In this document: piece after piece, positions 1 through 64,000 of the stretch
Numbering within the stretch: the first letter of the stretch is position 1
How the letters are laid out: each line of letters opens with the position of its first letter
Assembly: GCA_024704765.1 (NCBI GenBank)
Contig: JAKMXF010000066.1
Coordinates: forward strand, 1,237,883-1,301,882
Origin: Oopsacas minuta
Taxonomy: Eukaryota > Animalia > Porifera
Reading direction: 5' to 3'
DNA length: 64,000 nucleotides
The notes under the pieces: generated by a model
What the model saw: only the letters and a program-made list of their open reading frames with translations
The model's database searches: none
Told to the model about the DNA's origin: nothing
Program-made: the position numbers and the translations under genes

Positions 1-126
1 CTTGACCCACGATTCGATAACCCAATAATCAGCGCTGTTTTAGACGATTTGATAGTGAAAGGTGAATTCAACGCTGAATTTGAAGATCTTTTATGCTCAA
101 CCTTTACAAGTTCACAGACTTTATAG
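1..126 (+). CDS. Possible 3' end of a gene starting upstream of the window (…LDPRFDNPIISAVLDDLIVKGEFNAEFEDLLCSTFTSSQTL*)
   Basis: Frame 1 is open from base 1 to TAG at 124-126 with protein-like composition; no family recognised. Confidence 0.3.
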   Translation, partial: LDPRFDNPIISAVLDDLIVKGEFNAEFEDLLCSTFTSSQTL

Positions 127-998
127 AATTTTCTCGAATAACATAATTTCTACCATCATCTTATAGAATAATATCACTTTTCGATGTAATTTTTTAGCTC
201 TTTACAACCTAAAATCGAATTAATTTTACGAATTTTTATTGATCATGTAAATTTGATAATTCTTTACTACTTTCTAGGAATTCTATACTTTGTTATTACA
301 ACAATTCTAAATAAACATATTATGACGAATGTTGAAAATATGTGTATTATGTTGTTCCTAGAGCAGGGGGCCCGTGCAGCTTCTCAACTTTAAAGTTAAG
401 GACATACCAAATTACCACCAATAATTTCCGGGGCGATTGTAAATTTCAACTCCCCCTTGAGAGGGGATTTGCGATTTTTGTAATCTTATGTGTTTACATT
501 ATGTGTCTTTATCCTAACGAACAGTAGACAAGTCTAAATATACGGAAATGACGATTCTGTCTAGCAGTTATGAATTTTATAAGCCTCTGGGGAGTGATTA
601 TTTGATGGAGGGCTATTATTCGGGCTAATAAGGTACTTGATAACTTTCGCTAAATATTTAGCTGATCAACGTGACAATGAAACAAGTATAAGAGTTGGAA
701 AATTTGGCGATATCATAACACCGCGCCGTGAAATGTACACTCTGTGTGTCGAATTAATCCTCAGCTTCATTCTAGATGTTTTAGGGATAGTTTGATAAGA
801 ACATGTGCATCTACCAACCCCTTGAATTCATTTCCCAGAATTTTTACAAGGACTTTTAGACAATTTTTTGGAGAGTATGCATGAGGTGAAATTTTTGAGT
901 GATCTAATTGGTCATGGTATATGTGTGTTAATTAATCACAATGTTTGTTTGTTTTGTTTTCAGAATTATAAGTTTTCTATATCAGCTAACACTGCACT

Positions 999-1108
999 AT
1001 GGATCAATGTGAGTGTATATGTTGGTATATTCGAGCTATGCAACGAATTTTTGAGATGATTTCTTCAGGAAATGGTTATTGTACTCAAAATCAATGTTTT
1101 CCCACAAC

Positions 1109-1139
<31 letters not shown>

Positions 1140-1301
1140 ACGGATACAAACACATTATTACAACCGGATAATTTAATTTTGTTTGCGTTGTTTTTGTTTT
1201 GGCTTGTCTTCTCCGTTTATTATTTCCTGTTTCTAAGACCAAATATTCGTACAAGAAAGATTCAAAATTTCGCTGATAGAGACAATGAAGGGATTATGTG
1301 A
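999..1301 (+). CDS. SMIM14: Small integral membrane protein 14 homolog, with a polyQ insert
   Basis: N-terminal DQCECIC…AMQRIFEMI…YCTQNQCF matches SMIM14 DPCECVC…AMRRLINLL…YCTDTECL; a single TM helix is followed by FLRPNIR (cf. LLRPPNLR); 100 aa. Confidence 0.85.
1110..1139 (+). repeat. (CAA)10 coding microsatellite encoding Q10
   Basis: Pure CAA run read directly, in frame within the SMIM14 ORF. Confidence 0.95.
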
Positions 1302-2802
1302 ATTGAATCAATTCAAATTTAATTATTTCTTATGGAATTCTGATTTGTTTTATTAATATTACTCTTATTACAAGTATTATACATTGTATTGAGATTTTAT
1401 TATTTAATAAAACTACAAGTTCAGTTACAAACTTATTGGGTGGGAATTGTTACAAAATCGAAAGGCAGATTTGGTGAAATATTAATCAACTTGAAGGTAA
1501 TAAATCTTGTGTTGATCAAACAGAATAAATGTATTACAGATTTTTCCAAGTTGTCAGTCAAGGCCACTGTTCATATTGAAGAGATTTATACAAACAACAC
1601 AAATGATACAAGGTGTATGTAATCTACAGCCTGCTATTTGTCCTCTGTAGTTATATAGTAAATGATGGAATGCTTGTGAGTAGGAAAAAGTTGCAGTTGT
1701 AGTAAGTCCATTGTTTGACATCGATCTAACATCAGCACGCCAAAAACAAAGTCCTATCTAGTTACAAAGGAGTTCGTCTATTTTGCAAATTTTAGCTCAA
1801 ATGTTTACGCTAATTTGCAAACCAATATTACTCTATGTCCTTTGTAAACAACTCATCAATATATCTCTTTCTCCCTCTTTACTGAGAATATGATAACAGA
1901 AGTACAAAAAGTAATGACAAATATTAACAAACAATATCTTCTCTATGCATAGTCAATAATCACTGCTAGATATATTAGTTTATATTAGTAAATCAGTGGA
2001 ATCAAAGACATTGACTGATTATCCTTCGTGTATAGTGTAACGAAGTTTGGAGACGGTTTTAGTAGCGTAATCAGGCTGGACAAAGCTCAAGAAGTAATCC
2101 AAATTCGTACTTAATTAAAATATTATAGATTAATGCAGAACAATACTATTTTGCGCAATAGTAACCTATAATAGTCGCGTACTGTAAGAGAATGTATTGT
2201 AGTTTCTATTCTCTAAAGCACCGGTTCACAACTTGGGGTCAATAGGCGACAGCAGGATGTCCCATAAGATCTCAAATTTGTATTGCAGTCTACGGAAGGG
2301 GGTCCACATATGTGAAATTAGTGTATAGGTCTACGCGTGGAAAATGTTGTAAATAGCTGCTTTAATTAATGTAGGTAAAATAATGATGACATTTAGAAAT
2401 TCAGAGATGCCAACTCTAACGAGTTACCCGTGAGTCTCATGATTTTTCTGAGCTCTAAAAGTTAAATCTCGCGCCAATTTTTGTTTCTTCACTGTACATT
2501 TTGATGCAGAAATGCGAAATCTCACACCCATTCTGAGGAAATTTCATACTCACGGTTGGAGAGGCGCCAGACTGGATAGAGAATTAGTTCTTTATTGAGT
2601 TTGAAATTAACTATATGGCTTACTGAACTATAGTCAGCTGGAGAAATTCATGTTAAGAAACATACTCAAGACAAGTGGAAATTATATACACAATTTCGCA
2701 GAATCAGAAATTATCACTAGTAAGATTTTAGAAATAATTTCAGCCCATAAACTCAGAAACTAGAATACCAAATTATAAATATTGGGAAGCTAACTGAACA
2801 AA

Positions 2803-3999
2803 ATGGCAGGCCCACACCCGACGGACATGGAAATTGAAACACAGTTCAACCAACTTACAATTGAAACTACACTCTCAATGAAAAACGCTGTTCTCGTCTA
2901 CTCAGAAGATTTTGCACAAATTCAAAATAACATGCCAAGAATCGCAGAACGTGCTTCTTTCGTATTTGAGCTAATCAAAGCATACAAACTTTTCGAAAAA
3001 TTACAGATAAAACAGCCACAGACAATAACACCAAATGATTTAGCAATATTCCATTCGAAAGATTACATAAAGAGTATATTGCATGCAGAAAATGAATCCA
3101 TTACGAATGGTGATGAATTCACTCTAGGTTACGATTGCCCAGTGTTCGACAATGTATATAGTTTTGCATCAAGTGCTGTATCGGGTACACTAACAGCTGT
3201 AGATTCTCTACTACAAGGAGAAACTATGGTAGCAATCAATTGGTGTGGTGGTTGGCATCATGCACAGCGTGACATGGCATCAGGATACTGTTATTTCAAT
3301 GATATCGTGATTGGCATTATAAAACTGCATGAAAAGTTTCGTCGTGTACTCTACATAGATTTAGATCTACATCATGGTGATGGTGTACAAAACGCGTTTT
3401 ATTACACAGATAAAGTTTTGACTGTCTCTTTCCATAAATATTGCTCTGGCTTTTACCCAGGGACAGGTAGTGTGAAAGAAATTGGTGAAGGAAGTGGTGA
3501 ATATTTTTCAATAAATATCCCATTCAAAGACGGATTGGATGATGACACAATGGTTTCTGTTGTGAATTATATTCTTCCAGGTTTATACGAGAAATATAGG
3601 CCAGATGCTGTGGTAGTACAATGTGGTGTTGATGGCCTAGCACACGATCCAATGGATTCATTCAATCTGACCGGAAATGCTTATATCCACACAATTAATA
3701 TGGTCATTAACTGGAAATTACCTCTGCTTATTTTGGGTGGTGGTGGGTATGATACCCCGAATACAGCCAAAGTATGGACACGGGTTACAGCATTGGCTTG
3801 TGGAGTTTGTTTGAATGAAGATATACCTGATCACATACAATTCATACACTATGGTCCTGATTTCACACTCACTATATCACCCAGCTATAGAACTAACTAC
3901 AATTTGAAGAACAACTATCTCACATATTTGATGACGGAAATTCAGTTACTCATAGAAGATATGGGTAAACGAGTTGAAAATTGTAATACAGTTGTTTAA
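2803..3999 (+). CDS. HDAC8: Histone deacetylase 8 (class I), intronless
   Basis: LGYDCP, AINWCGGWHHA, YIDLDLHHGDGV, GFYPGTG, HDPM, LGGGGY and C-terminal IPDH…YGPDF motifs; catalytic His-His, Zn-binding Asp/His/Asp and Tyr are all intact. Confidence 0.95.
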   Translation: MAGPHPTDMEIETQFNQLTIETTLSMKNAVLVYSEDFAQIQNNMPRIAERASFVFELIKAYKLFEKLQIKQPQTITPNDLAIFHSKDYIKSILHAENESITNGDEFTLGYDCPVFDNVYSFASSAVSGTLTAVDSLLQGETMVAINWCGGWHHAQRDMASGYCYFNDIVIGIIKLHEKFRRVLYIDLDLHHGDGVQNAFYYTDKVLTVSFHKYCSGFYPGTGSVKEIGEGSGEYFSINIPFKDGLDDDTMVSVVNYILPGLYEKYRPDAVVVQCGVDGLAHDPMDSFNLTGNAYIHTINMVINWKLPLLILGGGGYDTPNTAKVWTRVTALACGVCLNEDIPDHIQFIHYGPDFTLTISPSYRTNYNLKNNYLTYLMTEIQLLIEDMGKRVENCNTVV

Positions 4000-4672
4000 A
4001 TGATAGATTGATCATCGCCCCTTACTGACAGTTTTGTAAGTCTATCAGTGTGCTAGTCATATATACATACTTTATTGGTAGAATTTCAAGACTAGCTTAA
4101 GTAGCATTTGCAGTCATAGTGCTAATAATTCGCAATTATTATTACACTGGTTAGCGTTATAAATGTTGGGAAACAAAGTATTTTGCTGGTCACTTGGCAG
4201 GGTGTGATACAGAGGGAGACCTGCGATTCCCCCCTTCCAGGAATTGTATTAACTTCATGGTGATTAACTAGAGTAATTCAAGAATCAATGGTGCAGTACT
4301 GCTTACATGTATTTTATAGCACAGGATGATTCTGTCAATTAACTACAAAAGCACACATTAAATTTGGCCTATACATGTATATGCCTATATCCTATAGAAC
4401 GGTTTGTTTCTAGAAGCTCACACCGCAAGCAAAAAATTCTGTATCAAACCCTTATGGGGTGTATAAATCCGTAAAGATATCTGTATTGCATAAATAGAAA
4501 ATGGATCCAAATAATTGGCCGTTGGAAAGCATGGAATATTTTATCTTCAACCCCCCTTGAAAAGTTCTAATTTCGTCCCTATAACTCAAAATATATATTG
4601 GTAATAAAATAATTTTTTTAAAATAAACACGCAAAAAGCGTTCAAAGGGAAAAATGGCTTCATAAGTATGGA

Positions 4673-7600
4673 TTATGTTTGTTTTTTCAATATATCTTGC
4701 TGCATCTTCGGTATTTGATCGAGTTGAATAAGCTTGTCCATTATTATTTCTTGATTCTTAGTTATTTTTTGATCAAGTTTACTATAGATCTCATCCAAGC
4801 GTTTTTCAACCTTTTCCAATTCTTCTGATTGTAATTCATGTTGTGTATTCTCGTCAGGCTCACTACGAATGTTGTCCGTTAGTTTATCTTTAGATTCTTT
4901 GTTGGAATTGCGTTGATCCTTCGTTGCTCCGTCATTACCACTTCCAACAGAGTTATTGATACGCTGGTTATATCTTGCATAGTATGACTTCCAGGTCTCT
5001 AATGAGATTATAATGCGCTCTACTATTATACGTTTCAACGGTCTACGTAATGGGGAAATCACTTTAAATAGGATACTCGATTGAGTCTCGTAATCTAATG
5101 CAAGTTCCGCTTTGAAATCTAACAGCTCTTTGTTCGTATATATTGTTGTATAGGTTTGAGAGAGTTGTGCGATAAATACATTAAGAAGGACCACAATTAT
5201 ACAAAAAGCAAATACAAGATAGAAAGCGGAGAATAAAAAAGGCACTTCACGAAAAGATCCTTCATAATTACCTGGGCCTCCATCAATGATGAATAATAGA
5301 CCAGAGAGAAATGGTGTTGTTAGAGGAGAAAATGGCAAAGAATCATCCCTAAACCAGCTTGAAAATGAGCATTGTACACCGTCAGTACAATATGTCCTAG
5401 CGACTAGTTGTATACTCCCGATGTAGCTGATAAGTAGGATTATTATTACAAGAGAGAACCTTGGGACATCTGCGGAAAGGACGTTAGAGAGAGTTTCAAT
5501 ATACACGCCGAGAGATGGAAACATTTTGGTGTATTTGTAAAACTTGAAAGTGAAAAATGTGAATGTTAGAGCAGAGCACATCCAATGTAAAGCGCTCCAA
5601 ATTGGACTGATGGCTAACAACAGGCGAAGGCAGAATAGAAGTAATAAGAAAAAAACGCTACAAATATCGATGATATTATAAGTTTCTCTGAAATGTCGGT
5701 AAACTGCACGAGGGAAGAAATCACATTTACGATCAAAGTTATACATTACTTTATCGAGCTTCACTGGAAATTCATAGAAAACACGTCTAACCACTTTCTG
5801 AATTGATCTAGTAAATTTATTCGATTCTCTGTCACCATAATATTGAACCTGACGTTTCCTTATGTAATCAAGCTCACAAGAAGTGAAGAAAAGGTTCTGA
5901 AGATAACGCCATTTCGCTTCAATCTCTAATAACTCATTTGTAATAAAAAACCATGTAACAATCAATATGTACGATTCAAGGCAAAATCTGAAACGATCTC
6001 TATGAGTGTCATAGAGGAATAATTCAGAATCACATTTGGAAGAAGCGAAATACAATGCAAGACACAATGGAATATACAAGAAGATAAAGTATAGGAAGAA
6101 CAGACTCATGAACCACCACCGATAGATAATCAATTTCTCCTCTATTAAAAATTTCAAGACAGGATGATACTTGTACTTCATAACATTAGATCGATACAAT
6201 TTATGCCATAGCGGAGCCAGATGAAAATTAAAAAATCTAAAGTTTGGATAATCCCCCTCCTCGTTCGAATCCATTAGTTTTGTATCGATCTGTACATTAC
6301 GGCTGTCTTTGATAACGGTTTTGGCAAGAACCTTCGAGAAATTGTGATAATCTCCATTGTTAACCATTCTGTGCACGACATCTGGACAAGCTTCGAAGTA
6401 CTCACGATCACAAAGATCCACAAACAAATCTACCATTTCTTGTTGTCCACGTTTCCGTGCAAGATCAATTGGGCTATGACCATCTACATTTCTACCATTC
6501 ATTATATGAGTGAATAAATCAATCTTTGCCTTGTGGATGTATGGAATGATATACTCTGCGGTTTCAAAGGACTTGTATTTGGCTAGATAATGAATGACAT
6601 TATTCTTATTTGGGTCACACGTATCAAATGTATCCAGTAAGTACTCATAATTGGTTGTAGTGAGTAGTTTGAAGAATTGAATACGATCCAATCTAGCTGC
6701 TAACATTACAGGCGTAATACCATCTAGATCACAGTGCATTAAAGCTTCCACATATGTCATTTTGTTATAGGGGGGTTTAATGAATTCATCTTTTTTGGTT
6801 GCTTCATCTAAGAAGAATTTCATGACTTCATAAGCCATTAGATCTGAATTGTCTCTGTATTGAATGGCGTAATGCAGGACACGCTTGCCATCTCTATCAG
6901 AAGCTGCGAGAGCAATTCCATATCTCAGTAATAATTCTATTCGTGAGACACTGCTTTGTTTCGCAGCATAATGTATTATAGTGCAGTCAGCTGAACTGAT
7001 ACGTCTTTTCAGATTTACCCTTTCATTTTCTTGTTCAGAGTTTGCCATCAGTTTCTCTTCGATATATTTGTTACTGATAGTGTCATAGGCTAGCAGATTA
7101 AGGTATTTATTAATGTTTGCACCTTTCTCATGCTCAACGAGCGATATAGCGAATTTTGTATGATCTCTCTGCATAGCCACTTCGAATGGTGTGCCTCTAG
7201 AACTATTCAACTGTATGTCAGCACCTGCAGCTATCAATAAACCACCAATAGCCTCATTACCTGATTCAGCTGCGATGTGTAGAGGGGTTTGATCTTCAGT
7301 ATCGCGAGTTGAGAGAATTCTTCCTACAATATTTCCAAACTCTTTATCTTCATGTTTACCAATTTCTTCAATCGCATTAATGATTCCCTTCACTAACCCT
7401 TGATTATTTTCGAATACAGCTAAATGTATTAACAGTCCTTTCCTTCCATCGCCAAATGACACTTCGTCGTATGAATGTTTCCATGGTTGTAACATACAAT
7501 TTATGATAGCCTCATCCTTAGGAATGCAAACAGGCATTTCTTTTTTCTTATTTTTATATACCAATGGTTTCATGTATTCCAATTCACGATCAGCTAAGTG

Positions 7601-10600
7601 ATGCTCTTTTCCTTTCTTTATCACATGAGACATAATGATTTTCACTGTTTCAAAATCAACATTCTTTGTTGCTATATGCAAAGCAGTGTTACCATCTCGA
7701 TCAGATTTTTCTAACGGTACACCTGCATCAAGTAGTAACTTAGTCATAAAGACTTTCTGTCTGTCTCGTACTGATATGTGTAATGGAGTTAAGGCGTCGG
7801 CATTCTTTTTGTCCAAAATAACGTCATACTTTTTCTCTTTATCCTGATTCTTTACAGCAGTAATGACCTTCTCAAACAATTCCATATTGGCTTCAGGCTT
7901 TTTATGAATCGTAGCCAAATGTACGATAGTGTTGCCGCTGGATTTTTGCATGACAGAGAGACTGGCCTTGTTATCAATGAGAATCTTGACGACTTGTTCA
8001 TTAGAACCTATTATTGCGATTTGTAACGCAGTATGACCTCCGCTATTTTCAAGATTTAACAAACCTATAAGTTTGCCAGCTATATCTTCATCGTTATTCA
8101 TTTTTTCGATCATCTCTTTTATACTTTGGAAGGCTGCGTTTTCTTTATTGGTTGGATTTTGCAATAGAACGTGCAGGATCCCATTTCCATCTTGATTTGT
8201 CTCTTCAACATCGGCACCACGTTTGATTAACGCAATGAAAAACTGATATTTTCCAGAGTTTATGCTTATCTGCAATGCAGACTGATTTACATAGTTCCGA
8301 GTTTTCAGGATTTTTTGTCTTCCTTCCCCTCTCTTTTCGAAGTTTTCCGTCTCTTTCAGTAGATACTCGAGAGTTGTAAGATTTTCTACTGTGTTTTTAG
8401 CTGCACAATGTATTAGAGTATTTCCATAGGTATCAACTGTCTCATATTCAAAATCAGGTTGTTTCTCTTCGCATAAAAACTTCATTACAGGCATGGATGC
8501 GTATTGTGCAGCCAGATGCATTATACCCATTTTAGCACTAAAATTGATCTCACCGTCGTCAATTAGTTTTTGAACAAGCTCGGGGCATTTACTAGCGAAA
8601 CAGTGTGTCATTATGGATTTACATTCTTCATCGCTAAACTTTACATTCTTCATCCCTAAATATTCGACATCCTTTTCTGGTAAAACTTCGGTATCCTTTA
8701 GTTGTGGAAGTGTTGAAACTAGGTACTTATCTCCAAATTTGTATGCAACTATGTACTCGTTGATTTGAATGTGGTCTTTCTTTTCCCTTTTACCAAGCAA
8801 TAAGTTGCCATTTTCAACAGAGGCCCCCACAGTATACGTATCGCATCCAATTTCTCCAATCTCTATCGACACTTTTGCACCTAAGTCAATTAGTGTCTGA
8901 GTAAAATTCAAGCTCTCACGTTTTATCGCTAAATGCAATGGAGTGAATCCATTATTGTCCATGATGTCAAGAAGATGGCTGTCTTTTACATCCTTACATA
9001 GATCTAAGAATTTTTTGTCACGATTATTACCAATAATGGAATGCAATACTGTCCATTGTTTATCTGCATCTCGTAATTTTAGTGCAGGCCATTGTTTATC
9101 CGTATCTCGTAATTGTAGTGCATATTTGATTAGCTTTTCGAACGCGAAATAGAAATCATACTCCACTGTGAGATGTAAGGCAGTTTTACCATCAAAGTCC
9201 TGTAAACTCAAAAGTAGAAGACCGAAACGATTTAGTTGTCCATCTTCTGTTTTGAGTTGTTTCAGAACCTCAGAAAATATATCTTCATTCTTTGTGATAA
9301 CAGCATGGTGCAGGATAGATCTATTGTGGCTGTCGAGGTAAGTAATGCTATCTGGATTGAATTCACGAGTATAGCATAATATTTTCTGTAGAATGCTAAG
9401 AGCAATATTTTGGTTTGATTTGGTAATTTTAAAGTAGCGATCCTTGGATATTGCAGTATGTAACGGCGTTTGACCATTATTACTGCGTTGGTCGAGGATA
9501 GATTTATCAGAGATTTTCCTTAATTCTTCTGCAGCAAACAACAAATCGATTATTGTATATGCTTCTTTACAGTCAAGAAAGGTTGCGTAGTGTAATGCTG
9601 TGTAACCCTCTGGATCTCTTACATACAACTGTCCATAAGATGCGCTTCTAGACTCCTGATCGGGTTTATTCAAATCTTCCAACAGGTGTCGAACACATTT
9701 ATCGCTACCATAAGAGATAGCTAAGTGTAGGGGATTATATCCACATGTATGAAGGTCTAAGGACCCGAATGAAATCTGCCAAATCCAGCTCGCGTTGCTG
9801 TAAAGTTGATAATCAGTATCTTCTATAACTTGGGCTAGGGCTAAAGGTCCCGAACCATGCCTGGTTGATTCTAATATCGGCCATGAATAACCACGTGTAT
9901 CCTTCAGATTGAATAACATGGGATTCTTCTCAATACACATAGCCAGTACGTCAGTAAGGTAGAAAGGTTCATTTGGACGATATATAATGGAAAGATGGAC
10001 GATGGAAAACCCATAGAGTAAAGTAGGGAGAGATAAATTGGCTTTGTATCTGAAGAGGATAGTGAGTGCTGTAATATTTCCAGCTATAATGCTGATATGT
10101 AATGCTGTATATCTTTCTTGAGAAGCCAGTGAGTGTATCTCTCTTGAGGAGCCAGTGCCAGTACAATCAATCAAAGGTACACCGTTTATGAATGTAGATC
10201 CAGGTTTTTCCTCTTCCCTCTGTTTAATTTTGTCTAGAAGTGTATTTAGGTATGAATCAGTACTGGAGTTTTTCAGTATGATTTTGTGAATGAGTGTATT
10301 GCGTGTAGGGTCATAGTAATTCAACACAGCTTGATACTCCATAAAAGTGTATTTTAGAAACACATCAATCTTATCTTTTTCTAAGGCAATGTCCAGTGGA
10401 CGGAGACCATATTTATTCTCTATGTTTATTATTTCAGATAAACCTCCTACATTCTCAAGTACGTCAAGTAGAAATTGTACATTTTCAATGTCATTGTGGA
10501 TAGCACGGTGGAAAATTCCATTACCATCTTGATCTGTTGTGGTGTAATCAAATTCGAGTTGATTGATTATGTAATCAATTACTTGGCACGTTCCATATTG

Positions 10601-13123
10601 AGCAGCGAAATGCATTAGAGTGGATTGATTTGATAACTTAGCGTCCATTGTCAAAGTTCTAAGGTAATGGAAGGCTTGTAGTGGTTCATTTGTTTGGGAT
10701 CGAAATATTTGCTCCAATAAATTTTCATGCATATCCCAGCCACCTTGATCGATGCATATTTCATGCATTTCACCTGTATTACTTATTTTTGTCTCAGAAA
10801 GTTGTTTGAAACGGAGAGGTAATCGACAAACAACGAAAACTTGGTCACTACCGCCAGATGGTACAAATGAATAACCTATGTAAAATTCCGCCTTCGAATG
10901 GTGACTTGTGTGATAGAAAGATAGAGGAAGCTTTTCATTGAAGTTGAGAGTAATTTCATCTTTAGATAATTCGTAAGCAATTGATGTGTCGTACTTTTTC
11001 ACTAATTCTTTGACTGCCGAAAAATGTCCATTTTTAATGGCGAACTGTAATGGTGTGAGTCTTTCCATGTTCATAGCTCGATAAAGATATTCTTCAATTT
11101 GGCATTCAGAGCGATTTTTGACTGATTTGAGAATTTTTCGGATACTCACTTCATCTGATGGATTAAGCGTAGCAGCATGTAAGATACTGTTTCCGTCGAT
11201 ATCTTTCAAGTGAAGACAAGGATTGGTCTTCAACAAAGCCTTTAGCGCCTTAATGTTTTTGTATTCTATACTGAGATGTAAAGCTGTCTTCATTTCACAG
11301 TCTTGATAACATATTACACGATCTCTTATCCATGAAGTATCATAATTTGTTTCTCCATATTTGATAGCTTCTATAAGTTGGCCAACAACTGTCTGTTGAT
11401 CTTCAATCACTGCGATTTGTAAGGGTGTATGACCCCTTAGATCTTTAGATCTCAAGATTGTGAAATCGTAATTTAATTGATCGTGTTGTAATATGTAACT
11501 AACCATTGGATCACTTGTTGGATCATTTCTTGGAATACTCACAGCATAATGCAGCATTGTTTGATCCTTTAGGTCCTTCGCAAGAAATTTACAGCCTTGA
11601 TTGATAAGATATTTTGTTATTTCAACATTCCCTAGAAAAACAGCGAGGTGGAGTGGTGTAGAACCTGTAGTGTTTGCAATTTCCATAATCTCTGATCGTT
11701 TTAATTCTTGAATTTTGAAAATTACCTTTTCCACAATTTGGAGATTTTCTGAAAATACTGCATAGTGCAGTGCTGTGTAACCATCGTTATCTTTTACCTC
11801 AAGACTTGGTCCATACTCCAACAGTTTTTCCATATTTTCCATATTCATATTTTCAATAACCAAATGCAATGGCGTCTTTGAATCCGAATTTTTTACATCT
11901 ATCAATTGAATGTTATTAATATCTGTAGATCGAAGATTTTCATTTTTTAGAGATTTCACTTTATCAAGTAGAATTGAGATGAATGTGGAATTATTGCTCT
12001 TATCTACGATTAAATGTAGTATTGTTTGCTTATTTCGGTCTGTGATTAGTAGTGAAGGATCGTATTCTAGTAGGTAGACGAATAGATCTTCTTGTTGGTT
12101 CATCACTACTTGGTGAAGTGCAGTATTGTGGTGGTTGTTTTGCCAATCAATGAGAGGAATTAAAGACTTTGATCTATTACAGGGTATATGTGTTAGTTTT
12201 TCATCTTTGATTTGTTTCAGCTTTTCTAAAATTACTTCCAAAAATCTCTTTCCCAATTTTTTGAAAATAATCAGTTGTATTAGCGTGTTATTTTCCTCGC
12301 CATATTGATAATTGAATCGAACATTTCCACAGCTTAATTTGTGGTCTAGCAATAGTTGAAATTGTTGAGTATCTGAAAGAAACAAACTTGATTTTAGAGA
12401 GTCATAAAGACACTTAGAAATCAGTTCATCTTGTGGTATTTCGGTTGCGTCGGAAACGCTAGGAAGCATTTGCTGTTCTACTTCAGGTAGTTTGTCTAGC
12501 AGAGCTTTTAGTACTTTTATCTTTTTGTTTTGTAGGGCAGATTCAATCATTGATGGCATTTTGTCTTTTTGCAAGAATACTTTTGTATCAGGGTAGAGTT
12601 TGAGGTAATGAACTGCAAGCTTGACACTTGCACTTTTTGCAATTAATTGATTTAATGTTGGATCTTTTTCTGGTTCAAAAAACTTAATATCAATAACCTT
12701 TTCTAAGATAACAGGGCATTTGCATTGGATTATAAATTTAGGTGCAAAGTTATTCCTAGCCTTTTCGAAGTTTGTTTTAGCCAAAATTTGGATCTTATCT
12801 GAGTCAGGGATTATTTTAGGCTCTTTAAGGGCAGGAAGTTTTGTGACTATCCAACCAGTGGTAGTAGATTTAAATCCTGCATAATAGTCTATTTGTGTAG
12901 ATGAAGTTTCTACCATTAGGATCTCGAGTTTGAGCTGGGATTCGTCGGTTTTGTGAGGTAGTACGTATGAACCGTGCTCATCTTTGTAGACTATATTAAC
13001 TTTCTCCTCATTTACAAGATACTCAATTGCTTTTTTGTTATTGTTAATGATTGAATATTGTAGTGGTGGAAGATTTTGATTATTGAGAGAAGTAAGATGT
13101 GCAGGAGCCCTGTAAAGTGCCAT
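4673..13123 (-). CDS. TRPA-like cation channel with a ~2,250-aa ankyrin-repeat N-terminus (2816 aa, single exon)
   Basis: Dozens of TPLH/TALH ankyrin repeats; pre-S1 YHPVL (TRPA-type HP motif); six hydrophobic segments at about 6200-5150; S6 VLLNVFIAQLSQTY; TRP-like helix; C-terminal coiled coil. Confidence 0.9.
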   Translation of the reverse strand: MALYRAPAHLTSLNNQNLPPLQYSIINNNKKAIEYLVNEEKVNIVYKDEHGSYVLPHKTDESQLKLEILMVETSSTQIDYYAGFKSTTTGWIVTKLPALKEPKIIPDSDKIQILAKTNFEKARNNFAPKFIIQCKCPVILEKVIDIKFFEPEKDPTLNQLIAKSASVKLAVHYLKLYPDTKVFLQKDKMPSMIESALQNKKIKVLKALLDKLPEVEQQMLPSVSDATEIPQDELISKCLYDSLKSSLFLSDTQQFQLLLDHKLSCGNVRFNYQYGEENNTLIQLIIFKKLGKRFLEVILEKLKQIKDEKLTHIPCNRSKSLIPLIDWQNNHHNTALHQVVMNQQEDLFVYLLEYDPSLLITDRNKQTILHLIVDKSNNSTFISILLDKVKSLKNENLRSTDINNIQLIDVKNSDSKTPLHLVIENMNMENMEKLLEYGPSLEVKDNDGYTALHYAVFSENLQIVEKVIFKIQELKRSEIMEIANTTGSTPLHLAVFLGNVEITKYLINQGCKFLAKDLKDQTMLHYAVSIPRNDPTSDPMVSYILQHDQLNYDFTILRSKDLRGHTPLQIAVIEDQQTVVGQLIEAIKYGETNYDTSWIRDRVICYQDCEMKTALHLSIEYKNIKALKALLKTNPCLHLKDIDGNSILHAATLNPSDEVSIRKILKSVKNRSECQIEEYLYRAMNMERLTPLQFAIKNGHFSAVKELVKKYDTSIAYELSKDEITLNFNEKLPLSFYHTSHHSKAEFYIGYSFVPSGGSDQVFVVCRLPLRFKQLSETKISNTGEMHEICIDQGGWDMHENLLEQIFRSQTNEPLQAFHYLRTLTMDAKLSNQSTLMHFAAQYGTCQVIDYIINQLEFDYTTTDQDGNGIFHRAIHNDIENVQFLLDVLENVGGLSEIINIENKYGLRPLDIALEKDKIDVFLKYTFMEYQAVLNYYDPTRNTLIHKIILKNSSTDSYLNTLLDKIKQREEEKPGSTFINGVPLIDCTGTGSSREIHSLASQERYTALHISIIAGNITALTILFRYKANLSLPTLLYGFSIVHLSIIYRPNEPFYLTDVLAMCIEKNPMLFNLKDTRGYSWPILESTRHGSGPLALAQVIEDTDYQLYSNASWIWQISFGSLDLHTCGYNPLHLAISYGSDKCVRHLLEDLNKPDQESRSASYGQLYVRDPEGYTALHYATFLDCKEAYTIIDLLFAAEELRKISDKSILDQRSNNGQTPLHTAISKDRYFKITKSNQNIALSILQKILCYTREFNPDSITYLDSHNRSILHHAVITKNEDIFSEVLKQLKTEDGQLNRFGLLLLSLQDFDGKTALHLTVEYDFYFAFEKLIKYALQLRDTDKQWPALKLRDADKQWTVLHSIIGNNRDKKFLDLCKDVKDSHLLDIMDNNGFTPLHLAIKRESLNFTQTLIDLGAKVSIEIGEIGCDTYTVGASVENGNLLLGKREKKDHIQINEYIVAYKFGDKYLVSTLPQLKDTEVLPEKDVEYLGMKNVKFSDEECKSIMTHCFASKCPELVQKLIDDGEINFSAKMGIMHLAAQYASMPVMKFLCEEKQPDFEYETVDTYGNTLIHCAAKNTVENLTTLEYLLKETENFEKRGEGRQKILKTRNYVNQSALQISINSGKYQFFIALIKRGADVEETNQDGNGILHVLLQNPTNKENAAFQSIKEMIEKMNNDEDIAGKLIGLLNLENSGGHTALQIAIIGSNEQVVKILIDNKASLSVMQKSSGNTIVHLATIHKKPEANMELFEKVITAVKNQDKEKKYDVILDKKNADALTPLHISVRDRQKVFMTKLLLDAGVPLEKSDRDGNTALHIATKNVDFETVKIIMSHVIKKGKEHHLADRELEYMKPLVYKNKKKEMPVCIPKDEAIINCMLQPWKHSYDEVSFGDGRKGLLIHLAVFENNQGLVKGIINAIEEIGKHEDKEFGNIVGRILSTRDTEDQTPLHIAAESGNEAIGGLLIAAGADIQLNSSRGTPFEVAMQRDHTKFAISLVEHEKGANINKYLNLLAYDTISNKYIEEKLMANSEQENERVNLKRRISSADCTIIHYAAKQSSVSRIELLLRYGIALAASDRDGKRVLHYAIQYRDNSDLMAYEVMKFFLDEATKKDEFIKPPYNKMTYVEALMHCDLDGITPVMLAARLDRIQFFKLLTTTNYEYLLDTFDTCDPNKNNVIHYLAKYKSFETAEYIIPYIHKAKIDLFTHIMNGRNVDGHSPIDLARKRGQQEMVDLFVDLCDREYFEACPDVVHRMVNNGDYHNFSKVLAKTVIKDSRNVQIDTKLMDSNEEGDYPNFRFFNFHLAPLWHKLYRSNVMKYKYHPVLKFLIEEKLIIYRWWFMSLFFLYFIFLYIPLCLALYFASSKCDSELFLYDTHRDRFRFCLESYILIVTWFFITNELLEIEAKWRYLQNLFFTSCELDYIRKRQVQYYGDRESNKFTRSIQKVVRRVFYEFPVKLDKVMYNFDRKCDFFPRAVYRHFRETYNIIDICSVFFLLLLFCLRLLLAISPIWSALHWMCSALTFTFFTFKFYKYTKMFPSLGVYIETLSNVLSADVPRFSLVIIILLISYIGSIQLVARTYCTDGVQCSFSSWFRDDSLPFSPLTTPFLSGLLFIIDGGPGNYEGSFREVPFLFSAFYLVFAFCIIVVLLNVFIAQLSQTYTTIYTNKELLDFKAELALDYETQSSILFKVISPLRRPLKRIIVERIIISLETWKSYYARYNQRINNSVGSGNDGATKDQRNSNKESKDKLTDNIRSEPDENTQHELQSEELEKVEKRLDEIYSKLDQKITKNQEIIMDKLIQLDQIPKMQQDILKKQT

Positions 13124-13130
13124 GAAATCG

Positions 13131-13161
13131 CTAATTCAAACCAATATAATTAAAGTTAGTA
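13131..13161 (-). other. Splice acceptor (AG at 13132-13131) with a TACTAAC branch point (13161-13155), 7 nt upstream of the channel ORF ATG
   Basis: Minus strand reads CCCTACTAACTTTAATTATATTGGTTTGAATTAG|CGATTTC-ATG; branch A is 25 nt from the first downstream AG. Confidence 0.6.
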
Positions 13162-13223
13162 GGGAAGTTTACAAGATATAGCTTCTAGTGATCGAATACA
13201 CTCCTGGAGTAATATTCTAATTA

Positions 13224-13357
13224 CAGTCAACTCCCATTAAATCGAAGCTCAAGGGCAGCGATAATTAGTTCGCAACAGGCGGAGTTCGTTATAACCGCCG
13301 ATGAATGTTTTACATTTTAGACTTGGATTCAAGCTAGTATTTGTTCGGAGTTGACTG
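13224..13357. mobile_element. MITE, pogo/Tigger-like (family A)
   Basis: 11-bp TIR CAGTCAACTCC…GGAGTTGACTG with TA on the left; internal core is shared with copies at 31.5, 39.1 and 51.4 kb. Confidence 0.7.
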
Positions 13358-13650
13358 CATACAGGCCAAATATTCAAACACTAATTGCAAACATAAACAA
13401 GCATATCTATGTGTGAATAGGCAACATAAAGGAAAGAAAGCTGCATGAAGTACGCTGTATCATGTAGCTATTCCTTCTTGCAAAGAGGAGTAAATTACTT
13501 AATAAAATAAGACTAAAATAATCATATTAAAATACAAATAATACAAAAGAATGTAGAAAATAGTCATAAATGTAGGAAAAAAGGTACCAATAAATGTTTT
13601 GCAATTTATCATAACATACCTATCTCATGAAGATCAAGTCTTGCCACAAG

Positions 13651-16600
13651 TCATTGGAAACAATTATATAGTGAATCTGGATATCTCCTCTTCAACTCCT
13701 CAACTAGTTTTATCAGACAGGTGATGTCGTCAGGGTTTTTAACAGCCTCATGGGTCAGTATATTACCTTCTTCATCTGGGATATCTAGACATGAACCTGT
13801 TTTTAGAAGTTCTGTAAATGCATAAACATTCAGATGTTGTATAGCATCGTGCATAGCAGTTCTTTTATGCTTATCTTGAATACAAATTAAGTGTTTTGCA
13901 CTGCAAGGGGTGTTCTCTTCGTGCTTTCCATCTAATTTTTCACAAGCATTCAGTACGCTATCGAGGATCGGTTGATGAATTGTGGATACCTCTGTACATT
14001 TTTGAGCACCTGGGGATGATGGGATTATTGCAAGATGAAGGGGTGTTCGCTCATTATCATCTCGGATATACATTGCTCCTATATCAACACCTAAAAGAAT
14101 GTTTACTACGTCAGAATATTTCCGTTCTATAGCTAGATGTAATGGCGTGTAGCCGTTATGATTTTTCAGACGTGTAATAATTCTGTCAGAACCTGAAGAA
14201 GGTTCAGGCTCATTTTTCAAAATTGTTTCAATAAGGACCATTCGTTTTACTGAATCTAGAAATTCAACTGCTATATGTAGTATTGTTGATTTATCGTCTT
14301 TATGTGGATAGAATGGAGATTTTGATTGAAGAAGAAAATTGGTTACTTCGATATTACCATTTTGTATGGCTAGATGCAGAGCTGTGTCGCCATTCAAGTT
14401 TCTTATTGACAGAAAGGTTTGCTGATTGGGGGCATTTTCATGAAGAATTTGTACATAAAGTAAATCTTCTGTTTTAACAGCATAATGTAGCGAGGTTTCA
14501 CCATTATTGTCTTGGACATAAAGATCTGGTTTGTGTTTCAAGAGAACATTCAAATTATCCCATTGTTTAGCATATATACAAGAATGTAACATAGTTTGTC
14601 CTAAAGAATTTTTCAAATCTAGTACACTAGAATATTTACTCGTCAATTTGATAGATTGAGAGATCCATTCTAAAACGCGATTAATAAATTCACAGGATTT
14701 ATCTTGGACAATCATAAGGTGTATTAATGTATTGTCTCTTTCACCATATGTGTAGTCCAGCTTTGGAAAATGTTTGAGGAGAGAAATTAGTGCATCTGGA
14801 GTTTGATTCAAAATACTCTTTTCAAACGACCTTCGAAAACAAAAACATATCTGAATATTTTCGAAATATTTCTCACTTCCTTCACATTTGGGAATGAGCT
14901 CTTCATGAAATTCGGGGAGGCTCTCGAGTAGGAATTCCAATGCGTCATTGTCAGTGTTTGGAATAGCATATTCAATGATTGAATCCATTTCGTCCAATCT
15001 AGTGAACAGGTTAGACTTCATTTTGGAAAGAAGGCATCGCAGTGATTGTTTAGTGCCGTATTGCGAAACAATTGCCACAGCTCTTCTTCCTTCTAAACTT
15101 GTATCAAATGACAATATACTGTTTCTTAATGCTGCATTTAAAGGCTCAAAAGACTTTGATTTACTGACTGCTTGTAAATAAACTGAATTAAATCTATTAA
15201 TCTTAGCAATATTTGGGCCATTAATTTTCAATATTGTTTTGTCGATGTTTGGCAAAGGAGATATCACCCAACACAATTTCTTTTCAGCAAAGAATTCATA
15301 GCCTACCCAATAGATGTATCCATCTTCTTTGTACTCTACAAAGGAAAGTGAAAGACTATCTAATCCATCAGCTAATGTTATATCACCGCAGAAATTACAA
15401 AACGCGAGGTGAACATGATTCTTCAATAGGGTTTCAATACATTCTATCTTCTTTTGTTTGATTGCAAATTGTAATGGAGGTAATTCTTTCGAATTTCGCA
15501 TATATACGAAATAAGCGTAGTCAGTACTAAAACGATGTGAATATTCAGTTAGTAGTATCTCCAAGCAATCTTGATCACCTAGACTAATTGCTGTGTGCAG
15601 TAAAGTGTTTCCTTCTAAATCAATTGTATCTAGACAGGGCTTTGAGAGTAAAAGTTGTTTAAGTGCATGAATATTGTGTGTATTTATGCTTACATGTAGA
15701 GGTGTTTGGTGTTTATTATCTCTGTAGCAGACTAACCTGTAATCTAACCAACTTGTTTCTTGATTTTCTCTGTCTAAAATTGCCTTTAGGATAATATTAA
15801 ATATTTCAACATGATTTGACTTTACAGCATTATGTAATGGTGAAGATCCTGTATTATCACAAATCCTCAATGTTTCAACAAAGCCAATTAATTTTGCAAC
15901 AGCATCCTGATACCGCAAGACAATGGCATTGATTAGTGGTGTATATCCAAGATCATCTTGATAAGTAGTAAGACTCACTTCCTTACAGTGAAATGTATTT
16001 TCATACTCTAATATGAGATCTATCATCTCTCTACGTTCCTTCTCATCTTTCAGCTCAACAGCATGATGTAATATACAGTATTCGTAAGAAGATCTCGTGT
16101 TATAGGATGCATCAGATTTTAGCAGATATCTTGTTACGTTACAATTGCCATTCACTACTGAAGTATGGAGTGGAGTTTGTGAATTTGAATTAATTAAATC
16201 TAAGAGAATTTTGAGTTTAGATTTCTCAACCGCGTTTAGAATACATTCAACATATTCAGTGTTTTTTTGCTTGGCTGCAGTGTGTAGACTTGTATTACGG
16301 TCATTGTCTTGAAAGAAGATATCAGGATTATATTTCAACAGTGTTTTTACATTGGCAATTGGTCCTCTTGTAATGCTGAGTTGTAATGCTGTCTCTCCTT
16401 TAGCATTCCTTAAGTCAATATAAGGACATTCAAGATTAATGATGTGATTGTTGATGCTGATAAATAGAGTATGAATAAATTCAGGAGAAACACATTTCAT
16501 AATCATTAGATGGAGTAATGTATTATCCTCACTATATAACAGTTCGAAAGGCAGCTGGTAGTCAAGTAGTACGAATAATGCGTCTGTATTTTTGTTGGCT

Positions 16601-19600
16601 AAACTCAGGTAAAATGAGCTTTGAATACACTGTAACTCAATTTTTGATAATAATTCTGTTTTGGGATTAGGATAATATTTTGAAATAGAATATATTACAA
16701 ATTTTAAACTTTCCAAATTCGGATTTGAAACAGCTGATTCTAACATTGAGAGATGATTGTCCTTTCCTTGAATAAGAGTTGAATAGTCCTTTTTGAGGAT
16801 TAATTCGATTGATTTTGGTGCAGCATGTTTAGCAACAATTTCAGAAATATCTGAATTATCGAAAAGCTTTTTATCCAAAGTAAGCTTATGTTTGTGAAAC
16901 ATAGCATCAAGTGGTTCAGAACATGGACATGATGCTATTGTGGAAAGAGATTCTTTATCCAACTTTTCAAGTTTTGTTACTTTAATTGCCTTAAGTTCGT
17001 GAATAATAGTTTTCTCTAGATTGGGTAACTCAGATAAAACCATAAAAGTTGATTTCTCATCTTTGACCTCAAATCCTGTCCAGAATTTAAAATTATCGTA
17101 CTTATACTTGAAAACATCAAGTGATAGAGTTCCTTTCAGGTGACAGAGTGTAAAACCTTCCTGTTCACTTTTCAATGCCAATTTAACTTTAGCATTGATT
17201 AGAGATTGTATAGCTGTTATGTTACACTGTGTAATCGCATAATGTAATGGAGGTAGACCATCTTTATTCTCTTGAGTGTACATTACATAATGTTCGGAGC
17301 TATTTTGAAGTTTAAGAATAAGTGTGTTCAGGTAAGTAGGGTTAGAACGTGTTCTCACGGAATAATGTAAGATATTATTACCAGATTTATCTAGAATATC
17401 TAGTAGACATTGCTCAGCTAACAATCTTTCAAAAGCCTTACTGTGATCGTGTTCGATACTAAGATGTAATGCTGTTTTTCCATTAACATCTTGTAAATTG
17501 ATAATATGATTTTTGTGCGACACTTCAACGCCATTTGATTGTTGAAATTGCATTGTGGCATTGATAATAACCTCGAATACATTTTCGTGGATAACCGCTA
17601 GATGAAGAGGAGTTTGTGTGTTGCAGTCTGTTGTAGAAAGAACAGAAGGGAAGTCTAACAATCGAGTGACCACATCTAAATCCGATTTGGTTACAGCAAG
17701 GTGTAGGGGAGTTTGGCAAAGCTCATTGCGAATGGAATAGAGGTTACATTTTTTTGGGTGGTTTTTGGCTTCAAAATCTAAAATTATATCAATGATCCCT
17801 CTATTCTTAGAATCAACAGCATGGTGAAGTACAGTGTTTTGATCACAATCTTGAGAATAAATGTCAGGCTTTGATTTTAAGAGTAGTTTAGTGACATTCT
17901 GTCCTTTCCTAACGGCTAAATGAAGAGGAGTACGCATTTTCTCGTTTTTCGCGTTAATTATTTCTAAATTACTTTTACTATAGGTAATTATTTCTTCTAT
18001 AATCTCAAAATCATCCGTTTCGATGGCTAAATGCAATGGTGTGTTTCCTTCAGGACCATGAATTAGCAGTGAAGGTTGGAAAGTCAACAGTATTGAAAGT
18101 AACTCTTTGTTTTTCAACTTCACAGCTAGGTGTAAAGCTGTCATGCAATGAATATTTTGTACATCAATAAATCGAGGATTTTCTCCTACTTGACACATTT
18201 TCCAAGGTGTCAGTAGAGAATCAATAAAAGAAGTGTCTTTAGCTTTGGAAATTATCAAATGCAGGAGTGTGTTTCCATCGCGATAAGTTTGTCTAAAGTT
18301 TGCGCCGAAATTGAGTAGCTGTATAAAAGCATTCGCTGTACTATTTTTCAGACTTTGTTCGAGTGCCCCTTTCAAACATATCTCAATATTCGGAGTCCAT
18401 TCTGGAATTTTGGGGAGTTTTTGTAAGAGAAAATGTAGGACAGAAATATCTTGATTTTCTACTGAGAATTCTATCAATGAACTTTGGTTTTCGATTCTTT
18501 CATAAACTTCATATCTTAGACGTTCTACAAAATATTCAGCAACTTCCTTAGATGAATTCTTCAAGACATTTTGAATATGTTTAGTATTTTTTGGATTTTT
18601 ATCAATTAATCCTAATTCCTCGGCCGCCTTGAATGGATCTGAAGAATGGCACTTGAAGATGGCATTAATCAAGTCTTGGTTACTAATTCGTTCTACATTT
18701 TCTATCTTTTGTTCTCCAATGTATTCAGTGAACTCGAGGTCGGGCAAACGAGCAACGATCCAATTAGTTTTGCGAACAATTTCAATAGGATAGCCAATCC
18801 AAAATACAGGAATCTCATTAGAAGTTACTTTCTTCGAATGGAAAAGACGTAACTTGAGTTTACTGTTTCTACAAGAGAGTATACTTTGATTTTGTTCATC
18901 ACGAAACAATAATCCAGCAGATGCTTCAACCAGTTTTATAGCAGCTTGATTATTCTGCAATTCTATCGCAAGTTGAAGAGGCGGATAGCCTTCTTGGTTT
19001 AATGCATAAAAGTAGGATTTGTCTTCTTCATGACATTCTTGAAGTTTTGAAATAATAATATTCAACTCTTCACAATTACTACCAGATATCCTGACAGCAG
19101 TGTGTAGTAATGTATCTTTGAAATTATCAACAATATCCAGGCACGCTTTGTATTCTAGCAACTTCTCTATAGCATAAGTAAATTGAGTTTCAATACTCAA
19201 ATGGAGAGGTGTTTTCCCGTTTATATCTTGATAACATAACAAGTGTTTGTCGAAATTTATGGGTTGAGTTAAACTTTTCAATTGATTGGTGATACTATTT
19301 AGGATGAAATCGAAAATTTGGATATTATGTGACAAGACTGCAAGATGTAGAGCAATTTCCGATTTGTTATTACAAATTGCTAATACTGTAGGATCTGCAG
19401 GAACGAGAGTTTTCACAGAACCGAATTGTTTTCTTTGGACAGCAATATGTGTGGGCGTGCACCCAGAGTTATCTTGCTGTGTAGTTATATGATGATTTTC
19501 CAATTTAAATACTTCCTTCTCATGATTCAGGATCATAATAATCATACTTTCTCTTTTTGCAAGTGTAATAATATCTACAAGTACTCTATGTAGTATTGTT

Positions 19601-22600
19601 GAACCATCCATATCTCTAGCATAGAAATTAGCTTTATTCTGGAGTAGAATCTCAATTATTTTTGAATTTGTATTTTCAAACGCTACAAAAAGTGGAGTCA
19701 ACCCAAACTTGTTTTTAGCCTCAATACACATGGATGGATTTTCAGTACTATTTATAGCTGTTATTAGGATGTTGAGAATCGATTCAGTTCTGCTTTCCAT
19801 TGGGTAATTCACAGCTAGATGGAGAGCTGTGTCTTGATTAAGATCACAGGATTTGAGATTTACATCATATTTTAGCAATAGCTCCAATATATCTTCTCTA
19901 TTTTTCAAAACTGAATCGTGTAATGCAGTTTGCTGATTTGCATTAGGATAATCTATCAATTTATATTTCATATTTTTATATGAAAGAGTCATTCCTTGTG
20001 CAACATTCAAAATCGATTCTGCATACTCGACACCCTTGTCTTCACAAATAATATAATGCAGTAGAGTCCCACTTTGTGATCCATAATGAAATGATAGAGT
20101 AATTGATGGATGATATTTCAAGAGTTCAATTAGAGCGTTGGTATTCCTTTCATCCAAACTTTTAATAAAAGACTTTTTTAGACAAGAGAAAATATCATCT
20201 TTGTTCAAACCTGTTTCTGTACTTAAGTCATTGGGTAATGCTTGGATTGCTACGATTAGAGTTTCAATATTGCTGTTCGCAACAGCTGATTCTATAATTG
20301 AAGGACACTCGACATTTTTGTAATAAACAAATCTCCCCTTAAATTGAGTGAGGAAATATCTCATCACCTGAGGTGTAGCATTCTCACCTACAACTGATGG
20401 TAAAGCTTTCGCTTGAACATTTTGATTCGCAATCAGGAATTTTTTCCTAAAAGCTGCTGCTAGTGGTTCGTATGAACGACATTTTAATATAGCAGTTAGT
20501 ATACCTATATCTTCAAATTGGATCTTTTTATCGAGTTTTGTCAATTTATGTTGAGGATCTGTCAGAATGGTCCTATTGAGTTCTGGTAAGTCAGTCACAA
20601 CCCAACATTGATTGGGGCCATTTAGTACTGGATAACCGATGTAATAAGTAGAGTTTGTGTCAAACAAAAATTCAAGTTCTAATCCTTCTAAGTTTTCACA
20701 TAATGTGATATCTCCAGAACTATTTTCGAAAGATAAGCTTGCGTTTTTCTCAAGTAACAATTCGATTGCAGGGAGAATTCCATGTAATATTGCAAGATGC
20801 AAGGGAGGTAAACCCTGTGAATTTATAGTACTAACGAGTCGCCCTAAAGTTTCATCATCTGTATTGATGTGTCGGATTATAGTTCTAAGAGCTTGATCAT
20901 CAGCCTTCTTTACTGCTTTGTGAAAGATTGAATTTCCGCCTTCATCACAAATTAAAAGGCAAGGATTTACTGAGAGGATCTTTTCTAAGGCAAAAATGTT
21001 ATTAAATGCAATAGATAGATGTAATGCAGTTCTACCTTGGATATCTTGTTGGCAAATTACTGCATGCTGATGTGTGCCATAGGCTCGAGGTTTAAGGTTG
21101 AGAATTTCGAAAACTTTAACAAAAATGCTCTCATTAGGAATGGAAAGTTTAGGGCTACCAATTTCTGGAGCTATTGCTACATGTAACAGTGTATGCATGT
21201 TTTTATCGTATAATTCAACCACAGAGGAGTCTGCTTTTATAAGAAGAGCAACTTCTGATTCGTATTGATGTTCTACCGCATTATGTAGAGCAGTACATCC
21301 ATCTCTATCTTGTTTTCTTAACAAGTTCTTCGATCGATCATCTTTCTTGTTAGGAAATTCTTCTAAAAGGAAGGTTAGTGTTTCCAGTCGATTCTCTTTA
21401 TTTTCAACAAGCATTGCATGATGAAACATTGTTCGCTCATCTTTATCAATTGAGAATAGAGATGCTCCTTTCTCTAATAAGTTTTTACAAATATCTTTGC
21501 TACCTACACTTGTAGCCAAATGAAGTGGTGTACAACCGTGGATATTCTCGGACTCGAAATAATATGGATATTCATCTGTCGATATTTTCTGGAATATTTC
21601 CTGAGCTATCAACAAATCTCCTGTACTTGCAGCTAGATGGACAATTGTATTATCATTCAAGTCTTTCAACATTATTTTTTGGCAATGTTTGAGAATTATT
21701 CGTAACAAATCGTGTCTTTTCTTTTGTATACAGAGATGAAGTGCAGTTTTACCTTTGTTATTTTGGTGGTCAATCATTGATTTGCCATCTATAAATGTGC
21801 TTTGACGGAATTCACCTTCTTCTCTTGTCAAAATTTCCTCAAGGATACAGGTGAAGAATTCAATATTTTTGTCTTTCTCAGCTATAATATGTAAGATAGT
21901 TCGATCCTTTTCATCTCCATATAAATAGTTAAGTTTTGCCCTTCGAGCTAACAAAGTCTTTAGATTTGTTGTTGAGTCATTAGAAATGCTGAGTTCTACG
22001 ACGGTCTTGAGTATTGAATGAATTTCTTGTTCATCAAGTTTATCAAGTAGTGGAAACTTATTCAAGGTGTTCTCGATTATTTTCGTGTTGTCATTAATTA
22101 TTACGGCTTTTTCGAGCGTTTTGAGACTCTTAGAGCATTTCATCTTATCTGGATAATTTTGAAAGAGATAGTTTGTCACAAGCATGCTCGAATTATCAGC
22201 AACCTTCCAATATAGATCCCAGGTTTTGTCCTTCGAAAAGTCAAGGAATTTGCTCGCTATCAAAGCCTCCAAAGGTTCAGTACAACTACATTTGATTATG
22301 AACTGTATTGCATGCTCTGGCAATTCCGTCACTAATTTAAGCTTAGCTGAATCCTGGAATACTTTTGTACTCAATTCAGGTAACAGAGAAGCAATAACAA
22401 TACTATTTTTAGTATCTCTAGTATAACAGATATAGTACTGATATTCCTTAAAATAGCCAGGTCGTATACACATAAATCTCAATTTGAGACCATCTATACC
22501 GTGGCATAATGTTATGGTCCCATTTGGTGATGTAAGAGATAGCTGAGCCCCTTCATTACAAAGAATTTCTGCTGATTCATAATTATTGCATGCTATGGCA

Positions 22601-24873
22601 TGGTGAAGTGGGGAAAGACCTTTATTATTAACGGCGTTCAAGAATCTCATAATGCCTTGCGAGTTTCGCGATTTTATTTTTTTCAATAATGTATTCAAGC
22701 ATTTAATACTGTTAAATTGCACTGAAATATGCAATGGAGAGTTCCCATCCATATCTGTAGAATCAAGTCGAGGCTCATAAGCTAGTATACTTTCTATTGT
22801 ATTTAGATCTGCACATTCCATAGACAAACTTAAGGCTGATTTTCCCTGCGAATTTCGCATGTTAATAAAGTCAGTAGAGGATATAATATGAATATTCTTC
22901 AATGATCCCTCAAAAACAGCCCTCAATATTGACTTCACAACTAAACCTGTATATTTTACCATCACTGCTAAGTGTAGTATTGTGTTTTCATCACAGTCTG
23001 TAATAGAGATGTCTATTTGTTGTTTCAATAAATATTCTATTGCTTTCAAATTTTGGCATTTTATCGCTAAATGAAGTGCAGTACATCTCTCTGAGTCTAC
23101 TCCCCGCACAAGATCAGTACTTTGTTGTTGATTCAATGAATTATATTCCAAGAGTATTTTCATTATCGAAACTGATTTATTCCTATCTTTAATGAAAACG
23201 CTATGGTGGAATACAGTTCGTTTATCTTCGTTAATAGCGTAGATGTTTGCATTGTTATCAAGTAGTAACCTCACGATATCTTCAGAGGCCTTATCTACAG
23301 CGTTGTGGAGAGGAGTGAGTCCCATCAAATTCGTGGCATTGACCATCTCGCTTAATCCACTTGTATTCTTATACTGATCGAGAATTAGTTTCGTACTGTT
23401 AAGACTGTCAGCATTTACAGCTAAATGCAATGCTGTATTACCTGAACTATCAGCTATGGTTGGATCAGGATTCAGCTCTAATATCATGCTTAAGCATTCT
23501 GGAAAGTATTGTGCACAGAGATGTAAAGGAGTAATTTTCGAATTGTTTGTATAACAATCGACTAGAGGAGTATTGTTAAGAAACGGTTTCAATTTGTTAC
23601 TTTGAATTCGTTCAATGAATAACCTCAGAAATACATTTCTATTGTTACTGTTTAGGATCAAATGTATTATGGTATTGTCCTGATGTTTTAAGAAAGTGAG
23701 TGAAAATTGGAACTTTTCATCCAAAAGATAATTGAAAGTTTTCGGTTTGTTCAAGTCTATACATAAAAGCAGTGGATGAGTGGACTGAATTTGGAGAAGT
23801 ATTCCTCCAACCTTCTGAAAGCTTGCACTTCTTTGATTCACTACATGTTCACATAATTGTATAAAAACTTCTTCATTTCTATGTTTGATTGATTCATACA
23901 ATAAACTGCCGTTGTCGATGTTGAAGTAATCTTGAACAGTGATTTTCTCTTGGATAAGATAGTCAATGACACGAATAGATCCTATTCTCACTGCTGGGAT
24001 ATATATTGTGGTTTTTAAATTTTCATTTTTCAAAGTCGCACTTACTTGAGAAAGGAGAATCTGAAGAAGCTGGGAAGATGGTTGTATGATGGTTGCCTCA
24101 ATCAATTTCGTATTTACATTATTTACATTTTGTATTGTAGAATTCGTGTGAATCACTGCATTAGTTAGGTCATTCAATGGAGAAAGTATCCGATGGATAT
24201 TTTTCTGACTAAATGAGTATCCGATATACAATTCGTTCTTATATTCACAAAATAGTAACTTAGAGTCGTTGACAATATCATGAAATACTTGTGTACCATT
24301 TGTGATTGAGTAGGATAAATTAGCTTTTTGTTTGATCAATTCCTGGCACGCATACTTGTTTTTGTGATAAATTGCAAATAGAAGTGGAGTCAATTGATTA
24401 TTATTGAGTTTTGTTAATAAACTGGTCAGTCCCTGCTGTTGAACGTATTTTAGCAATAGTATAAGAATATTAATTGCATTGGGAAATTCACAAGCTGTAT
24501 GGATAACTGTATTGCCTTCGATTTCAGTACTCATGAGAGAGGGTTGTTGTTCCAATAATTGCTCGATAGGTTCATATTTAAGACATTTTATGGCAAAGTG
24601 GAGAGCATCACAATCTTTGGACTGTAAAATATTCCTACTGTGGCTACTGGTTATATGTGTTATTATACACATCTGGATAGTAAAAATGTCCTTTTCATAA
24701 TGCTTGACTGCTTTATGCAGTATTGTACAGCTTTCGTTATCGATGGCGGATAAATCAGGATCAAATGTTAACAAAATTTTCAAAGAATCTACATATCTTT
24801 CAGAAATAGAGAGATTTGTTGGAGTTCTACCTTTATTATCTTTGATTTCAAGGAGAGATTTCTCTGGTAACAA
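13651..24873 (-). CDS. Giant ankyrin super-repeat ORF (3740 aa, no TM domain; the TTG start is probably not the real start)
   Basis: 11.2-kb open frame of ankyrin repeats arranged in ~590-aa modules; frame is open upstream only to a TGA at about 24890, so it looks like the continuation of the 24882-27339 ORF across a frameshift. Confidence 0.85.
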   Translation of the reverse strand: MLPEKSLLEIKDNKGRTPTNLSISERYVDSLKILLTFDPDLSAIDNESCTILHKAVKHYEKDIFTIQMCIITHITSSHSRNILQSKDCDALHFAIKCLKYEPIEQLLEQQPSLMSTEIEGNTVIHTACEFPNAINILILLLKYVQQQGLTSLLTKLNNNQLTPLLFAIYHKNKYACQELIKQKANLSYSITNGTQVFHDIVNDSKLLFCEYKNELYIGYSFSQKNIHRILSPLNDLTNAVIHTNSTIQNVNNVNTKLIEATIIQPSSQLLQILLSQVSATLKNENLKTTIYIPAVRIGSIRVIDYLIQEKITVQDYFNIDNGSLLYESIKHRNEEVFIQLCEHVVNQRSASFQKVGGILLQIQSTHPLLLCIDLNKPKTFNYLLDEKFQFSLTFLKHQDNTIIHLILNSNNRNVFLRLFIERIQSNKLKPFLNNTPLVDCYTNNSKITPLHLCAQYFPECLSMILELNPDPTIADSSGNTALHLAVNADSLNSTKLILDQYKNTSGLSEMVNATNLMGLTPLHNAVDKASEDIVRLLLDNNANIYAINEDKRTVFHHSVFIKDRNKSVSIMKILLEYNSLNQQQSTDLVRGVDSERCTALHLAIKCQNLKAIEYLLKQQIDISITDCDENTILHLAVMVKYTGLVVKSILRAVFEGSLKNIHIISSTDFINMRNSQGKSALSLSMECADLNTIESILAYEPRLDSTDMDGNSPLHISVQFNSIKCLNTLLKKIKSRNSQGIMRFLNAVNNKGLSPLHHAIACNNYESAEILCNEGAQLSLTSPNGTITLCHGIDGLKLRFMCIRPGYFKEYQYYICYTRDTKNSIVIASLLPELSTKVFQDSAKLKLVTELPEHAIQFIIKCSCTEPLEALIASKFLDFSKDKTWDLYWKVADNSSMLVTNYLFQNYPDKMKCSKSLKTLEKAVIINDNTKIIENTLNKFPLLDKLDEQEIHSILKTVVELSISNDSTTNLKTLLARRAKLNYLYGDEKDRTILHIIAEKDKNIEFFTCILEEILTREEGEFRQSTFIDGKSMIDHQNNKGKTALHLCIQKKRHDLLRIILKHCQKIMLKDLNDNTIVHLAASTGDLLIAQEIFQKISTDEYPYYFESENIHGCTPLHLATSVGSKDICKNLLEKGASLFSIDKDERTMFHHAMLVENKENRLETLTFLLEEFPNKKDDRSKNLLRKQDRDGCTALHNAVEHQYESEVALLIKADSSVVELYDKNMHTLLHVAIAPEIGSPKLSIPNESIFVKVFEILNLKPRAYGTHQHAVICQQDIQGRTALHLSIAFNNIFALEKILSVNPCLLICDEGGNSIFHKAVKKADDQALRTIIRHINTDDETLGRLVSTINSQGLPPLHLAILHGILPAIELLLEKNASLSFENSSGDITLCENLEGLELEFLFDTNSTYYIGYPVLNGPNQCWVVTDLPELNRTILTDPQHKLTKLDKKIQFEDIGILTAILKCRSYEPLAAAFRKKFLIANQNVQAKALPSVVGENATPQVMRYFLTQFKGRFVYYKNVECPSIIESAVANSNIETLIVAIQALPNDLSTETGLNKDDIFSCLKKSFIKSLDERNTNALIELLKYHPSITLSFHYGSQSGTLLHYIICEDKGVEYAESILNVAQGMTLSYKNMKYKLIDYPNANQQTALHDSVLKNREDILELLLKYDVNLKSCDLNQDTALHLAVNYPMESRTESILNILITAINSTENPSMCIEAKNKFGLTPLFVAFENTNSKIIEILLQNKANFYARDMDGSTILHRVLVDIITLAKRESMIIMILNHEKEVFKLENHHITTQQDNSGCTPTHIAVQRKQFGSVKTLVPADPTVLAICNNKSEIALHLAVLSHNIQIFDFILNSITNQLKSLTQPINFDKHLLCYQDINGKTPLHLSIETQFTYAIEKLLEYKACLDIVDNFKDTLLHTAVRISGSNCEELNIIISKLQECHEEDKSYFYALNQEGYPPLQLAIELQNNQAAIKLVEASAGLLFRDEQNQSILSCRNSKLKLRLFHSKKVTSNEIPVFWIGYPIEIVRKTNWIVARLPDLEFTEYIGEQKIENVERISNQDLINAIFKCHSSDPFKAAEELGLIDKNPKNTKHIQNVLKNSSKEVAEYFVERLRYEVYERIENQSSLIEFSVENQDISVLHFLLQKLPKIPEWTPNIEICLKGALEQSLKNSTANAFIQLLNFGANFRQTYRDGNTLLHLIISKAKDTSFIDSLLTPWKMCQVGENPRFIDVQNIHCMTALHLAVKLKNKELLSILLTFQPSLLIHGPEGNTPLHLAIETDDFEIIEEIITYSKSNLEIINAKNEKMRTPLHLAVRKGQNVTKLLLKSKPDIYSQDCDQNTVLHHAVDSKNRGIIDIILDFEAKNHPKKCNLYSIRNELCQTPLHLAVTKSDLDVVTRLLDFPSVLSTTDCNTQTPLHLAVIHENVFEVIINATMQFQQSNGVEVSHKNHIINLQDVNGKTALHLSIEHDHSKAFERLLAEQCLLDILDKSGNNILHYSVRTRSNPTYLNTLILKLQNSSEHYVMYTQENKDGLPPLHYAITQCNITAIQSLINAKVKLALKSEQEGFTLCHLKGTLSLDVFKYKYDNFKFWTGFEVKDEKSTFMVLSELPNLEKTIIHELKAIKVTKLEKLDKESLSTIASCPCSEPLDAMFHKHKLTLDKKLFDNSDISEIVAKHAAPKSIELILKKDYSTLIQGKDNHLSMLESAVSNPNLESLKFVIYSISKYYPNPKTELLSKIELQCIQSSFYLSLANKNTDALFVLLDYQLPFELLYSEDNTLLHLMIMKCVSPEFIHTLFISINNHIINLECPYIDLRNAKGETALQLSITRGPIANVKTLLKYNPDIFFQDNDRNTSLHTAAKQKNTEYVECILNAVEKSKLKILLDLINSNSQTPLHTSVVNGNCNVTRYLLKSDASYNTRSSYEYCILHHAVELKDEKERREMIDLILEYENTFHCKEVSLTTYQDDLGYTPLINAIVLRYQDAVAKLIGFVETLRICDNTGSSPLHNAVKSNHVEIFNIILKAILDRENQETSWLDYRLVCYRDNKHQTPLHVSINTHNIHALKQLLLSKPCLDTIDLEGNTLLHTAISLGDQDCLEILLTEYSHRFSTDYAYFVYMRNSKELPPLQFAIKQKKIECIETLLKNHVHLAFCNFCGDITLADGLDSLSLSFVEYKEDGYIYWVGYEFFAEKKLCWVISPLPNIDKTILKINGPNIAKINRFNSVYLQAVSKSKSFEPLNAALRNSILSFDTSLEGRRAVAIVSQYGTKQSLRCLLSKMKSNLFTRLDEMDSIIEYAIPNTDNDALEFLLESLPEFHEELIPKCEGSEKYFENIQICFCFRRSFEKSILNQTPDALISLLKHFPKLDYTYGERDNTLIHLMIVQDKSCEFINRVLEWISQSIKLTSKYSSVLDLKNSLGQTMLHSCIYAKQWDNLNVLLKHKPDLYVQDNNGETSLHYAVKTEDLLYVQILHENAPNQQTFLSIRNLNGDTALHLAIQNGNIEVTNFLLQSKSPFYPHKDDKSTILHIAVEFLDSVKRMVLIETILKNEPEPSSGSDRIITRLKNHNGYTPLHLAIERKYSDVVNILLGVDIGAMYIRDDNERTPLHLAIIPSSPGAQKCTEVSTIHQPILDSVLNACEKLDGKHEENTPCSAKHLICIQDKHKRTAMHDAIQHLNVYAFTELLKTGSCLDIPDEEGNILTHEAVKNPDDITCLIKLVEELKRRYPDSLYNCFQ

Positions 24874-24881
24874 AACATCTA

Positions 24882-27339
24882 TTAGCCTTCACGTGTCTTA
24901 AATTCGAGATCCTTAATAAGAACAGCAAGGTGCAGAAGAGATAGTCCTGTCACGCTATTCTTATTGTTAAGATTATGATTTTTCCGAAATGATTCAAGAA
25001 TTTCTATCTCCGCATTTAACACAGCCTTTTCGATTGGTGAAACGTTATTATGGTTTAGTGTATGGTATAGATATTGTAGAGGTATAATATTTGAATTGTC
25101 AATGGTGTTCATAACAATCTCGAAAAATTCAAGATTTCCTTTTTCCACGATAATATGAAGTACAGTGTTATCATTTTTGTCAACTAGATCAAGAGACGCA
25201 TTCTCTTTTATTAATACATTAAAAATTGATAGATTATTTTCAAGAGCTGCTATCATCAATGCAGAATACATATTACTAGTGTTCTGTAAATTAATAAACT
25301 CCAAGTAACCATGGGTTGACCTGTGTTCTTGCAAGACGGATACAAATTCTTGTGTCACTCCAAAACTGCTGATACACGCTACAGTATGTAGGACTGAATT
25401 TCCAATAGTGTCAAGTTCAGAAAGTTGTGAAAATGGAGTATTTGTCGCTAATAATTTAACTGCTACGCCATTCTTACATTTGATACTGTAATGAAGCAGT
25501 GTATTGTGCTCATGATCGAACAATTGCTCATCTTGATTGTAAGTTGGAAACGGGTGAAGAATACTAAATAATCGATCCAAAATAACTTCATCGTGACAAC
25601 ATCTTACAATATGGAAATAACACGAGTAACCTTGGATTAAATTACAAGCACCTGCTCTCAAAAATTTCTCTGTGGCAGCAAACTGTTGACATTCAAGACT
25701 GAAGCGTAATTGAGTAAATTCTTGTTTCAAAAGATTATTTTCCAGATATTTTTGCATAACAAGCACGAAGCATTCTTCATCATAATGTAATACAGCTGTG
25801 TGAAGGATGGAGTGATTTTGTGAATTAAATAATTCATAAAGTGGTTTGTTAGCTGAGGTATGATAGGCAAAAAAATTCAGGAATATTTTCAAAATTTTGA
25901 TTCTCTTATCTTTAATCGCATTTGACACATTTTGTAACCATGCTTCTGTACGTAGGGTAACATTATTTTCTAAGATAAGAGATATTCCAGCATAGAATTC
26001 AACACTAATAGCTAGCTCTAATGGAGTCAAATTATCACTGTTTTTAGTGTTCAGGCAAGTGGTGATTTTCGTATCCTTGTGTTCAAGCAATTTTTCAAGA
26101 TTATTACCGTTTTTTCCAAGCATAGCTTTGTGAAATGCATTGTTATTAGTTCTGTGCTCTGTTAGGCAAATGTCTATATATTCTCTGGAAAGTACTGTGA
26201 GTAGCATTAAGGGATGACCAAATTCAGCAGCTAAATGTAACAAACTGCTGCCGCATTCTAAGTTTTGGTTAATGCTGACTATAATGTTATATAATACAAC
26301 CTGCAATAGAGTAGGGCAAGGAAACTCTAAGATAAGTTTTAGGAAATCAAAGTTCTCGTTTTTATGGAGATCGTACTTTTTGAATGTCACAAAGTCATTT
26401 TTGAAGTATCGTATTTCGTTAGGCTTGTCAAGGAGTGTTAAAATGCTACTGTTCCCTATTGGTGTGTTAACTAAAATAGCTACATGTTGATTCAAATGAC
26501 CTACACTTACATCGAAGTTTGGTAAAACGTAAAAATCTTCCTTTTGAATAAAAATGCATGCACCAGCATTCAATAATGCTTCAGTAATTATTTGACGTGT
26601 TTCAGAATAATTTCCTTTGAGAGAAATGGAAAGCAGTGTTTCGTTTTGTATATTGACATGATTAATGTGTGTATCTAGCTTATTGTCTTTCAGTTGAAGC
26701 AATTCTAAGATAATTTCATCACTAAGGGATTGTTGTAACAGTGCGATATGTAAAATTGAGTTACTGTCGCTGTCTAAATAACTCCAATCAATGCTCTTTG
26801 TGAAGTTATTTATAATGCACTGAACTAATGGGAGGTTTTCAGGTGAGTTTAATATCACAAATATAAGGATCTCTATCATAGTTGAATTGAATGGAGGGTG
26901 ATTATGTAACCAGTCGGTTCTTAGGGCAGCCATAAAAACGGGAGTATCGGTTGAGTTAAAAAGTTCTTTCATTAGTTTAGCGGTACGACTCCCTTCAACA
27001 AAACCTTCGAACACATTTTTCAGTTTATCTTTCTCTAAAGCATGCCAAGTATGGATGTCTGATATATATACAAAGTTAGACTTGTGTTTTATAATCAAGT
27101 TATAACTCGGCATTGAGAAAGTGCCACGCTCTTTGAGTATTCTAATCTCACCTGACTGTAGTATTGAGTCTTTAGTTGACTGTGGTGAAAATGTCTTCGA
27201 TACTAAAAGTAAACAAAATACGCAATTCTATTGCTTCATTACATTTATATAGCTTTCTTAAAAGTCAAAATTACTCAAACGATAATGTATAACATTAGTT
27301 ATCCAACATACCTTTTCCAAAAAAATTTCTTTCTGCCAT
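24882..27339 (-). CDS. N-terminal part of the giant ankyrin locus; exons 27339-27312 and 27202-24882 (782 aa to the frameshift stop)
   Basis: Exon 1 ATG GCA GAA AGA AAT TTT TTT GGA AAA G|GTATGT; 109-bp intron ending TTTGTTTACTTTTAG; the phase-1 join is in frame with the 743-aa track ORF; ankyrin repeats follow. Confidence 0.75.
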
Positions 27340-27897
27340 GTTGATGAATCTCAACAAAAATCAAGTTGGGATATATCTTTAGCCTATGATAGCATTGTAC
27401 GTATTAATTAAATAATAGACAGATTTAACGCACAGAAAATCAGGGATTCAACATTCATTTAGAATATATAGAAATATTAATACAGGATTACTCAAGGAAT
27501 CTTGGAGGCTGTTCGATTGATTATCGTAATACAGTGTTAGTCTAACTAATGTCTAGACTGATTTATTCGTTTAGTACAATAGTATTCTAATGGTTAATCA
27601 ACTTAAGATTAGCTGGAATCAATTTTATGAGATAAGTGTCAAAATCTAATATTTTAGGTATTTTTATCAAGTTAGCTTGCTAGGTAAAACACCTCTTTTA
27701 GAGGCTAAAACCTAGCTTTATGCTAGATTTGAACCCCTTTTAACATAACGACATTATTCTTGCACATTTTACTATCTCATAGCTTCTATTGGTATTTGTA
27801 GCTTTGTAGCTACTCTTACTTCTTTGAATACCATTGTTAATTCTACTTATTAATCAGTCGTATCATACTTAATTACGAATTACTACTAGTTCATTCA

Positions 27898-28038
27898 TAG
27901 CAGATACGCAGCGGCCCCGCTCGAAAACGGACCGGACCGACCGGTTTCAGTTCGATCCGGTCCGCTTTTTTTCAATGAGGCCTGTCCGAAAATTGGATCT
28001 AACGGTCCGGACCGCTCCCCGAAATAGCCGAACTGCTA
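27898..28038. mobile_element. GC-rich MITE-like element with GGACC/GGTCC subterminal repeats
   Basis: Short TIR TAGCAG…CTGCTA; ACCGGACCGACCGG and CGGTCCGGACCG motifs in an AT-rich context; no convincing TSD. Confidence 0.4.
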
Positions 28039-28969
28039 CATGCCTGTTATAACCACATATGCATGTCATCTGAATTCAGAAAAGGATAAACACAAGTGGA
28101 TTCAACTAACCACTTTACGAGGTAAATTTCATAATCATTTATCATCTAGATCAGTATCTTAAAAGGTGTCACATCGATAGGTCTGGACTGGTTTATCGGT
28201 AGACGGTTCAGAAAACTCAATGATTTCAACAAAAAATTCAGTGGAAAGTTTGCCAACTATTTAAGTTATTTTTCTAGAAACGGGCATATCAGCCATCGAA
28301 ATAATACAAATCTATTTTCGGTTGAATTATCTACTCTCGCAACACTAAAGTAACCCAATCAAACCGAATGACTAGTTTAAATTTATTCAATTTATAATTA
28401 ATAATATCATACCTTGTTCTTCTTTGATAAATATTCAATTCAGGATCTTTATAATTATTCACTAAATCCAAACTAATCACAACTTACATATTATTATATG
28501 GTACTCTGATGTGCATAATGTAGTAAGATCAAGAATTTGTGTAAACAAATATGATGCAATGATATATCACAATAACTAAATATTCAATCTTGTCTAACTA
28601 CTAAATTATCCACCAAAAATATTAGAACATATTTTTTTATTGTTTTTGAAAAAGTTACAAGGTGTTGATGACGCAGCATATGTAAAATTTTTGGAAATAA
28701 TGAAAGAGGACATAATTTTTTACTTATTTACAAATTACAAATTTTTGAAAAATCTCAACTTTTCTCGAAAATTCGAACGCCAACTTATTCAATCACAGGT
28801 AACAAGTATCAAATTGTTCAATTGTAGTAATTACTAAATAAGAATTAATATGGAGTAACACTGATAACAATAACATATGTATGGTGTACTTCCCGTCGGA
28901 CTCTAAGGATTAGACGCTAAAATGCCTGCTATATTATTCGCTCACCACTTTTGTTGTTGATTCTTTGTA

Positions 28970-29272
28970 CAGTGGAACCTGCATAAACCGGTGTTGTAGT
29001 GCCATCTGTCCCCCCCGGACTTCTGGCACTAGGGCAAGGAGTCCCCCCGGACTAGTGGCACTAGGGTCAGCTGTCCCCCCCCGGAATTCTGGCACTAGGG
29101 CAAAGAGTCAGGGGGGACAGCTGACCCTCTCACACCTGCACTTGTATAATCAGGAAGACCTGTATAATGCCACAGTGCCTCTGATCTGAATAGCTCCCGA
29201 CAATACAGATTCACCTTCATAATCCAACAAAATATCATGTCCCAACGAGTAGCGGTTATGCAAGTTCCACTG
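28970..29272. mobile_element. pogo/Tigger-like MITE with internal GC-rich repeats
   Basis: TIR CAGTGGAACCTGCATAA…TTATGCAAGTTCCACTG with TA duplication on both sides (28968-69, 29273-74). Confidence 0.8.
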
Positions 29273-29369
29273 TAGTTTGTTATAATATACCAATGCTTTT
29301 ACATTTTATTTAGCATTCTTATTTTACGAAGTTTCCTCTGCCAGGACATTTGTACGTAGTGATCACTTT

Positions 29370-31223
29370 ATGGAAGAACCAGATGAAGTAACACTCGTAT
29401 TCAATAAAAATTTCATATTTGAAGAACCTCTTCCAACAACTAGCATAGACTTCAAACCGCCATCGATTCTCCCAAACCACCAATTCACAGTAAAACGACA
29501 ACACCGTTCATCAGTTGAGGATAAAGTAGCACGTATCCGTGAGGAAAATGAGAAATACAACTCCATGACGTCACAAATACCATCAGAGTCAGAATCAAGT
29601 GAAGATGATACAACCACGGATACAGGACAACCATTCTTTTCAAACTATCCAAGCGGTGGAATCAATAGTTTTTCAGACATGTCACTCAGTAGACCCTTAC
29701 TTAAAGCAGTGAATCAATTAGGATTCGCTGATCCCACCCCAATACAGTCACGTGCTATACCAATAGCATTAGCAGGTAAGGATATATGTGGGTGTGCTGC
29801 TACAGGTAGTGGTAAAACAGCTGCGTTTTTACTGCCAATACTAGAGCGTTTGTTATACAAATCGAAAGAGCATGCGAGTACACGTGTACTGATACTAAGC
29901 CCAACTCGTGAGTTGGCGATACAAACTCATACGGTAAGTTTACAGCTCTGTCATTTCTCTGCTGCTATACGCTTGTGTCTAGTAGCTGGTGGGATCGATT
30001 TACGTGCACAAGAACGTGCAGTACGAAACCGCCCTGATATTATAGTGGCCACACCCGGTCGGCTAATTGATCTACTACATAACACGCCATCATTCGACCT
30101 GGGAAGTCTGGAAGTATTAGTATTAGATGAAGCTGATAGAATGCTAGAAGAGCATTTTGAACTTGAGCTACAAGAAATTCTACGTTTATGCCCGAAACAT
30201 AGACAAACATTATTATTTTCCGCTACTATGACAGATCAGGTTGAAAAACTAGCTAAATTATCTCTACAGAAACCAGTTAGATTATTTGTGGATAAAAACA
30301 CGGATGTTGCCGCTACGTTAAAGCAAGAATTCATTCGTATACGAGCTGATCACGAGAATGATCGTGAAGCTATGTTATATGCTCTTTGCAAAAGAACATT
30401 CACTTCACGCTGCCTCGTGTTTTTACCTACGAAACACCTAGCACACAGGTTACACATTTGTTTTTCATTGTTAGGCATTAATGCAGCTGAATTGCATGGT
30501 AATCTTACACAAGCACAGCGAGTTGAGTCGTTAGAAAGTTTCAAAAAGGGTGATGTTAATTTCCTGCTAGCTACAGATCTCGCAGCACGTGGCCTGGATA
30601 TTGAAGGAGTACATACGGTTATTAATTATAATATGCCAGCTACTTTACAGCAATATATACATCGTGTCGGCCGTACCGCGAGGGCTGGACGATCGGGGAG
30701 AGCTGTGTCACTTGTCGGAGAGAATGGTAGGAAAGTTTTGAAAGAGGCTGTGAAGGGGAAACATCATCAAACTTCCGTGAAGAGAGTTGTACCTGGATTT
30801 ATTATAGAAGCATGTAAGAAAGAATTAGAGAATATATCAGAGGATGTTATTAGAGTACTGGAAGAGGAAAAGGAGGAGAAGGAGATGGCAGCTGGTGAAA
30901 TGGAGATTAGAAAAGCTGAAAATTTGATAAAACATCGTGATGAGATAGCAAGTAGACCAGCTAGAACATGGTTTATCAATAAAAACGATCGTAAGACGAA
31001 ATCTAAAGGAAAACCACCAGATAAGGGAATTGTTATTAAACAGAGATTAGCTAATAAAGTAGCTAAACGATCTGAAAAACCGAAAAGATTGAGAGTATTT
31101 GGAGAAGAAGGTAAGAAGAATAAACGAAATAATAAGCGTAAACAGATTGGGAAAGTTGATAGAAATATCCACAAACAAGAACCTGGAAAACGAAAAAAGT
31201 TTAACAAAATATTCAAGAAATAA
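29370..31223 (+). CDS. DDX27: DEAD-box RNA helicase DDX27/Drs1 (60S biogenesis), intronless
   Basis: Q motif FSDMSLSRPLLKAV…PTPIQ, AATGSGKTAAF, PTRELAIQ, LDEADRML, SATM, HRVGRTARAGRSG; RPARTWF and a lysine-rich tail are typical of DDX27. Confidence 0.93.
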   Translation: MEEPDEVTLVFNKNFIFEEPLPTTSIDFKPPSILPNHQFTVKRQHRSSVEDKVARIREENEKYNSMTSQIPSESESSEDDTTTDTGQPFFSNYPSGGINSFSDMSLSRPLLKAVNQLGFADPTPIQSRAIPIALAGKDICGCAATGSGKTAAFLLPILERLLYKSKEHASTRVLILSPTRELAIQTHTVSLQLCHFSAAIRLCLVAGGIDLRAQERAVRNRPDIIVATPGRLIDLLHNTPSFDLGSLEVLVLDEADRMLEEHFELELQEILRLCPKHRQTLLFSATMTDQVEKLAKLSLQKPVRLFVDKNTDVAATLKQEFIRIRADHENDREAMLYALCKRTFTSRCLVFLPTKHLAHRLHICFSLLGINAAELHGNLTQAQRVESLESFKKGDVNFLLATDLAARGLDIEGVHTVINYNMPATLQQYIHRVGRTARAGRSGRAVSLVGENGRKVLKEAVKGKHHQTSVKRVVPGFIIEACKKELENISEDVIRVLEEEKEEKEMAAGEMEIRKAENLIKHRDEIASRPARTWFINKNDRKTKSKGKPPDKGIVIKQRLANKVAKRSEKPKRLRVFGEEGKKNKRNNKRKQIGKVDRNIHKQEPGKRKKFNKIFKK

Positions 31224-31487
31224 GAAGAAAAAATATATTTCACTTAGGTGCTAGAATGATTTATTCTATTTCTTGGGTTCTTAGGATAAAATTCAACACA
31301 GCATAATTCTGGTATTTTACAATTGTATTTAGGGAAGAACATACTTTCCAACCATTTGCGAGAAGTCCTTTTCTGACCTATTGGGAGTGTTAAGATGGGA
31401 CTAAGTTTGGAAATGTCAGCTATTATATATGTTAGATTGCTATTCAGGGAAATTGGGTATTTGCTAATACCTATAAGGCTATACCTA

Positions 31488-31572
31488 TAGACAACTCCAG
31501 TTACATACCTTATTTGATTTAATTATCGCAGTCCCTTGAGCTTAGATATGACCGGATAGCGGGAGCTGACTG
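31488..31572. mobile_element. Short MITE (family A)
   Basis: TA-TAGACAACTCC…GGGAGCTGACTG-TA; core TAATTATCGCAGTCCCTTGAGCTTAGAT. Confidence 0.6.
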
Positions 31573-31647
31573 TACATTCACTTGTCCTGATATACAGTTA
31601 AACATTCACTAACTTTTAGTAAATTCATATCTTCCTTTATTCTTAGA

Positions 31648-32169
31648 ATGTATTATAGATATCTCAAACTTTTAAACTCTACTCTCCTACCAATCAAATC
31701 TTATAGAAAAGTCCATTCCATTTCTCAATACCAAAATCCCACCAAATTCTCTCTTTCTACTCCCTCAATACAAACCATTACCCCTAACAAACACTACACC
31801 GCTATACCAACATTATCCATTGTCCAATTTGAACAAATATCTGAGAATACACTACAATCCCTCACAGAGTATTTTGACTCATTACCAAGCCTTGTACAAT
31901 GCTCTAAGCAGTATGACGTCAATTTCGCAGATGGTGTACTTACAATTATTGTTAATGATGACATAGGTACTTATGTTATTAATAAACAAACCCCTAATAG
32001 ACAGATTTGGCTATCTTCACCTATCAGTGGTCCGAAGCGATTTGATTTGGTAAATACACGTTGGATATATTTGCATGATAATTCTTGTCTTCATGATTTG
32101 TTGCAGAGAGAATTCTCTGATATTTTCAAGATTCAGCTTGTATTAGATAAAACTAGGTCTTTTATATGA
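31648..32169 (+). CDS. FXN: Frataxin with N-terminal mitochondrial presequence, intronless
   Basis: DVNFADGVLTI…GTYVINKQTPNRQIWLSSPISGPKRFD is the frataxin signature; basic, Ser/Thr-rich N-terminus. Confidence 0.95.
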   Translation: MYYRYLKLLNSTLLPIKSYRKVHSISQYQNPTKFSLSTPSIQTITPNKHYTAIPTLSIVQFEQISENTLQSLTEYFDSLPSLVQCSKQYDVNFADGVLTIIVNDDIGTYVINKQTPNRQIWLSSPISGPKRFDLVNTRWIYLHDNSCLHDLLQREFSDIFKIQLVLDKTRSFI

Positions 32170-32820
32170 AACCACAATGCATTTATTTTTTGTCTTATTT
32201 ATCAAATACTGAGATTAATTTATACAGAGGGTTGAATACTAACTAATGTATAAGAAAGTATTGTACTTATGGGCCGCTCGCCACTAACTTTTCATTATCC
32301 TTTATCGCAAGGGTTGTTTAGACACCCTCTTGCTTTAATAATCCGCGCTAGCCATGTGTCTTCTTTATTATCTTTTAGCTAATTATCCGTCTTCTAGTTT
32401 ATTCAACCAATCCGCTCTCATTAAAATTTACCGATTGGACTTCTAGCTTAATATTTAATTCAATTCAGCTATATGTCATAATTATTTCGGAATACATAAG
32501 TAATAGAAGCTAAAAGCTCGTTGATATATATGCCAGGGGACAATTGAATTCATACTCCTCATCAAGGTACGCATATTATCTTAACTAAATTTATTGAATG
32601 ATTATTGAGTAATTGACAAAGTGTCGAAACATGTACGTCACCTTCAAAATTGAGTCAATTAATTACAGGGATTCTCAATTTCAATGGTAACACAAATAAT
32701 CTCCTTATCTGTGTTTACCGTGCTGGTATTAACCAGCTTCTACTGTAGCCATTTTTGGTATAATTAGAGTTTTGTATTTACAATTATTATGTATCTAGCT
32801 TATATCTCTTAGCAAATAGA

Positions 32821-34005
32821 ATGGCAGATAGATACGGGGCTAATATACCCAGTCAAACTATATACGTCAATAACTTAAACGATAAAATCAAGAAACCTGA
32901 GTTAATAAAATCTATTCACGCTATATTCTCACAATTTGGTAAAATTTTGGAAATTATTGCTTCTAAAAACTTCAAAATGAGAGGACAAGCTTTTATAGTA
33001 TTTGAGGATATATCATGTTCTACTAATGCATTACAGTCTATGCAAGGATTTCCTTTTTATGATAAACCAATGAGAATAGCATTCGCGAAGTCTAAATCAG
33101 ATGCTATTGCTAAGATTGATGGTAAGTGAAACCGAGTATAACGAAATGTATCCAATACTTACCAACGCCTTTACATACCGTTTCCCCTTTCCTTTCCTTG
33201 TCCAGCCTTGTATTTTTTTCAGGGTTTCATTTCTAAATGAATTATACGATTATCCCTTATTACATACAATGATATCCTGAATAGACCAAATTAGAAAGCA
33301 TTTGCAAGATCTTTAGGTAATTCATTGTACTTAAGACTCAGCAGTAATAAGAAAATACTCATATTATTGGCTAAAAATTATGACATATATGTTCCAATTA
33401 TTAAGCGTATCTTATCTAATTTTAGGGTTACGTTGGCGACTGAATTATCGGCGAACTTTTTAATTATAATACTCAATAGAAAGTGACTCTTAGCTTGAAT
33501 AATGAGCTTCTTATTGAGACTTGTATAGAAAATCTCGAAACGATATCGGCTGCAGACATTTAAATACAGTGTTTATTCATTCATTATAACATCTTATTTA
33601 GGTTCGTACGCAGAGAGACGCAAGAAACGAATGGAAGAAGTAACACACTCTACGAAAAGACCTCACAAAGAGAAATCTCACAAAACAACTCATCCCACAT
33701 CTCACAACACCCAACAAATGCCTGCTTACCAGAGACCAATATCATCCATGGTCCCACAACGTGAACTCCCTAATAAAATCCTATTCGTGACTAATCTCCC
33801 TGATGGAAGCAGTGAGGACATGGTGAAGGTATTATTCAGTAGATACCCTGGCTATAGAGAGGTGAGGTTGGTACCAGGACGTCCTGATCTCGCATTTGTA
33901 GAGTTTGAGACTGAAGATACTGCTACGACTGCTAAATCTCAATTGGATAATTTCCAAGTTAAGCCTGAACACTATATGCGTGTTGCGTATGCTAAGCGTG
34001 ATTGA
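32821..34005 (+). CDS. SNRPA: U1A/U2B''/SNF family snRNP protein, two RRMs; exons 32821-33121 and 33602-34005 (234 aa)
   Basis: [13 protein letters not shown]…[10 protein letters not shown]…[13 protein letters not shown] in RRM1; [12 protein letters not shown]…[16 protein letters not shown] in RRM2; G|GTAAGT donor and TTTAG acceptor give a phase-1 in-frame join. SNRPA versus SNRPB2 orthology is uncertain. Confidence 0.88.
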
Positions 34006-34559
34006 ATTTATTAGTTATGACGTCATATTTTATTGAATAAGCAGATTTTCAATCACGAATTTGTTAGGAAATCTCTAGTTTTTGGGGCGATTTTGTGTTT
34101 TATTTACTGCATTCTGGGGAGTCAGCGTTATTATCCTGGTTGCTAAGGAGAGATTGGATCATTTTTTGAGACCAATATTCCGAGATTATATAAGTCGAAA
34201 CTCTTTTCTTGTAATTATTGGGTAATCAGAGGATATTTTATTCATCCATGGTCCGGCTCTTGTAATTGAAAAGTGTTTTACCATAACAATTGTCAAGAAA
34301 TTTGATATTCCAAGTTATCTACATATTAACGTAGTCAATTCTCATTATGTTAATATTAATATGAGCTATATACGAATTCAATTCAATTTGAGCATTTGAT
34401 TTCTGTATTTCTATGCTGTTCAGTGTTGATACAGGTCCGTAGCAGTGAATTTAAGTGGTAAGGTGATGGCCGTGCCAGCCGCACGTTTCCTACAACCATG
34501 TCATACTTATTGATTTCAAGTTTTTATACCATGCATATAATAGTATATCGCTGAATAAA

Positions 34560-35340
34560 CGTCCCAGCGAATATTTCTTCGTGTAGGCGAAAGCCTCGGT
34601 GCGACACACAATCTTTCACATCACTTTTCATCTCCAGTGTTTTGTCCTAAATGATTCTCAAGCAAAATCTCTCTCTGTCAACAAATAATTATCTCTCCAA
34701 AGCCTTCATTCCCTCCAACGCTATTCAAAATACCTTATCAACTCTGATATTAAATTTCAACTAATATTCGTTAATATTCCGGGGGCGAAATCTTCTTCAC
34801 CAACGTAAACTTGTTTTTACTCCTTAATCTTTAATTTCAAATATTTTTCATTTACGCCACTATCTCACTTATCTGCGGCATTCCTTTCGCCACCAAAACT
34901 GTCTGATAATAATCGTAGTTCTTGCATGATCTCATGTGTCTTAATATGAATGTGCAAACATTTTTCACGTGTAGGATATTATTTAATTCAGTGGGTGAAC
35001 TTGCTGATATTTCTGGGTTATCTAGAGATATGATTGTAGTTAATAGCTGAGCAATTATACGCAATATTTCTATGCAAAATCCGAAATTAATTTTAACAAA
35101 ATATCTAAGTAATTCTCAATCATCTTTGGTGGTGTTATTAGCCAAACCATTAATCGAATCAAATGAATGTTAATTCCTTAACGGATTTATATTTCATTTG
35201 ATTTGTTGTTTAAAATCTATAAGTTATAATTTGCATTATCTTATTACTGTAAGCTAATAATGATTGACAAATTCCACATCCAAAAGCTCTTCAATATACT
35301 CGATACATATTTGCATAATATATTGGATACTATTATCCAT
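34560..35340 (-). pseudogene. Decayed coding relic, family unassigned
   Basis: One minus-strand frame from ATG 35340 reads protein-like (MDNSIQYIMQICIEYIEELLDVEF…ELLRYFVKINFGFCIEILRIIAQLL…) with scattered stops, then continues after apparent frameshifts. Confidence 0.3.
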
Positions 35341-35414
35341 TACTTATTGTAACTTTGATTGTTAATTTGGATCTGAATTATTTATAATGGACCTGATTTA
35401 ACGCATAACTCTAG

Positions 35415-35475
35415 ATTAGAATGCCAATACTTACAGTGAGTTTGACTATTTCACTGTAAGTATTGGCATTCTAAT
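35415..35475. repeat. Perfect 25-bp inverted repeat with an 11-nt loop
   Basis: ATTAGAATGCCAATACTTACAGTGA (35415-39) and TCACTGTAAGTATTGGCATTCTAAT (35451-75). Confidence 0.95.
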
Positions 35476-35969
35476 ACGTGAACTTGCTATTAGAAAACTA
35501 TTCAATCAAAAGACTTGTCAATGGAATATCTTTGTATACATATATGCTATCCATACAATTGTTGTAAACACATGTTTATTGCATCGATACATACGTATTT
35601 CCATGATAGATATTGCATTATGTTAATTATAGAATAATCGCAAGTAGAGTAGATTGGCAGTTTTACATCTATCGTATTCAGTAGTATTTGCCCCGGATTG
35701 ATATCCTGGCCCGCTCGGGTCTGCCAGATCCTGGGACTGCTCCTGATCCTATTTAGTATATCATCTACTATCTCGAATATATAACTTTCTCACTAGGAGT
35801 ACAACCAATTACCAACAAGCTTTCTATGGAAATAATTGGCCATATCTTTCAATGAAGTTATAATATTTATCCATTAATTACTACTAGTAGAGTGAATACC
35901 GGTTACAAGAACCACTTTGGGAGTAGCAATATGTGTTCTTATAACCGTTCTCATGTATTCCTGTATATA

Positions 35970-36220
35970 CACTCCCTGGCCAAAAGTATTGGAACACTCG
36001 GCCACAATTGACACTTGGCACAAATATGCATTATACTTTAGTTGTTTAGGCTGAAGATAGTTTCAAACATTTGTGAACTTAATTCTATCATTAATTTTAT
36101 TATTACAATTGCCTTTTCTGATATATCCACAGGCTATTCAATACATATATTCTCACAAAGTTCCATATGCCACATGTGCCATTAGTGGTATGGTGTTCCA
36201 ATACTTTTGGCCAGGGAGTG
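35970..36220. mobile_element. Tc1/mariner-type MITE, probably young
   Basis: Perfect 28-bp TIR CACTCCCTGGCCAAAAGTATTGGAACAC with TA duplication at 35968-69 and 36221-22. Confidence 0.9.
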
Positions 36221-36314
36221 TATCATGTCCGTTTTCCAGAGGATGGACCTTATATACAGTGTTCTTATAACAGGCATCCACTGTATTATGAATTAATATA
36301 GCATACTATCTAGC

Positions 36315-38216
36315 ATGACAGACTACATACAAGACTTCCCTAAAGAAACACTGGAGAATATGGAAGGACTCTGGCGTAACGGTCAGCTCTGTGATGTAGA
36401 GCTCCTAGCTGGTGAAGCTGTAATACGTGCCCATAGAGTTGTATTAGCTGCGTCTAGCTTATACTTCAGGGCAATGTTTACGTCACAAATGGCTGAATCA
36501 GGACAACGCACTGTAGAAATACAAGGAGTAGAAAGCTCAGCTCTACAAGCACTTGTTTCATTCGCATACTCAAGCAAACTTTGTGTCAACACTGATAATG
36601 CACAGGGATTATTGGTAGCATCGAATTTCCTACAAATGTCAAGGGCGAATACAATTTGTTCTAAGTTCTTACAAGAACATCTCACCTCACAGAATTGTCT
36701 TGATATCGCGGATTTCGCGGAAGATCATCATTGTCTTGACTTGTTAGAAGCCGCAAGTCGATTTTGTCTAAAACATTTCACAGACGTATCAAAAATGGAT
36801 AAATTCCTTCGCATTTCAACTCGCCGTTTAGACCAAATACTATCAAGTAATTATCTCGAATTACCAGATGGAGAGGATATAGCATTCGAAGCACTTATAC
36901 GTTGGGTTAAAATTGACCCTAGCAACCGTGAGGAATTTTTCCCTGATCTCTTAAACCTAATTAAACTCCCATTACTCAGAACTTTATTTTTCTCGTTAGA
37001 AGTTTGTGCAAATACTTTAGTATCAAATAGTGAAAGTTGTATGAATTTAGTGAGAGAAGCCGCGAAATGTATGTTTGACGAATCTGACAAAACAAGTCCA
37101 GCACATTTAAAACGATTACCCACACAAATACCCAAAAAATGGTGGCCTCGCGAAACTTTACGCGTTGGTGAGGTTATTCATATTTTAGGCGGGGTTTCAG
37201 AGCATGACACGTTAGGAAATGTTGAATGTTTCGACTCAACAAGAAACGAATGGGTAGTTAATGTTATACCGCAAATGACGCATAAACGTAGTGGCGTTGG
37301 TGTAGCTGTTCTTCACGGGTTACTTTTCGCGATCGGCGGATATTTAGACGGTAAAACATCTACAGACGCGGTGGAGTGTTACAATCCGCGTACACGTATA
37401 TGGTCACTAGTAGCCCACATGCATACAGCACGCATGAACCTTGGCGTATCTGCTATACCCGATTTAAGAGATTCTGATACAGGAGCAACCTATAACTTCG
37501 TATTTGCCGTAGGCGGATATTCAGGTAAGGTAATTCTAGGTAGTGTAGAGAGATATGACATGATGACTGACGTATGGCATGAAGTCTGTCCAATGAATAC
37601 CCCAAGACGTAACGTGGGTGTTGGGGTTATTGGCCCGTTTTTATACGCAGTTGGTGGTTCAAATCGTGATGACGGTAGTCGTTCAAATTTAAATAGCATG
37701 GAGAGGTATGACCCGATTAATGATACGTGGACGGAAATGCCCCCGATGAATAGGTCAAGAGGTGCCGCATCCATCGCTGCATTAAACAACTGTTTATATG
37801 CTGTAGGAGGATATGACAGTGGTCAGTGGCTTAATGAAGTAGAACGTTTCGATCCACAAGTTGGCCAGTGGACATTAGTTGCTCCATTGAATCATTGTCG
37901 TACTGGCATAGCTGTAACCGCGTTAAACGGGGAAGTTTATGCTATAGGAGGCTATGATGGAGTAAAAACGGTTGATATCGTAGAGAAATATAACGAGAGG
38001 ACCGGAAATTGGTCTGAAGTAAGTCCGTTAAATTGGGGGAGATCTGTACCAGGTGTAGCAGTCAATCACCTATGGCCTAGCATACAACAGCAATTGAATC
38101 CAGCTCCCAATAAAGTACTAAATGCTTGGGGGAAACCAGTAACAGCAAGCAATCCACAAACACAATTAAATCAACGCAATTTTTTCAATTCAGACAGCTC
38201 AGAATCAACGCTTTAA
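36315..38216 (+). CDS. Kelch-like protein (BTB-BACK-6x Kelch; Cul3 adaptor), intronless
   Basis: BTB LCDVELLAG…AHRVVLAASSLYFRAMFT; BACK domain; six kelch repeats with GG-Y/S…VE.YDP…W…PM…R; closest KLHL paralog not resolved. Confidence 0.95.
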   Translation: MTDYIQDFPKETLENMEGLWRNGQLCDVELLAGEAVIRAHRVVLAASSLYFRAMFTSQMAESGQRTVEIQGVESSALQALVSFAYSSKLCVNTDNAQGLLVASNFLQMSRANTICSKFLQEHLTSQNCLDIADFAEDHHCLDLLEAASRFCLKHFTDVSKMDKFLRISTRRLDQILSSNYLELPDGEDIAFEALIRWVKIDPSNREEFFPDLLNLIKLPLLRTLFFSLEVCANTLVSNSESCMNLVREAAKCMFDESDKTSPAHLKRLPTQIPKKWWPRETLRVGEVIHILGGVSEHDTLGNVECFDSTRNEWVVNVIPQMTHKRSGVGVAVLHGLLFAIGGYLDGKTSTDAVECYNPRTRIWSLVAHMHTARMNLGVSAIPDLRDSDTGATYNFVFAVGGYSGKVILGSVERYDMMTDVWHEVCPMNTPRRNVGVGVIGPFLYAVGGSNRDDGSRSNLNSMERYDPINDTWTEMPPMNRSRGAASIAALNNCLYAVGGYDSGQWLNEVERFDPQVGQWTLVAPLNHCRTGIAVTALNGEVYAIGGYDGVKTVDIVEKYNERTGNWSEVSPLNWGRSVPGVAVNHLWPSIQQQLNPAPNKVLNAWGKPVTASNPQTQLNQRNFFNSDSSESTL

Positions 38217-38350
38217 TTCATCTTTCAAACAATTATCACAGATATTATAATTCTACTATATTATTGTTACAATCAGATAGTACTTGTGATATTTTAATTG
38301 ATAAATGTACTAGCTAAGCAATAGTTGGTATATGTCGTGTTGGGTTGCTC

Positions 38351-38370
38351 CTCTCTCTCTCTCTCTCTCT
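38351..38370 (+). repeat. (CT)10 microsatellite
   Basis: Read directly, downstream of the kelch stop codon. Confidence 0.9.
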
Positions 38371-39062
38371 ATCTTCTGTCTCTCTGAATGTAAATTTATG
38401 ATGTAATACTTAATTGCAATTGAACCACGTTATAGCTTTTGAATTTGATTGTGAGATCCTATAAAACATTTGTGCTCTATTGATGTTAATACGTCTTCCC
38501 GATCCTGCAAAATCTAACAACATGATTAACTCCAAACTAGTCTTATTTGCAATTTTGGTTAACTTCAGATTGTCATATTTTCGTCACGTCTATTAATTCA
38601 CCAACAGCATAATCATATCCTCAAGATAATAATCTTAATGTATAGAATCTCCAATCTAGCATTATTTGATTGGATTATAATAGGACAACTTGACGCATGC
38701 CTTCATTATCCTATTACAGCTTAATGCAATTACCTTCGTTATATATTTTAATCGATAAATCTATAATTGTTTCCTGTGAATAGCTATTGTACGATATTTT
38801 CAAATTCATTTCCAATACCCACACAGGAATATATTATTCTTTCATGTGTATTTACATATGATTAGCATTTAATAAAAACAGATTGTGCTTATTTCAGGAC
38901 GCATCCATGTCAATTCATAGATGCTTTTTTTGGTTAATCGGCACTGGCGGGACCAATTAAACCCGATTGAACAAAATAGACTTATCAATTAAAAGAATGC
39001 ATGTTTTGAATTATTATGAAGTTTCACATGCGAGTTAGTAGAACCGCTTTCTTGACTTGATA

Positions 39063-39236
39063 CAGTTTATCTCCACTCATGTTACATCGAACACGGATAT
39101 ATCAAAATACTCGCTTATATCGAAGTCTTAGATTGTACAAAATTGCTCCCAAACCTTCAGAGTAACATAAATTACTTCTGTTATATCGAAGTAATTATCG
39201 CGGATCCTTGAGCTTCATTTGAAGAGTGAATTTGCA
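39063..39236. mobile_element. Degenerate MITE (family A)
   Basis: TA-CAGT left end, ATATCGAA repeats, core TAATTATCGCGGATCCTTGAGCTTC; right TIR is eroded. Confidence 0.55.
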
Positions 39237-39401
39237 TATTTATCCTATTCGTTGCAATAAAATTTCCAAAATAGGAACGTTCAATTACAAACTAAGTTGG
39301 AGTGGAACAGTCGGGCCCTGAGCGTAACTCTCAAATATCGAAATTCCTGCAAAAATTAATTATTTTTATGTATACTTTGATCCCATTAGGAATATTATAG
39401 T

Positions 39402-40327
39402 ATGTCACAAGAAAGTGCAACATATTCCTCACAGAGTAATAATATTGACGTCACTACAGTGCCTGTAATACAATACCTAAAAAATAATACGTCACAACAA
39501 GAACACATTAACACAGTATCTACTGAAACAGCTGATATCAACTACCAACCTATGGATATAGATTCTACAATGGAATGTCTCACAGGACTGAGATTAAGTG
39601 AATCATATTTGAGTACAATTACTGAATGCGGTATGTTCCTATTATAACTAGCTCGTTTTAATCATGCACTACAGAGTACCCTTAAAAAGATCAATTTGGG
39701 GTCAGGCCATATTGACCCGATTAGGGTGGTTTGTAGTCCAATAACTCGGTTTACCTGTGGCTCTATTTCAGCGGTTCCTGACCTTATTGATCTGTGGATC
39801 CATATACCTATTTTAATACATTTTGTGGACCCCTCTACTGTCGTGCGTGGATCACCAAGGGTCCATCGAGGTTGGAACCGCTACTCTTTTTAATCTGAGT
39901 ATACTGTATTCATTAAGTAATTTTGTTCCAATTCATTCAAATTTCAAAGTAGAAACTTTTCGTTGTTTATATTACTTTTTGTTTCCAATTTCACTGATTA
40001 GTTATTAATCCCTATATATATATATTTATAGACAAAAAGGACAATCCTGTATCACCCCAATCTGAGCAACACTCTCCTAAACTTCATTCAAATTTTATAA
40101 CAGAAGACCATCTACAACAAATACAACAACAACAGATCTTCTCTTCATATCCCACCTGTAGAGATCAATCCTCTTACAACCCAAATACACACGAGATTAA
40201 TATAGAGAATAGTTCTACAACAGAACATCTAGATGATACTACAGTAGAGGATATAGCTGGTTATCTAGAACAGTTGGAAATATTGTCTAGAAATATGTCT
40301 AGCATGGCAAAAATGATGTATTCTTAG
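39402..40327 (+). CDS. OSER1: OSER1 (oxidative stress-responsive serine-rich 1, DUF776)-like; exons 39402-39630 and 40032-40327 (174 aa)
   Basis: G|GTATGT donor and TTTATAG acceptor join in phase 1; C-terminus DTTVEDIAGYLEQLEILSRNMSSMAKMMYS* matches the OSER1 terminal motif D.TIEDLSGYMEY.L.IPKKMSHMAEMMYT. Confidence 0.75.
39769..39883. mobile_element. hAT (Charlie-like) MITE in the OSER1 intron
   Basis: TIR CAGCGGTTCCTGACCT…AGGTTGGAACCGCTA; 8-bp TSD CTCTATTT/CTCTTTTT. Confidence 0.75.
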
Positions 40328-41229
40328 ATAATCATATATGTTATGCATATATTATCTCAATAGTTTGTATCTTATTGTGTACTGAGAAATTGAGTGTTTG
40401 CAATGAAACGCGCTTATATACAAATTTGATTTATAATACAGTGGAAATTGGGAAACTGATAAATGGGAATTCGCTGAATTAGACGAGGTTTTTGAAATGG
40501 ACTCGATCCAAAATAAATCGGTTAATGTAGCTTAGTTGCACTTATGCTCCTATGTCTGGGTAGGAAAAGATGACGTCATGGCAATACTCTGGTGGAGCTG
40601 AATCTGGATGTGCACTCAAATTCAAGGGTGAGCAGGTTCCAACTCAAAATGGCTATAGCTACGCCTATGCTTGAGAGTATCGGTTAGTTTGGGCGAAAAC
40701 CATACTCCAGGCGTCCCCTACAATTTGGAAATTTATTTGAAATTTTTGTATTTTGTTCAATTTACTAGTTTTGACATTAAAATTCTATGATCCCTCGTTT
40801 ATAACCTAATTACATGATTCATCATAAAATACGTTGTGAATCATCATTTTTTCTGTCCTAATCATGTCTAAATATCCATTATGTAAACTCCACCCTTGCG
40901 GTCTTCCATTTTTCATTATTTCTACAAAAACAACACGATTTAATTGCTAAAACTACATTTTCTGTAATATATTGCATCCATAATCTTTACTGATATAACT
41001 AATATCAGTTCTGGATTATCTTTTCCTTGACGCACATTTGCTTACTTAAACCATATTTTAGCATCAAGCATTATAGTAATATTATTATCACTAAGGAGAT
41101 AGGGGATTACTGCTGTATTAATCTTATTATTAGTTTGACTTCATTAATTATCTTATCAACGCAAGTTGTTATCTCTTGGCTAGATGATCTATTGTCTACT
41201 TATGTAAATTTGATTATTTTTTTGTTCCT

Positions 41230-41760
41230 CTTAGCGCAAATAGTATATTATTATCTGCAAGTATGTTTTTACGACAATGTAAAGATTTCTATGTTGATTA
41301 TTTTTGGCATTTTACCTATTTGTATGTACATTGTTTCATTTCGAGCTTATTTGATGTATTCTTTTTCTATGTAGATCACTTGGTAAATGCAAAAATGGAT
41401 TTTCAGTATTTATTCTAGCAAACGTAAAATCTCTTATTGTAACTTGGCTAACAATTTTTTGCAAAATTTAATACTCAACTTTCCAATGTACTAATATACT
41501 TTTAAGCTTCCATTAACCGTACATTTGTAACTATGTAATTCAAGGTTAACAATCATGAATCCTTTGGTGGCGATGTCAGTACTGTATCCACAGCTGTTCC
41601 ATACAACGTAGTTAATACATTACAAATTCCCAACCTATTCGTGATGTATTACTGTATTTCACTTTCAATGTATTATTCTCAGCTAACAAGGCTGTGTATA
41701 ATCGCTGATTCAAACATAATGTATTTATGAATTATCTAGTGTGAATCATCTGTATTTAGC
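41230..41760 (-). pseudogene. Possible decayed coding relic, unassigned
   Basis: Minus-strand stretches such as YITNRLGICNVLTTLYGTAVDTVLTSPPKDS and RDFTFARINTENPFLHLPSDLHRK are separated by stops. Confidence 0.2.
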
Positions 41761-42450
41761 ACCAGACTGTTAGTCAGCTTCCCTGAGCACGAATATTTCA
41801 CTAACATATGTGCAAATAATATTTCAAATTCGCTAACCTGTCTTATTTCTATCTAGTAAAATTCAAAAATAAATTGCTTAAGGACAAACGTATGAATCTT
41901 ATTAGCGTTACAGAATTCTGACTTTTGAGAAGAGTTTTCTCATTAATGTTATTTGTTCGCTCCATGAATGGAGAAAATAGGGCCAATGATAATATGATAA
42001 TTTTACTGATTTTATTCTGGCAGCCTCCTTGGCTCCTTCATGGACTTACGTTGCTCCACTACTTTTTTTTATAAGCTTGACACAGGAAGAGGAGGGCGTC
42101 AAAAATTAGGGATCTAGCATTAGCGTTAACTAGCTTCTGAACGCCCCATTCATAAATATAGGAAATCACTAAACAGGATAGTTATTGTTTAGTGGTCTCG
42201 AACTTCGATATTAAGAATAAATTGAATGAGATTGAATGCAAGTTTCATTGTAATACAATGTAATCGCTGCACAATATAAACCGCTAATACTTGATTATTA
42301 CCATCCATAGTCCAAAATGTATTATCCTATTCAACTTATACAACTGTACATTGATTTTCTATAAATACTACGACACGAAATTACAACCAACAAAAGTAAC
42401 TGAATATATAACATTTACAATTATCAATTGAATTCAAATACAAACTCATT

Positions 42451-45400
42451 ATGTCTATAATAACTTCATTCTTCCCTTCTATATTTGCTTGCATTCGTCC
42501 AAACCAGCAAACTTCAGCTCCTCTTCGTTCCCAATCTTTCGACTTTTTCAATTCTCTCGATTTTGATGAAGACACTGGAATAATAAGAAATCGCATTACC
42601 AATACAAATAATAACGAAAAGAAGCGGAAAAATAGACATACTTTTCTAAAAAGTAGTTCTAGGAAAGGAAAAGCTTCTCTCTCTTCCTGTATCGGAACAC
42701 GCAGCAAGAACAAGGATGAAAAATCAGAGCAACTTTGTAAGTTAATATATCCATTAATTATTGGTTAACGAAGTGGTGAATGCAAATTAGAGCTAATCTT
42801 TCATAATTTGCAATCAAGCTAGTTACATTGCTGTTACACTATAATTCAATTATTCAAATACTATAGCTGATAGAATTCCCTATTCTGTATATTATTCAAA
42901 TCAGCAAATTTAAGCTTTACCGCTAACAATAGAGTAAATTATGTATCTCAAGAATTTTTTCTGATCTACTTATATATTCGACTTTATGCTCCAATGGAAT
43001 ATCTGAATTCTATAAATGTAATCATGGCGTTATCTGATAGATCATTGTGAATAACTTAGTACAAAAGCATTACATTTATATTATATTTCTCATCATATTT
43101 TGGTGGAAATTCCCTAAACGCTGCTATCAACATTATGTTAAGTCCCTAATAATTACTTTATCAGATAGAATCCTTATTCAATGAGTTTATCTTTTCTTGC
43201 GCATGAACTCGCAATCTAATTATACATTACAGCATTTACAAGTACTGAATAGGAAATACCCAATTGGACAGATAATCGCCCCCAGCAGGGCCTAGGCCCT
43301 TTCTGCTAATTCAAACCCAGGTCAATTTACATACAACTCTCCCTCCCGTTCATTCGGTTACCTCAGGTTAACAAAATTCATAAGTTTAGGTGTATTTGTA
43401 GATGTAGGACAGGAGTACCTTTTGTATTAAACCTGATATATACCCACTGAAATAGTGTATAGTTACTCAAAAATTCATACATATCGTACAACAACTTGCC
43501 ATGTCTGCTGCTAACACACTTGAGCCTGCATATATCATCATTGATGACGGTTTAAATAAAATAATCTTACGGTTTCAGGTATAGCAGGATTATATGCTTA
43601 TACGCGTACAAGGCAGAAATATCAGAAATATTAATATTTTGTGAGAACTTGTATTTTCATAGAATTCAATGAGAGTTTAATCTGCATTGTTTTGCTTGCT
43701 CCTTAACGTCTAAAACACTTTTTACAGCAAATGCAATGGTATCATTGCACAAGTTCCTTTTGGGAGTCTAAATAGTTACATGATACGTATGTAGGTCATT
43801 TATTGTTGCTGAACCATTCAATACGTATCATTACGTATTTCATGGTCTAACATTCAACAATACTATTTCATGTAATACTTTAACCCAGCTCGTCACACCT
43901 GAACGAATCCAATTTAATTCAAATGGAATGTTAGCTTTTGTATAATTTCATCATATAGCAATACGTATTCTTAATTGTAATACACTTACAAGTCATGAAT
44001 ATGAAATATTTTTTGAACTTTCAAATAAACCTCAAATTTTCAGTTTTGTGGAATGCAATTCAATGGGAATCGCTTCTTTTATAACGAATAAGGATTAGGA
44101 ATTTCAACTATTCTTTTCCGTTGGTTTTCAACAAGATTCTACACTGTATTTAACATATATATTTGCTGTTTAGTCTAACTCGTGTTTCACATACTAATCT
44201 AGGATAATTAAGTATTTACGTTTGATTCTGCAATAAATATAAGTAAATTATAATAAACGCAGTTGTTTGGTATCCTGTTGTTTAAGTCTACGTTGCATAT
44301 TAGTTCAAATAGATTGAAAGTTTGAAGTTAAAAATTTTCTTGTGTGGTCGATTTTGGGACAATTTTATTCATTAACAAGTATTGCGTCTTGTTACAGCTA
44401 ATATTTAATGTTTTAACAGACAATTATGTGAGGTTTCCAGGCAAAACAAAAAGCATTCAAGAATTATATCAAGTTCGCATCTTTTTTTTGTGAAGAGATA
44501 TCATATAAATTACGTCTAGTCAAGTTATGCACTCAGTCGATAACACTTTTATCCTGCTATTTAAATCATATACAAATCCTGCTATTTTCCGTTGTAATGT
44601 CTAAAAGTCGACAGATTATTATCTTTTCTCAAATATTATCTTTGTAAGTTCATTCATGTTATACTTCTCACACATTGAATGAATGATGGGTATTAGAGCG
44701 TTTAATTAATTTGATAAACTTTTGTATATTCATTGGCCTAGTAAGATATGGATCGTAATGATATTTGTAGTAAGACCTTGAATAGCATTGATAATATATT
44801 GTTGCGTATTTTTCCCAAGTAACCCAGGGTATTTGGATATTGTAAATCATTTAACGTGTTCGGAAAATCAACATTTCAAAATATCGTTAGCATTGTACAC
44901 AGTGGAACCATACGAACGTCAAAGAACTGTCAATTTTTTTTCGCTTTATCCGGAGTGTTACCAATTGAATAAACATTATAGGGGCCTGATTTTGTGTAAA
45001 TAATTGCTTATCAGGAAATTCGTAATAACAAGGTTCCATTGTAGTTATATATATTTCATTCTACTAATAGCTTGTGGGCTAGAAGCTAGAGTTACCAATG
45101 ACTTCATGCAAATACGACCAGAACCTGAATCTCCTAAGTCAATGTCTGATATTTCTGACTCAAGCTCCAGACAACTCATTAGTTCTACTAGCACTGAAGG
45201 ATCTAATGAGAGTCCTAAAAGAGTAATACGGCCACGAACTGAAGTAAGTTATTTGTTTGTGTTTGTTTTTTACAATCTATTTTTAAAATATACAAATATA
45301 AATCTACTCAATAAATTATCAGGTGTGTGTTCATCTAGTAACAATATTCGATTTATATCAAGTTGCTTTTTAGGAATTTAGAATCCCTTTCGTATTGGAA

Positions 45401-48400
45401 ATTATATTGAAAATATGTCAAATACCCCTTTCATAAAGCATGTTTTGATCTTGCTCTTGAATCACTTCATCTCATGGATTTATTGTTTACGATGTAGGGA
45501 AAAATAAATCGCCACGATGTGCGATAATTTGTGATTCTTCATGCTCTGAGAATCAATAACATATCCCAGATGACCTGTGTGGAAGATATTATAATGCTCG
45601 AAAATGCACAGCATTGTTATTCAATTTTCACTAATTGTAAATACAGGTTTTAGAAACCTAAACACTAGAAAGATCTGTAACATAGAAATCCAATATATTG
45701 GTTGTTAATATTATATTCAAATTATATGAATTCCTATAAAGATAGCTTCATCATGCGTGAGATCTTCATTCTTTAAGACTTATGCTAACCTGCAAGCTGT
45801 TTTGTACGGTTTAGTTTGGATTAATTTGGCTTTGAAGACATTAAATAGCTTCCTATGGCTGATGTTACCTTTTCTGTATTCATTTTCCATGAGTGGTGTA
45901 TTAACATATTTCTGAACATAATCCACCAAACATTCTCTGATTCCGTTTTGGATAACAAATGCTTTAATTTAAGTTATTGGTGATTATTCTATAGAAACCC
46001 TCGTGGTTTTCTCGGAAGATCACACAATTTTGCACACTAAATAATTCTTTGGGAAATATTGTACTTACCCAGTCATTCAATAATCATCCGACACTGAATT
46101 TTCCCCAAACTACAGACTACAGTGGAGTTCGCATATTAGCAAGCCTTATTTTGCATGATTTCCCATTGCTAATAGAAGCGAACACTACTATATTACCATA
46201 TGTATGGGATATTATTAACATTTCCTAACAATACAAAAAGTGCTATTATAAATGGATCTAACATTTGAAAATCTACCCTCGTAACCATATGGCTAGTATG
46301 GAATACAAACTAAATACCACATTCTTTGTTAAGAATAGGAATCATTCAACTTCCCCGAGCATTATATTATCCTTACAAAAGATATTTGTATTGAAAACAT
46401 AACACTATATAATCGTCTCATTGTCTACCGTTTACAATAGTAAAATTCCAATTATCATATATCGAGATAAACTTGTTCAGATAAACTGTATTATCACACT
46501 GGAGTTTGAGTTCAGAATTTGATTCATATTGTAAAGAAGTATCGAGTATTTGTTCTGTAATCTTACAGCTTATCTAATACGTAGAACAAATTTACGGACA
46601 TGCTAATTACATGTTGAACCTATCAATCGCCTTTTGACAATGTGTTACTTCGTAATTCCAGGTGCATACGGTTGCTGATACGAGTTTGTAGTGTGCAGAT
46701 GTTCGCGAGATAATTTCCTTTGAAAGTTAATACATTTATATGACACGAAATCTGTTCTTTGTTTAAGTAACACTGGTTTGGAAGGCCTTGTGCTCTTGTA
46801 GCGTTCTTTTAATTATTTTTCGTTGGGCTTTATCAATTGTTTTGACTACAGTGTAACATTGACGAAGTATTAACGAGGTTACATCGTTAATACGAAAAGG
46901 GTTGATCTGAATTTAAAATATTTCTACAAAACTAAGTCCCTGGAAAGAATGGTATTACTCCGGTTAATACGAACTCTGGATAAAGCAAACGAATTTTGAC
47001 CATCCATTGGTGTTCATATTAACGAGTTTCCGCTGTAAAGTGTATACACTTTGTTCATAAGAACAACAAACAATTTATGTATGACGTGATTTTTCTTTTG
47101 TCCAATATTTAAGTAATCAATTCATTTTATTGGATTCTCGTGCTTATTCATGAATTTCCAATATACATTATGCCAGAACCTAACACGAATAGATTCAAAT
47201 TGTTATCGCCTTAACGATATAACAAACAAATATTCTCCCTTACTAATTCATTAAGTAATTGGAACCATTCTAAACCAAACTTTGATTCAATTTGGCGTGA
47301 ATTTGTACGGACATTGTCTACTTAACTCGTATATGGTACGACCATCTGTTCAAAGATACGTTTATCTAAACCAACAGTATTCTACCAACTTTCTAACCTC
47401 TTAGCAATTGTCTGGCACATATAAGTCGAACTCGAAACCAGTATGTCATCTAACTCATCATATCTAATTATTTGGTCTTATTTCACTACAAATTTTACTG
47501 TAAATTCTCTTACAAAGCTCACTTGAAGTGAATTATAAATTTATACGATCATTAAAGAAGTCGAACCTCGATCGTTGGCGGCCCTAAAAACCAATTTTCT
47601 TGATAAATGACCCATATAACAAGCTCGTAATTAATTTGTACTTAGCCGTATATTAAACCACAGTTCTCTCACGAACTTAGTATTTTGCATTTAATAATAT
47701 CATCAGATATTAACCAGAAAATGCCTACTCTACTTATTCTGGTTCAACTACTTCCCACTCTTCTCCTAGACATGCCAAAACTCCAAATACGTTGCTATCT
47801 CGTCGCTGTAATCTTGTAATGAAGTCTGATAATCCTTTGGTCAGAAATTAGCTTTGGATCATATTTTGAATTAATTATCAAGTAGCTCTTGAGGCCAATA
47901 TGACATCCCTTCGGTTACCACTGTACCTTTGTTAATGAAAGCACAAATTATTAAAATTTACATATTCAAACCGAAGTTACCATAATTTCTTAATCACTCT
48001 TTAATTAGTAAAATTATCAGATAATAATTCTACTTGATTCCAAAATCTTCATTTGCTCGAATTGGGACTAAGTGTTTTAATATTGGAACAATTACGAATA
48101 CAAATTCACAATTACTTATGTTATATGGCATACTGCGCGTCATCTCACTACTGGACTCTACATGGACGCCAAAACTACAGGTTACAGGGGTGGAGCACTT
48201 AGATATTGAGAATCTAGTCTCTACTGCTTACTATCATTAGCGGGGGTTGGACCTTTAAAGTTTGAGGTTGTATTTATTTGAAATTTACTTAGAGTTAATA
48301 GCAATTTCGCTTGATGTCCCCAATTGTATGGATGATGAGCTGATAAGTTCCTACGTCTGCTTGACATCCACATATACTTTTGAATAAATATAGTTAGCAT

Positions 48401-51400
48401 TGGTGGCTGTATGGTCCTGATTTTATATTGTCCAATTATCCAAACGTGAGTATACTCATCAAATTACACAATTTTGTAAACTTGCTAACATTGTGTTGAC
48501 ATAATACCCCTAAACCTAGCCATACTACAAGTCATCACCCTTTGATCTAGGTTCAATTTGATACACATCAGAAGTAATGATATAATGACTATTGCTGTGT
48601 AATATTTGCTTATTAATTGAGTTGTACTACTGTTTACATAATATTGGTTTTGTGAGTTAAATGACACATTATTCTTATATAGTTAAACTTTACTGATGAG
48701 GATATCGATGATATCAAGGCTCTCACATTACAACTTGTGCTCTCTTGTATTCAGTTGAAAGAGATTATTGAGAGAGCTGAAGTTGATGAATATGTTTCAA
48801 GAGTCAAGGTATGTTTATTCACATTAAACCTATTGGACATGACATGACGTAATTTAGTTTTTCAAATAGTGAATATCAACATAATTTTAGTAGAACTCAT
48901 TTCCTTATTTGCTGGTTTCGCTTCTGGCCAATTAACTGGATTAACCGTTGGCTCTTTTATCGGAGTATACTGTCTTTGATTTTTATGGGCCATACTTAGA
49001 GAGGAAGCGCATTCCATTCTTTTATCCACCAGCAGAATTGTCTTTACTTTGTAACCTTATTGGTGTTCTACGTACTATTGATGATAACTTTTGATAAGTA
49101 ATAATGATTAACTGTACAATAAGCGCCCACCATCCAAATTGTCTCGTAATATTCAAGATATTCATCCAAAAATCTCTAGGGAATGGAGATCAATCGCTTA
49201 AATGTATATGTAACACATTCTCCTTTTGCTATCCCTTTGAATATGACGCAATGCCAATACAATATATTAGTTTCTCTGTGCGTTGATTCTAAATGTCAAG
49301 TAATTGACTAATGATAATATGCCAGTAAACGTTGAATCAATTCACTTTCTCAAGCATTTATTGGGCTGCAGAAGTTGTAGACATCCATAAATGTAATAAT
49401 ACGCAAACACAGTTTATACTATTTTCATTATTTAGCATTTTTCAATATTATTTGTTTGTTGCATCATTTATTAATTGAAATTTGTTTATCCATGGCGAGG
49501 CAAAAATTTCCTGAAAATATGTGACTTTTTAGATAAGCTCGTTGTCCTATTGACTTATTGTATAGAAAGTCAGAAAGCGTGACATATAAGAACAACAGAC
49601 AAATTACAAGATGTTGTCCATACAAGAAACAATTCAAATAACCAATCAATTAAGTGTCTAACACTGATAACAGTTCAACTCAAACGTAGCCATAACTTTA
49701 ACCATTTTGGTATCCAAGCAACTAATCCCACTATATTATGATAGGAACTCTCAAACAATACATTCTCTATCTAAATACATTAGGTTTCCCATTCAAATTT
49801 GTTATACTTTAACCTATAATTGTTTACCTCATAAACCTGGACTATCAACGCTTACAAGGCCACTGTTAATGAGAAATTGTTTCAGCTCCACATTAGATCC
49901 ACCTGAACATGCATACGGGCGGGCGGTTCATTATCATAATCTCATTATTTTGTGAGGTATCAGCTGGAAAATTGGTTCATTGACTTCATTCATAAAAATA
50001 TTATAATTACTAAAGTCAAATTTCATTTGGCCAGAAACAGAACAATACAAATAGTGTTAAATTACTCAGGTTAATCGGGCCAACACCTTTATTTCGCTTA
50101 ACCGGGTCTAAATTGCCTGATCCCGATGTAGCCTATTAAGCAGAGTCTACAGCATTTCAATTCCTTGCTAAGTTCTCCAATAGTACCATAACAAGATATT
50201 GCAAATATATGATAACGTATTTCATGGTTTGCACTTTTCAAAGTTTGCATCACATTATTTATAAGATCATTTATACTTCCAAGTTAATGGCAATAGTTTT
50301 CTTCCTGAATAGCACATGCCTGGAATATTGAATCATTACTCTCAGTAATATGTTAAGGATAAACATATGATAATTTCTGATGTTTTAGTGCCCAAAAAAT
50401 AACCTCGCTATAGTATTAATGAGATCATCGGGTCATCATTTGATTGTTGCTTAAAAATTGTTGTCAACTATTGATAGTTCACGAATAATGTTGTCTTAAT
50501 GAACGACTGTACTGCGAATTACATTAAACTTTAGAAAACGAAACTTCAAACTTGGTGAATACGCATGGTAGCATTTGGTATTTTGGAAGATTCAAAACTT
50601 TGGTTATCACTATTACAATTTTATGATAGTTGAGAATTATTACGTTGAAAATGGAAATTTATTTGATTACTTTTAAATATCCTTACTCTCTAATTATTCA
50701 TCAAAATTAGAGTATGTGATAGTCCAATACAGACTCGCTAATTTATACATTTTCTATGCAATGTGCTTAGAGTCGATTCTGGGAATATTTAGCAACGAGC
50801 GATCAGTAAAATAATAATGACTTTCATGATTACTGCCTGAACATTTTGATTACCATCCCATCCAATTAGGATGTCTGTGAGTCATTGAAATCATTGCTGA
50901 TTCGAGTGACTGAAGAAGTGGAGCAGATGCCTGACGATGCAACAGAAGAGTCGAAAAAAGTAAGTTGCTATTTTCGATAAAATGCTAACAAAATTATCAC
51001 TAATGATTTTTGCAATATGGAATAGAAATGCTTAATTTCGTCAATTTTGAATTTGTTATTATAAATGAAAGCATATTTCTATTCTATCTAATCGTGATTC
51101 GAAAATTATTCTGAGATGAATTGAACTCTATTTTACAAAATTCTTCATTATTACAGAATTGCACAAATAGTTCCATCATAAATTACAAATTCAATTCCCA
51201 GCTGTTGAAATATGCTGTAAATTCTTCTATTCACTAAATCTGGTACTAATAAAAATGAGGTTTAATTACATTTATAAATCCATCAATGATTCTCTTTAAA
51301 TATTTGTATTGAAAATGTACAGTTAGCTCCCGTTATGACGTATATCGGAATGCCCTCTTATATTCTCTACAATTGTACAAATGAGGAGCCAAACCTTCAA

Positions 51401-52647
51401 AGTACATTTCAGCGGGTCTATCGAAGCTCATATTGAATAATTTTCGCGATCCCTTGAGCTACGATATAGCAGGAGTTAACCTGAAATTGTTTTAATGTAT
51501 TGGAAATTATTTTGAATGCAACGAAACTCTAACTATCACAATATCCAATATCCCATTTATATCTTTGATATTTGTTTACGAGAATATGCTAATTGTTTTT
51601 TAGTTTTAAACTGTTTCAAAGTTCAACAATAATCAACTAATTACAGTGAAAATTAATAAAAATAATTAAACGAGGCAGATTAGAGAAATAATTAACCTTC
51701 AAAACTCTGTTATTTTTATTCAGTTTACCCTCATTTCAGACTACAAATCATTCTCCATTCAAATCATCACAAAACAATAACACAGTATCTTGTGTTAATC
51801 CCACCAAGAACCACGCATTTATCCCAATTAATTATCATAACACGATCTGTTGAATTGAGTACATACATCATAATACTTTGTCTAGCTAAACCCCTCCCAT
51901 CAATCTGCATTGGTTCTATCATAGTTTATTTCTGCATAACTATTATCTCACCCACGCATTGCTGACACTCGAGTACTTTTTTTTATGACAAAACACATAA
52001 CCATCAGTTACCAATTTGACGTCATTCTAATATTGAAACAATCATTTCAAATAATTGGGTCCTCAAATATCAAGTGTAAGCCCTACTCCTCTTGTCTACT
52101 TCATGCGCCCAAATTAGCTTTACCTTATATCGGGAAAACCCCAATTTTCACGCTACTAATATCTCTTGCCCGCAAATAGTACGCTTATAGAGCGTCCCAT
52201 ATTCATACATCGCCAGAATACTAAATTCCTATTTTATATTTTCACGTAATCGCTACACTTTGTCATATTAATATACACAATAGTTAGTCCCAAACCAAGG
52301 CCTGTAACTAATTGAGAAATTTTCAAAATTTATCTCCAATATCTATTACTTAAATACATTTAGCTAATCACGATTCTCTTAACATCTAATCAAATTACCT
52401 TTTACCATATTTCCACATATTCATGATAATTATTCTACACAATTTATAATAGATGCAGATGGCTCAAACACTTCTACAAACACAAATGAAGACATTAGTA
52501 CAGACAATGAAACAAGCACAAGAAAACTCACATTTAACAATAGCCAGTCACTATACGAATCAGTTTCTACAGAGTTGTGTGCATTTAGCTGTCTATACGA
52601 AACATTTCTTACAAGCTTTTCTTGCTATCAGTACATTTGTGTGCTGA
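42451..52647 (+). CDS. Kinase-less FAT (focal adhesion targeting) domain protein; exons 42451-42736, 45071-45243, 48683-48808, 50870-50959, 52453-52647 (289 aa)
   Basis: All four introns are GT-AG with compatible phases (1,0,0,0). The last three exons give …IKALTLQLVLSCIQLKEIIERAEVDEYVSRVK DVCESLKSLL…MAQTLLQTQMKTLVQTMKQAQ…HYTNQFLQSCVHLAVYTKHFL, aligning to the FAK FAT (…EEYVPMVKEVGLALRTLL…MAQKLLNSDLGELINKMKLAQ…EYKKQMLTAAHALAVDAKNLL). Confidence 0.8.
46100..47880 (-). pseudogene. Decayed ORF antisense within the intron 45244-48682 of the FAT gene, unassigned
   Basis: Long protein-like stretches broken by stops and frameshifts (FLTKGLSDFITRLQRRDSNVFGVLACLGEEWEVVEPE; DELDDILVSSSTYMCQTIAKRLESW*NTVGLDKRIFEQMVVPY); interrupted by a MITE. 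Confidence 0.35.
46849..47035. mobile_element. Tigger/pogo-like MITE
   Basis: Clear right end ATTAACGAGTTTCCGCTG-TA; degenerate left end TA-CAGTGTAAC; internal TATTAACG repeats. Confidence 0.5.
51320..51483. mobile_element. MITE (family A) in the last intron of the FAT gene
   Basis: TA-CAGTTAGCTCCC…GGAGTTAACCTG; core TAATTTTCGCGATCCCTTGAGCTACGAT. Confidence 0.6.
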
Positions 52648-54032
52648 ATTTTATAATTGTAAATACTGATCAGGAAATTATACACAGAAACCCCACACAC
52701 ACTCATTTCACGTTAAAACAGAAAAATAATACATTTATTTCAAAATAATTTTATCATCAGAAGGAGGACTTTTATTTAGTAGCTCATTGTTAGGACTTAC
52801 ATCACTATTGATTTGTTTAATTAAAGTTACACTTGAACATTTACTTATAGCATTGATCTACATACTTTAATTCACGCTGGAGTGGATGGAAGGAAATAGC
52901 ATAATCTTTGACTCTATATTATGTATGTCAGCTTATGGACCTCGCTAGATCGGCTGTCACAACGCTAGTTGTAATTGGTGGTAGTGATGTGGCCATTAGT
53001 TTAGCGATTATTTGTGGGGCACACTGGTACACAGATGTGTATTTGCATGTAATTTTACTAATATTAGTCGGACTTACTCAAAATATATGAGGCCAAGCCA
53101 TCAGGTACTATACCGATGGATGATGGATGTCGCCATCACTACATAGTTCCGGCCCACTATAGGCTTCATTAGGAGGACGCTTTAGTCCTAAACCCTTGTC
53201 GCCATCTGTGATAGTTGTGCAGTGTGTACCATTTCGCTTTCTACCTTACAGAGGCCTGTCATTTCCATTGTCTCTCATACCATTTACTCAGTATTTGAAC
53301 ATTTCCTTGTTGTATGAAGGTGTGATAATTATCACATATCTAAGTTGATCAGTATTAATTCTGAATAAGGTTGAGTTGATTGTGTATTCTTTTTGTGCAA
53401 TCTGAAGTTGTAATTGCATAAAAAGAATACACAGTCTACTCTTCTTTTCAGAGCAGCAGTTAAACTCAACACAATTTCAGAAATCAATCAGTTCTCGCAA
53501 TTTACATATCTACTTAGAACAAACTAATTTAAAATACCAGAATAAATTCTAATGAATTTAATACTGATTCTCCTTCAGTAAAACAAACACAAACTGCTTG
53601 CTTGCTAGTAGCTGTTACACTTGTAACATCTGTGAACTGTGATATTGTACTGCGTTAACTAGGACACAATGCTTCCAACTTGTAGCAAGATTCTTGGCGC
53701 TAAATTAATAATCACCCACTACAATTGAAACTTACAGGAATTTCAATAATTTGTCTCCTAACGTATATACTGGATGTATACCTTCATAATGAATTATAGA
53801 TTTATCTGTTGTTATTCTACAGATTAGATTAGTATATATCAACTGAGATAATATATTTATGTGTTGTTCTGATTCCTATTGTTGCTAATATATTGCGTAC
53901 TCCTTACAAGATGTCTGGGCGATTAGCACTTGTCTTCTTGTCTTTGTGTTCATGCAAGGGCCTAGGAAGACTAAGAAAATTGTTATCTATTGTTAACATG
54001 ATAATGAAAGCGGGGGGAGTCTGTGGCTGTTC

Positions 54033-54238
54033 CAGGGGCGAATCTGGGGGTTGTGAGATTGTAACTAGTGTTTGCAATCCAATTTCTTTCGGGATCGGAT
54101 CAATCCCGAATTCTGGGATTGCAACACTAATTGTAAATTCCTATAACCAAAGCAGTTATAGGATATTTGGGAACCTAGAGTAAAGTACGTCAGCTATCCG
54201 CTCTACAACTCCCTTTCAGAATTCTAGATCCGCCCTTG
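54033..54238. mobile_element. MITE with CAGGGGCG-type ends that hosts a nested element
   Basis: CAGGGGCGAATCTGG…CTAGATCCGCCCTTG (12/15 inverted match); TSD unclear. Confidence 0.5.
54066..54129. mobile_element. 64-bp hAT-like MITE nested in the previous element
   Basis: TAGTGTTTGCAATCC…GGATTGCAACACTA; TSD ATTGTAAC/ATTGTAAA. Confidence 0.7.
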
Positions 54239-54247
54239 GGTTTCCTT

Positions 54248-54309
54248 CAGATGCGTAGCCAGGGTGCGACACATGTCGCATACTTTGAGCGGCCCTAGCT
54301 ACGCCTCTG
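54248..54309. mobile_element. 62-bp hAT-like MITE
   Basis: 17-bp TIR CAGATGCGTAGCCAGGG…CCCTAGCTACGCCTCTG; perfect 8-bp TSD GTTTCCTT. Confidence 0.8.
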
Positions 54310-55595
54310 GTTTCCTTACCCCTCCAACGGCCTTATGTGAGTGCTCTCAACTCTCACGATACTCTTACAAAATGTTATCGTGGGGTATAGTTCCTCATTT
54401 GATAATTGTAGACTATGAATATGGATAATAGAGAATATTAGTCTTTCTTAGTTGAAGTTTATTTAGTATACAAATTCAATATTTCTGCAAAATATGTTCT
54501 CAACGCTTTCTGGAAAATCGTTTCCTGTCAACTTATCTTTGTTCTGGCACTTATTGCATATTTATGAATCATAAATTATTTTTATCGATATATCTTGCAA
54601 TACATTCCATTTAGAACAGTTTTACCTATACGTATACATTGTATCACCTAATTCTATGTAATGCTCGCATAATTTCAATTTCGTCAATACCAAAATCAGC
54701 ATATTAGCAAGGAAAAAAGAAGAATTCCACTCTAAGTAAATATTAAAATTATGTAAAATACTGCCTCAATAAATATGTTTTTTTTAACGTAGTAACAAGA
54801 TCAATCTTTGTCATAGAATTACCCCTGATAAGCAGCTGAACCATCTATATTTAGGTTTAATCAATTAAATGCCGATATATTAATCAGTGATTGTTTGAGT
54901 AAAATATTAATCAATTTCCTCACATTTAGGTTTCCTATACAATTAATTAAGTGTGAATTAATTAAGTCAGTCAATTTCAATGCTTTTCATTGTTAACGTT
55001 TTGATATGCCATCGTATTTCTATGAATAAATTTATGTATTATTACTTATCTAAGTTTGAAGCATGTAGAGCTAATTATATGGACAATTGTGATAAGAAAT
55101 AACATTTAAAAATAGTGAAATAACTGAGGATTAACATACTCATTTATTGTAGGAAAGATACCAAATGAAGCGATCAGAGTATTTTTAGGAACTTTTCTAA
55201 TGTAATATAATCGAATTATTAATTTCTAGTAGCCTTGTTGATAAACAGGTAGTGCGAGTCAGGGGCCAACTCCAACCGATTACTTTGTCCCATTTGACTT
55301 GAATATATGATTATTCACCAAATTTCTGACCAATTGAAATATGCTTGTTAGGGCCTTGCTTATAATAATTATACTTAAACATAAAGCACTCGAAATCTGC
55401 ACAAGAGGCATCTTTCATGTCAATCACTCCCAAGATTATACGAGCGTACGGACATGCACTTTTTGTTTTAAAAAGAGGGACGAGTGAGTTGACTGCCTCC
55501 CTCGGAATGTACTCTATTTAGATATTTTTTCATAACCGATATATCAGTGTCAAACCTTGATTATTCTATACACAATAACGTTCATAGATTGTATA

Positions 55596-57090
55596 ATGGC
55601 AGAGAAGTTAGTTGACTCAGAAGGCAGAGATGACTTGCTCTACGTAAGGACAGAGGATGGTAGCTACAGAGGATGGAGGGCTGAATTATTGGTTGGAAAC
55701 TTATCTAACAAAGTAGAAGAACAATTATTGCTATGTAACAGCTGTAAAGGATTGTTGAGGGAAGCTTGTATTTGTGAAGGAGAATTTAGATGTAGGATCT
55801 GCATTCCTGAGGGTGTATCATGGCAACCTGTAAATATGAATCGTGCAATTGTTAATGATAAAATGGTAGTTTATTTGTTGTTGTTTACAAGTGTTTATTT
55901 GTATTTACAGATGAGTTATGTATTTGTAGATTTGTTGTCCCCTGAAGAAGAGAGGGTGTAAATGGAGTGACACAGTGAGTACAGCAATACACCACTTGGG
56001 AGAATGTGAGTTCTTTCCTATACTGTGCCCTCTGGGGTGTGTCTGTCTTAAAGGAGAGAGGAAAGGGAAAGTTATGAAACTAGAGAAGAGACGGATTCCA
56101 GAACACCAGAGAGACTCGTGTCCCTTGAGAGAACTCGTGTGTGAATTCTGTGTGAGTAATGTGAAGGCCTGTCAGATGAATCCTCATTTAGAGAACTGTG
56201 AGCACTTTCCAGTTCCTTGTCCTAATGGATGCGTGATAGAAGAAGAGGAAGGGACCAAACGAGTGAAGAGGAGAGATGTTCCTGTCCATCTAGCTGATGA
56301 GTGTCCTCTACAGAAAGTACAGTGTACATATTGGGACCACGGATGTAGAGAAGAGATGGAGAGGAGAGAGATGGATCTTCATGAAAAAGAATTCATGCAT
56401 ATTCACTTCAGGTCAGCCATGACTGAAATGAAATAGAAGGAAATTGAAACATCTAAAGATTGTAAACTATTGCAAGACCTACTGGATACGGCAACTGAGA
56501 AGATTATATTATTGGAAAACGAAAATCAAAGTAAGACAAAACAGCTATCAGAAGTCAAATCCAGAGTAACAAATTTGGAAAATCGTATTTTTGAGAAAGA
56601 TTCAAGAATTGAAGAATTATCCGTGGCACTTTCAACACAACTTTCTACAGGAAAATTGGCATGGAAGATTAATGGTGTTAAACAGAAAATACAGAACAAA
56701 GAGTCTACTCACAGTGATCCATTCTATGCAGGTTTATATAAATGCCTGGGGAAAATTGTATGGAATTATGATAATACAGGTAAAGTAGGTGTATTCATTT
56801 GTATAATGAAAGGAGAATATGATAATAAACTACACTGGCCTATCAAATACAAATATACGTTTGTTCTACTCGATCAGTTTAACAGTAATGATAATTTGAT
56901 TTACTCTGGTCAAATAACTAAGGAATGTTTGGTGAAATGTCCTGAATCCTTTATGAGACCTACTGACCTGACCAATCTAGGTTATGGAAAATTTGCATTC
57001 ATTTCAATCACTGAAATATTAGAAGATAAATATCGTAAAGAAGACAGCATAACTCTTCAAATTACAGTAGAATTGTTACCATTATTATAA
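55596..57090 (+). pseudogene. TRAF-like gene (degenerate RING, zf-TRAF x2, coiled coil, MATH) with one in-frame TAG at 56434-56436; exons 55596-55865 and 55930-57090
   Basis: 64-bp GT-AG intron in phase 0 joins …VNDKM to ICCPLKKRGCKW; zinc fingers CPLRELVCEFC…HLENC and CPLQKVQCTYWDHGC; MATH domain GKLAWKING…DPFY…MKGEYDNKLHWP…GYGKF; the frame continues cleanly after the TAG. Confidence 0.8.
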
Positions 57091-58584
57091 CATTATTAGT
57101 ATTATATTTACTATTTACTCAGAACATATTTACCAGAACCTTAGTGTAATCTAAGTTTACACCCATATGTGTGTCAATTTATAAGAGCCAATATTCAATA
57201 TAGTCTTTATGAGTCAGTTTTAACTGTTCCAATGGGACGTAGGGTGGTAAGAAATTTCTTAAGGTAGATATGAAAGTATGCGTACATAATACTAATACAA
57301 TATCTTATAACAGAGATACATTGGCTAATACTAGCCTATAAGCTAGTTAAATAAGATCTTACTGATGAAATATATCATCACAAGAGTTACAAGAATAGAA
57401 GAAAACTCATAAATGATTGAATTCCTAGGTTATGATAACATGGATATATGCTGCAGCCAATCTACCTTATGGTCAAGCAATAATCATAAGGTGGATTATG
57501 TAAATACGAACAGTGTCACTTAATCCAACTGTCCCCTTTAATACCTTTAGAATCTGATTCACTAGATTACCACAGTACAGTAGAAACCAGTACAGTGGGA
57601 TATTGTCATCCATGGTCACTACTATAACCCTGGAACACGCCAACTTTATCATGAGAAATTTCGATGTTTTTACAGCAACATCCGTCATACTCAATAATTA
57701 TCCAAATTAACATACTCAACAGTATAGATCAAAAAATCAAAATAATAATATAAATAATATGACACTAATAATTGGAGGCACTACAATGTTAAATATAACA
57801 TAATACATATAGTATGTCAAATTCACAGTGAGTAATTATCCAAATCTTGCATAACAATTATAGCATAATTCTAGAATAATTCTAGAATTATAGTTGTAAT
57901 TACAGCAATAATTCTGGCATAATGCGAATTAATTTTCTGGGAAAATTCTAGCATAACTTTTACGTAGTTTAAACAATCGTCAACCTGGCAACACTGATAT
58001 TCCATTAACATCATTTATGTAATAGACATAGCAATATCAATATTCGAATAAAATTACGCTTTGGATCCAATACGTATATCTTACAGATTTATTGTGTGAT
58101 ACATTTAAATAACTTTTAATAACGAAAATATCTTAGTTGTTAAATCCATGGTTGGTTGTATCACACGAATATATTTCCATTTTCCAGATGATAAAATTGT
58201 ATGCTAAACATCATCAAATCACACAAATGAAGCTGTATACTGTATACTGTATTCTAATGTTACATATACACTTAGTCAAGGAAATCTATCAGTGTTCAGT
58301 AATATCAACAAAAGAGATGGTTCAAAAACGCAATGAGAAAACCGAGATTGTAATGAGATTTGGAGAAATTCTCTTTATTGCAGATCTTATCAAAGGCATA
58401 CGACCTGGTCAATATTTCTAACCCGGGGCAAACCTGTGGTAAAATATTATTTTTAATTTTATATTAGACAGTGATGATCCACCCCGGGACTAGGATCTTC
58501 AAATCCGGGCCAAATTCCCATTTTGCCTCCCATAGAATAACCTAGTTTAGTAAATCTATACAAAATAAATAACCTAACGACAAC

Positions 58585-58729
58585 ATGGAAGAAAAGGAAT
58601 TTACATCAAAACAGACATGTCCTACGCTACAATTAAATAATGGACTGCCCATTCCTCAGATAGAATTAGGAACCTATAATATTGATAATTAATCTGTAGC
58701 AGATGTAGTTATGAATGGAAATAAAATTG
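58585..58729 (+). pseudogene. Aldo-keto reductase 5' exon relic
   Basis: MEEKEFTSKQTCPTLQLNNGLPIPQIELGTYNIDN*SVADVVMNGNKIG matches the AKR N-terminus (TL.LNNG..IP.IGLGT…V..A…IG); TAA at 58690, conserved Gly changed to Glu, then a G|GTAAAA donor; no next exon found. Confidence 0.6.
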
Positions 58730-59577
58730 GTAAAAGGCTAAGAGAAATATAGCTGAAAGATCGTATTATTCTAATCAATATAAGTAGAATATTGTATGGA
58801 GATATTTAGCGAGATTTACTTGCAGGATGTAGCATGTTAATGATAATCTGGCCTAAAATACATACAAAATGTATTTATCACGTTTCGGCCGACATGACAC
58901 TCAACAAATGTCACAAAAAATGGGACTGGTTTCTTTGATAATACTACCAAGTCAGACTCAAAACATTGGTTAAGCACATCAATTTCCATATAAGGAGTAT
59001 AAATACGTAACTACAAATATCTTCAAATATGTAAATGAATTGATAGTCTTATTTGTAAATTAGTCTGGAAATTTTGTATTCCCTGTACCACTTTAGTATA
59101 GACAAATGACAGATCGGCCTATAGACAACGATTGATAGTTATTAATATGGAAGTAAAGGTTCTGGTATAATATATGTAACTAGATATTCAAATCGTATAA
59201 TACCAAACTGTATTTCAAGAAGTCTATATGCTTAATTAATATGTTAATCTAAAATACAAATTTGCTTTCATTGTGATTTACAATTTTAATACATATTAAG
59301 ATAAGTGCAATATTGCTTTTTGACTGTTTTCAATCCAAATTTCTTATTACACAACCAATTAACTGTTGGGTCTTTCAACCGATATGTAACGCCATATTAC
59401 TGACGATCTGACATATTTTCCTGTTGCATGCATTTAGACAATTTTAACCTTTTTGAAGCACAAACGATTGGTCAAAATTATCACTATGATAATCTCGTCC
59501 ATTTGAGAGCGTTACTTAAGGTTGAATGACACTTTTACTATGAATTTTCAAATAATTAATATAATTTTAGCTTTGCA

Positions 59578-62500
59578 ATGGATTGCAGTCCAATTCAGTC
59601 AAAGAAGCTTATTAAGAGATGTGTCTCTAGTCATTGTAAATTTAATGATAATTTCCCTAATGGAGCCCCCAATTCATTTAAAGTGTGCCCAATGTGTGGA
59701 GAAAACCTACAGTTTGAAGATGCCGTATCAATTCCAATTTCCAAACCACAATGCGAAATTATATCGAAACCCAAGGAATCCTTGGAAGAAACAAATTCTC
59801 TTTCGTTTCAATCTTCTAGTCTCAAGATAATGTTCAAAACAATCATGTTTCTAGAACATTATAAGTCTATCAATGGTAATCTAACGCTGAGGTTTAATGG
59901 GGTTTCATTTGGTAATTTAAAGGAGGACACCACATGCATGAAACTAACTGAGAGAATCAAATATGGAGAGAGAGATTACATTTTCCTGGAGGGTTGTGTA
60001 ATTATACCTCAAGAAAACATAAGATTTCATTCAAGAAGCTCCTTTGAGATTTCTTACAAATACTTTCTAAACGGTAAAGAAGAAAATCTAGGGCAAGGAG
60101 ATAAATATAACCGCTGCCTCTATATTAGATGGGGAAACTTACAAGATAACATAATTGATAAATACGACACCATGGTATTGCCAAATGAAATAGGAATGTT
60201 AAGTGATATAAAATTAGGGAAAAATTCATTCCACTTATTTGCTAACCATACATATATTAAAGAAAAATTTACCTTTGAAGAACAAGTTTTAACTCTCCAA
60301 ACTATATCACAAGGTATCTTCTCTTCATATTTGGGAGTTAAGGACGACTTCGTTAACCCTGAGGTTGAGTCTGTTACACGATGGATAGTTAGTGAGATAA
60401 AGATAGACAAGTCCTCCGAAAATTTACTAAGATTTTTGATATTTTCATTGCTTTTGGTACGCAAGAGAAAACCTGAAGAAGAATACAAGAAACTTTTGGA
60501 AAAAGTATTAAATACATTCACTTTGCATGATATAGCATATCTAATTGCCAAGAAAATTTTCTTCTTTGAAAACTTTCAAAATAGTGAAAAGACAATTCAA
60601 AATTTGCAAGAATGTTTTGATAATATTATTTTTACAGGCTCTCCTAATGTCTCAAGCAAACACTTAATAACGTTTCTACCATTATACCATTGTATGTTTA
60701 AATTTTCAAATCGATTTGTAATATTCCATAAGCAGCAAGAAATACTCGCTAATGAATACTGGGGCTTCCCAGCCAATATCGATACTAAATGTTGTTACAA
60801 TTTTCAGGATGTGAACTATTGTGAATCGGCTCTAAAAATATTGAGGGATTATGATCCAATTCTACCCTACAGTATTGTATTGATCACAATAAGTAATGAA
60901 AACTTTCAACAATTTTCCTCAAATATTATCAACTATCAGTATTTATTACCAGTTCTTGTATATAGAATAAAATCCTGGCCGAGTGACTATACACCAATGC
61001 AATTGAGGTGTCAGATATACTCATATATGATTTCCAAACTCCATGAAAATCAACAATTTATCACTGAATCAGACCTCTATCTAATGTGTGAATCAATTTT
61101 CTATCTATGGGAATTAGACGATAAATTCATCGATACGGATATTGTATTTTTACACCTAACATTAACAGTAAAAATATTACAAATGCTGGAAGAAATTCAG
61201 CAGAATATTTTATCAACTAACGATTCTGAGTCATTTTTCGTCAATACAAAACATTTCAAATCTTCCTCAGAATTAATTTTGATTCTCATTCAAAAACTTG
61301 ATTCATTTCTCAATATTCGAGATACAATAAATTTTGAGATAATTATCCAACGAATAAATGTATGGGATTCATTGTTTTCACTTGAATTTCCAAACACTTA
61401 TAATTGGCAGCAAGTAGTAGAAAAGCAATTCTTACTGGCAATTCAGGATTTGAGTGATACTATTCAGCTAAAAGTTTTCGTATATTTATCAACAAACCAT
61501 AAGTTCGGAACAAAAATACATTCTTGCTTTAAATTTCGCATCATAGATTTACTAAGTCAGAAACAAGACCACGCCTCACTGGAAATCATTTTGTCAAATC
61601 TTCTACATCTACCTATAACTGCAGAACTGCTCGAAATCCTAAATGTCATTTACAAACAACAAAAAGATACTTTTGAGGAGAATCCAACGTCTCACATTCT
61701 CTCTTGGACACCATGGCAAATACTCTTTAAATTCTCGTTACACGGGATTGAATATAATAGCTATGGAATAACTCAACAAGTGAGACATGCTGAAGATGAG
61801 TTCGTAATTATTCTCCAGTCTCTAAAGCAGTCAAACATTCAAATGAAGAATCTGAGACATCTTAACGAAGGTAGGGAGAGGTTTTTATCTATATTTGACA
61901 CACTCACTTCTAGAAATATAATTCGTCAAGCAGAATTCGATCGAGCTAGTATTGAAGATGTCATTCAAGTTTCTAAGGAAAAATTATACTTTTTTGACGA
62001 GCAAACTGAATTAATCCTCAATTTCATTTGTATCCTCAATTTCTCTACTCACCTCTTAGAGTCACAAGAATTAAAAGATTTCTTGAAAATAGATTTTGAG
62101 GCGCAGCCACTAAACGAAATCTGCAATGGAAATTTGCCCGTTGATTATCGCATTCTCCCAAATTCAATCCTAGCGACTAATCTAAATTTGCCTCATATTC
62201 AAAGAATGCTAAACGCGTCTTTTCATTTGAGAAAATCTAATGTATTTTTGAATATTTTTAAAAGAATAGTATTGCGCAAATACAATTTTAGTCAAGCTAA
62301 GATCCTTGATATTCAGGAAGTTTACGACGAAATTTGGTACCCTGCATACCTGAAATGTGAAGTTATAGTGACAGCTTTGCATAATCGCAAAATTCGTTTA
62401 GTGAATGTTGAAAAACATTTCAGCATTTTTCGAGAAGCTAAAGATAAGATCAAGCATGAAATTTCCTGTCTATCCTCTGCAATTAGTATAATGAAATTGA

Positions 62501-64000
62501 AATTCCGAAATCCTGACGAAGAAATCAATAACTCTGCTAGACTGATATTTAAATATTTCCAACTCCAAGAATCCTCAAAAGTAGCTACCTTAATTTATCA
62601 AGTACATGTACATTACTGTAAAGAAGGAGACTTTGTGCAATTAGATACACTAGTTAACCTACAGAAGGAGCAATTCATTACAGAGAATACCTTGGAAATC
62701 ATTACAGTAGAGTTAGAAACGATATTTGCACAAGTAAATAAGTTCGATTCTTTCGCTGAATCTCTTCTCAAAACTTTTCTTAATCACCCAAATTTCATTC
62801 TTTGGGCGAGAGCTACATTGAAAGATACACAGCAAGTGAAAGTTTTCGTAGATTTAGCACTAACATCTTGCGACGTAACCGACTTCGATATCAACTGCAT
62901 TACATGCCTGCGTTCAGTCTGTAATACTTTAGCTCCCCTAATATTCGACATGAGCCCAAATTGTAATTACGATCAATTCATAAACCTTTTCAATCAAGTG
63001 ATTGATCAAATAGTGGATAAAAAAGGGTTTTTGAAAACTTTCAATGAAGCTGCTAACTTGCTCCATATTTGGAAACATTTAGAGCTTGCCCATAGTTCAG
63101 TGGGTAAAAGTACAATTCAGGAGCTCACAGACATCTTCGAAGTGGGATATTTTGAGGTTAACCTTGACAACAATGGTGGTGATGGAAATATCCACCTTTA
63201 CATACAACATTCACCTATTAGTCGGGTATATAACTTGGAAAATTTGAAAGATCTTCAGAGTAAAATTGCATTGATAAAAGCAGAATCAAATGCTACGCAA
63301 CATATAAAATTATTCACATCAATTTTCGGATATATCACTGAAATAAGCCTGATGGTTGAAAAATTGAAGTATCTTGGCCATATTTCGTATGTTAATTATG
63401 TTAAGCAATTTAAATGCCAGGCTGAAGCTATCCCAATACTTAAAAGTGAGATTGAGTTGGGAAATGCAGAACTAAACACCTGGAGTGTCACTTTAGATTT
63501 TGCACGCAACAAATTCTATTCCCTTAACTTCTTCACTGATTTACAAATTTTAATTCTACGAAGAGATTTGAGTTTGTTTCAGAGAGAAACTATCCTCAAT
63601 CCTCAAATCATTCATCTTCTTTCTATGTTAAACCCTAATGTTACAAAGCAAGAAATTTCGAGAGGACTAGCAACTATTTCAGATTCACTTCCAAGTGAAC
63701 AATCAGAAAGTCGACCAATGGCAGACAGTTTACACGAAGAGATAGTTGACAATAGTGGATTCCCCGAATCTTTTCCTGATACTTTCAATGAGACCGATAG
63801 GCAATTTTGTCAATCTATTTGTGTAGAGGGATATTTGGATTTAACATTATGTATTATTGGAATTCAACAATTGAAACGCGATTCAAATGATTACGATGAA
63901 ACGGACCTCCTAGAATTTTGTTTGAACAGTACAGAGTTGATTGGAGGTAGTAATGAAGAGATTGAGGTTGATACTACTAGCAGTGTAGATTCAAATTTGG
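59578..64000 (+). CDS. RNF213: RNF213 (mysterin)-like giant AAA+/E3 protein, N-terminal part; the ORF runs off the window end
   Basis: Hand translation shows an open frame from ATG 59578 to 64000 (1474 codons, no stop). RNF213-like blocks: LKDTQQVKVFVDLA…FDINCITCL…LAPLIF, YNLENLKDLQSKIALI, RNKFYSLNFFTDLQILIL. The AAA and RING domains lie beyond the window. Confidence 0.8.
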   Translation, partial: MDCSPIQSKKLIKRCVSSHCKFNDNFPNGAPNSFKVCPMCGENLQFEDAVSIPISKPQCEIISKPKESLEETNSLSFQSSSLKIMFKTIMFLEHYKSINGNLTLRFNGVSFGNLKEDTTCMKLTERIKYGERDYIFLEGCVIIPQENIRFHSRSSFEISYKYFLNGKEENLGQGDKYNRCLYIRWGNLQDNIIDKYDTMVLPNEIGMLSDIKLGKNSFHLFANHTYIKEKFTFEEQVLTLQTISQGIFSSYLGVKDDFVNPEVESVTRWIVSEIKIDKSSENLLRFLIFSLLLVRKRKPEEEYKKLLEKVLNTFTLHDIAYLIAKKIFFFENFQNSEKTIQNLQECFDNIIFTGSPNVSSKHLITFLPLYHCMFKFSNRFVIFHKQQEILANEYWGFPANIDTKCCYNFQDVNYCESALKILRDYDPILPYSIVLITISNENFQQFSSNIINYQYLLPVLVYRIKSWPSDYTPMQLRCQIYSYMISKLHENQQFITESDLYLMCESIFYLWELDDKFIDTDIVFLHLTLTVKILQMLEEIQQNILSTNDSESFFVNTKHFKSSSELILILIQKLDSFLNIRDTINFEIIIQRINVWDSLFSLEFPNTYNWQQVVEKQFLLAIQDLSDTIQLKVFVYLSTNHKFGTKIHSCFKFRIIDLLSQKQDHASLEIILSNLLHLPITAELLEILNVIYKQQKDTFEENPTSHILSWTPWQILFKFSLHGIEYNSYGITQQVRHAEDEFVIILQSLKQSNIQMKNLRHLNEGRERFLSIFDTLTSRNIIRQAEFDRASIEDVIQVSKEKLYFFDEQTELILNFICILNFSTHLLESQELKDFLKIDFEAQPLNEICNGNLPVDYRILPNSILATNLNLPHIQRMLNASFHLRKSNVFLNIFKRIVLRKYNFSQAKILDIQEVYDEIWYPAYLKCEVIVTALHNRKIRLVNVEKHFSIFREAKDKIKHEISCLSSAISIMKLKFRNPDEEINNSARLIFKYFQLQESSKVATLIYQVHVHYCKEGDFVQLDTLVNLQKEQFITENTLEIITVELETIFAQVNKFDSFAESLLKTFLNHPNFILWARATLKDTQQVKVFVDLALTSCDVTDFDINCITCLRSVCNTLAPLIFDMSPNCNYDQFINLFNQVIDQIVDKKGFLKTFNEAANLLHIWKHLELAHSSVGKSTIQELTDIFEVGYFEVNLDNNGGDGNIHLYIQHSPISRVYNLENLKDLQSKIALIKAESNATQHIKLFTSIFGYITEISLMVEKLKYLGHISYVNYVKQFKCQAEAIPILKSEIELGNAELNTWSVTLDFARNKFYSLNFFTDLQILILRRDLSLFQRETILNPQIIHLLSMLNPNVTKQEISRGLATISDSLPSEQSESRPMADSLHEEIVDNSGFPESFPDTFNETDRQFCQSICVEGYLDLTLCIIGIQQLKRDSNDYDETDLLEFCLNSTELIGGSNEEIEVDTTSSVDSNL

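What the first reader, a model, noticed from the sequence alone, without database searches (positions are those of the whole stretch)
4673..27339. A ~7,300-aa ankyrin super-repeat TRP channel locus spanning three in-register ORFs
Seen: three same-strand ORFs (782 + ~3745 + 2816 aa) share one module architecture, and only the last carries the TRPA-like pore. The spacer motif recurs at about 24220, 22430, 20640, 18800, 17080, 15305, 12880, 10880 and 8750, i.e. every 1.72-1.84 kb in the middle ORF. Subtracting the 527-bp gap between the middle and channel ORFs gives about 1.9 kb, so the register is preserved. Established: TRPA1 has about 16 and NOMPC/TRPN 29 ankyrin repeats, the latter acting as a gating spring; glass sponges conduct electrical signals that arrest pumping. 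Inference: this is, or descends from, a channel with an ankyrin tether several-fold longer than NOMPC, or a channel plus a separately encoded giant ankyrin partner. It is a candidate mechanosensory system.
Basis: partly seen in the sequence, partly recalled or inferred. Interest (0 to 1): 0.85.

Follow-up and report, generated by a model that had tools for sequence, protein, structure and literature searches.

The report
Split giant ankyrin–TRP channel gene pair
In the glass sponge Oopsacas minuta a roughly 4,500-residue ankyrin-repeat protein gene sits directly upstream of a 2,816-residue TRP-type ion channel built from the same 600-residue repeat unit; the two are separate genes, the pairing is conserved across glass sponges, and the channel's cytoplasmic arm is longer than that of NOMPC, the long-armed mechanosensory TRP channel used here as the benchmark.

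Summary
Three minus-strand ORFs (743, 3,740 and 2,816 aa) carry nine copies of one non-ankyrin module at the stated places. Only the last ORF has a channel domain.

The reading "one ~7,300-aa protein" does not hold.
- ORF1 and ORF2 are one ancestral ~4,500-aa ORF, broken here by a single 1-nt frame change. Four orthologues are intact.
- ORF2 and ORF3 are separate genes. The stop, a 450–600-nt spacer, a TAG acceptor and the ATG are conserved in four divergent glass-sponge lineages and in two paralogous pairs.
- The frame across the spacer is not conserved.
- One RNA-like run joins a foreign 21-nt leader, carrying an in-frame stop, 7 nt before the ORF3 ATG.

The ~605-aa super-repeat runs in register across the gene boundary in every species, so the pair looks like an old gene fission. 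Each unit is a small β-barrel (weakly Tudor/SH3-like) followed by about 14 ankyrin-type helix pairs.

The pore belongs to the TRP superfamily. It is closest to algal TRP1 and to TRPV/TRPVL-type channels, not TRPA, and has a TRPV5/6-like IIDGGPGNY filter. A mechanosensory role is untested.

The scan noted similar giant ankyrin and TRP genes elsewhere in this genome.

The parts
24882..27113 (-). ORF1 (743 aa): the N-terminal part of the upstream giant ankyrin gene
   Evidence: Pfam finds ankyrin repeats only. It aligns colinearly with residues ~660-830 of the intact orthologue P0099.
24874..24892 (-). Site of the 1-nt frame change that separates ORF1 from ORF2, inside an ankyrin repeat
   Evidence: The window reads ...LHLAVLIKDLEFKTREG* and then *RLIDVLLPEK. 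The orthologue reads ...LHLTVMIIKIDFATRQELIKELLTEN without a break.
13651..24873 (-). ORF2 (3,740 aa): the rest of the upstream ankyrin gene, with six beta-barrel-plus-ankyrin super-repeat units; it ends at unit position ~575 of 605
   Evidence: Orthologues P0099-P0102 (4,520-4,561 aa) are 45-48% identical over the full length.
24049..24327 (-). Beta module 1
   Evidence: E 1.7e-20
22255..22548 (-). Beta module 2
   Evidence: E 3e-29
20443..20745 (-). Beta module 3
   Evidence: E 1e-28
18622..18918 (-). Beta module 4
   Evidence: E 2e-28
16894..17190 (-). Beta module 5 (the unit that was folded)
   Evidence: E 7e-30. AlphaFold2 models have pLDDT 91.7 for the unit and 90.4 for the module.
15121..15414 (-). 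Beta module 6
   Evidence: E 4e-29
13124..13650 (-). Spacer between the two genes. After the TGA (13651-13653) come 31 nt and a donor-like ATAG|GTATGT (GT at 13619-13618). The acceptor TTAG| lies at 13132-13131, 7 nt before the ATG.
   Evidence: The RNA-like run X4 has no depth at 13276-13611, and its contig leaves the window at 13132 into 21 foreign letters.
4673..13123 (-). ORF3 (2,816 aa): the ankyrin-TRP channel. About 2,300 cytoplasmic residues carry 3 beta modules and 30-40 scorable ankyrin repeats, followed by the 6TM pore domain and a C-terminal coiled coil.
   Evidence: The exact protein is on record in NCBI/UniRef.
12689..13003 (-). Beta module 7 (first in the channel)
   Evidence: E 1e-22
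10673..10987 (-). Beta module 8
   Evidence: E 2e-13
8558..8803 (-). Beta module 9 (degenerate)
   Evidence: E 6e-5
5132..6133 (-). Transmembrane channel domain (ORF3 aa ~2331-2664)
   Evidence: Hydropathy peaks; Ion_trans E 8.8e-7; 6pw4 at E 1e-9 with the single sequence and 1e-19 with the profile
5261..5290 (-). Putative selectivity filter IIDGGPGNYE
   Evidence: It aligns to the TRPV6 TIIDGPANY segment. It is conserved in most family members.

Best explanation
This is a conserved two-gene module of glass sponges, not one gene. The upstream gene (ORF1+ORF2) encodes a soluble protein of about 4,500 residues: an N-terminal region of ankyrin and partial-unit matches, then six full ~605-residue super-repeats. 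Each super-repeat is a ~65-residue beta-barrel followed by about 14 ankyrin-type helix pairs. In this assembly the gene carries one 1-nt frame change. The downstream gene (ORF3) encodes a 2,816-residue TRP-superfamily cation channel. Its cytoplasmic N-terminus continues the same super-repeat array with three more beta modules and 30-40 scorable ankyrin repeats. The channel ends in a 6TM pore with a TRPV5/6-like acidic filter and a coiled coil. The upstream protein ends, and the channel begins, at the same position of the repeat unit in every species examined. The pair therefore most likely arose by fission of one longer channel gene, before these lineages and the paralogous pairs diverged. The channel gets its own mRNA: a splice acceptor lies 7-8 nt before its ATG, and an RNA-like run joins a foreign leader there (spliced-leader trans-splicing, which is known in glass sponges). 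Inferred, not shown: the channel is a tetrameric Ca2+-permeable channel, its long solenoid arms serve as a tether or scaffold, and the partner protein binds the arms or extends them. I put a mechanosensory role at about 0.25-0.3.
For: ORF1 and ORF2 were once one ORF. The junction aligns colinearly with the orthologue, and four intact orthologues of 4,520-4,561 aa exist.

The gene pair is conserved. L001, L003 and L004 each have the ankyrin gene, a spacer and then the channel. P0102 and P0093 share one contig. The paralogous pairs L005 and L006 have the same layout. The lineages are only 45-64% identical to one another.

The neighbourhood is syntenic: histone deacetylase, DEAD helicase, frataxin and BTB-Kelch genes are shared.

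The register is preserved. Upstream proteins end at unit position 570-577 and channels start at 569-577.

The stop, acceptor and ATG are conserved. The distances from TGA to ATG after a hypothetical cis-splice would be 38, 35, 39 and 36 nt, so the frame is not kept.

In the RNA-like run X4 the contig matches 12100-13132 exactly and then runs on into 21 foreign letters containing an in-frame TAA. X4 has no depth at 13276-13611. The leader is absent from the window.

PMC10282587 reports a trans-spliced leader in a glass sponge.

Channel identity rests, and the pore motif. The unit structure comes, and the ankyrin repeat counts.
Against: The run kind of X4 is not on record, and the leader junction rests on one Logan contig.

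I did not show here that the same leader is joined to other genes.

Expression of this window's own upstream gene is not shown. X4 contigs over the ORF2 3' end carry 2-8 mismatches and may come from paralogues or the other haplotype.

The frame change could mean the upstream gene is dead in this species.

Two family members, P0001 and P0125, have no upstream ankyrin gene within 10 kb, so the partner is not obligatory.

A donor-like site is conserved 27-32 nt after the upstream stop. Cis-splicing into a dicistronic mRNA therefore cannot be excluded.

There is no functional evidence of any kind.
Confidence: 0.75

Rival explanations
1. One giant ~7,300-residue TRP channel gene: the ORF2/ORF3 gap is an ordinary intron and the ORF1/ORF2 break is an assembly error, so a single protein is made.
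For: The super-repeat register runs across the gap. The gap has a donor-like GT and a good acceptor. The ORF1/ORF2 break is a single frame change.
Against: The donor-like site lies after the TGA stop in all four lineages. No conserved donor precedes the stop. The frame across the hypothetical splice is not conserved (38, 35, 39 and 36 nt). No joint across the gap was seen in any run. The only RNA-like junction brings in a foreign leader with an in-frame stop. The ATG and first residues of the channel are conserved in the orthologues and in the P0002 and P0004 paralogues.
Confidence: 0.05
2. A dicistronic or operon-like unit: both genes are transcribed as one precursor from the promoter upstream of ORF1. 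The channel cistron is then released by spliced-leader trans-splicing, or carried on a cis-spliced dicistronic mRNA.
For: The genes share a strand, and adjacency is conserved in three orthologous or paralogous groups. The acceptor sits directly before the ATG with a foreign leader joined. A donor-like site is conserved just after the upstream stop. This is compatible with the best explanation and would be a refinement of it.
Against: The spacer is 360-840 nt, which from my own knowledge is far longer than classic nematode operon spacers (~100 nt). There is no RNA depth at 13276-13611 and no cis joint in X4. Most genes in this genome appear to carry such acceptors whether or not they lie in operons (and earlier scan notes).
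Confidence: 0.3
3. In Oopsacas the upstream ankyrin gene is a recently inactivated pseudogene, and only the channel is functional.
For: A frame change splits it into 743 and 3,740 aa. Neither piece is on record as an annotated protein, while ORF3 is. This allele's own expression is not shown.
Against: There is only one lesion in 13.5 kb of AT-rich sequence. The 11.2-kb remainder is fully open. DNA-run contigs over the ORF2 3' end differ from the assembly by ~1-2% and have about 2.7 times the depth of the ORF3 side. Paralogue or haplotype confusion during assembly and polishing is therefore plausible, and the indel may be an assembly error.
Confidence: 0.2

Closest known systems
NOMPC / TRPN (Drosophila; PDB 5vkq)
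   Same: A TRP channel with a very long N-terminal ankyrin solenoid. The folded unit matches NOMPC's ankyrin domain structurally (Foldseek E 4e-14).
   Different: NOMPC has 29 repeats in one uninterrupted array. Here the arm is about 2,300 residues with three inserted beta-barrels, plus a separately encoded ~4,500-residue continuation. The NOMPC transmembrane domain is not among the best 60 sequence matches of the family profile.
TRPA1
   Same: An ankyrin array followed by 6TM and a C-terminal coiled-coil-like tail. A Sycon relative was auto-named TRPA1 by its source.
   Different: No TRPA1 chain is among the best 60 PDB matches. Profile comparison with a bona fide TRPA1-type protein (P0136, which hits fly TRPA1 at E 4e-171) gives only 89% probability and E 2e-6.
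TRPV5/6 and TRPVL-type channels; Chlamydomonas TRP1 (6pw4)
   Same: These are the best sequence matches of the pore domain: 6pw4 at E 1e-19 and TRPV2/1/4/3 at 1e-11 to 1e-8. The filter string IIDGGPGNY resembles the TRPV6 string IIDGPANY. Among the non-hexactinellid proteins recovered by the pore-domain search are Sycon and Oscarella proteins, and these group with TRPVL-like proteins of Capitella, Nematostella and molluscs.
   Different: Identity is only 20-28%. TRPV and TRPVL channels have about 6 ankyrin repeats. No phylogeny with reference TRPs was made here.
Canonical ankyrins (AnkB/AnkR 24-repeat membrane-binding domain)
   Same: They are the best structural matches for the unit (4rlv, E 1e-17, 558 aligned columns).
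   Different: The window proteins have no ZU5, UPA or death domains. The beta-barrel-plus-14-repeat super-repeat is not a feature of ankyrins.
Spliced-leader trans-splicing in glass sponges (PMC10282587)
   Same: An acceptor lies a few nt before the ATG, and a foreign leader is joined in RNA-like data.
   Different: Only the last 21 nt of the leader were seen. Its identity with the published ~37-44-nt Aphrocallistes leader could not be checked, because no supplement is held.

Membership tests
TRP channel superfamily | Six-transmembrane domain with an S5-pore-S6 region homologous to known TRP channels | tested here: met
   Pfam Ion_trans scores 28.8 bits against a cut-off of 25. The family profile hits 6pw4 at E 1e-19, and TRPM4 and TRPV1-4 at 1e-11 to 1e-8. 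Hydropathy peaks lie at aa 2331-2647.
TRP channel superfamily | Tetrameric cation channel activity | not testable with these tools
   This needs expression and electrophysiology or cryo-EM.
TRPA | Pore domain closest to TRPA1 among the TRP families | tested here: not met
   TRPA1 is absent from the best 60 PDB matches. hhalign against the TRPA1-type P0136 gives E 2e-6 and probability 89%.
TRPA | N-terminal ankyrin array (14-17 repeats) | tested here: met
   An ankyrin array is present but far larger, with 30-40 scorable repeats interrupted by beta modules.
TRPN (NOMPC) | Pore domain orthologous to NOMPC, with a 29-repeat uninterrupted array | tested here: not met
   The NOMPC pore is not among the best matches. 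The array is interrupted by beta-barrels.
TRPV / TRPVL | Pore domain groups with TRPV or TRPVL in a phylogeny | tested here: inconclusive
   These are the best animal matches, the filter is TRPV5/6-like, and sponge relatives link to TRPVL-type proteins. No tree with reference families was built.
Spliced-leader trans-spliced gene | A leader encoded elsewhere is joined at an acceptor upstream of the start codon | tested here: met
   One X4 contig matches exactly over 1,033 nt and then continues with 21 foreign nt at the TAG acceptor. The leader is absent from the window and from the fetched loci. Caveat: the run kind is not on record.
Spliced-leader trans-spliced gene | The same leader is found on many other genes | not tested
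Earlier scan notes claim a shared leader in this genome, but I did not verify that.
Eukaryotic operon | Co-transcription of both cistrons on one precursor | not testable with these tools
   No depth was seen in the spacer in X4, but contigs cannot exclude a short-lived precursor.

The most novel reading that the evidence does not exclude
A split giant channel complex. The ~4,500-residue partner ends mid-unit exactly where the channel's N-terminus begins. It may dock end-to-end on the channel and rebuild, without a covalent link, a ~7,000-residue solenoid per subunit, with roughly 100-150 ankyrin-type repeats punctuated by nine beta-barrels. This would act as a tether or gating spring for a Ca2+-selective TRP pore. 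That would make it a glass-sponge-specific mechanosensor, or a Ca2+ entry route feeding the syncytial action potential.
Probability: 0.15. Interest if true: 0.85.

Novelty: new variant of a known kind. Interest (0 to 1): 0.6.

Why it matters
NOMPC's 29-repeat spring is the usual benchmark for a long ankyrin arm on a TRP channel. This family has arms of 1,600 to 3,300 residues, built from a regular super-repeat of a beta-barrel plus about 14 repeats.

In at least three gene pairs the array continues into a separately encoded partner, in perfect register. Each unit is more similar to the unit at the same position in other species (about 50% identity) than to its neighbours (20-30%), so the units appear individually specialised rather than interchangeable spring coils.

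Glass sponges are syncytial and conduct Ca2+-dependent action potentials, yet they lack Nav channels and obvious Kv channels (PMC10280926). A family of giant channels with a TRPV5/6-like Ca2+-filter motif is a concrete candidate for sensing or Ca2+ entry in that system.

The locus also offers a clean natural example of gene fission at a splice acceptor in an organism that uses trans-splicing.

I found no paper describing any of this.

Tried and rejected
- A simple identity autocorrelation of the joined protein showed only the 33-residue ankyrin period.
- A whole-protein self-BLAST returned only the identity hit. Fragment BLAST and HMMs were needed instead.
- My first home-made ankyrin HMM collapsed to 21 columns. 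I rebuilt it with fixed 33-residue windows.
- The 21-23-nt leader was searched in the window, the fetched loci and the JGI metagenome contigs without a hit.
- No supplement of the Aphrocallistes paper is held, so the published leader could not be compared.
- The beta module has no sequence match in the PDB. Only its ankyrin-like tail matches.
- The ESM Atlas gave only generic TRP/YVC1/PKD clusters for the pore.
- I looked for a donor upstream of the ORF2 stop that would allow a fused reading frame. There are only poor GT sites, and none is conserved.
- No TRP phylogeny was attempted, because no reference TRPV, TRPC or TRPN sequences were available through the tools.
- The only reads call went to the ORF2/ORF3 junction. 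The ORF1/ORF2 frame change therefore could not be checked against reads.
Full report
**What is in the sequence**

The minus strand of the window carries three long ORFs:
- 24882-27113: 743 aa from the first ATG, 782 aa stop to stop.
- 13651-24873: 3,740 aa.
- 4673-13123: 2,816 aa.

Pfam finds only ankyrin families in the first two ORFs. In the third it finds ankyrin repeats plus an Ion_trans domain at aa ~2473-2664. That match appears once the C-terminal 566 residues are scanned alone (28.8 bits against a cut-off of 25). Hydropathy peaks typical of transmembrane helices occur only at ORF3 aa 2331-2647.

The three ORFs are not in one reading frame.

**The organism**

- ORF3 is on record as an exact 2,816-aa protein in NCBI/UniRef.
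- A paralogue, P0125, is named "Ankyrin repeat protein [Oopsacas minuta]" and maps to assembly GCA_024704765.1.
- Earlier notes of this scan name the same species.

The genome is therefore that of the glass sponge Oopsacas minuta. Its genome paper mentions "many hits" for TRP proteins but does not describe this locus (PMC10280926).

**The repeat architecture**

Fragment BLAST showed that the non-ankyrin "spacers" are homologous to each other (25-31% identity, E down to 1e-33).

A 605-column HMM of the whole super-repeat finds the following in the joined protein (coordinates of the ORF1+X+ORF2+X+ORF3 concatenation):
- Full units at 927-1517, 1519-2119, 2121-2727, 2729-3304, 3306-3895, 3897-4523 and 4526-5194.
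- More degenerate units up to ~6450.

AlphaFold2 on one unit, with 39 aligned units as input, gave a confident model (pLDDT 91.7, pTM 0.83). It has a six-stranded beta module at residues 5-65, followed by about 14 helix pairs.

- Foldseek matches almost the whole unit to long ankyrin solenoids. Hits include AnkB 24 repeats (E 1e-17), ankyrin-1, fly TRPA1 and NOMPC.
- The beta module folded alone (pLDDT 90.4) resembles Tudor, chromo and SH3-like barrels only weakly (Z 4-5, rmsd 2.2-2.5 Å over ~50 residues). I describe the fold but claim no homology.

With a home-made 33-column ankyrin HMM I count 7-11, 60-74 and 30-40 repeats in the three ORFs. The structure suggests that more degenerate repeats exist.

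In the unit alignment, the folded unit is about 50% identical to the unit at the same position in three orthologues. It is only 20-31% identical to other units. The array is therefore old and positionally stable.

**ORF1 and ORF2**

The end of ORF1 and the start of the ORF2 frame align without a gap to residues 782-839 of orthologue P0099. The break is a 1-nt frame change inside an ankyrin repeat.

Four orthologous proteins of 4,520-4,561 aa from other assemblies cover ORF2 end to end at 45-48% identity.

ORF1+ORF2 is therefore one ancestral ORF of about 4,500 residues.

There is reason for caution about the assembly here. DNA-run contigs over the 3' end of ORF2 differ from the assembly by 1-2% and have about 2.7 times the depth of the ORF3 side. 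This points to near-identical paralogous or allelic copies. The assembly was a SPAdes hybrid polished with Pilon (PMC10280926).

**ORF2 and ORF3 are two genes**

The same arrangement occurs in three further assemblies: an ankyrin ORF of about 4,500 aa, a TGA, a 450-600-nt spacer, and an ATG opening a channel ORF of about 2,650 aa. These are L001, L003 (where the channel is fragmented) and L004. It also occurs on the contig that holds P0102 and P0093.

The lineages are 45-64% identical to one another in the ankyrin protein, so the arrangement is old.

Neighbouring genes are shared: histone deacetylase, DEAD helicase, frataxin and BTB-Kelch. The ankyrin-channel-HDAC block is inverted relative to L001.

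Two paralogous pairs have the same layout:
- P0104 (3,822 aa) followed by P0004 (2,127 aa).
- A 3,981-aa ankyrin ORF followed by P0002 (3,912 aa).

Two other family members, P0001 and P0125, lack an upstream partner within 10 kb.

In all four orthologous loci the spacer has this layout:
- It begins 27-32 nt before a donor-like AG|GTAT.
- It ends with AATTAG| or AAGTAG|, 7-8 nt before ATGGC.

If that donor and acceptor were cis-spliced, the TGA-to-ATG distance would be 38, 35, 39 and 36 nt. The frame is not conserved, so a fused protein is not the conserved product. No conserved donor precedes the stop.

**RNA evidence**

Four runs of one sample hold the stretch.

- Three of them cover the spacer exactly, which is DNA-like behaviour. 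Two of the three carry Nextera adapter ends.
- The fourth, X4, has no depth at 13276-13611.
- X4's 1,861-nt contig matches 12100-13132 without a mismatch. It then continues for 21 letters that are not in the window.

Read on the gene's strand, the contig runs: leader ...CTTAC, then AG, then CGATTTC, then ATG.

- The leader contains an in-frame TAA.
- The ATG at 13123 is the first ATG after the junction.

This is what spliced-leader trans-splicing looks like. That mechanism is reported for the glass sponge Aphrocallistes (PMC10282587), and earlier notes of this scan report it for this genome.

Other genes in the window also have TAG or CAG just before their ATG.

Caveats: the kind of run X4 is not on record, the junction rests on one contig, and I did not show the same leader on other genes.

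**Register across the boundary**

In every orthologue and in P0104, the upstream protein ends at unit position 570-577 of 605. The channels start at position 569-577.

The two genes together therefore form one seamless array. The simplest history is fission of a longer channel gene at, or next to, a splice acceptor, before the paralogous pairs and these lineages separated.

**The channel**

An exhaustive search with the C-terminal 566 residues found 90 relatives.

- The six closest are all giants: 2,127-3,912 aa, 44-69% identical in the pore domain.
- Shorter relatives of 640-1,250 aa follow. They include Oopsacas proteins and a Vazella transcript.
- Among the non-hexactinellid proteins recovered are Sycon and Oscarella proteins. 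Their own relatives are TRPVL-type proteins of Capitella, Nematostella and molluscs.

A profile of 18 family pore domains was searched against the PDB:

| Match | E-value |
|---|---|
| Chlamydomonas TRP1 (6pw4) | 1e-19 |
| TRPM4 | 1e-11 |
| TRPV2/1/4/3 | 1e-11 to 1e-8 |

No TRPA1 or NOMPC pore is among the best 60.

A genuine TRPA1-type giant gene model from a centipede (P0136) matches the profile only weakly. "TRPA-like" is thus not supported.

The stretch before S6 reads IIDGGPGNYE. It aligns with the TRPV6 filter segment IIDGPANY, and the Asp is kept in most family members. This suggests Ca2+ selectivity but does not show it.

**How it probably works**

Shown:
- Two adjacent genes.
- A conserved pairing.
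- A shared super-repeat in register.
- A TRP-type pore.
- An mRNA for the channel that starts with a foreign leader.

Inferred:
- The channel is a tetramer with four ~2,300-residue solenoid arms.
- The partner, built of the same units, binds or extends the arms.
- The arms act as tether, spring or scaffold.

A mechanosensory role is plausible by analogy with NOMPC, but nothing here tests it. I give it about 0.25-0.3.

The individually conserved units argue for specific binding surfaces rather than a uniform spring.

**Novelty**

The channel protein is in the databases as an unnamed ankyrin-repeat protein.

I found no paper describing giant TRP channels, the super-repeat, the beta module or the gene pair in glass sponges.

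The scan itself has first-reader notes on similar genes elsewhere in this genome, none followed up:
- A ~60-repeat TRP channel in one exon.
- A giant ankyrin gene with a ~590-aa super-repeat, 29 kb beyond this window.

I class the finding as a new variant of a known kind.

Noticed in passing
window 13222-13256: A 31-35-nt stretch inside the spacer has 10-30 times the depth of its surroundings in the three DNA-like runs. Many different contigs run into it. It occurs once in the window. It is probably a short dispersed repeat of this genome.
   Followed up: partly
window 13578-14600: Read contigs over the ORF2 3' end differ from the assembly by 1-2% and have about 2.7 times the depth of the ORF3 side. 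One variant contig diverges completely below 13578. A near-identical paralogue or second haplotype therefore exists, and the assembly here may be a mosaic.
   Followed up: partly
window 2803-3999 and 29370-38216, compared with L001:18331-27929: Synteny with another glass-sponge assembly covers histone deacetylase, DEAD helicase, frataxin and BTB-Kelch. The block of ankyrin gene, channel and HDAC is inverted relative to the rest.
   Followed up: partly
window 2790-2803, 29350-29370, 31640-31648, 36305-36315: The other genes in the window also have a TAG, CAG or AAG acceptor-like site 1-13 nt before the ATG. This fits widespread spliced-leader use.
   Followed up: partly
L005:17100-21955: The paralogous pair P0104/P0004 is followed by Rieske and two WH1-only genes. 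Scan notes place a WH1 pair and another giant ankyrin gene 22-29 kb beyond this window's end, so a second such locus probably lies nearby in Oopsacas.
   Followed up: no
P0136 (Strigamia maritima, 2,749 aa): This centipede gene model joins a very long ankyrin region to a true TRPA1-type pore (E 4e-171 to fly TRPA1). It is either a fused gene model or an independent case of a giant ankyrin TRP.
   Followed up: partly
P0003:2123-2642 (L001): This orthologue lacks the four residues DGGP of the filter motif in the called protein. This is either a real deletion in the pore or an assembly error.
   Followed up: no

Follow-up and report, generated by a model that had tools for sequence, protein, structure and literature searches.

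A separately encoded, kinase-less FAT-domain protein in the glass sponge Oopsacas minuta

Focal adhesion kinase (FAK), which has the focal adhesion targeting (FAT) domain at its C-terminal end, is older than the animals and counts among the core components of signalling at integrin adhesions. Vertebrates also make FRNK (FAK-related non-kinase), the C-terminal non-catalytic product of PTK2, which is driven by a promoter inside the FAK gene and acts as a dominant-negative inhibitor of FAK at focal adhesions; PRNK of PTK2B is analogous. To our knowledge FRNK is the only well-known kinase-less form, and in vertebrates it arises as a side product of that same gene. The general fold of the FAT bundle is shared by the C-terminal domain of p130Cas, the paxillin-binding domain of GIT1 and the C-terminal domain of CCM3, and the known members bind LD motifs. 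Glass sponges, the source of the gene described here, are syncytial and have unusual junctions. Our search of the literature found nothing relevant on a hexactinellid FAK or on FRNK beyond the vertebrates, nor did it find a paper discussing the FAT gene of O. minuta, and the O. minuta genome paper with its supplements makes no mention of FAK, paxillin or talin. As far as we know, a stand-alone gene for a kinase-less FAT protein has not been described before. A separately encoded and strongly conserved FAT-only protein would demonstrate that a gene of its own can encode the targeting module, and such a gene in a glass sponge would offer a natural test of FAT function without the kinase.

The gene lies at 42451-52647 on the + strand of the 64-kb stretch of DNA that was analysed (the window). 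It has five exons with compatible phases, and all of its introns have GT..AG ends (Table 1). This exon chain had been proposed in a sequence-only reading of the window, and it agrees with the public annotation: the spliced product of 289 aa is letter-for-letter that of GenBank LOD99_15040 of Oopsacas minuta, which is annotated as "hypothetical protein", and the range annotated by NCBI has the same coordinates as that reading. The donor of exon 1 is GTAAGT. In a comparison of three glass-sponge species (O. minuta, Vazella pourtalesii and a species labelled L001), exon 3 is 126 nt long with equal length and phase in all of them, and exon 4, of 90 nt, is kept as well. For exon 2 an acceptor at 45083 was also considered; it results in an in-frame stop, and 45071 is the sole in-frame choice. 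The explanation that we think likely is that the gene is independently transcribed, spliced and protein-coding, that at least two further hexactinellid assemblies carry it in conserved form, and that its product consists of a 43-residue element, a linker and a complete FAT domain, with no FERM domain or kinase, and would dock on LD-motif scaffolds. How the gene is built, that it is expressed and conserved, and which domain it encodes can be read directly from the data that follow, and the remaining parts of this explanation are what we infer.

Table 1. Positions in the window of the FAT gene, its parts and its nearest neighbours.
Feature	Position	Strand	Remarks
Upstream neighbour: two-exon gene, 174-aa protein of unknown family	39402..40327	+	NCBI gene call
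Probable 5' untranslated leader	42423..42450	+	High-depth contigs of run X2 begin at 42423; start approximate
Exon 1: start codon, residues 1-95 and one base of codon 96	42451..42736	+	Holds the N-terminal element and a KKRK basic cluster
Coding part of the N-terminal 43-residue element	42451..42579	+	Hydrophobic stretch with invariant Cys14, then acidic/aromatic SQSFDFF motif
Exon 2: Ser-rich linker, two conserved Ser-Pro-Lys sites	45071..45243	+	X2 joint; conserved in Vazella and the L001 species
Exon 3: FAT helix 1 and beginning of helix 2	48683..48808	+	Focal_AT profile positions 5-42
Exon 4: remainder of FAT helix 2 and loop to helix 3	50870..50959	+	Contiguous in the Vazella transcript protein
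Exon 5: FAT helices 3 and 4 and stop codon	52453..52647	+	Focal_AT profile positions 71-124; 34 bits alone
Downstream neighbour: TRAF-type zinc finger / MATH protein, 436 aa	55596..57090	+	NCBI gene call; Pfam hits on ORF pieces

Evidence for expression comes from public data. Four runs were examined and none of them is listed as RNA, yet run X2 carries spliced, exon-enriched contigs. Their depth is 1189-3486 on exons 1 and 2, compared to 13-44 on introns and upstream sequence, and one contig joins 42736 to 45071, that is exon 1 to exon 2, with GT..AG ends. Run X2 is nearly empty at 42204-42423, and the transcript start is approximate to the extent that Logan contigs do not allow it to be fixed exactly. 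The sequence-only reading had called for RNA to confirm the exon chain and the 5' end; the exon 1-exon 2 joint now confirms the first part of the chain and the contigs from 42423 place the 5' end approximately, and for junctions 2-3, 3-4 and 4-5 in O. minuta the support comes from the annotation and the Vazella transcript rather than from O. minuta reads. In Vazella pourtalesii, Trinity transcripts encode an orthologue of 287 aa whose start Met and five exons agree with those of O. minuta. Across the three species the substitutions become codon-periodic, falling on third positions, exactly at the ATG, and the 14 nt preceding it are conserved. The order of the Kelch gene, the 174-aa gene and the FAT gene is also common to O. 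minuta, Vazella and the L001 species. From the conserved start codon of its own, the spliced RNA-derived contig, the full transcript in a second species and the conserved synteny we read this as a separate gene, and the part of the earlier interpretation that saw a separately encoded, kinase-less FAT protein is well supported.

The gene is under strong constraint, with a dN/dS of 0.08-0.14 overall among the three glass-sponge species. When O. minuta is compared to the other two, the value is 0.05 for the FAT domain and 0.01-0.04 for the N-terminal 43 residues. The product of exon 5 is 95% identical to the Vazella protein. A search with the Vazella protein, done by word index in a length window of 158-502 aa that excludes full-length FAKs, returned only O. 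minuta and Vazella sequences. An exhaustive search of 1.84 billion representatives with exon 5 (64 aa) returned the Vazella cluster and, apart from it, just two false hits of a repetitive kind, a result that is silent on FAK in sponges, as the query is too short to reach true FAKs.

The FAT bundle is a complete FAK-type four-helix bundle, as had been recognised from the letters of the window. Residues 160-280 match Pfam Focal_AT (PF03623) at 65.9 bits, with a cut-off of 23.3 and an E-value of 4.5e-18, and the match spans profile positions 7-124 of 133; for the orthologue in Vazella the score is 63.3 bits. A sequence search of the PDB finds the FAT domain of FAK1 (E 2.6e-10, 43 bits) and that of Pyk2 (5e-6, 29 bits) and no other PDB families. 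The AF2 model of the domain has four helices (model residues 9-34, 38-65, 71-101 and 104-124) at a pLDDT of 66.7, a moderate confidence due to an alignment that holds three close species. With this model as a query for Foldseek the top 32 matches are all FAK or Pyk2 FAT domains, with TM values of 0.57-0.64. Compared to the FAT domain of FAK (PF03623; PDB 1K05, 1OW6 and 2L6F), the sponge domain is about 30% identical to the human and chicken sequences and nearer to FAK1 than to Pyk2, has a loop between helices 2 and 3 that is three residues longer, and ends in a hydrophobic C-terminal tail. The Tyr of the YENV motif (Y925 of FAK, the Grb2 site) had been noted as missing, and the aligned residue is indeed a Lys, Lys165 in O. 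minuta, and likewise in Vazella; E1015 of FAK is replaced by H258 in O. minuta.

The comparison with FRNK shows similarities as well as differences. Like FRNK, the sponge protein is kinase-less and carries, behind a disordered linker, the FAT four-helix bundle, in which the paxillin LD-binding residues are conserved by alignment. Unlike FRNK, whose promoter lies within the FAK gene, it is encoded at a separate locus between the 174-aa gene and the TRAF gene, with its own start codon and a probable transcript start. Its linker sequence contains no PxxPx[KR] SH3-ligand motifs, and the absence of Tyr925 further distinguishes it from FRNK. The N-terminal element of 43 residues has no counterpart in FRNK, and given how strongly this element is conserved the sponge protein is more than a bare copy of FRNK. 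Against the FAK/Pyk2 family as a whole, the 289-aa protein differs in having neither a FERM domain nor a tyrosine kinase, in addition to the missing YENV tyrosine.

A possible problem with this picture would be that the gene forms only the 3' part of a longer FAK gene and that the 5' exons of the latter were overlooked. Within exon 1 a pyrimidine-rich stretch followed by CAG (42467-42506) resembles a 3' splice site and could be taken as a sign of this. However, the stretch changes synonymously and codon-periodically in the three species, and in the L001 species CAT stands in place of the CAG, a conservation pattern that rules out an acceptor inside exon 1. Missed 5' exons are also opposed by a stop codon at 42409-42411, which lies in frame 13 codons ahead of the ATG and is separated from it by sequence free of AG, by the ORF of the Vazella transcript, which begins at the identical Met, and by X2, in whose contigs there is no joint from exon 1 to any upstream place and whose loose end at 42423 is Illumina adapter. 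The upstream genes argue in the same direction. The earlier observation that no FERM or kinase exons lie there agrees with the annotation, in which the + strand neighbours encode an RRM protein, a BTB-Kelch protein and the 174-aa protein; five unrelated + strand genes reach back to 29 kb, and before them are giant minus-strand ORFs. All six frames of the 64-kb window are free of kinase motifs, as are the orthologous loci of related species, and the annotation of the 10 kb of upstream flank that it covers includes no FERM-coding sequence. The name OSER1 that had been given to the nearest upstream gene is unsupported, as the 174-aa protein is without a Pfam match. Given all this we regard a hidden 5' part as highly improbable. 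We likewise give hardly any credence to the idea that the bundle belongs to another FAT-homology family, namely the Cas C-terminal, GIT1 C-terminal, CCM3/PDCD10 or vinculin tail domains. A look-alike search of the ESM Atlas does return CAS_C, PDCD10 and GIT1_C clusters, at 0.82-0.87 and thus under the lead threshold of 0.9. However, CAS_C, GIT1_C and PDC10_C give no Pfam match even at E<=10, leaving Focal_AT alone among these families, and the PDB sequence matches are to FAK and Pyk2 only. In the Foldseek list p130Cas first appears at rank 33, with an E-value of 0.045 and 14% identity. The p130Cas, GIT1 and CCM3 bundles have the same general fold, but lack a sequence-profile match and match far more weakly in structure. 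The sequence-only reading had named a better score as CCM3, Cas or GIT as the outcome that would speak against it, and Pfam, PDB and Foldseek all favour the FAT domain of FAK and Pyk2.

The origin of the gene is a different matter, and here two readings deserve attention. The gene could be a FRNK-like paralogue in an animal that has a normal FERM-kinase-FAT FAK elsewhere, in which case its product would compete for docking sites and damp FAK signalling. The architecture of a linker and FAT without a kinase parallels that of FRNK, and the conserved LD-contact residues fit as well. The sponge ancestor had FAK, judging from a demosponge with one FAK and one paxillin (PMC6820919), and the failure of the short exon 5 query to find a second close FAT among the 1.84 billion representatives would fit an old rather than a recent duplication. 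That FAK goes unmentioned in the genome paper of O. minuta and in its supplements speaks against a paralogue, as does the conserved N-terminal element for which FRNK has no equivalent, and we consider this reading a serious possibility that falls short of being probable. Alternatively, glass sponges may have lost the FERM and kinase parts, and the gene would be a truncated orthologue, a FAT remnant re-used as a non-catalytic adaptor with a new N-terminal module. Key metazoan core genes are reported to be absent from the O. minuta genome (PMC10280926), which would agree with such a loss, and the HMMER alignment to FAK extends weakly into the linker before FAT (query residues 137-160). The 42 kb upstream hold no remnant FERM or kinase exon, which fits either loss or a retro- or duplicative origin. 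On balance we find the truncated orthologue rather doubtful. Only tentatively do we suggest the wider idea that hexactinellids are without full-length FAK and keep only the kinase-less FAT protein with a new N-terminal targeting module, as one instance of a broader swap of catalytic adhesion-signalling proteins for domain-only adaptors in these syncytial animals. If glass sponges were without FAK altogether, the gene would mark a rewiring of integrin adhesion signalling in that lineage. The role of FAK antagonist that had been proposed for the protein is a conjecture, and so is its proposed independent evolution.

As to what the separately encoded FAT protein may do, the positions to consider are those that touch paxillin LD motifs in FAK. 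In HMMER alignments to vertebrate FAK, at about 30% identity, I936 corresponds to I176, K955 to K195, R962 to K202, I998 to V241, K1002 to K245 and L1034 to F277. Since these hydrophobic and basic contact residues are conserved, the adhesion adaptor that had been suggested is plausible. The bundle appears to keep the two hydrophobic patches, and the basic residues beside them, with which FAK clamps LD helices of the paxillin type. On these grounds the most likely role of the protein is to dock on LD-motif scaffolds in cortical adhesion complexes, integrin-based or other. Its action there could be that of a non-catalytic adaptor or of a competitor for LD sites. The outputs that FAK sends through its Grb2 site (Tyr925), the talin-linked Glu1015 and its SH3-ligand motifs would not be relayed, as the sponge protein has none of the three.

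Ahead of the FAT domain the sequence-only reading had described about 150 aa of basic, Ser-rich sequence, and this description suits residues 44-153, which have a pI of 10.2 and 26% Ser+Thr and probably form a disordered linker of about 110 residues. No Pfam family is matched by residues 1-153. The full-length AF2 model (pLDDT 40.6) is too poor to judge docking of the N-terminal element on the FAT bundle. This element and the Ser-Pro-Lys sites probably provide localisation, possibly by membrane attachment via Cys14, and regulation. The N-terminal 43 residues are the most constrained part of the 289-aa protein, and the first 18 of them are invariant across the three species.

The FAT gene is a gene of its own, and five independent lines agree on this: the context of its start, conservation, reads, second-species transcripts and synteny. 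The model, built by chaining stop-free segments found from 42.4 to 52.7 kb on the + strand, returned the five phase-compatible exons of the sequence-only reading; all introns are GT..AG with strong donors (GTAAGT or GTATGT) and compatible phases. For exon 2, an alternative acceptor at 45083 was rejected because an in-frame stop results. The 289-aa translation is identical to NCBI protein LOD99_15040, and the annotated range (42451-52647) agrees with the earlier one. GenBank and UniProt therefore already list the gene, uncharacterised, under the name "hypothetical protein" at NCBI and, assigned automatically, "Focal AT domain-containing protein" in UniRef.

Features of the window and of related contigs (window positions unless a contig is named)
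Feature	Position	Strand	Remark
FAT gene exon 1	42451-42736	+	stop-free segment chained
FAT gene exon 2	45071-45243	+	stop-free segment chained
FAT gene exon 3	48683-48808	+	stop-free segment chained
FAT gene exon 4	50870-50959	+	stop-free segment chained
FAT gene exon 5	52453-52647	+	stop-free segment chained
TATATAA	42405-42411		includes in-frame upstream stop
Intron-free ORF	4676-13135	-	2820 aa
Intron-free ORF	13654-24888	-	3745 aa
Intron-free ORF	24885-27227	-	781 aa
Giant intron-free ORF	59560-63999	+	continues past window end
Single-ORF gene	2794-3996	+	
Single-ORF gene	29286-31220	+	
Single-ORF gene	31591-32166	+	
Single-ORF gene	36297-38213	+	BTB-BACK-Kelch (Pfam)
Transposase, third species	L008:3980-4939		HTH_Tnp_Tc3_2 + DDE_3
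Rieske and WH1-only genes	L001:12471-18551; L005:7517-11311		Vazella and third species
Exon 5 pair	L006:2043-3093		inverted

An in-frame stop lies 13 codons 5' of the O. minuta ATG and no AG dinucleotide occurs between the two, so no upstream coding exon can splice in frame ahead of the ATG. When O. minuta was aligned with Vazella pourtalesii metagenome scaffolds and with a third species (ENA assembly ERZ25069837), substitutions sat at third codon positions from the ATG on, and conservation 5' of it was limited to about 14 nt. An internal acceptor CAG in exon 1 was rejected, as the third species has CAT there. Four public O. minuta sequencing runs (X1-X4) were mapped on window 41000-46900; X1 is probably the source of the assembly, and X3 and X4 behave as DNA. 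X2 gave RNA-like contigs with a depth of 1189-3486 on exons 1 and 2, against 13-44 on introns and upstream sequence, and one of them directly connects 42736 to 45071 with GT..AG ends, which is the predicted junction of these exons. The high-depth contigs start at 42423, 28 nt 5' of the ATG, where the loose end is Illumina adapter and no further exon; this start is only approximate since contigs cannot fix a transcript end. Thus the RNA check bore out the first junction and placed the 5' end roughly. No joint from the gene to an upstream place was found in the four runs over this interval. A TATATAA stands 12-18 nt ahead of the first high-depth contig and is not conserved at the equivalent position in Vazella.

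The Vazella Trinity transcriptome (EukProt) has one isoform encoding a 287-aa protein, P0004, which begins with the same MSIITSFFPSIFACIRPNQQ as the O. minuta protein and maps to five exons at positions homologous to those of O. minuta. The remaining isoforms keep intron 1 or intron 3. Among them (P0001, P0009), Trinity i6 starts within intron 1 and encodes 206 aa without the N-terminal element (residues 1-43), and i5 runs into intron 3. Both may be unspliced precursors; alternatively, i6 may arise from an internal start, which, if true, would curiously recall the way in which FRNK, the kinase-less C-terminal product of the vertebrate FAK gene, is made.

The domain itself belongs to the Focal_AT family. 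The Pfam profile matched the whole protein with 65.9 bits (E 4.5e-18, cut-off 23.3), pairing residues 160-280 with profile positions 7-124 of 133, and exon 5 by itself exceeds the threshold. A better fit to another helical bundle, named in the earlier reading as an alternative, was rejected: the Pfam models of Cas, GIT1 and PDCD10 did not match the protein even at E<=10, and a sequence search of the whole PDB at E<=1 returned the FAT domains of FAK1 (2.6e-10) and Pyk2 (about 5e-6) and nothing else. An AlphaFold2 model of residues 150-289, computed from an alignment of the three orthologues at hand, has four long helices at moderate confidence (pLDDT 66.7, pTM 0.56). When Foldseek compared it with the PDB, ranks 1 to 32 went without exception to FAT domains of FAK or Pyk2 (TM 0.57-0.64, identity 23-31%), and p130Cas did not appear before rank 33.

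Selection was assessed on codon alignments of the three orthologues, every model having canonical splice sites and identical exon phases. The whole protein has a dN/dS of 0.08-0.14 and the linker (residues 44-153) 0.12-0.22. When O. minuta is compared with each of the others, where dS is saturated at about 1.5, the value is about 0.05 for the FAT domain and 0.01-0.04 for the first 43 residues. The gene is functional and no decaying fragment. Its most constrained part, the N-terminal element, belongs to no named family, and residues 1-153 have no Pfam match. In the element, a hydrophobic stretch that contains an invariant Cys14 precedes SQSFDFF[ND]SL[DE][FY]DE[DE]TG; next come a KKRK cluster, SCIGTR, which is conserved, Ser-Pro-Lys at two conserved sites, and SDSSSRQL. 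A hydrophobic N-terminus that carries Cys14 and has a polybasic cluster beside it suggests membrane attachment; for KKRK, a role as nuclear signal is just as conceivable.

Residue correspondences were taken from HMMER alignments to FAK of human and of chicken and are given in FAK numbering. The positions that each form the hydrophobic core of an LD-binding face are kept (I936 as I176, I998 as V241), as are the flanking basic residues (K955 as K195, R962 as K202, K1002 as K245), and the targeting-critical L1034 is F277. The Grb2 site Y925 is K165, in line with the earlier remark that the tyrosine of YENV is missing. E1015, on which talin binding depends in FAK, is H258. PxxPx[KR] motifs, to which the SH3 domain of p130Cas binds, are absent from the linker. 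Read most economically, these features suggest that the protein would dock on LD-motif scaffolds without catalysis, and would there bring, or block, whatever its N-terminal element binds.

How the gene relates to FAK is a separate matter. As had been proposed, there are no kinase exons nearby: a tyrosine-kinase motif is absent from all frames of the 64-kb window and of the related loci. FERM, kinase and Tyr925 were all looked for and not found, so the protein is not in the FAK kinase family. The description "FRNK-like" holds for the architecture, and perhaps the action is alike too, but the protein is not a strict FRNK because it comes from its own gene, has a different linker and carries an added N-terminal module. 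In a demosponge, FAK and paxillin are each present once (PMC6820919), hence the sponge ancestor had FAK. An exhaustive protein-library search with the 64 residues of exon 5 found no close paralogous FAT in that library, and a word-index search with the Vazella protein, covering sequences of 158-502 aa, gave only O. minuta and Vazella sequences. The O. minuta genome paper, in its text and the supplements covered, reports integrins without mentioning FAK, paxillin or talin. We consider it about equally likely that the gene is a FRNK-like paralogue acting on FAK and that it is all that is left of FAK in glass sponges. It would be of greater interest if FAK proves absent from them. No paper on a FAT-only protein with a gene of its own turned up in our literature search.

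In the NCBI annotation an RRM protein, a BTB-Kelch protein and a 174-aa protein lie upstream on the + strand and a TRAF protein downstream; Pfam gives no support to the label "OSER1" that this upstream neighbour received earlier. All three species have the 174-aa gene at this position, and the Kelch gene is upstream in the third species too. There, a Tc1/mariner-type transposase sits between these two genes, at a place where O. minuta has none. The FAT gene of Vazella and of the third species is followed by a Rieske-domain gene and by WH1-only genes, whereas that of O. minuta is followed by TRAF, so downstream synteny is rearranged. A 4.8-kb ENA contig (ERZ26869290) holds a Vazella-type exon 5 twice, about 660 nt apart, probably a palindromic assembly artefact. 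With its 2-3 kb introns the five-exon FAT gene stands out among the single-ORF genes of the + strand, three of which resemble, by translation alone, a histone-deacetylase-like protein, a DEAD-box helicase and frataxin. The three huge - strand ORFs are ankyrin-rich, the 2820-aa one ending in a TRP-channel-like membrane region, and for the giant ORF at the window end the NCBI model is a protein of 4864 aa that has an RZ-type zinc finger (RNF213-like).
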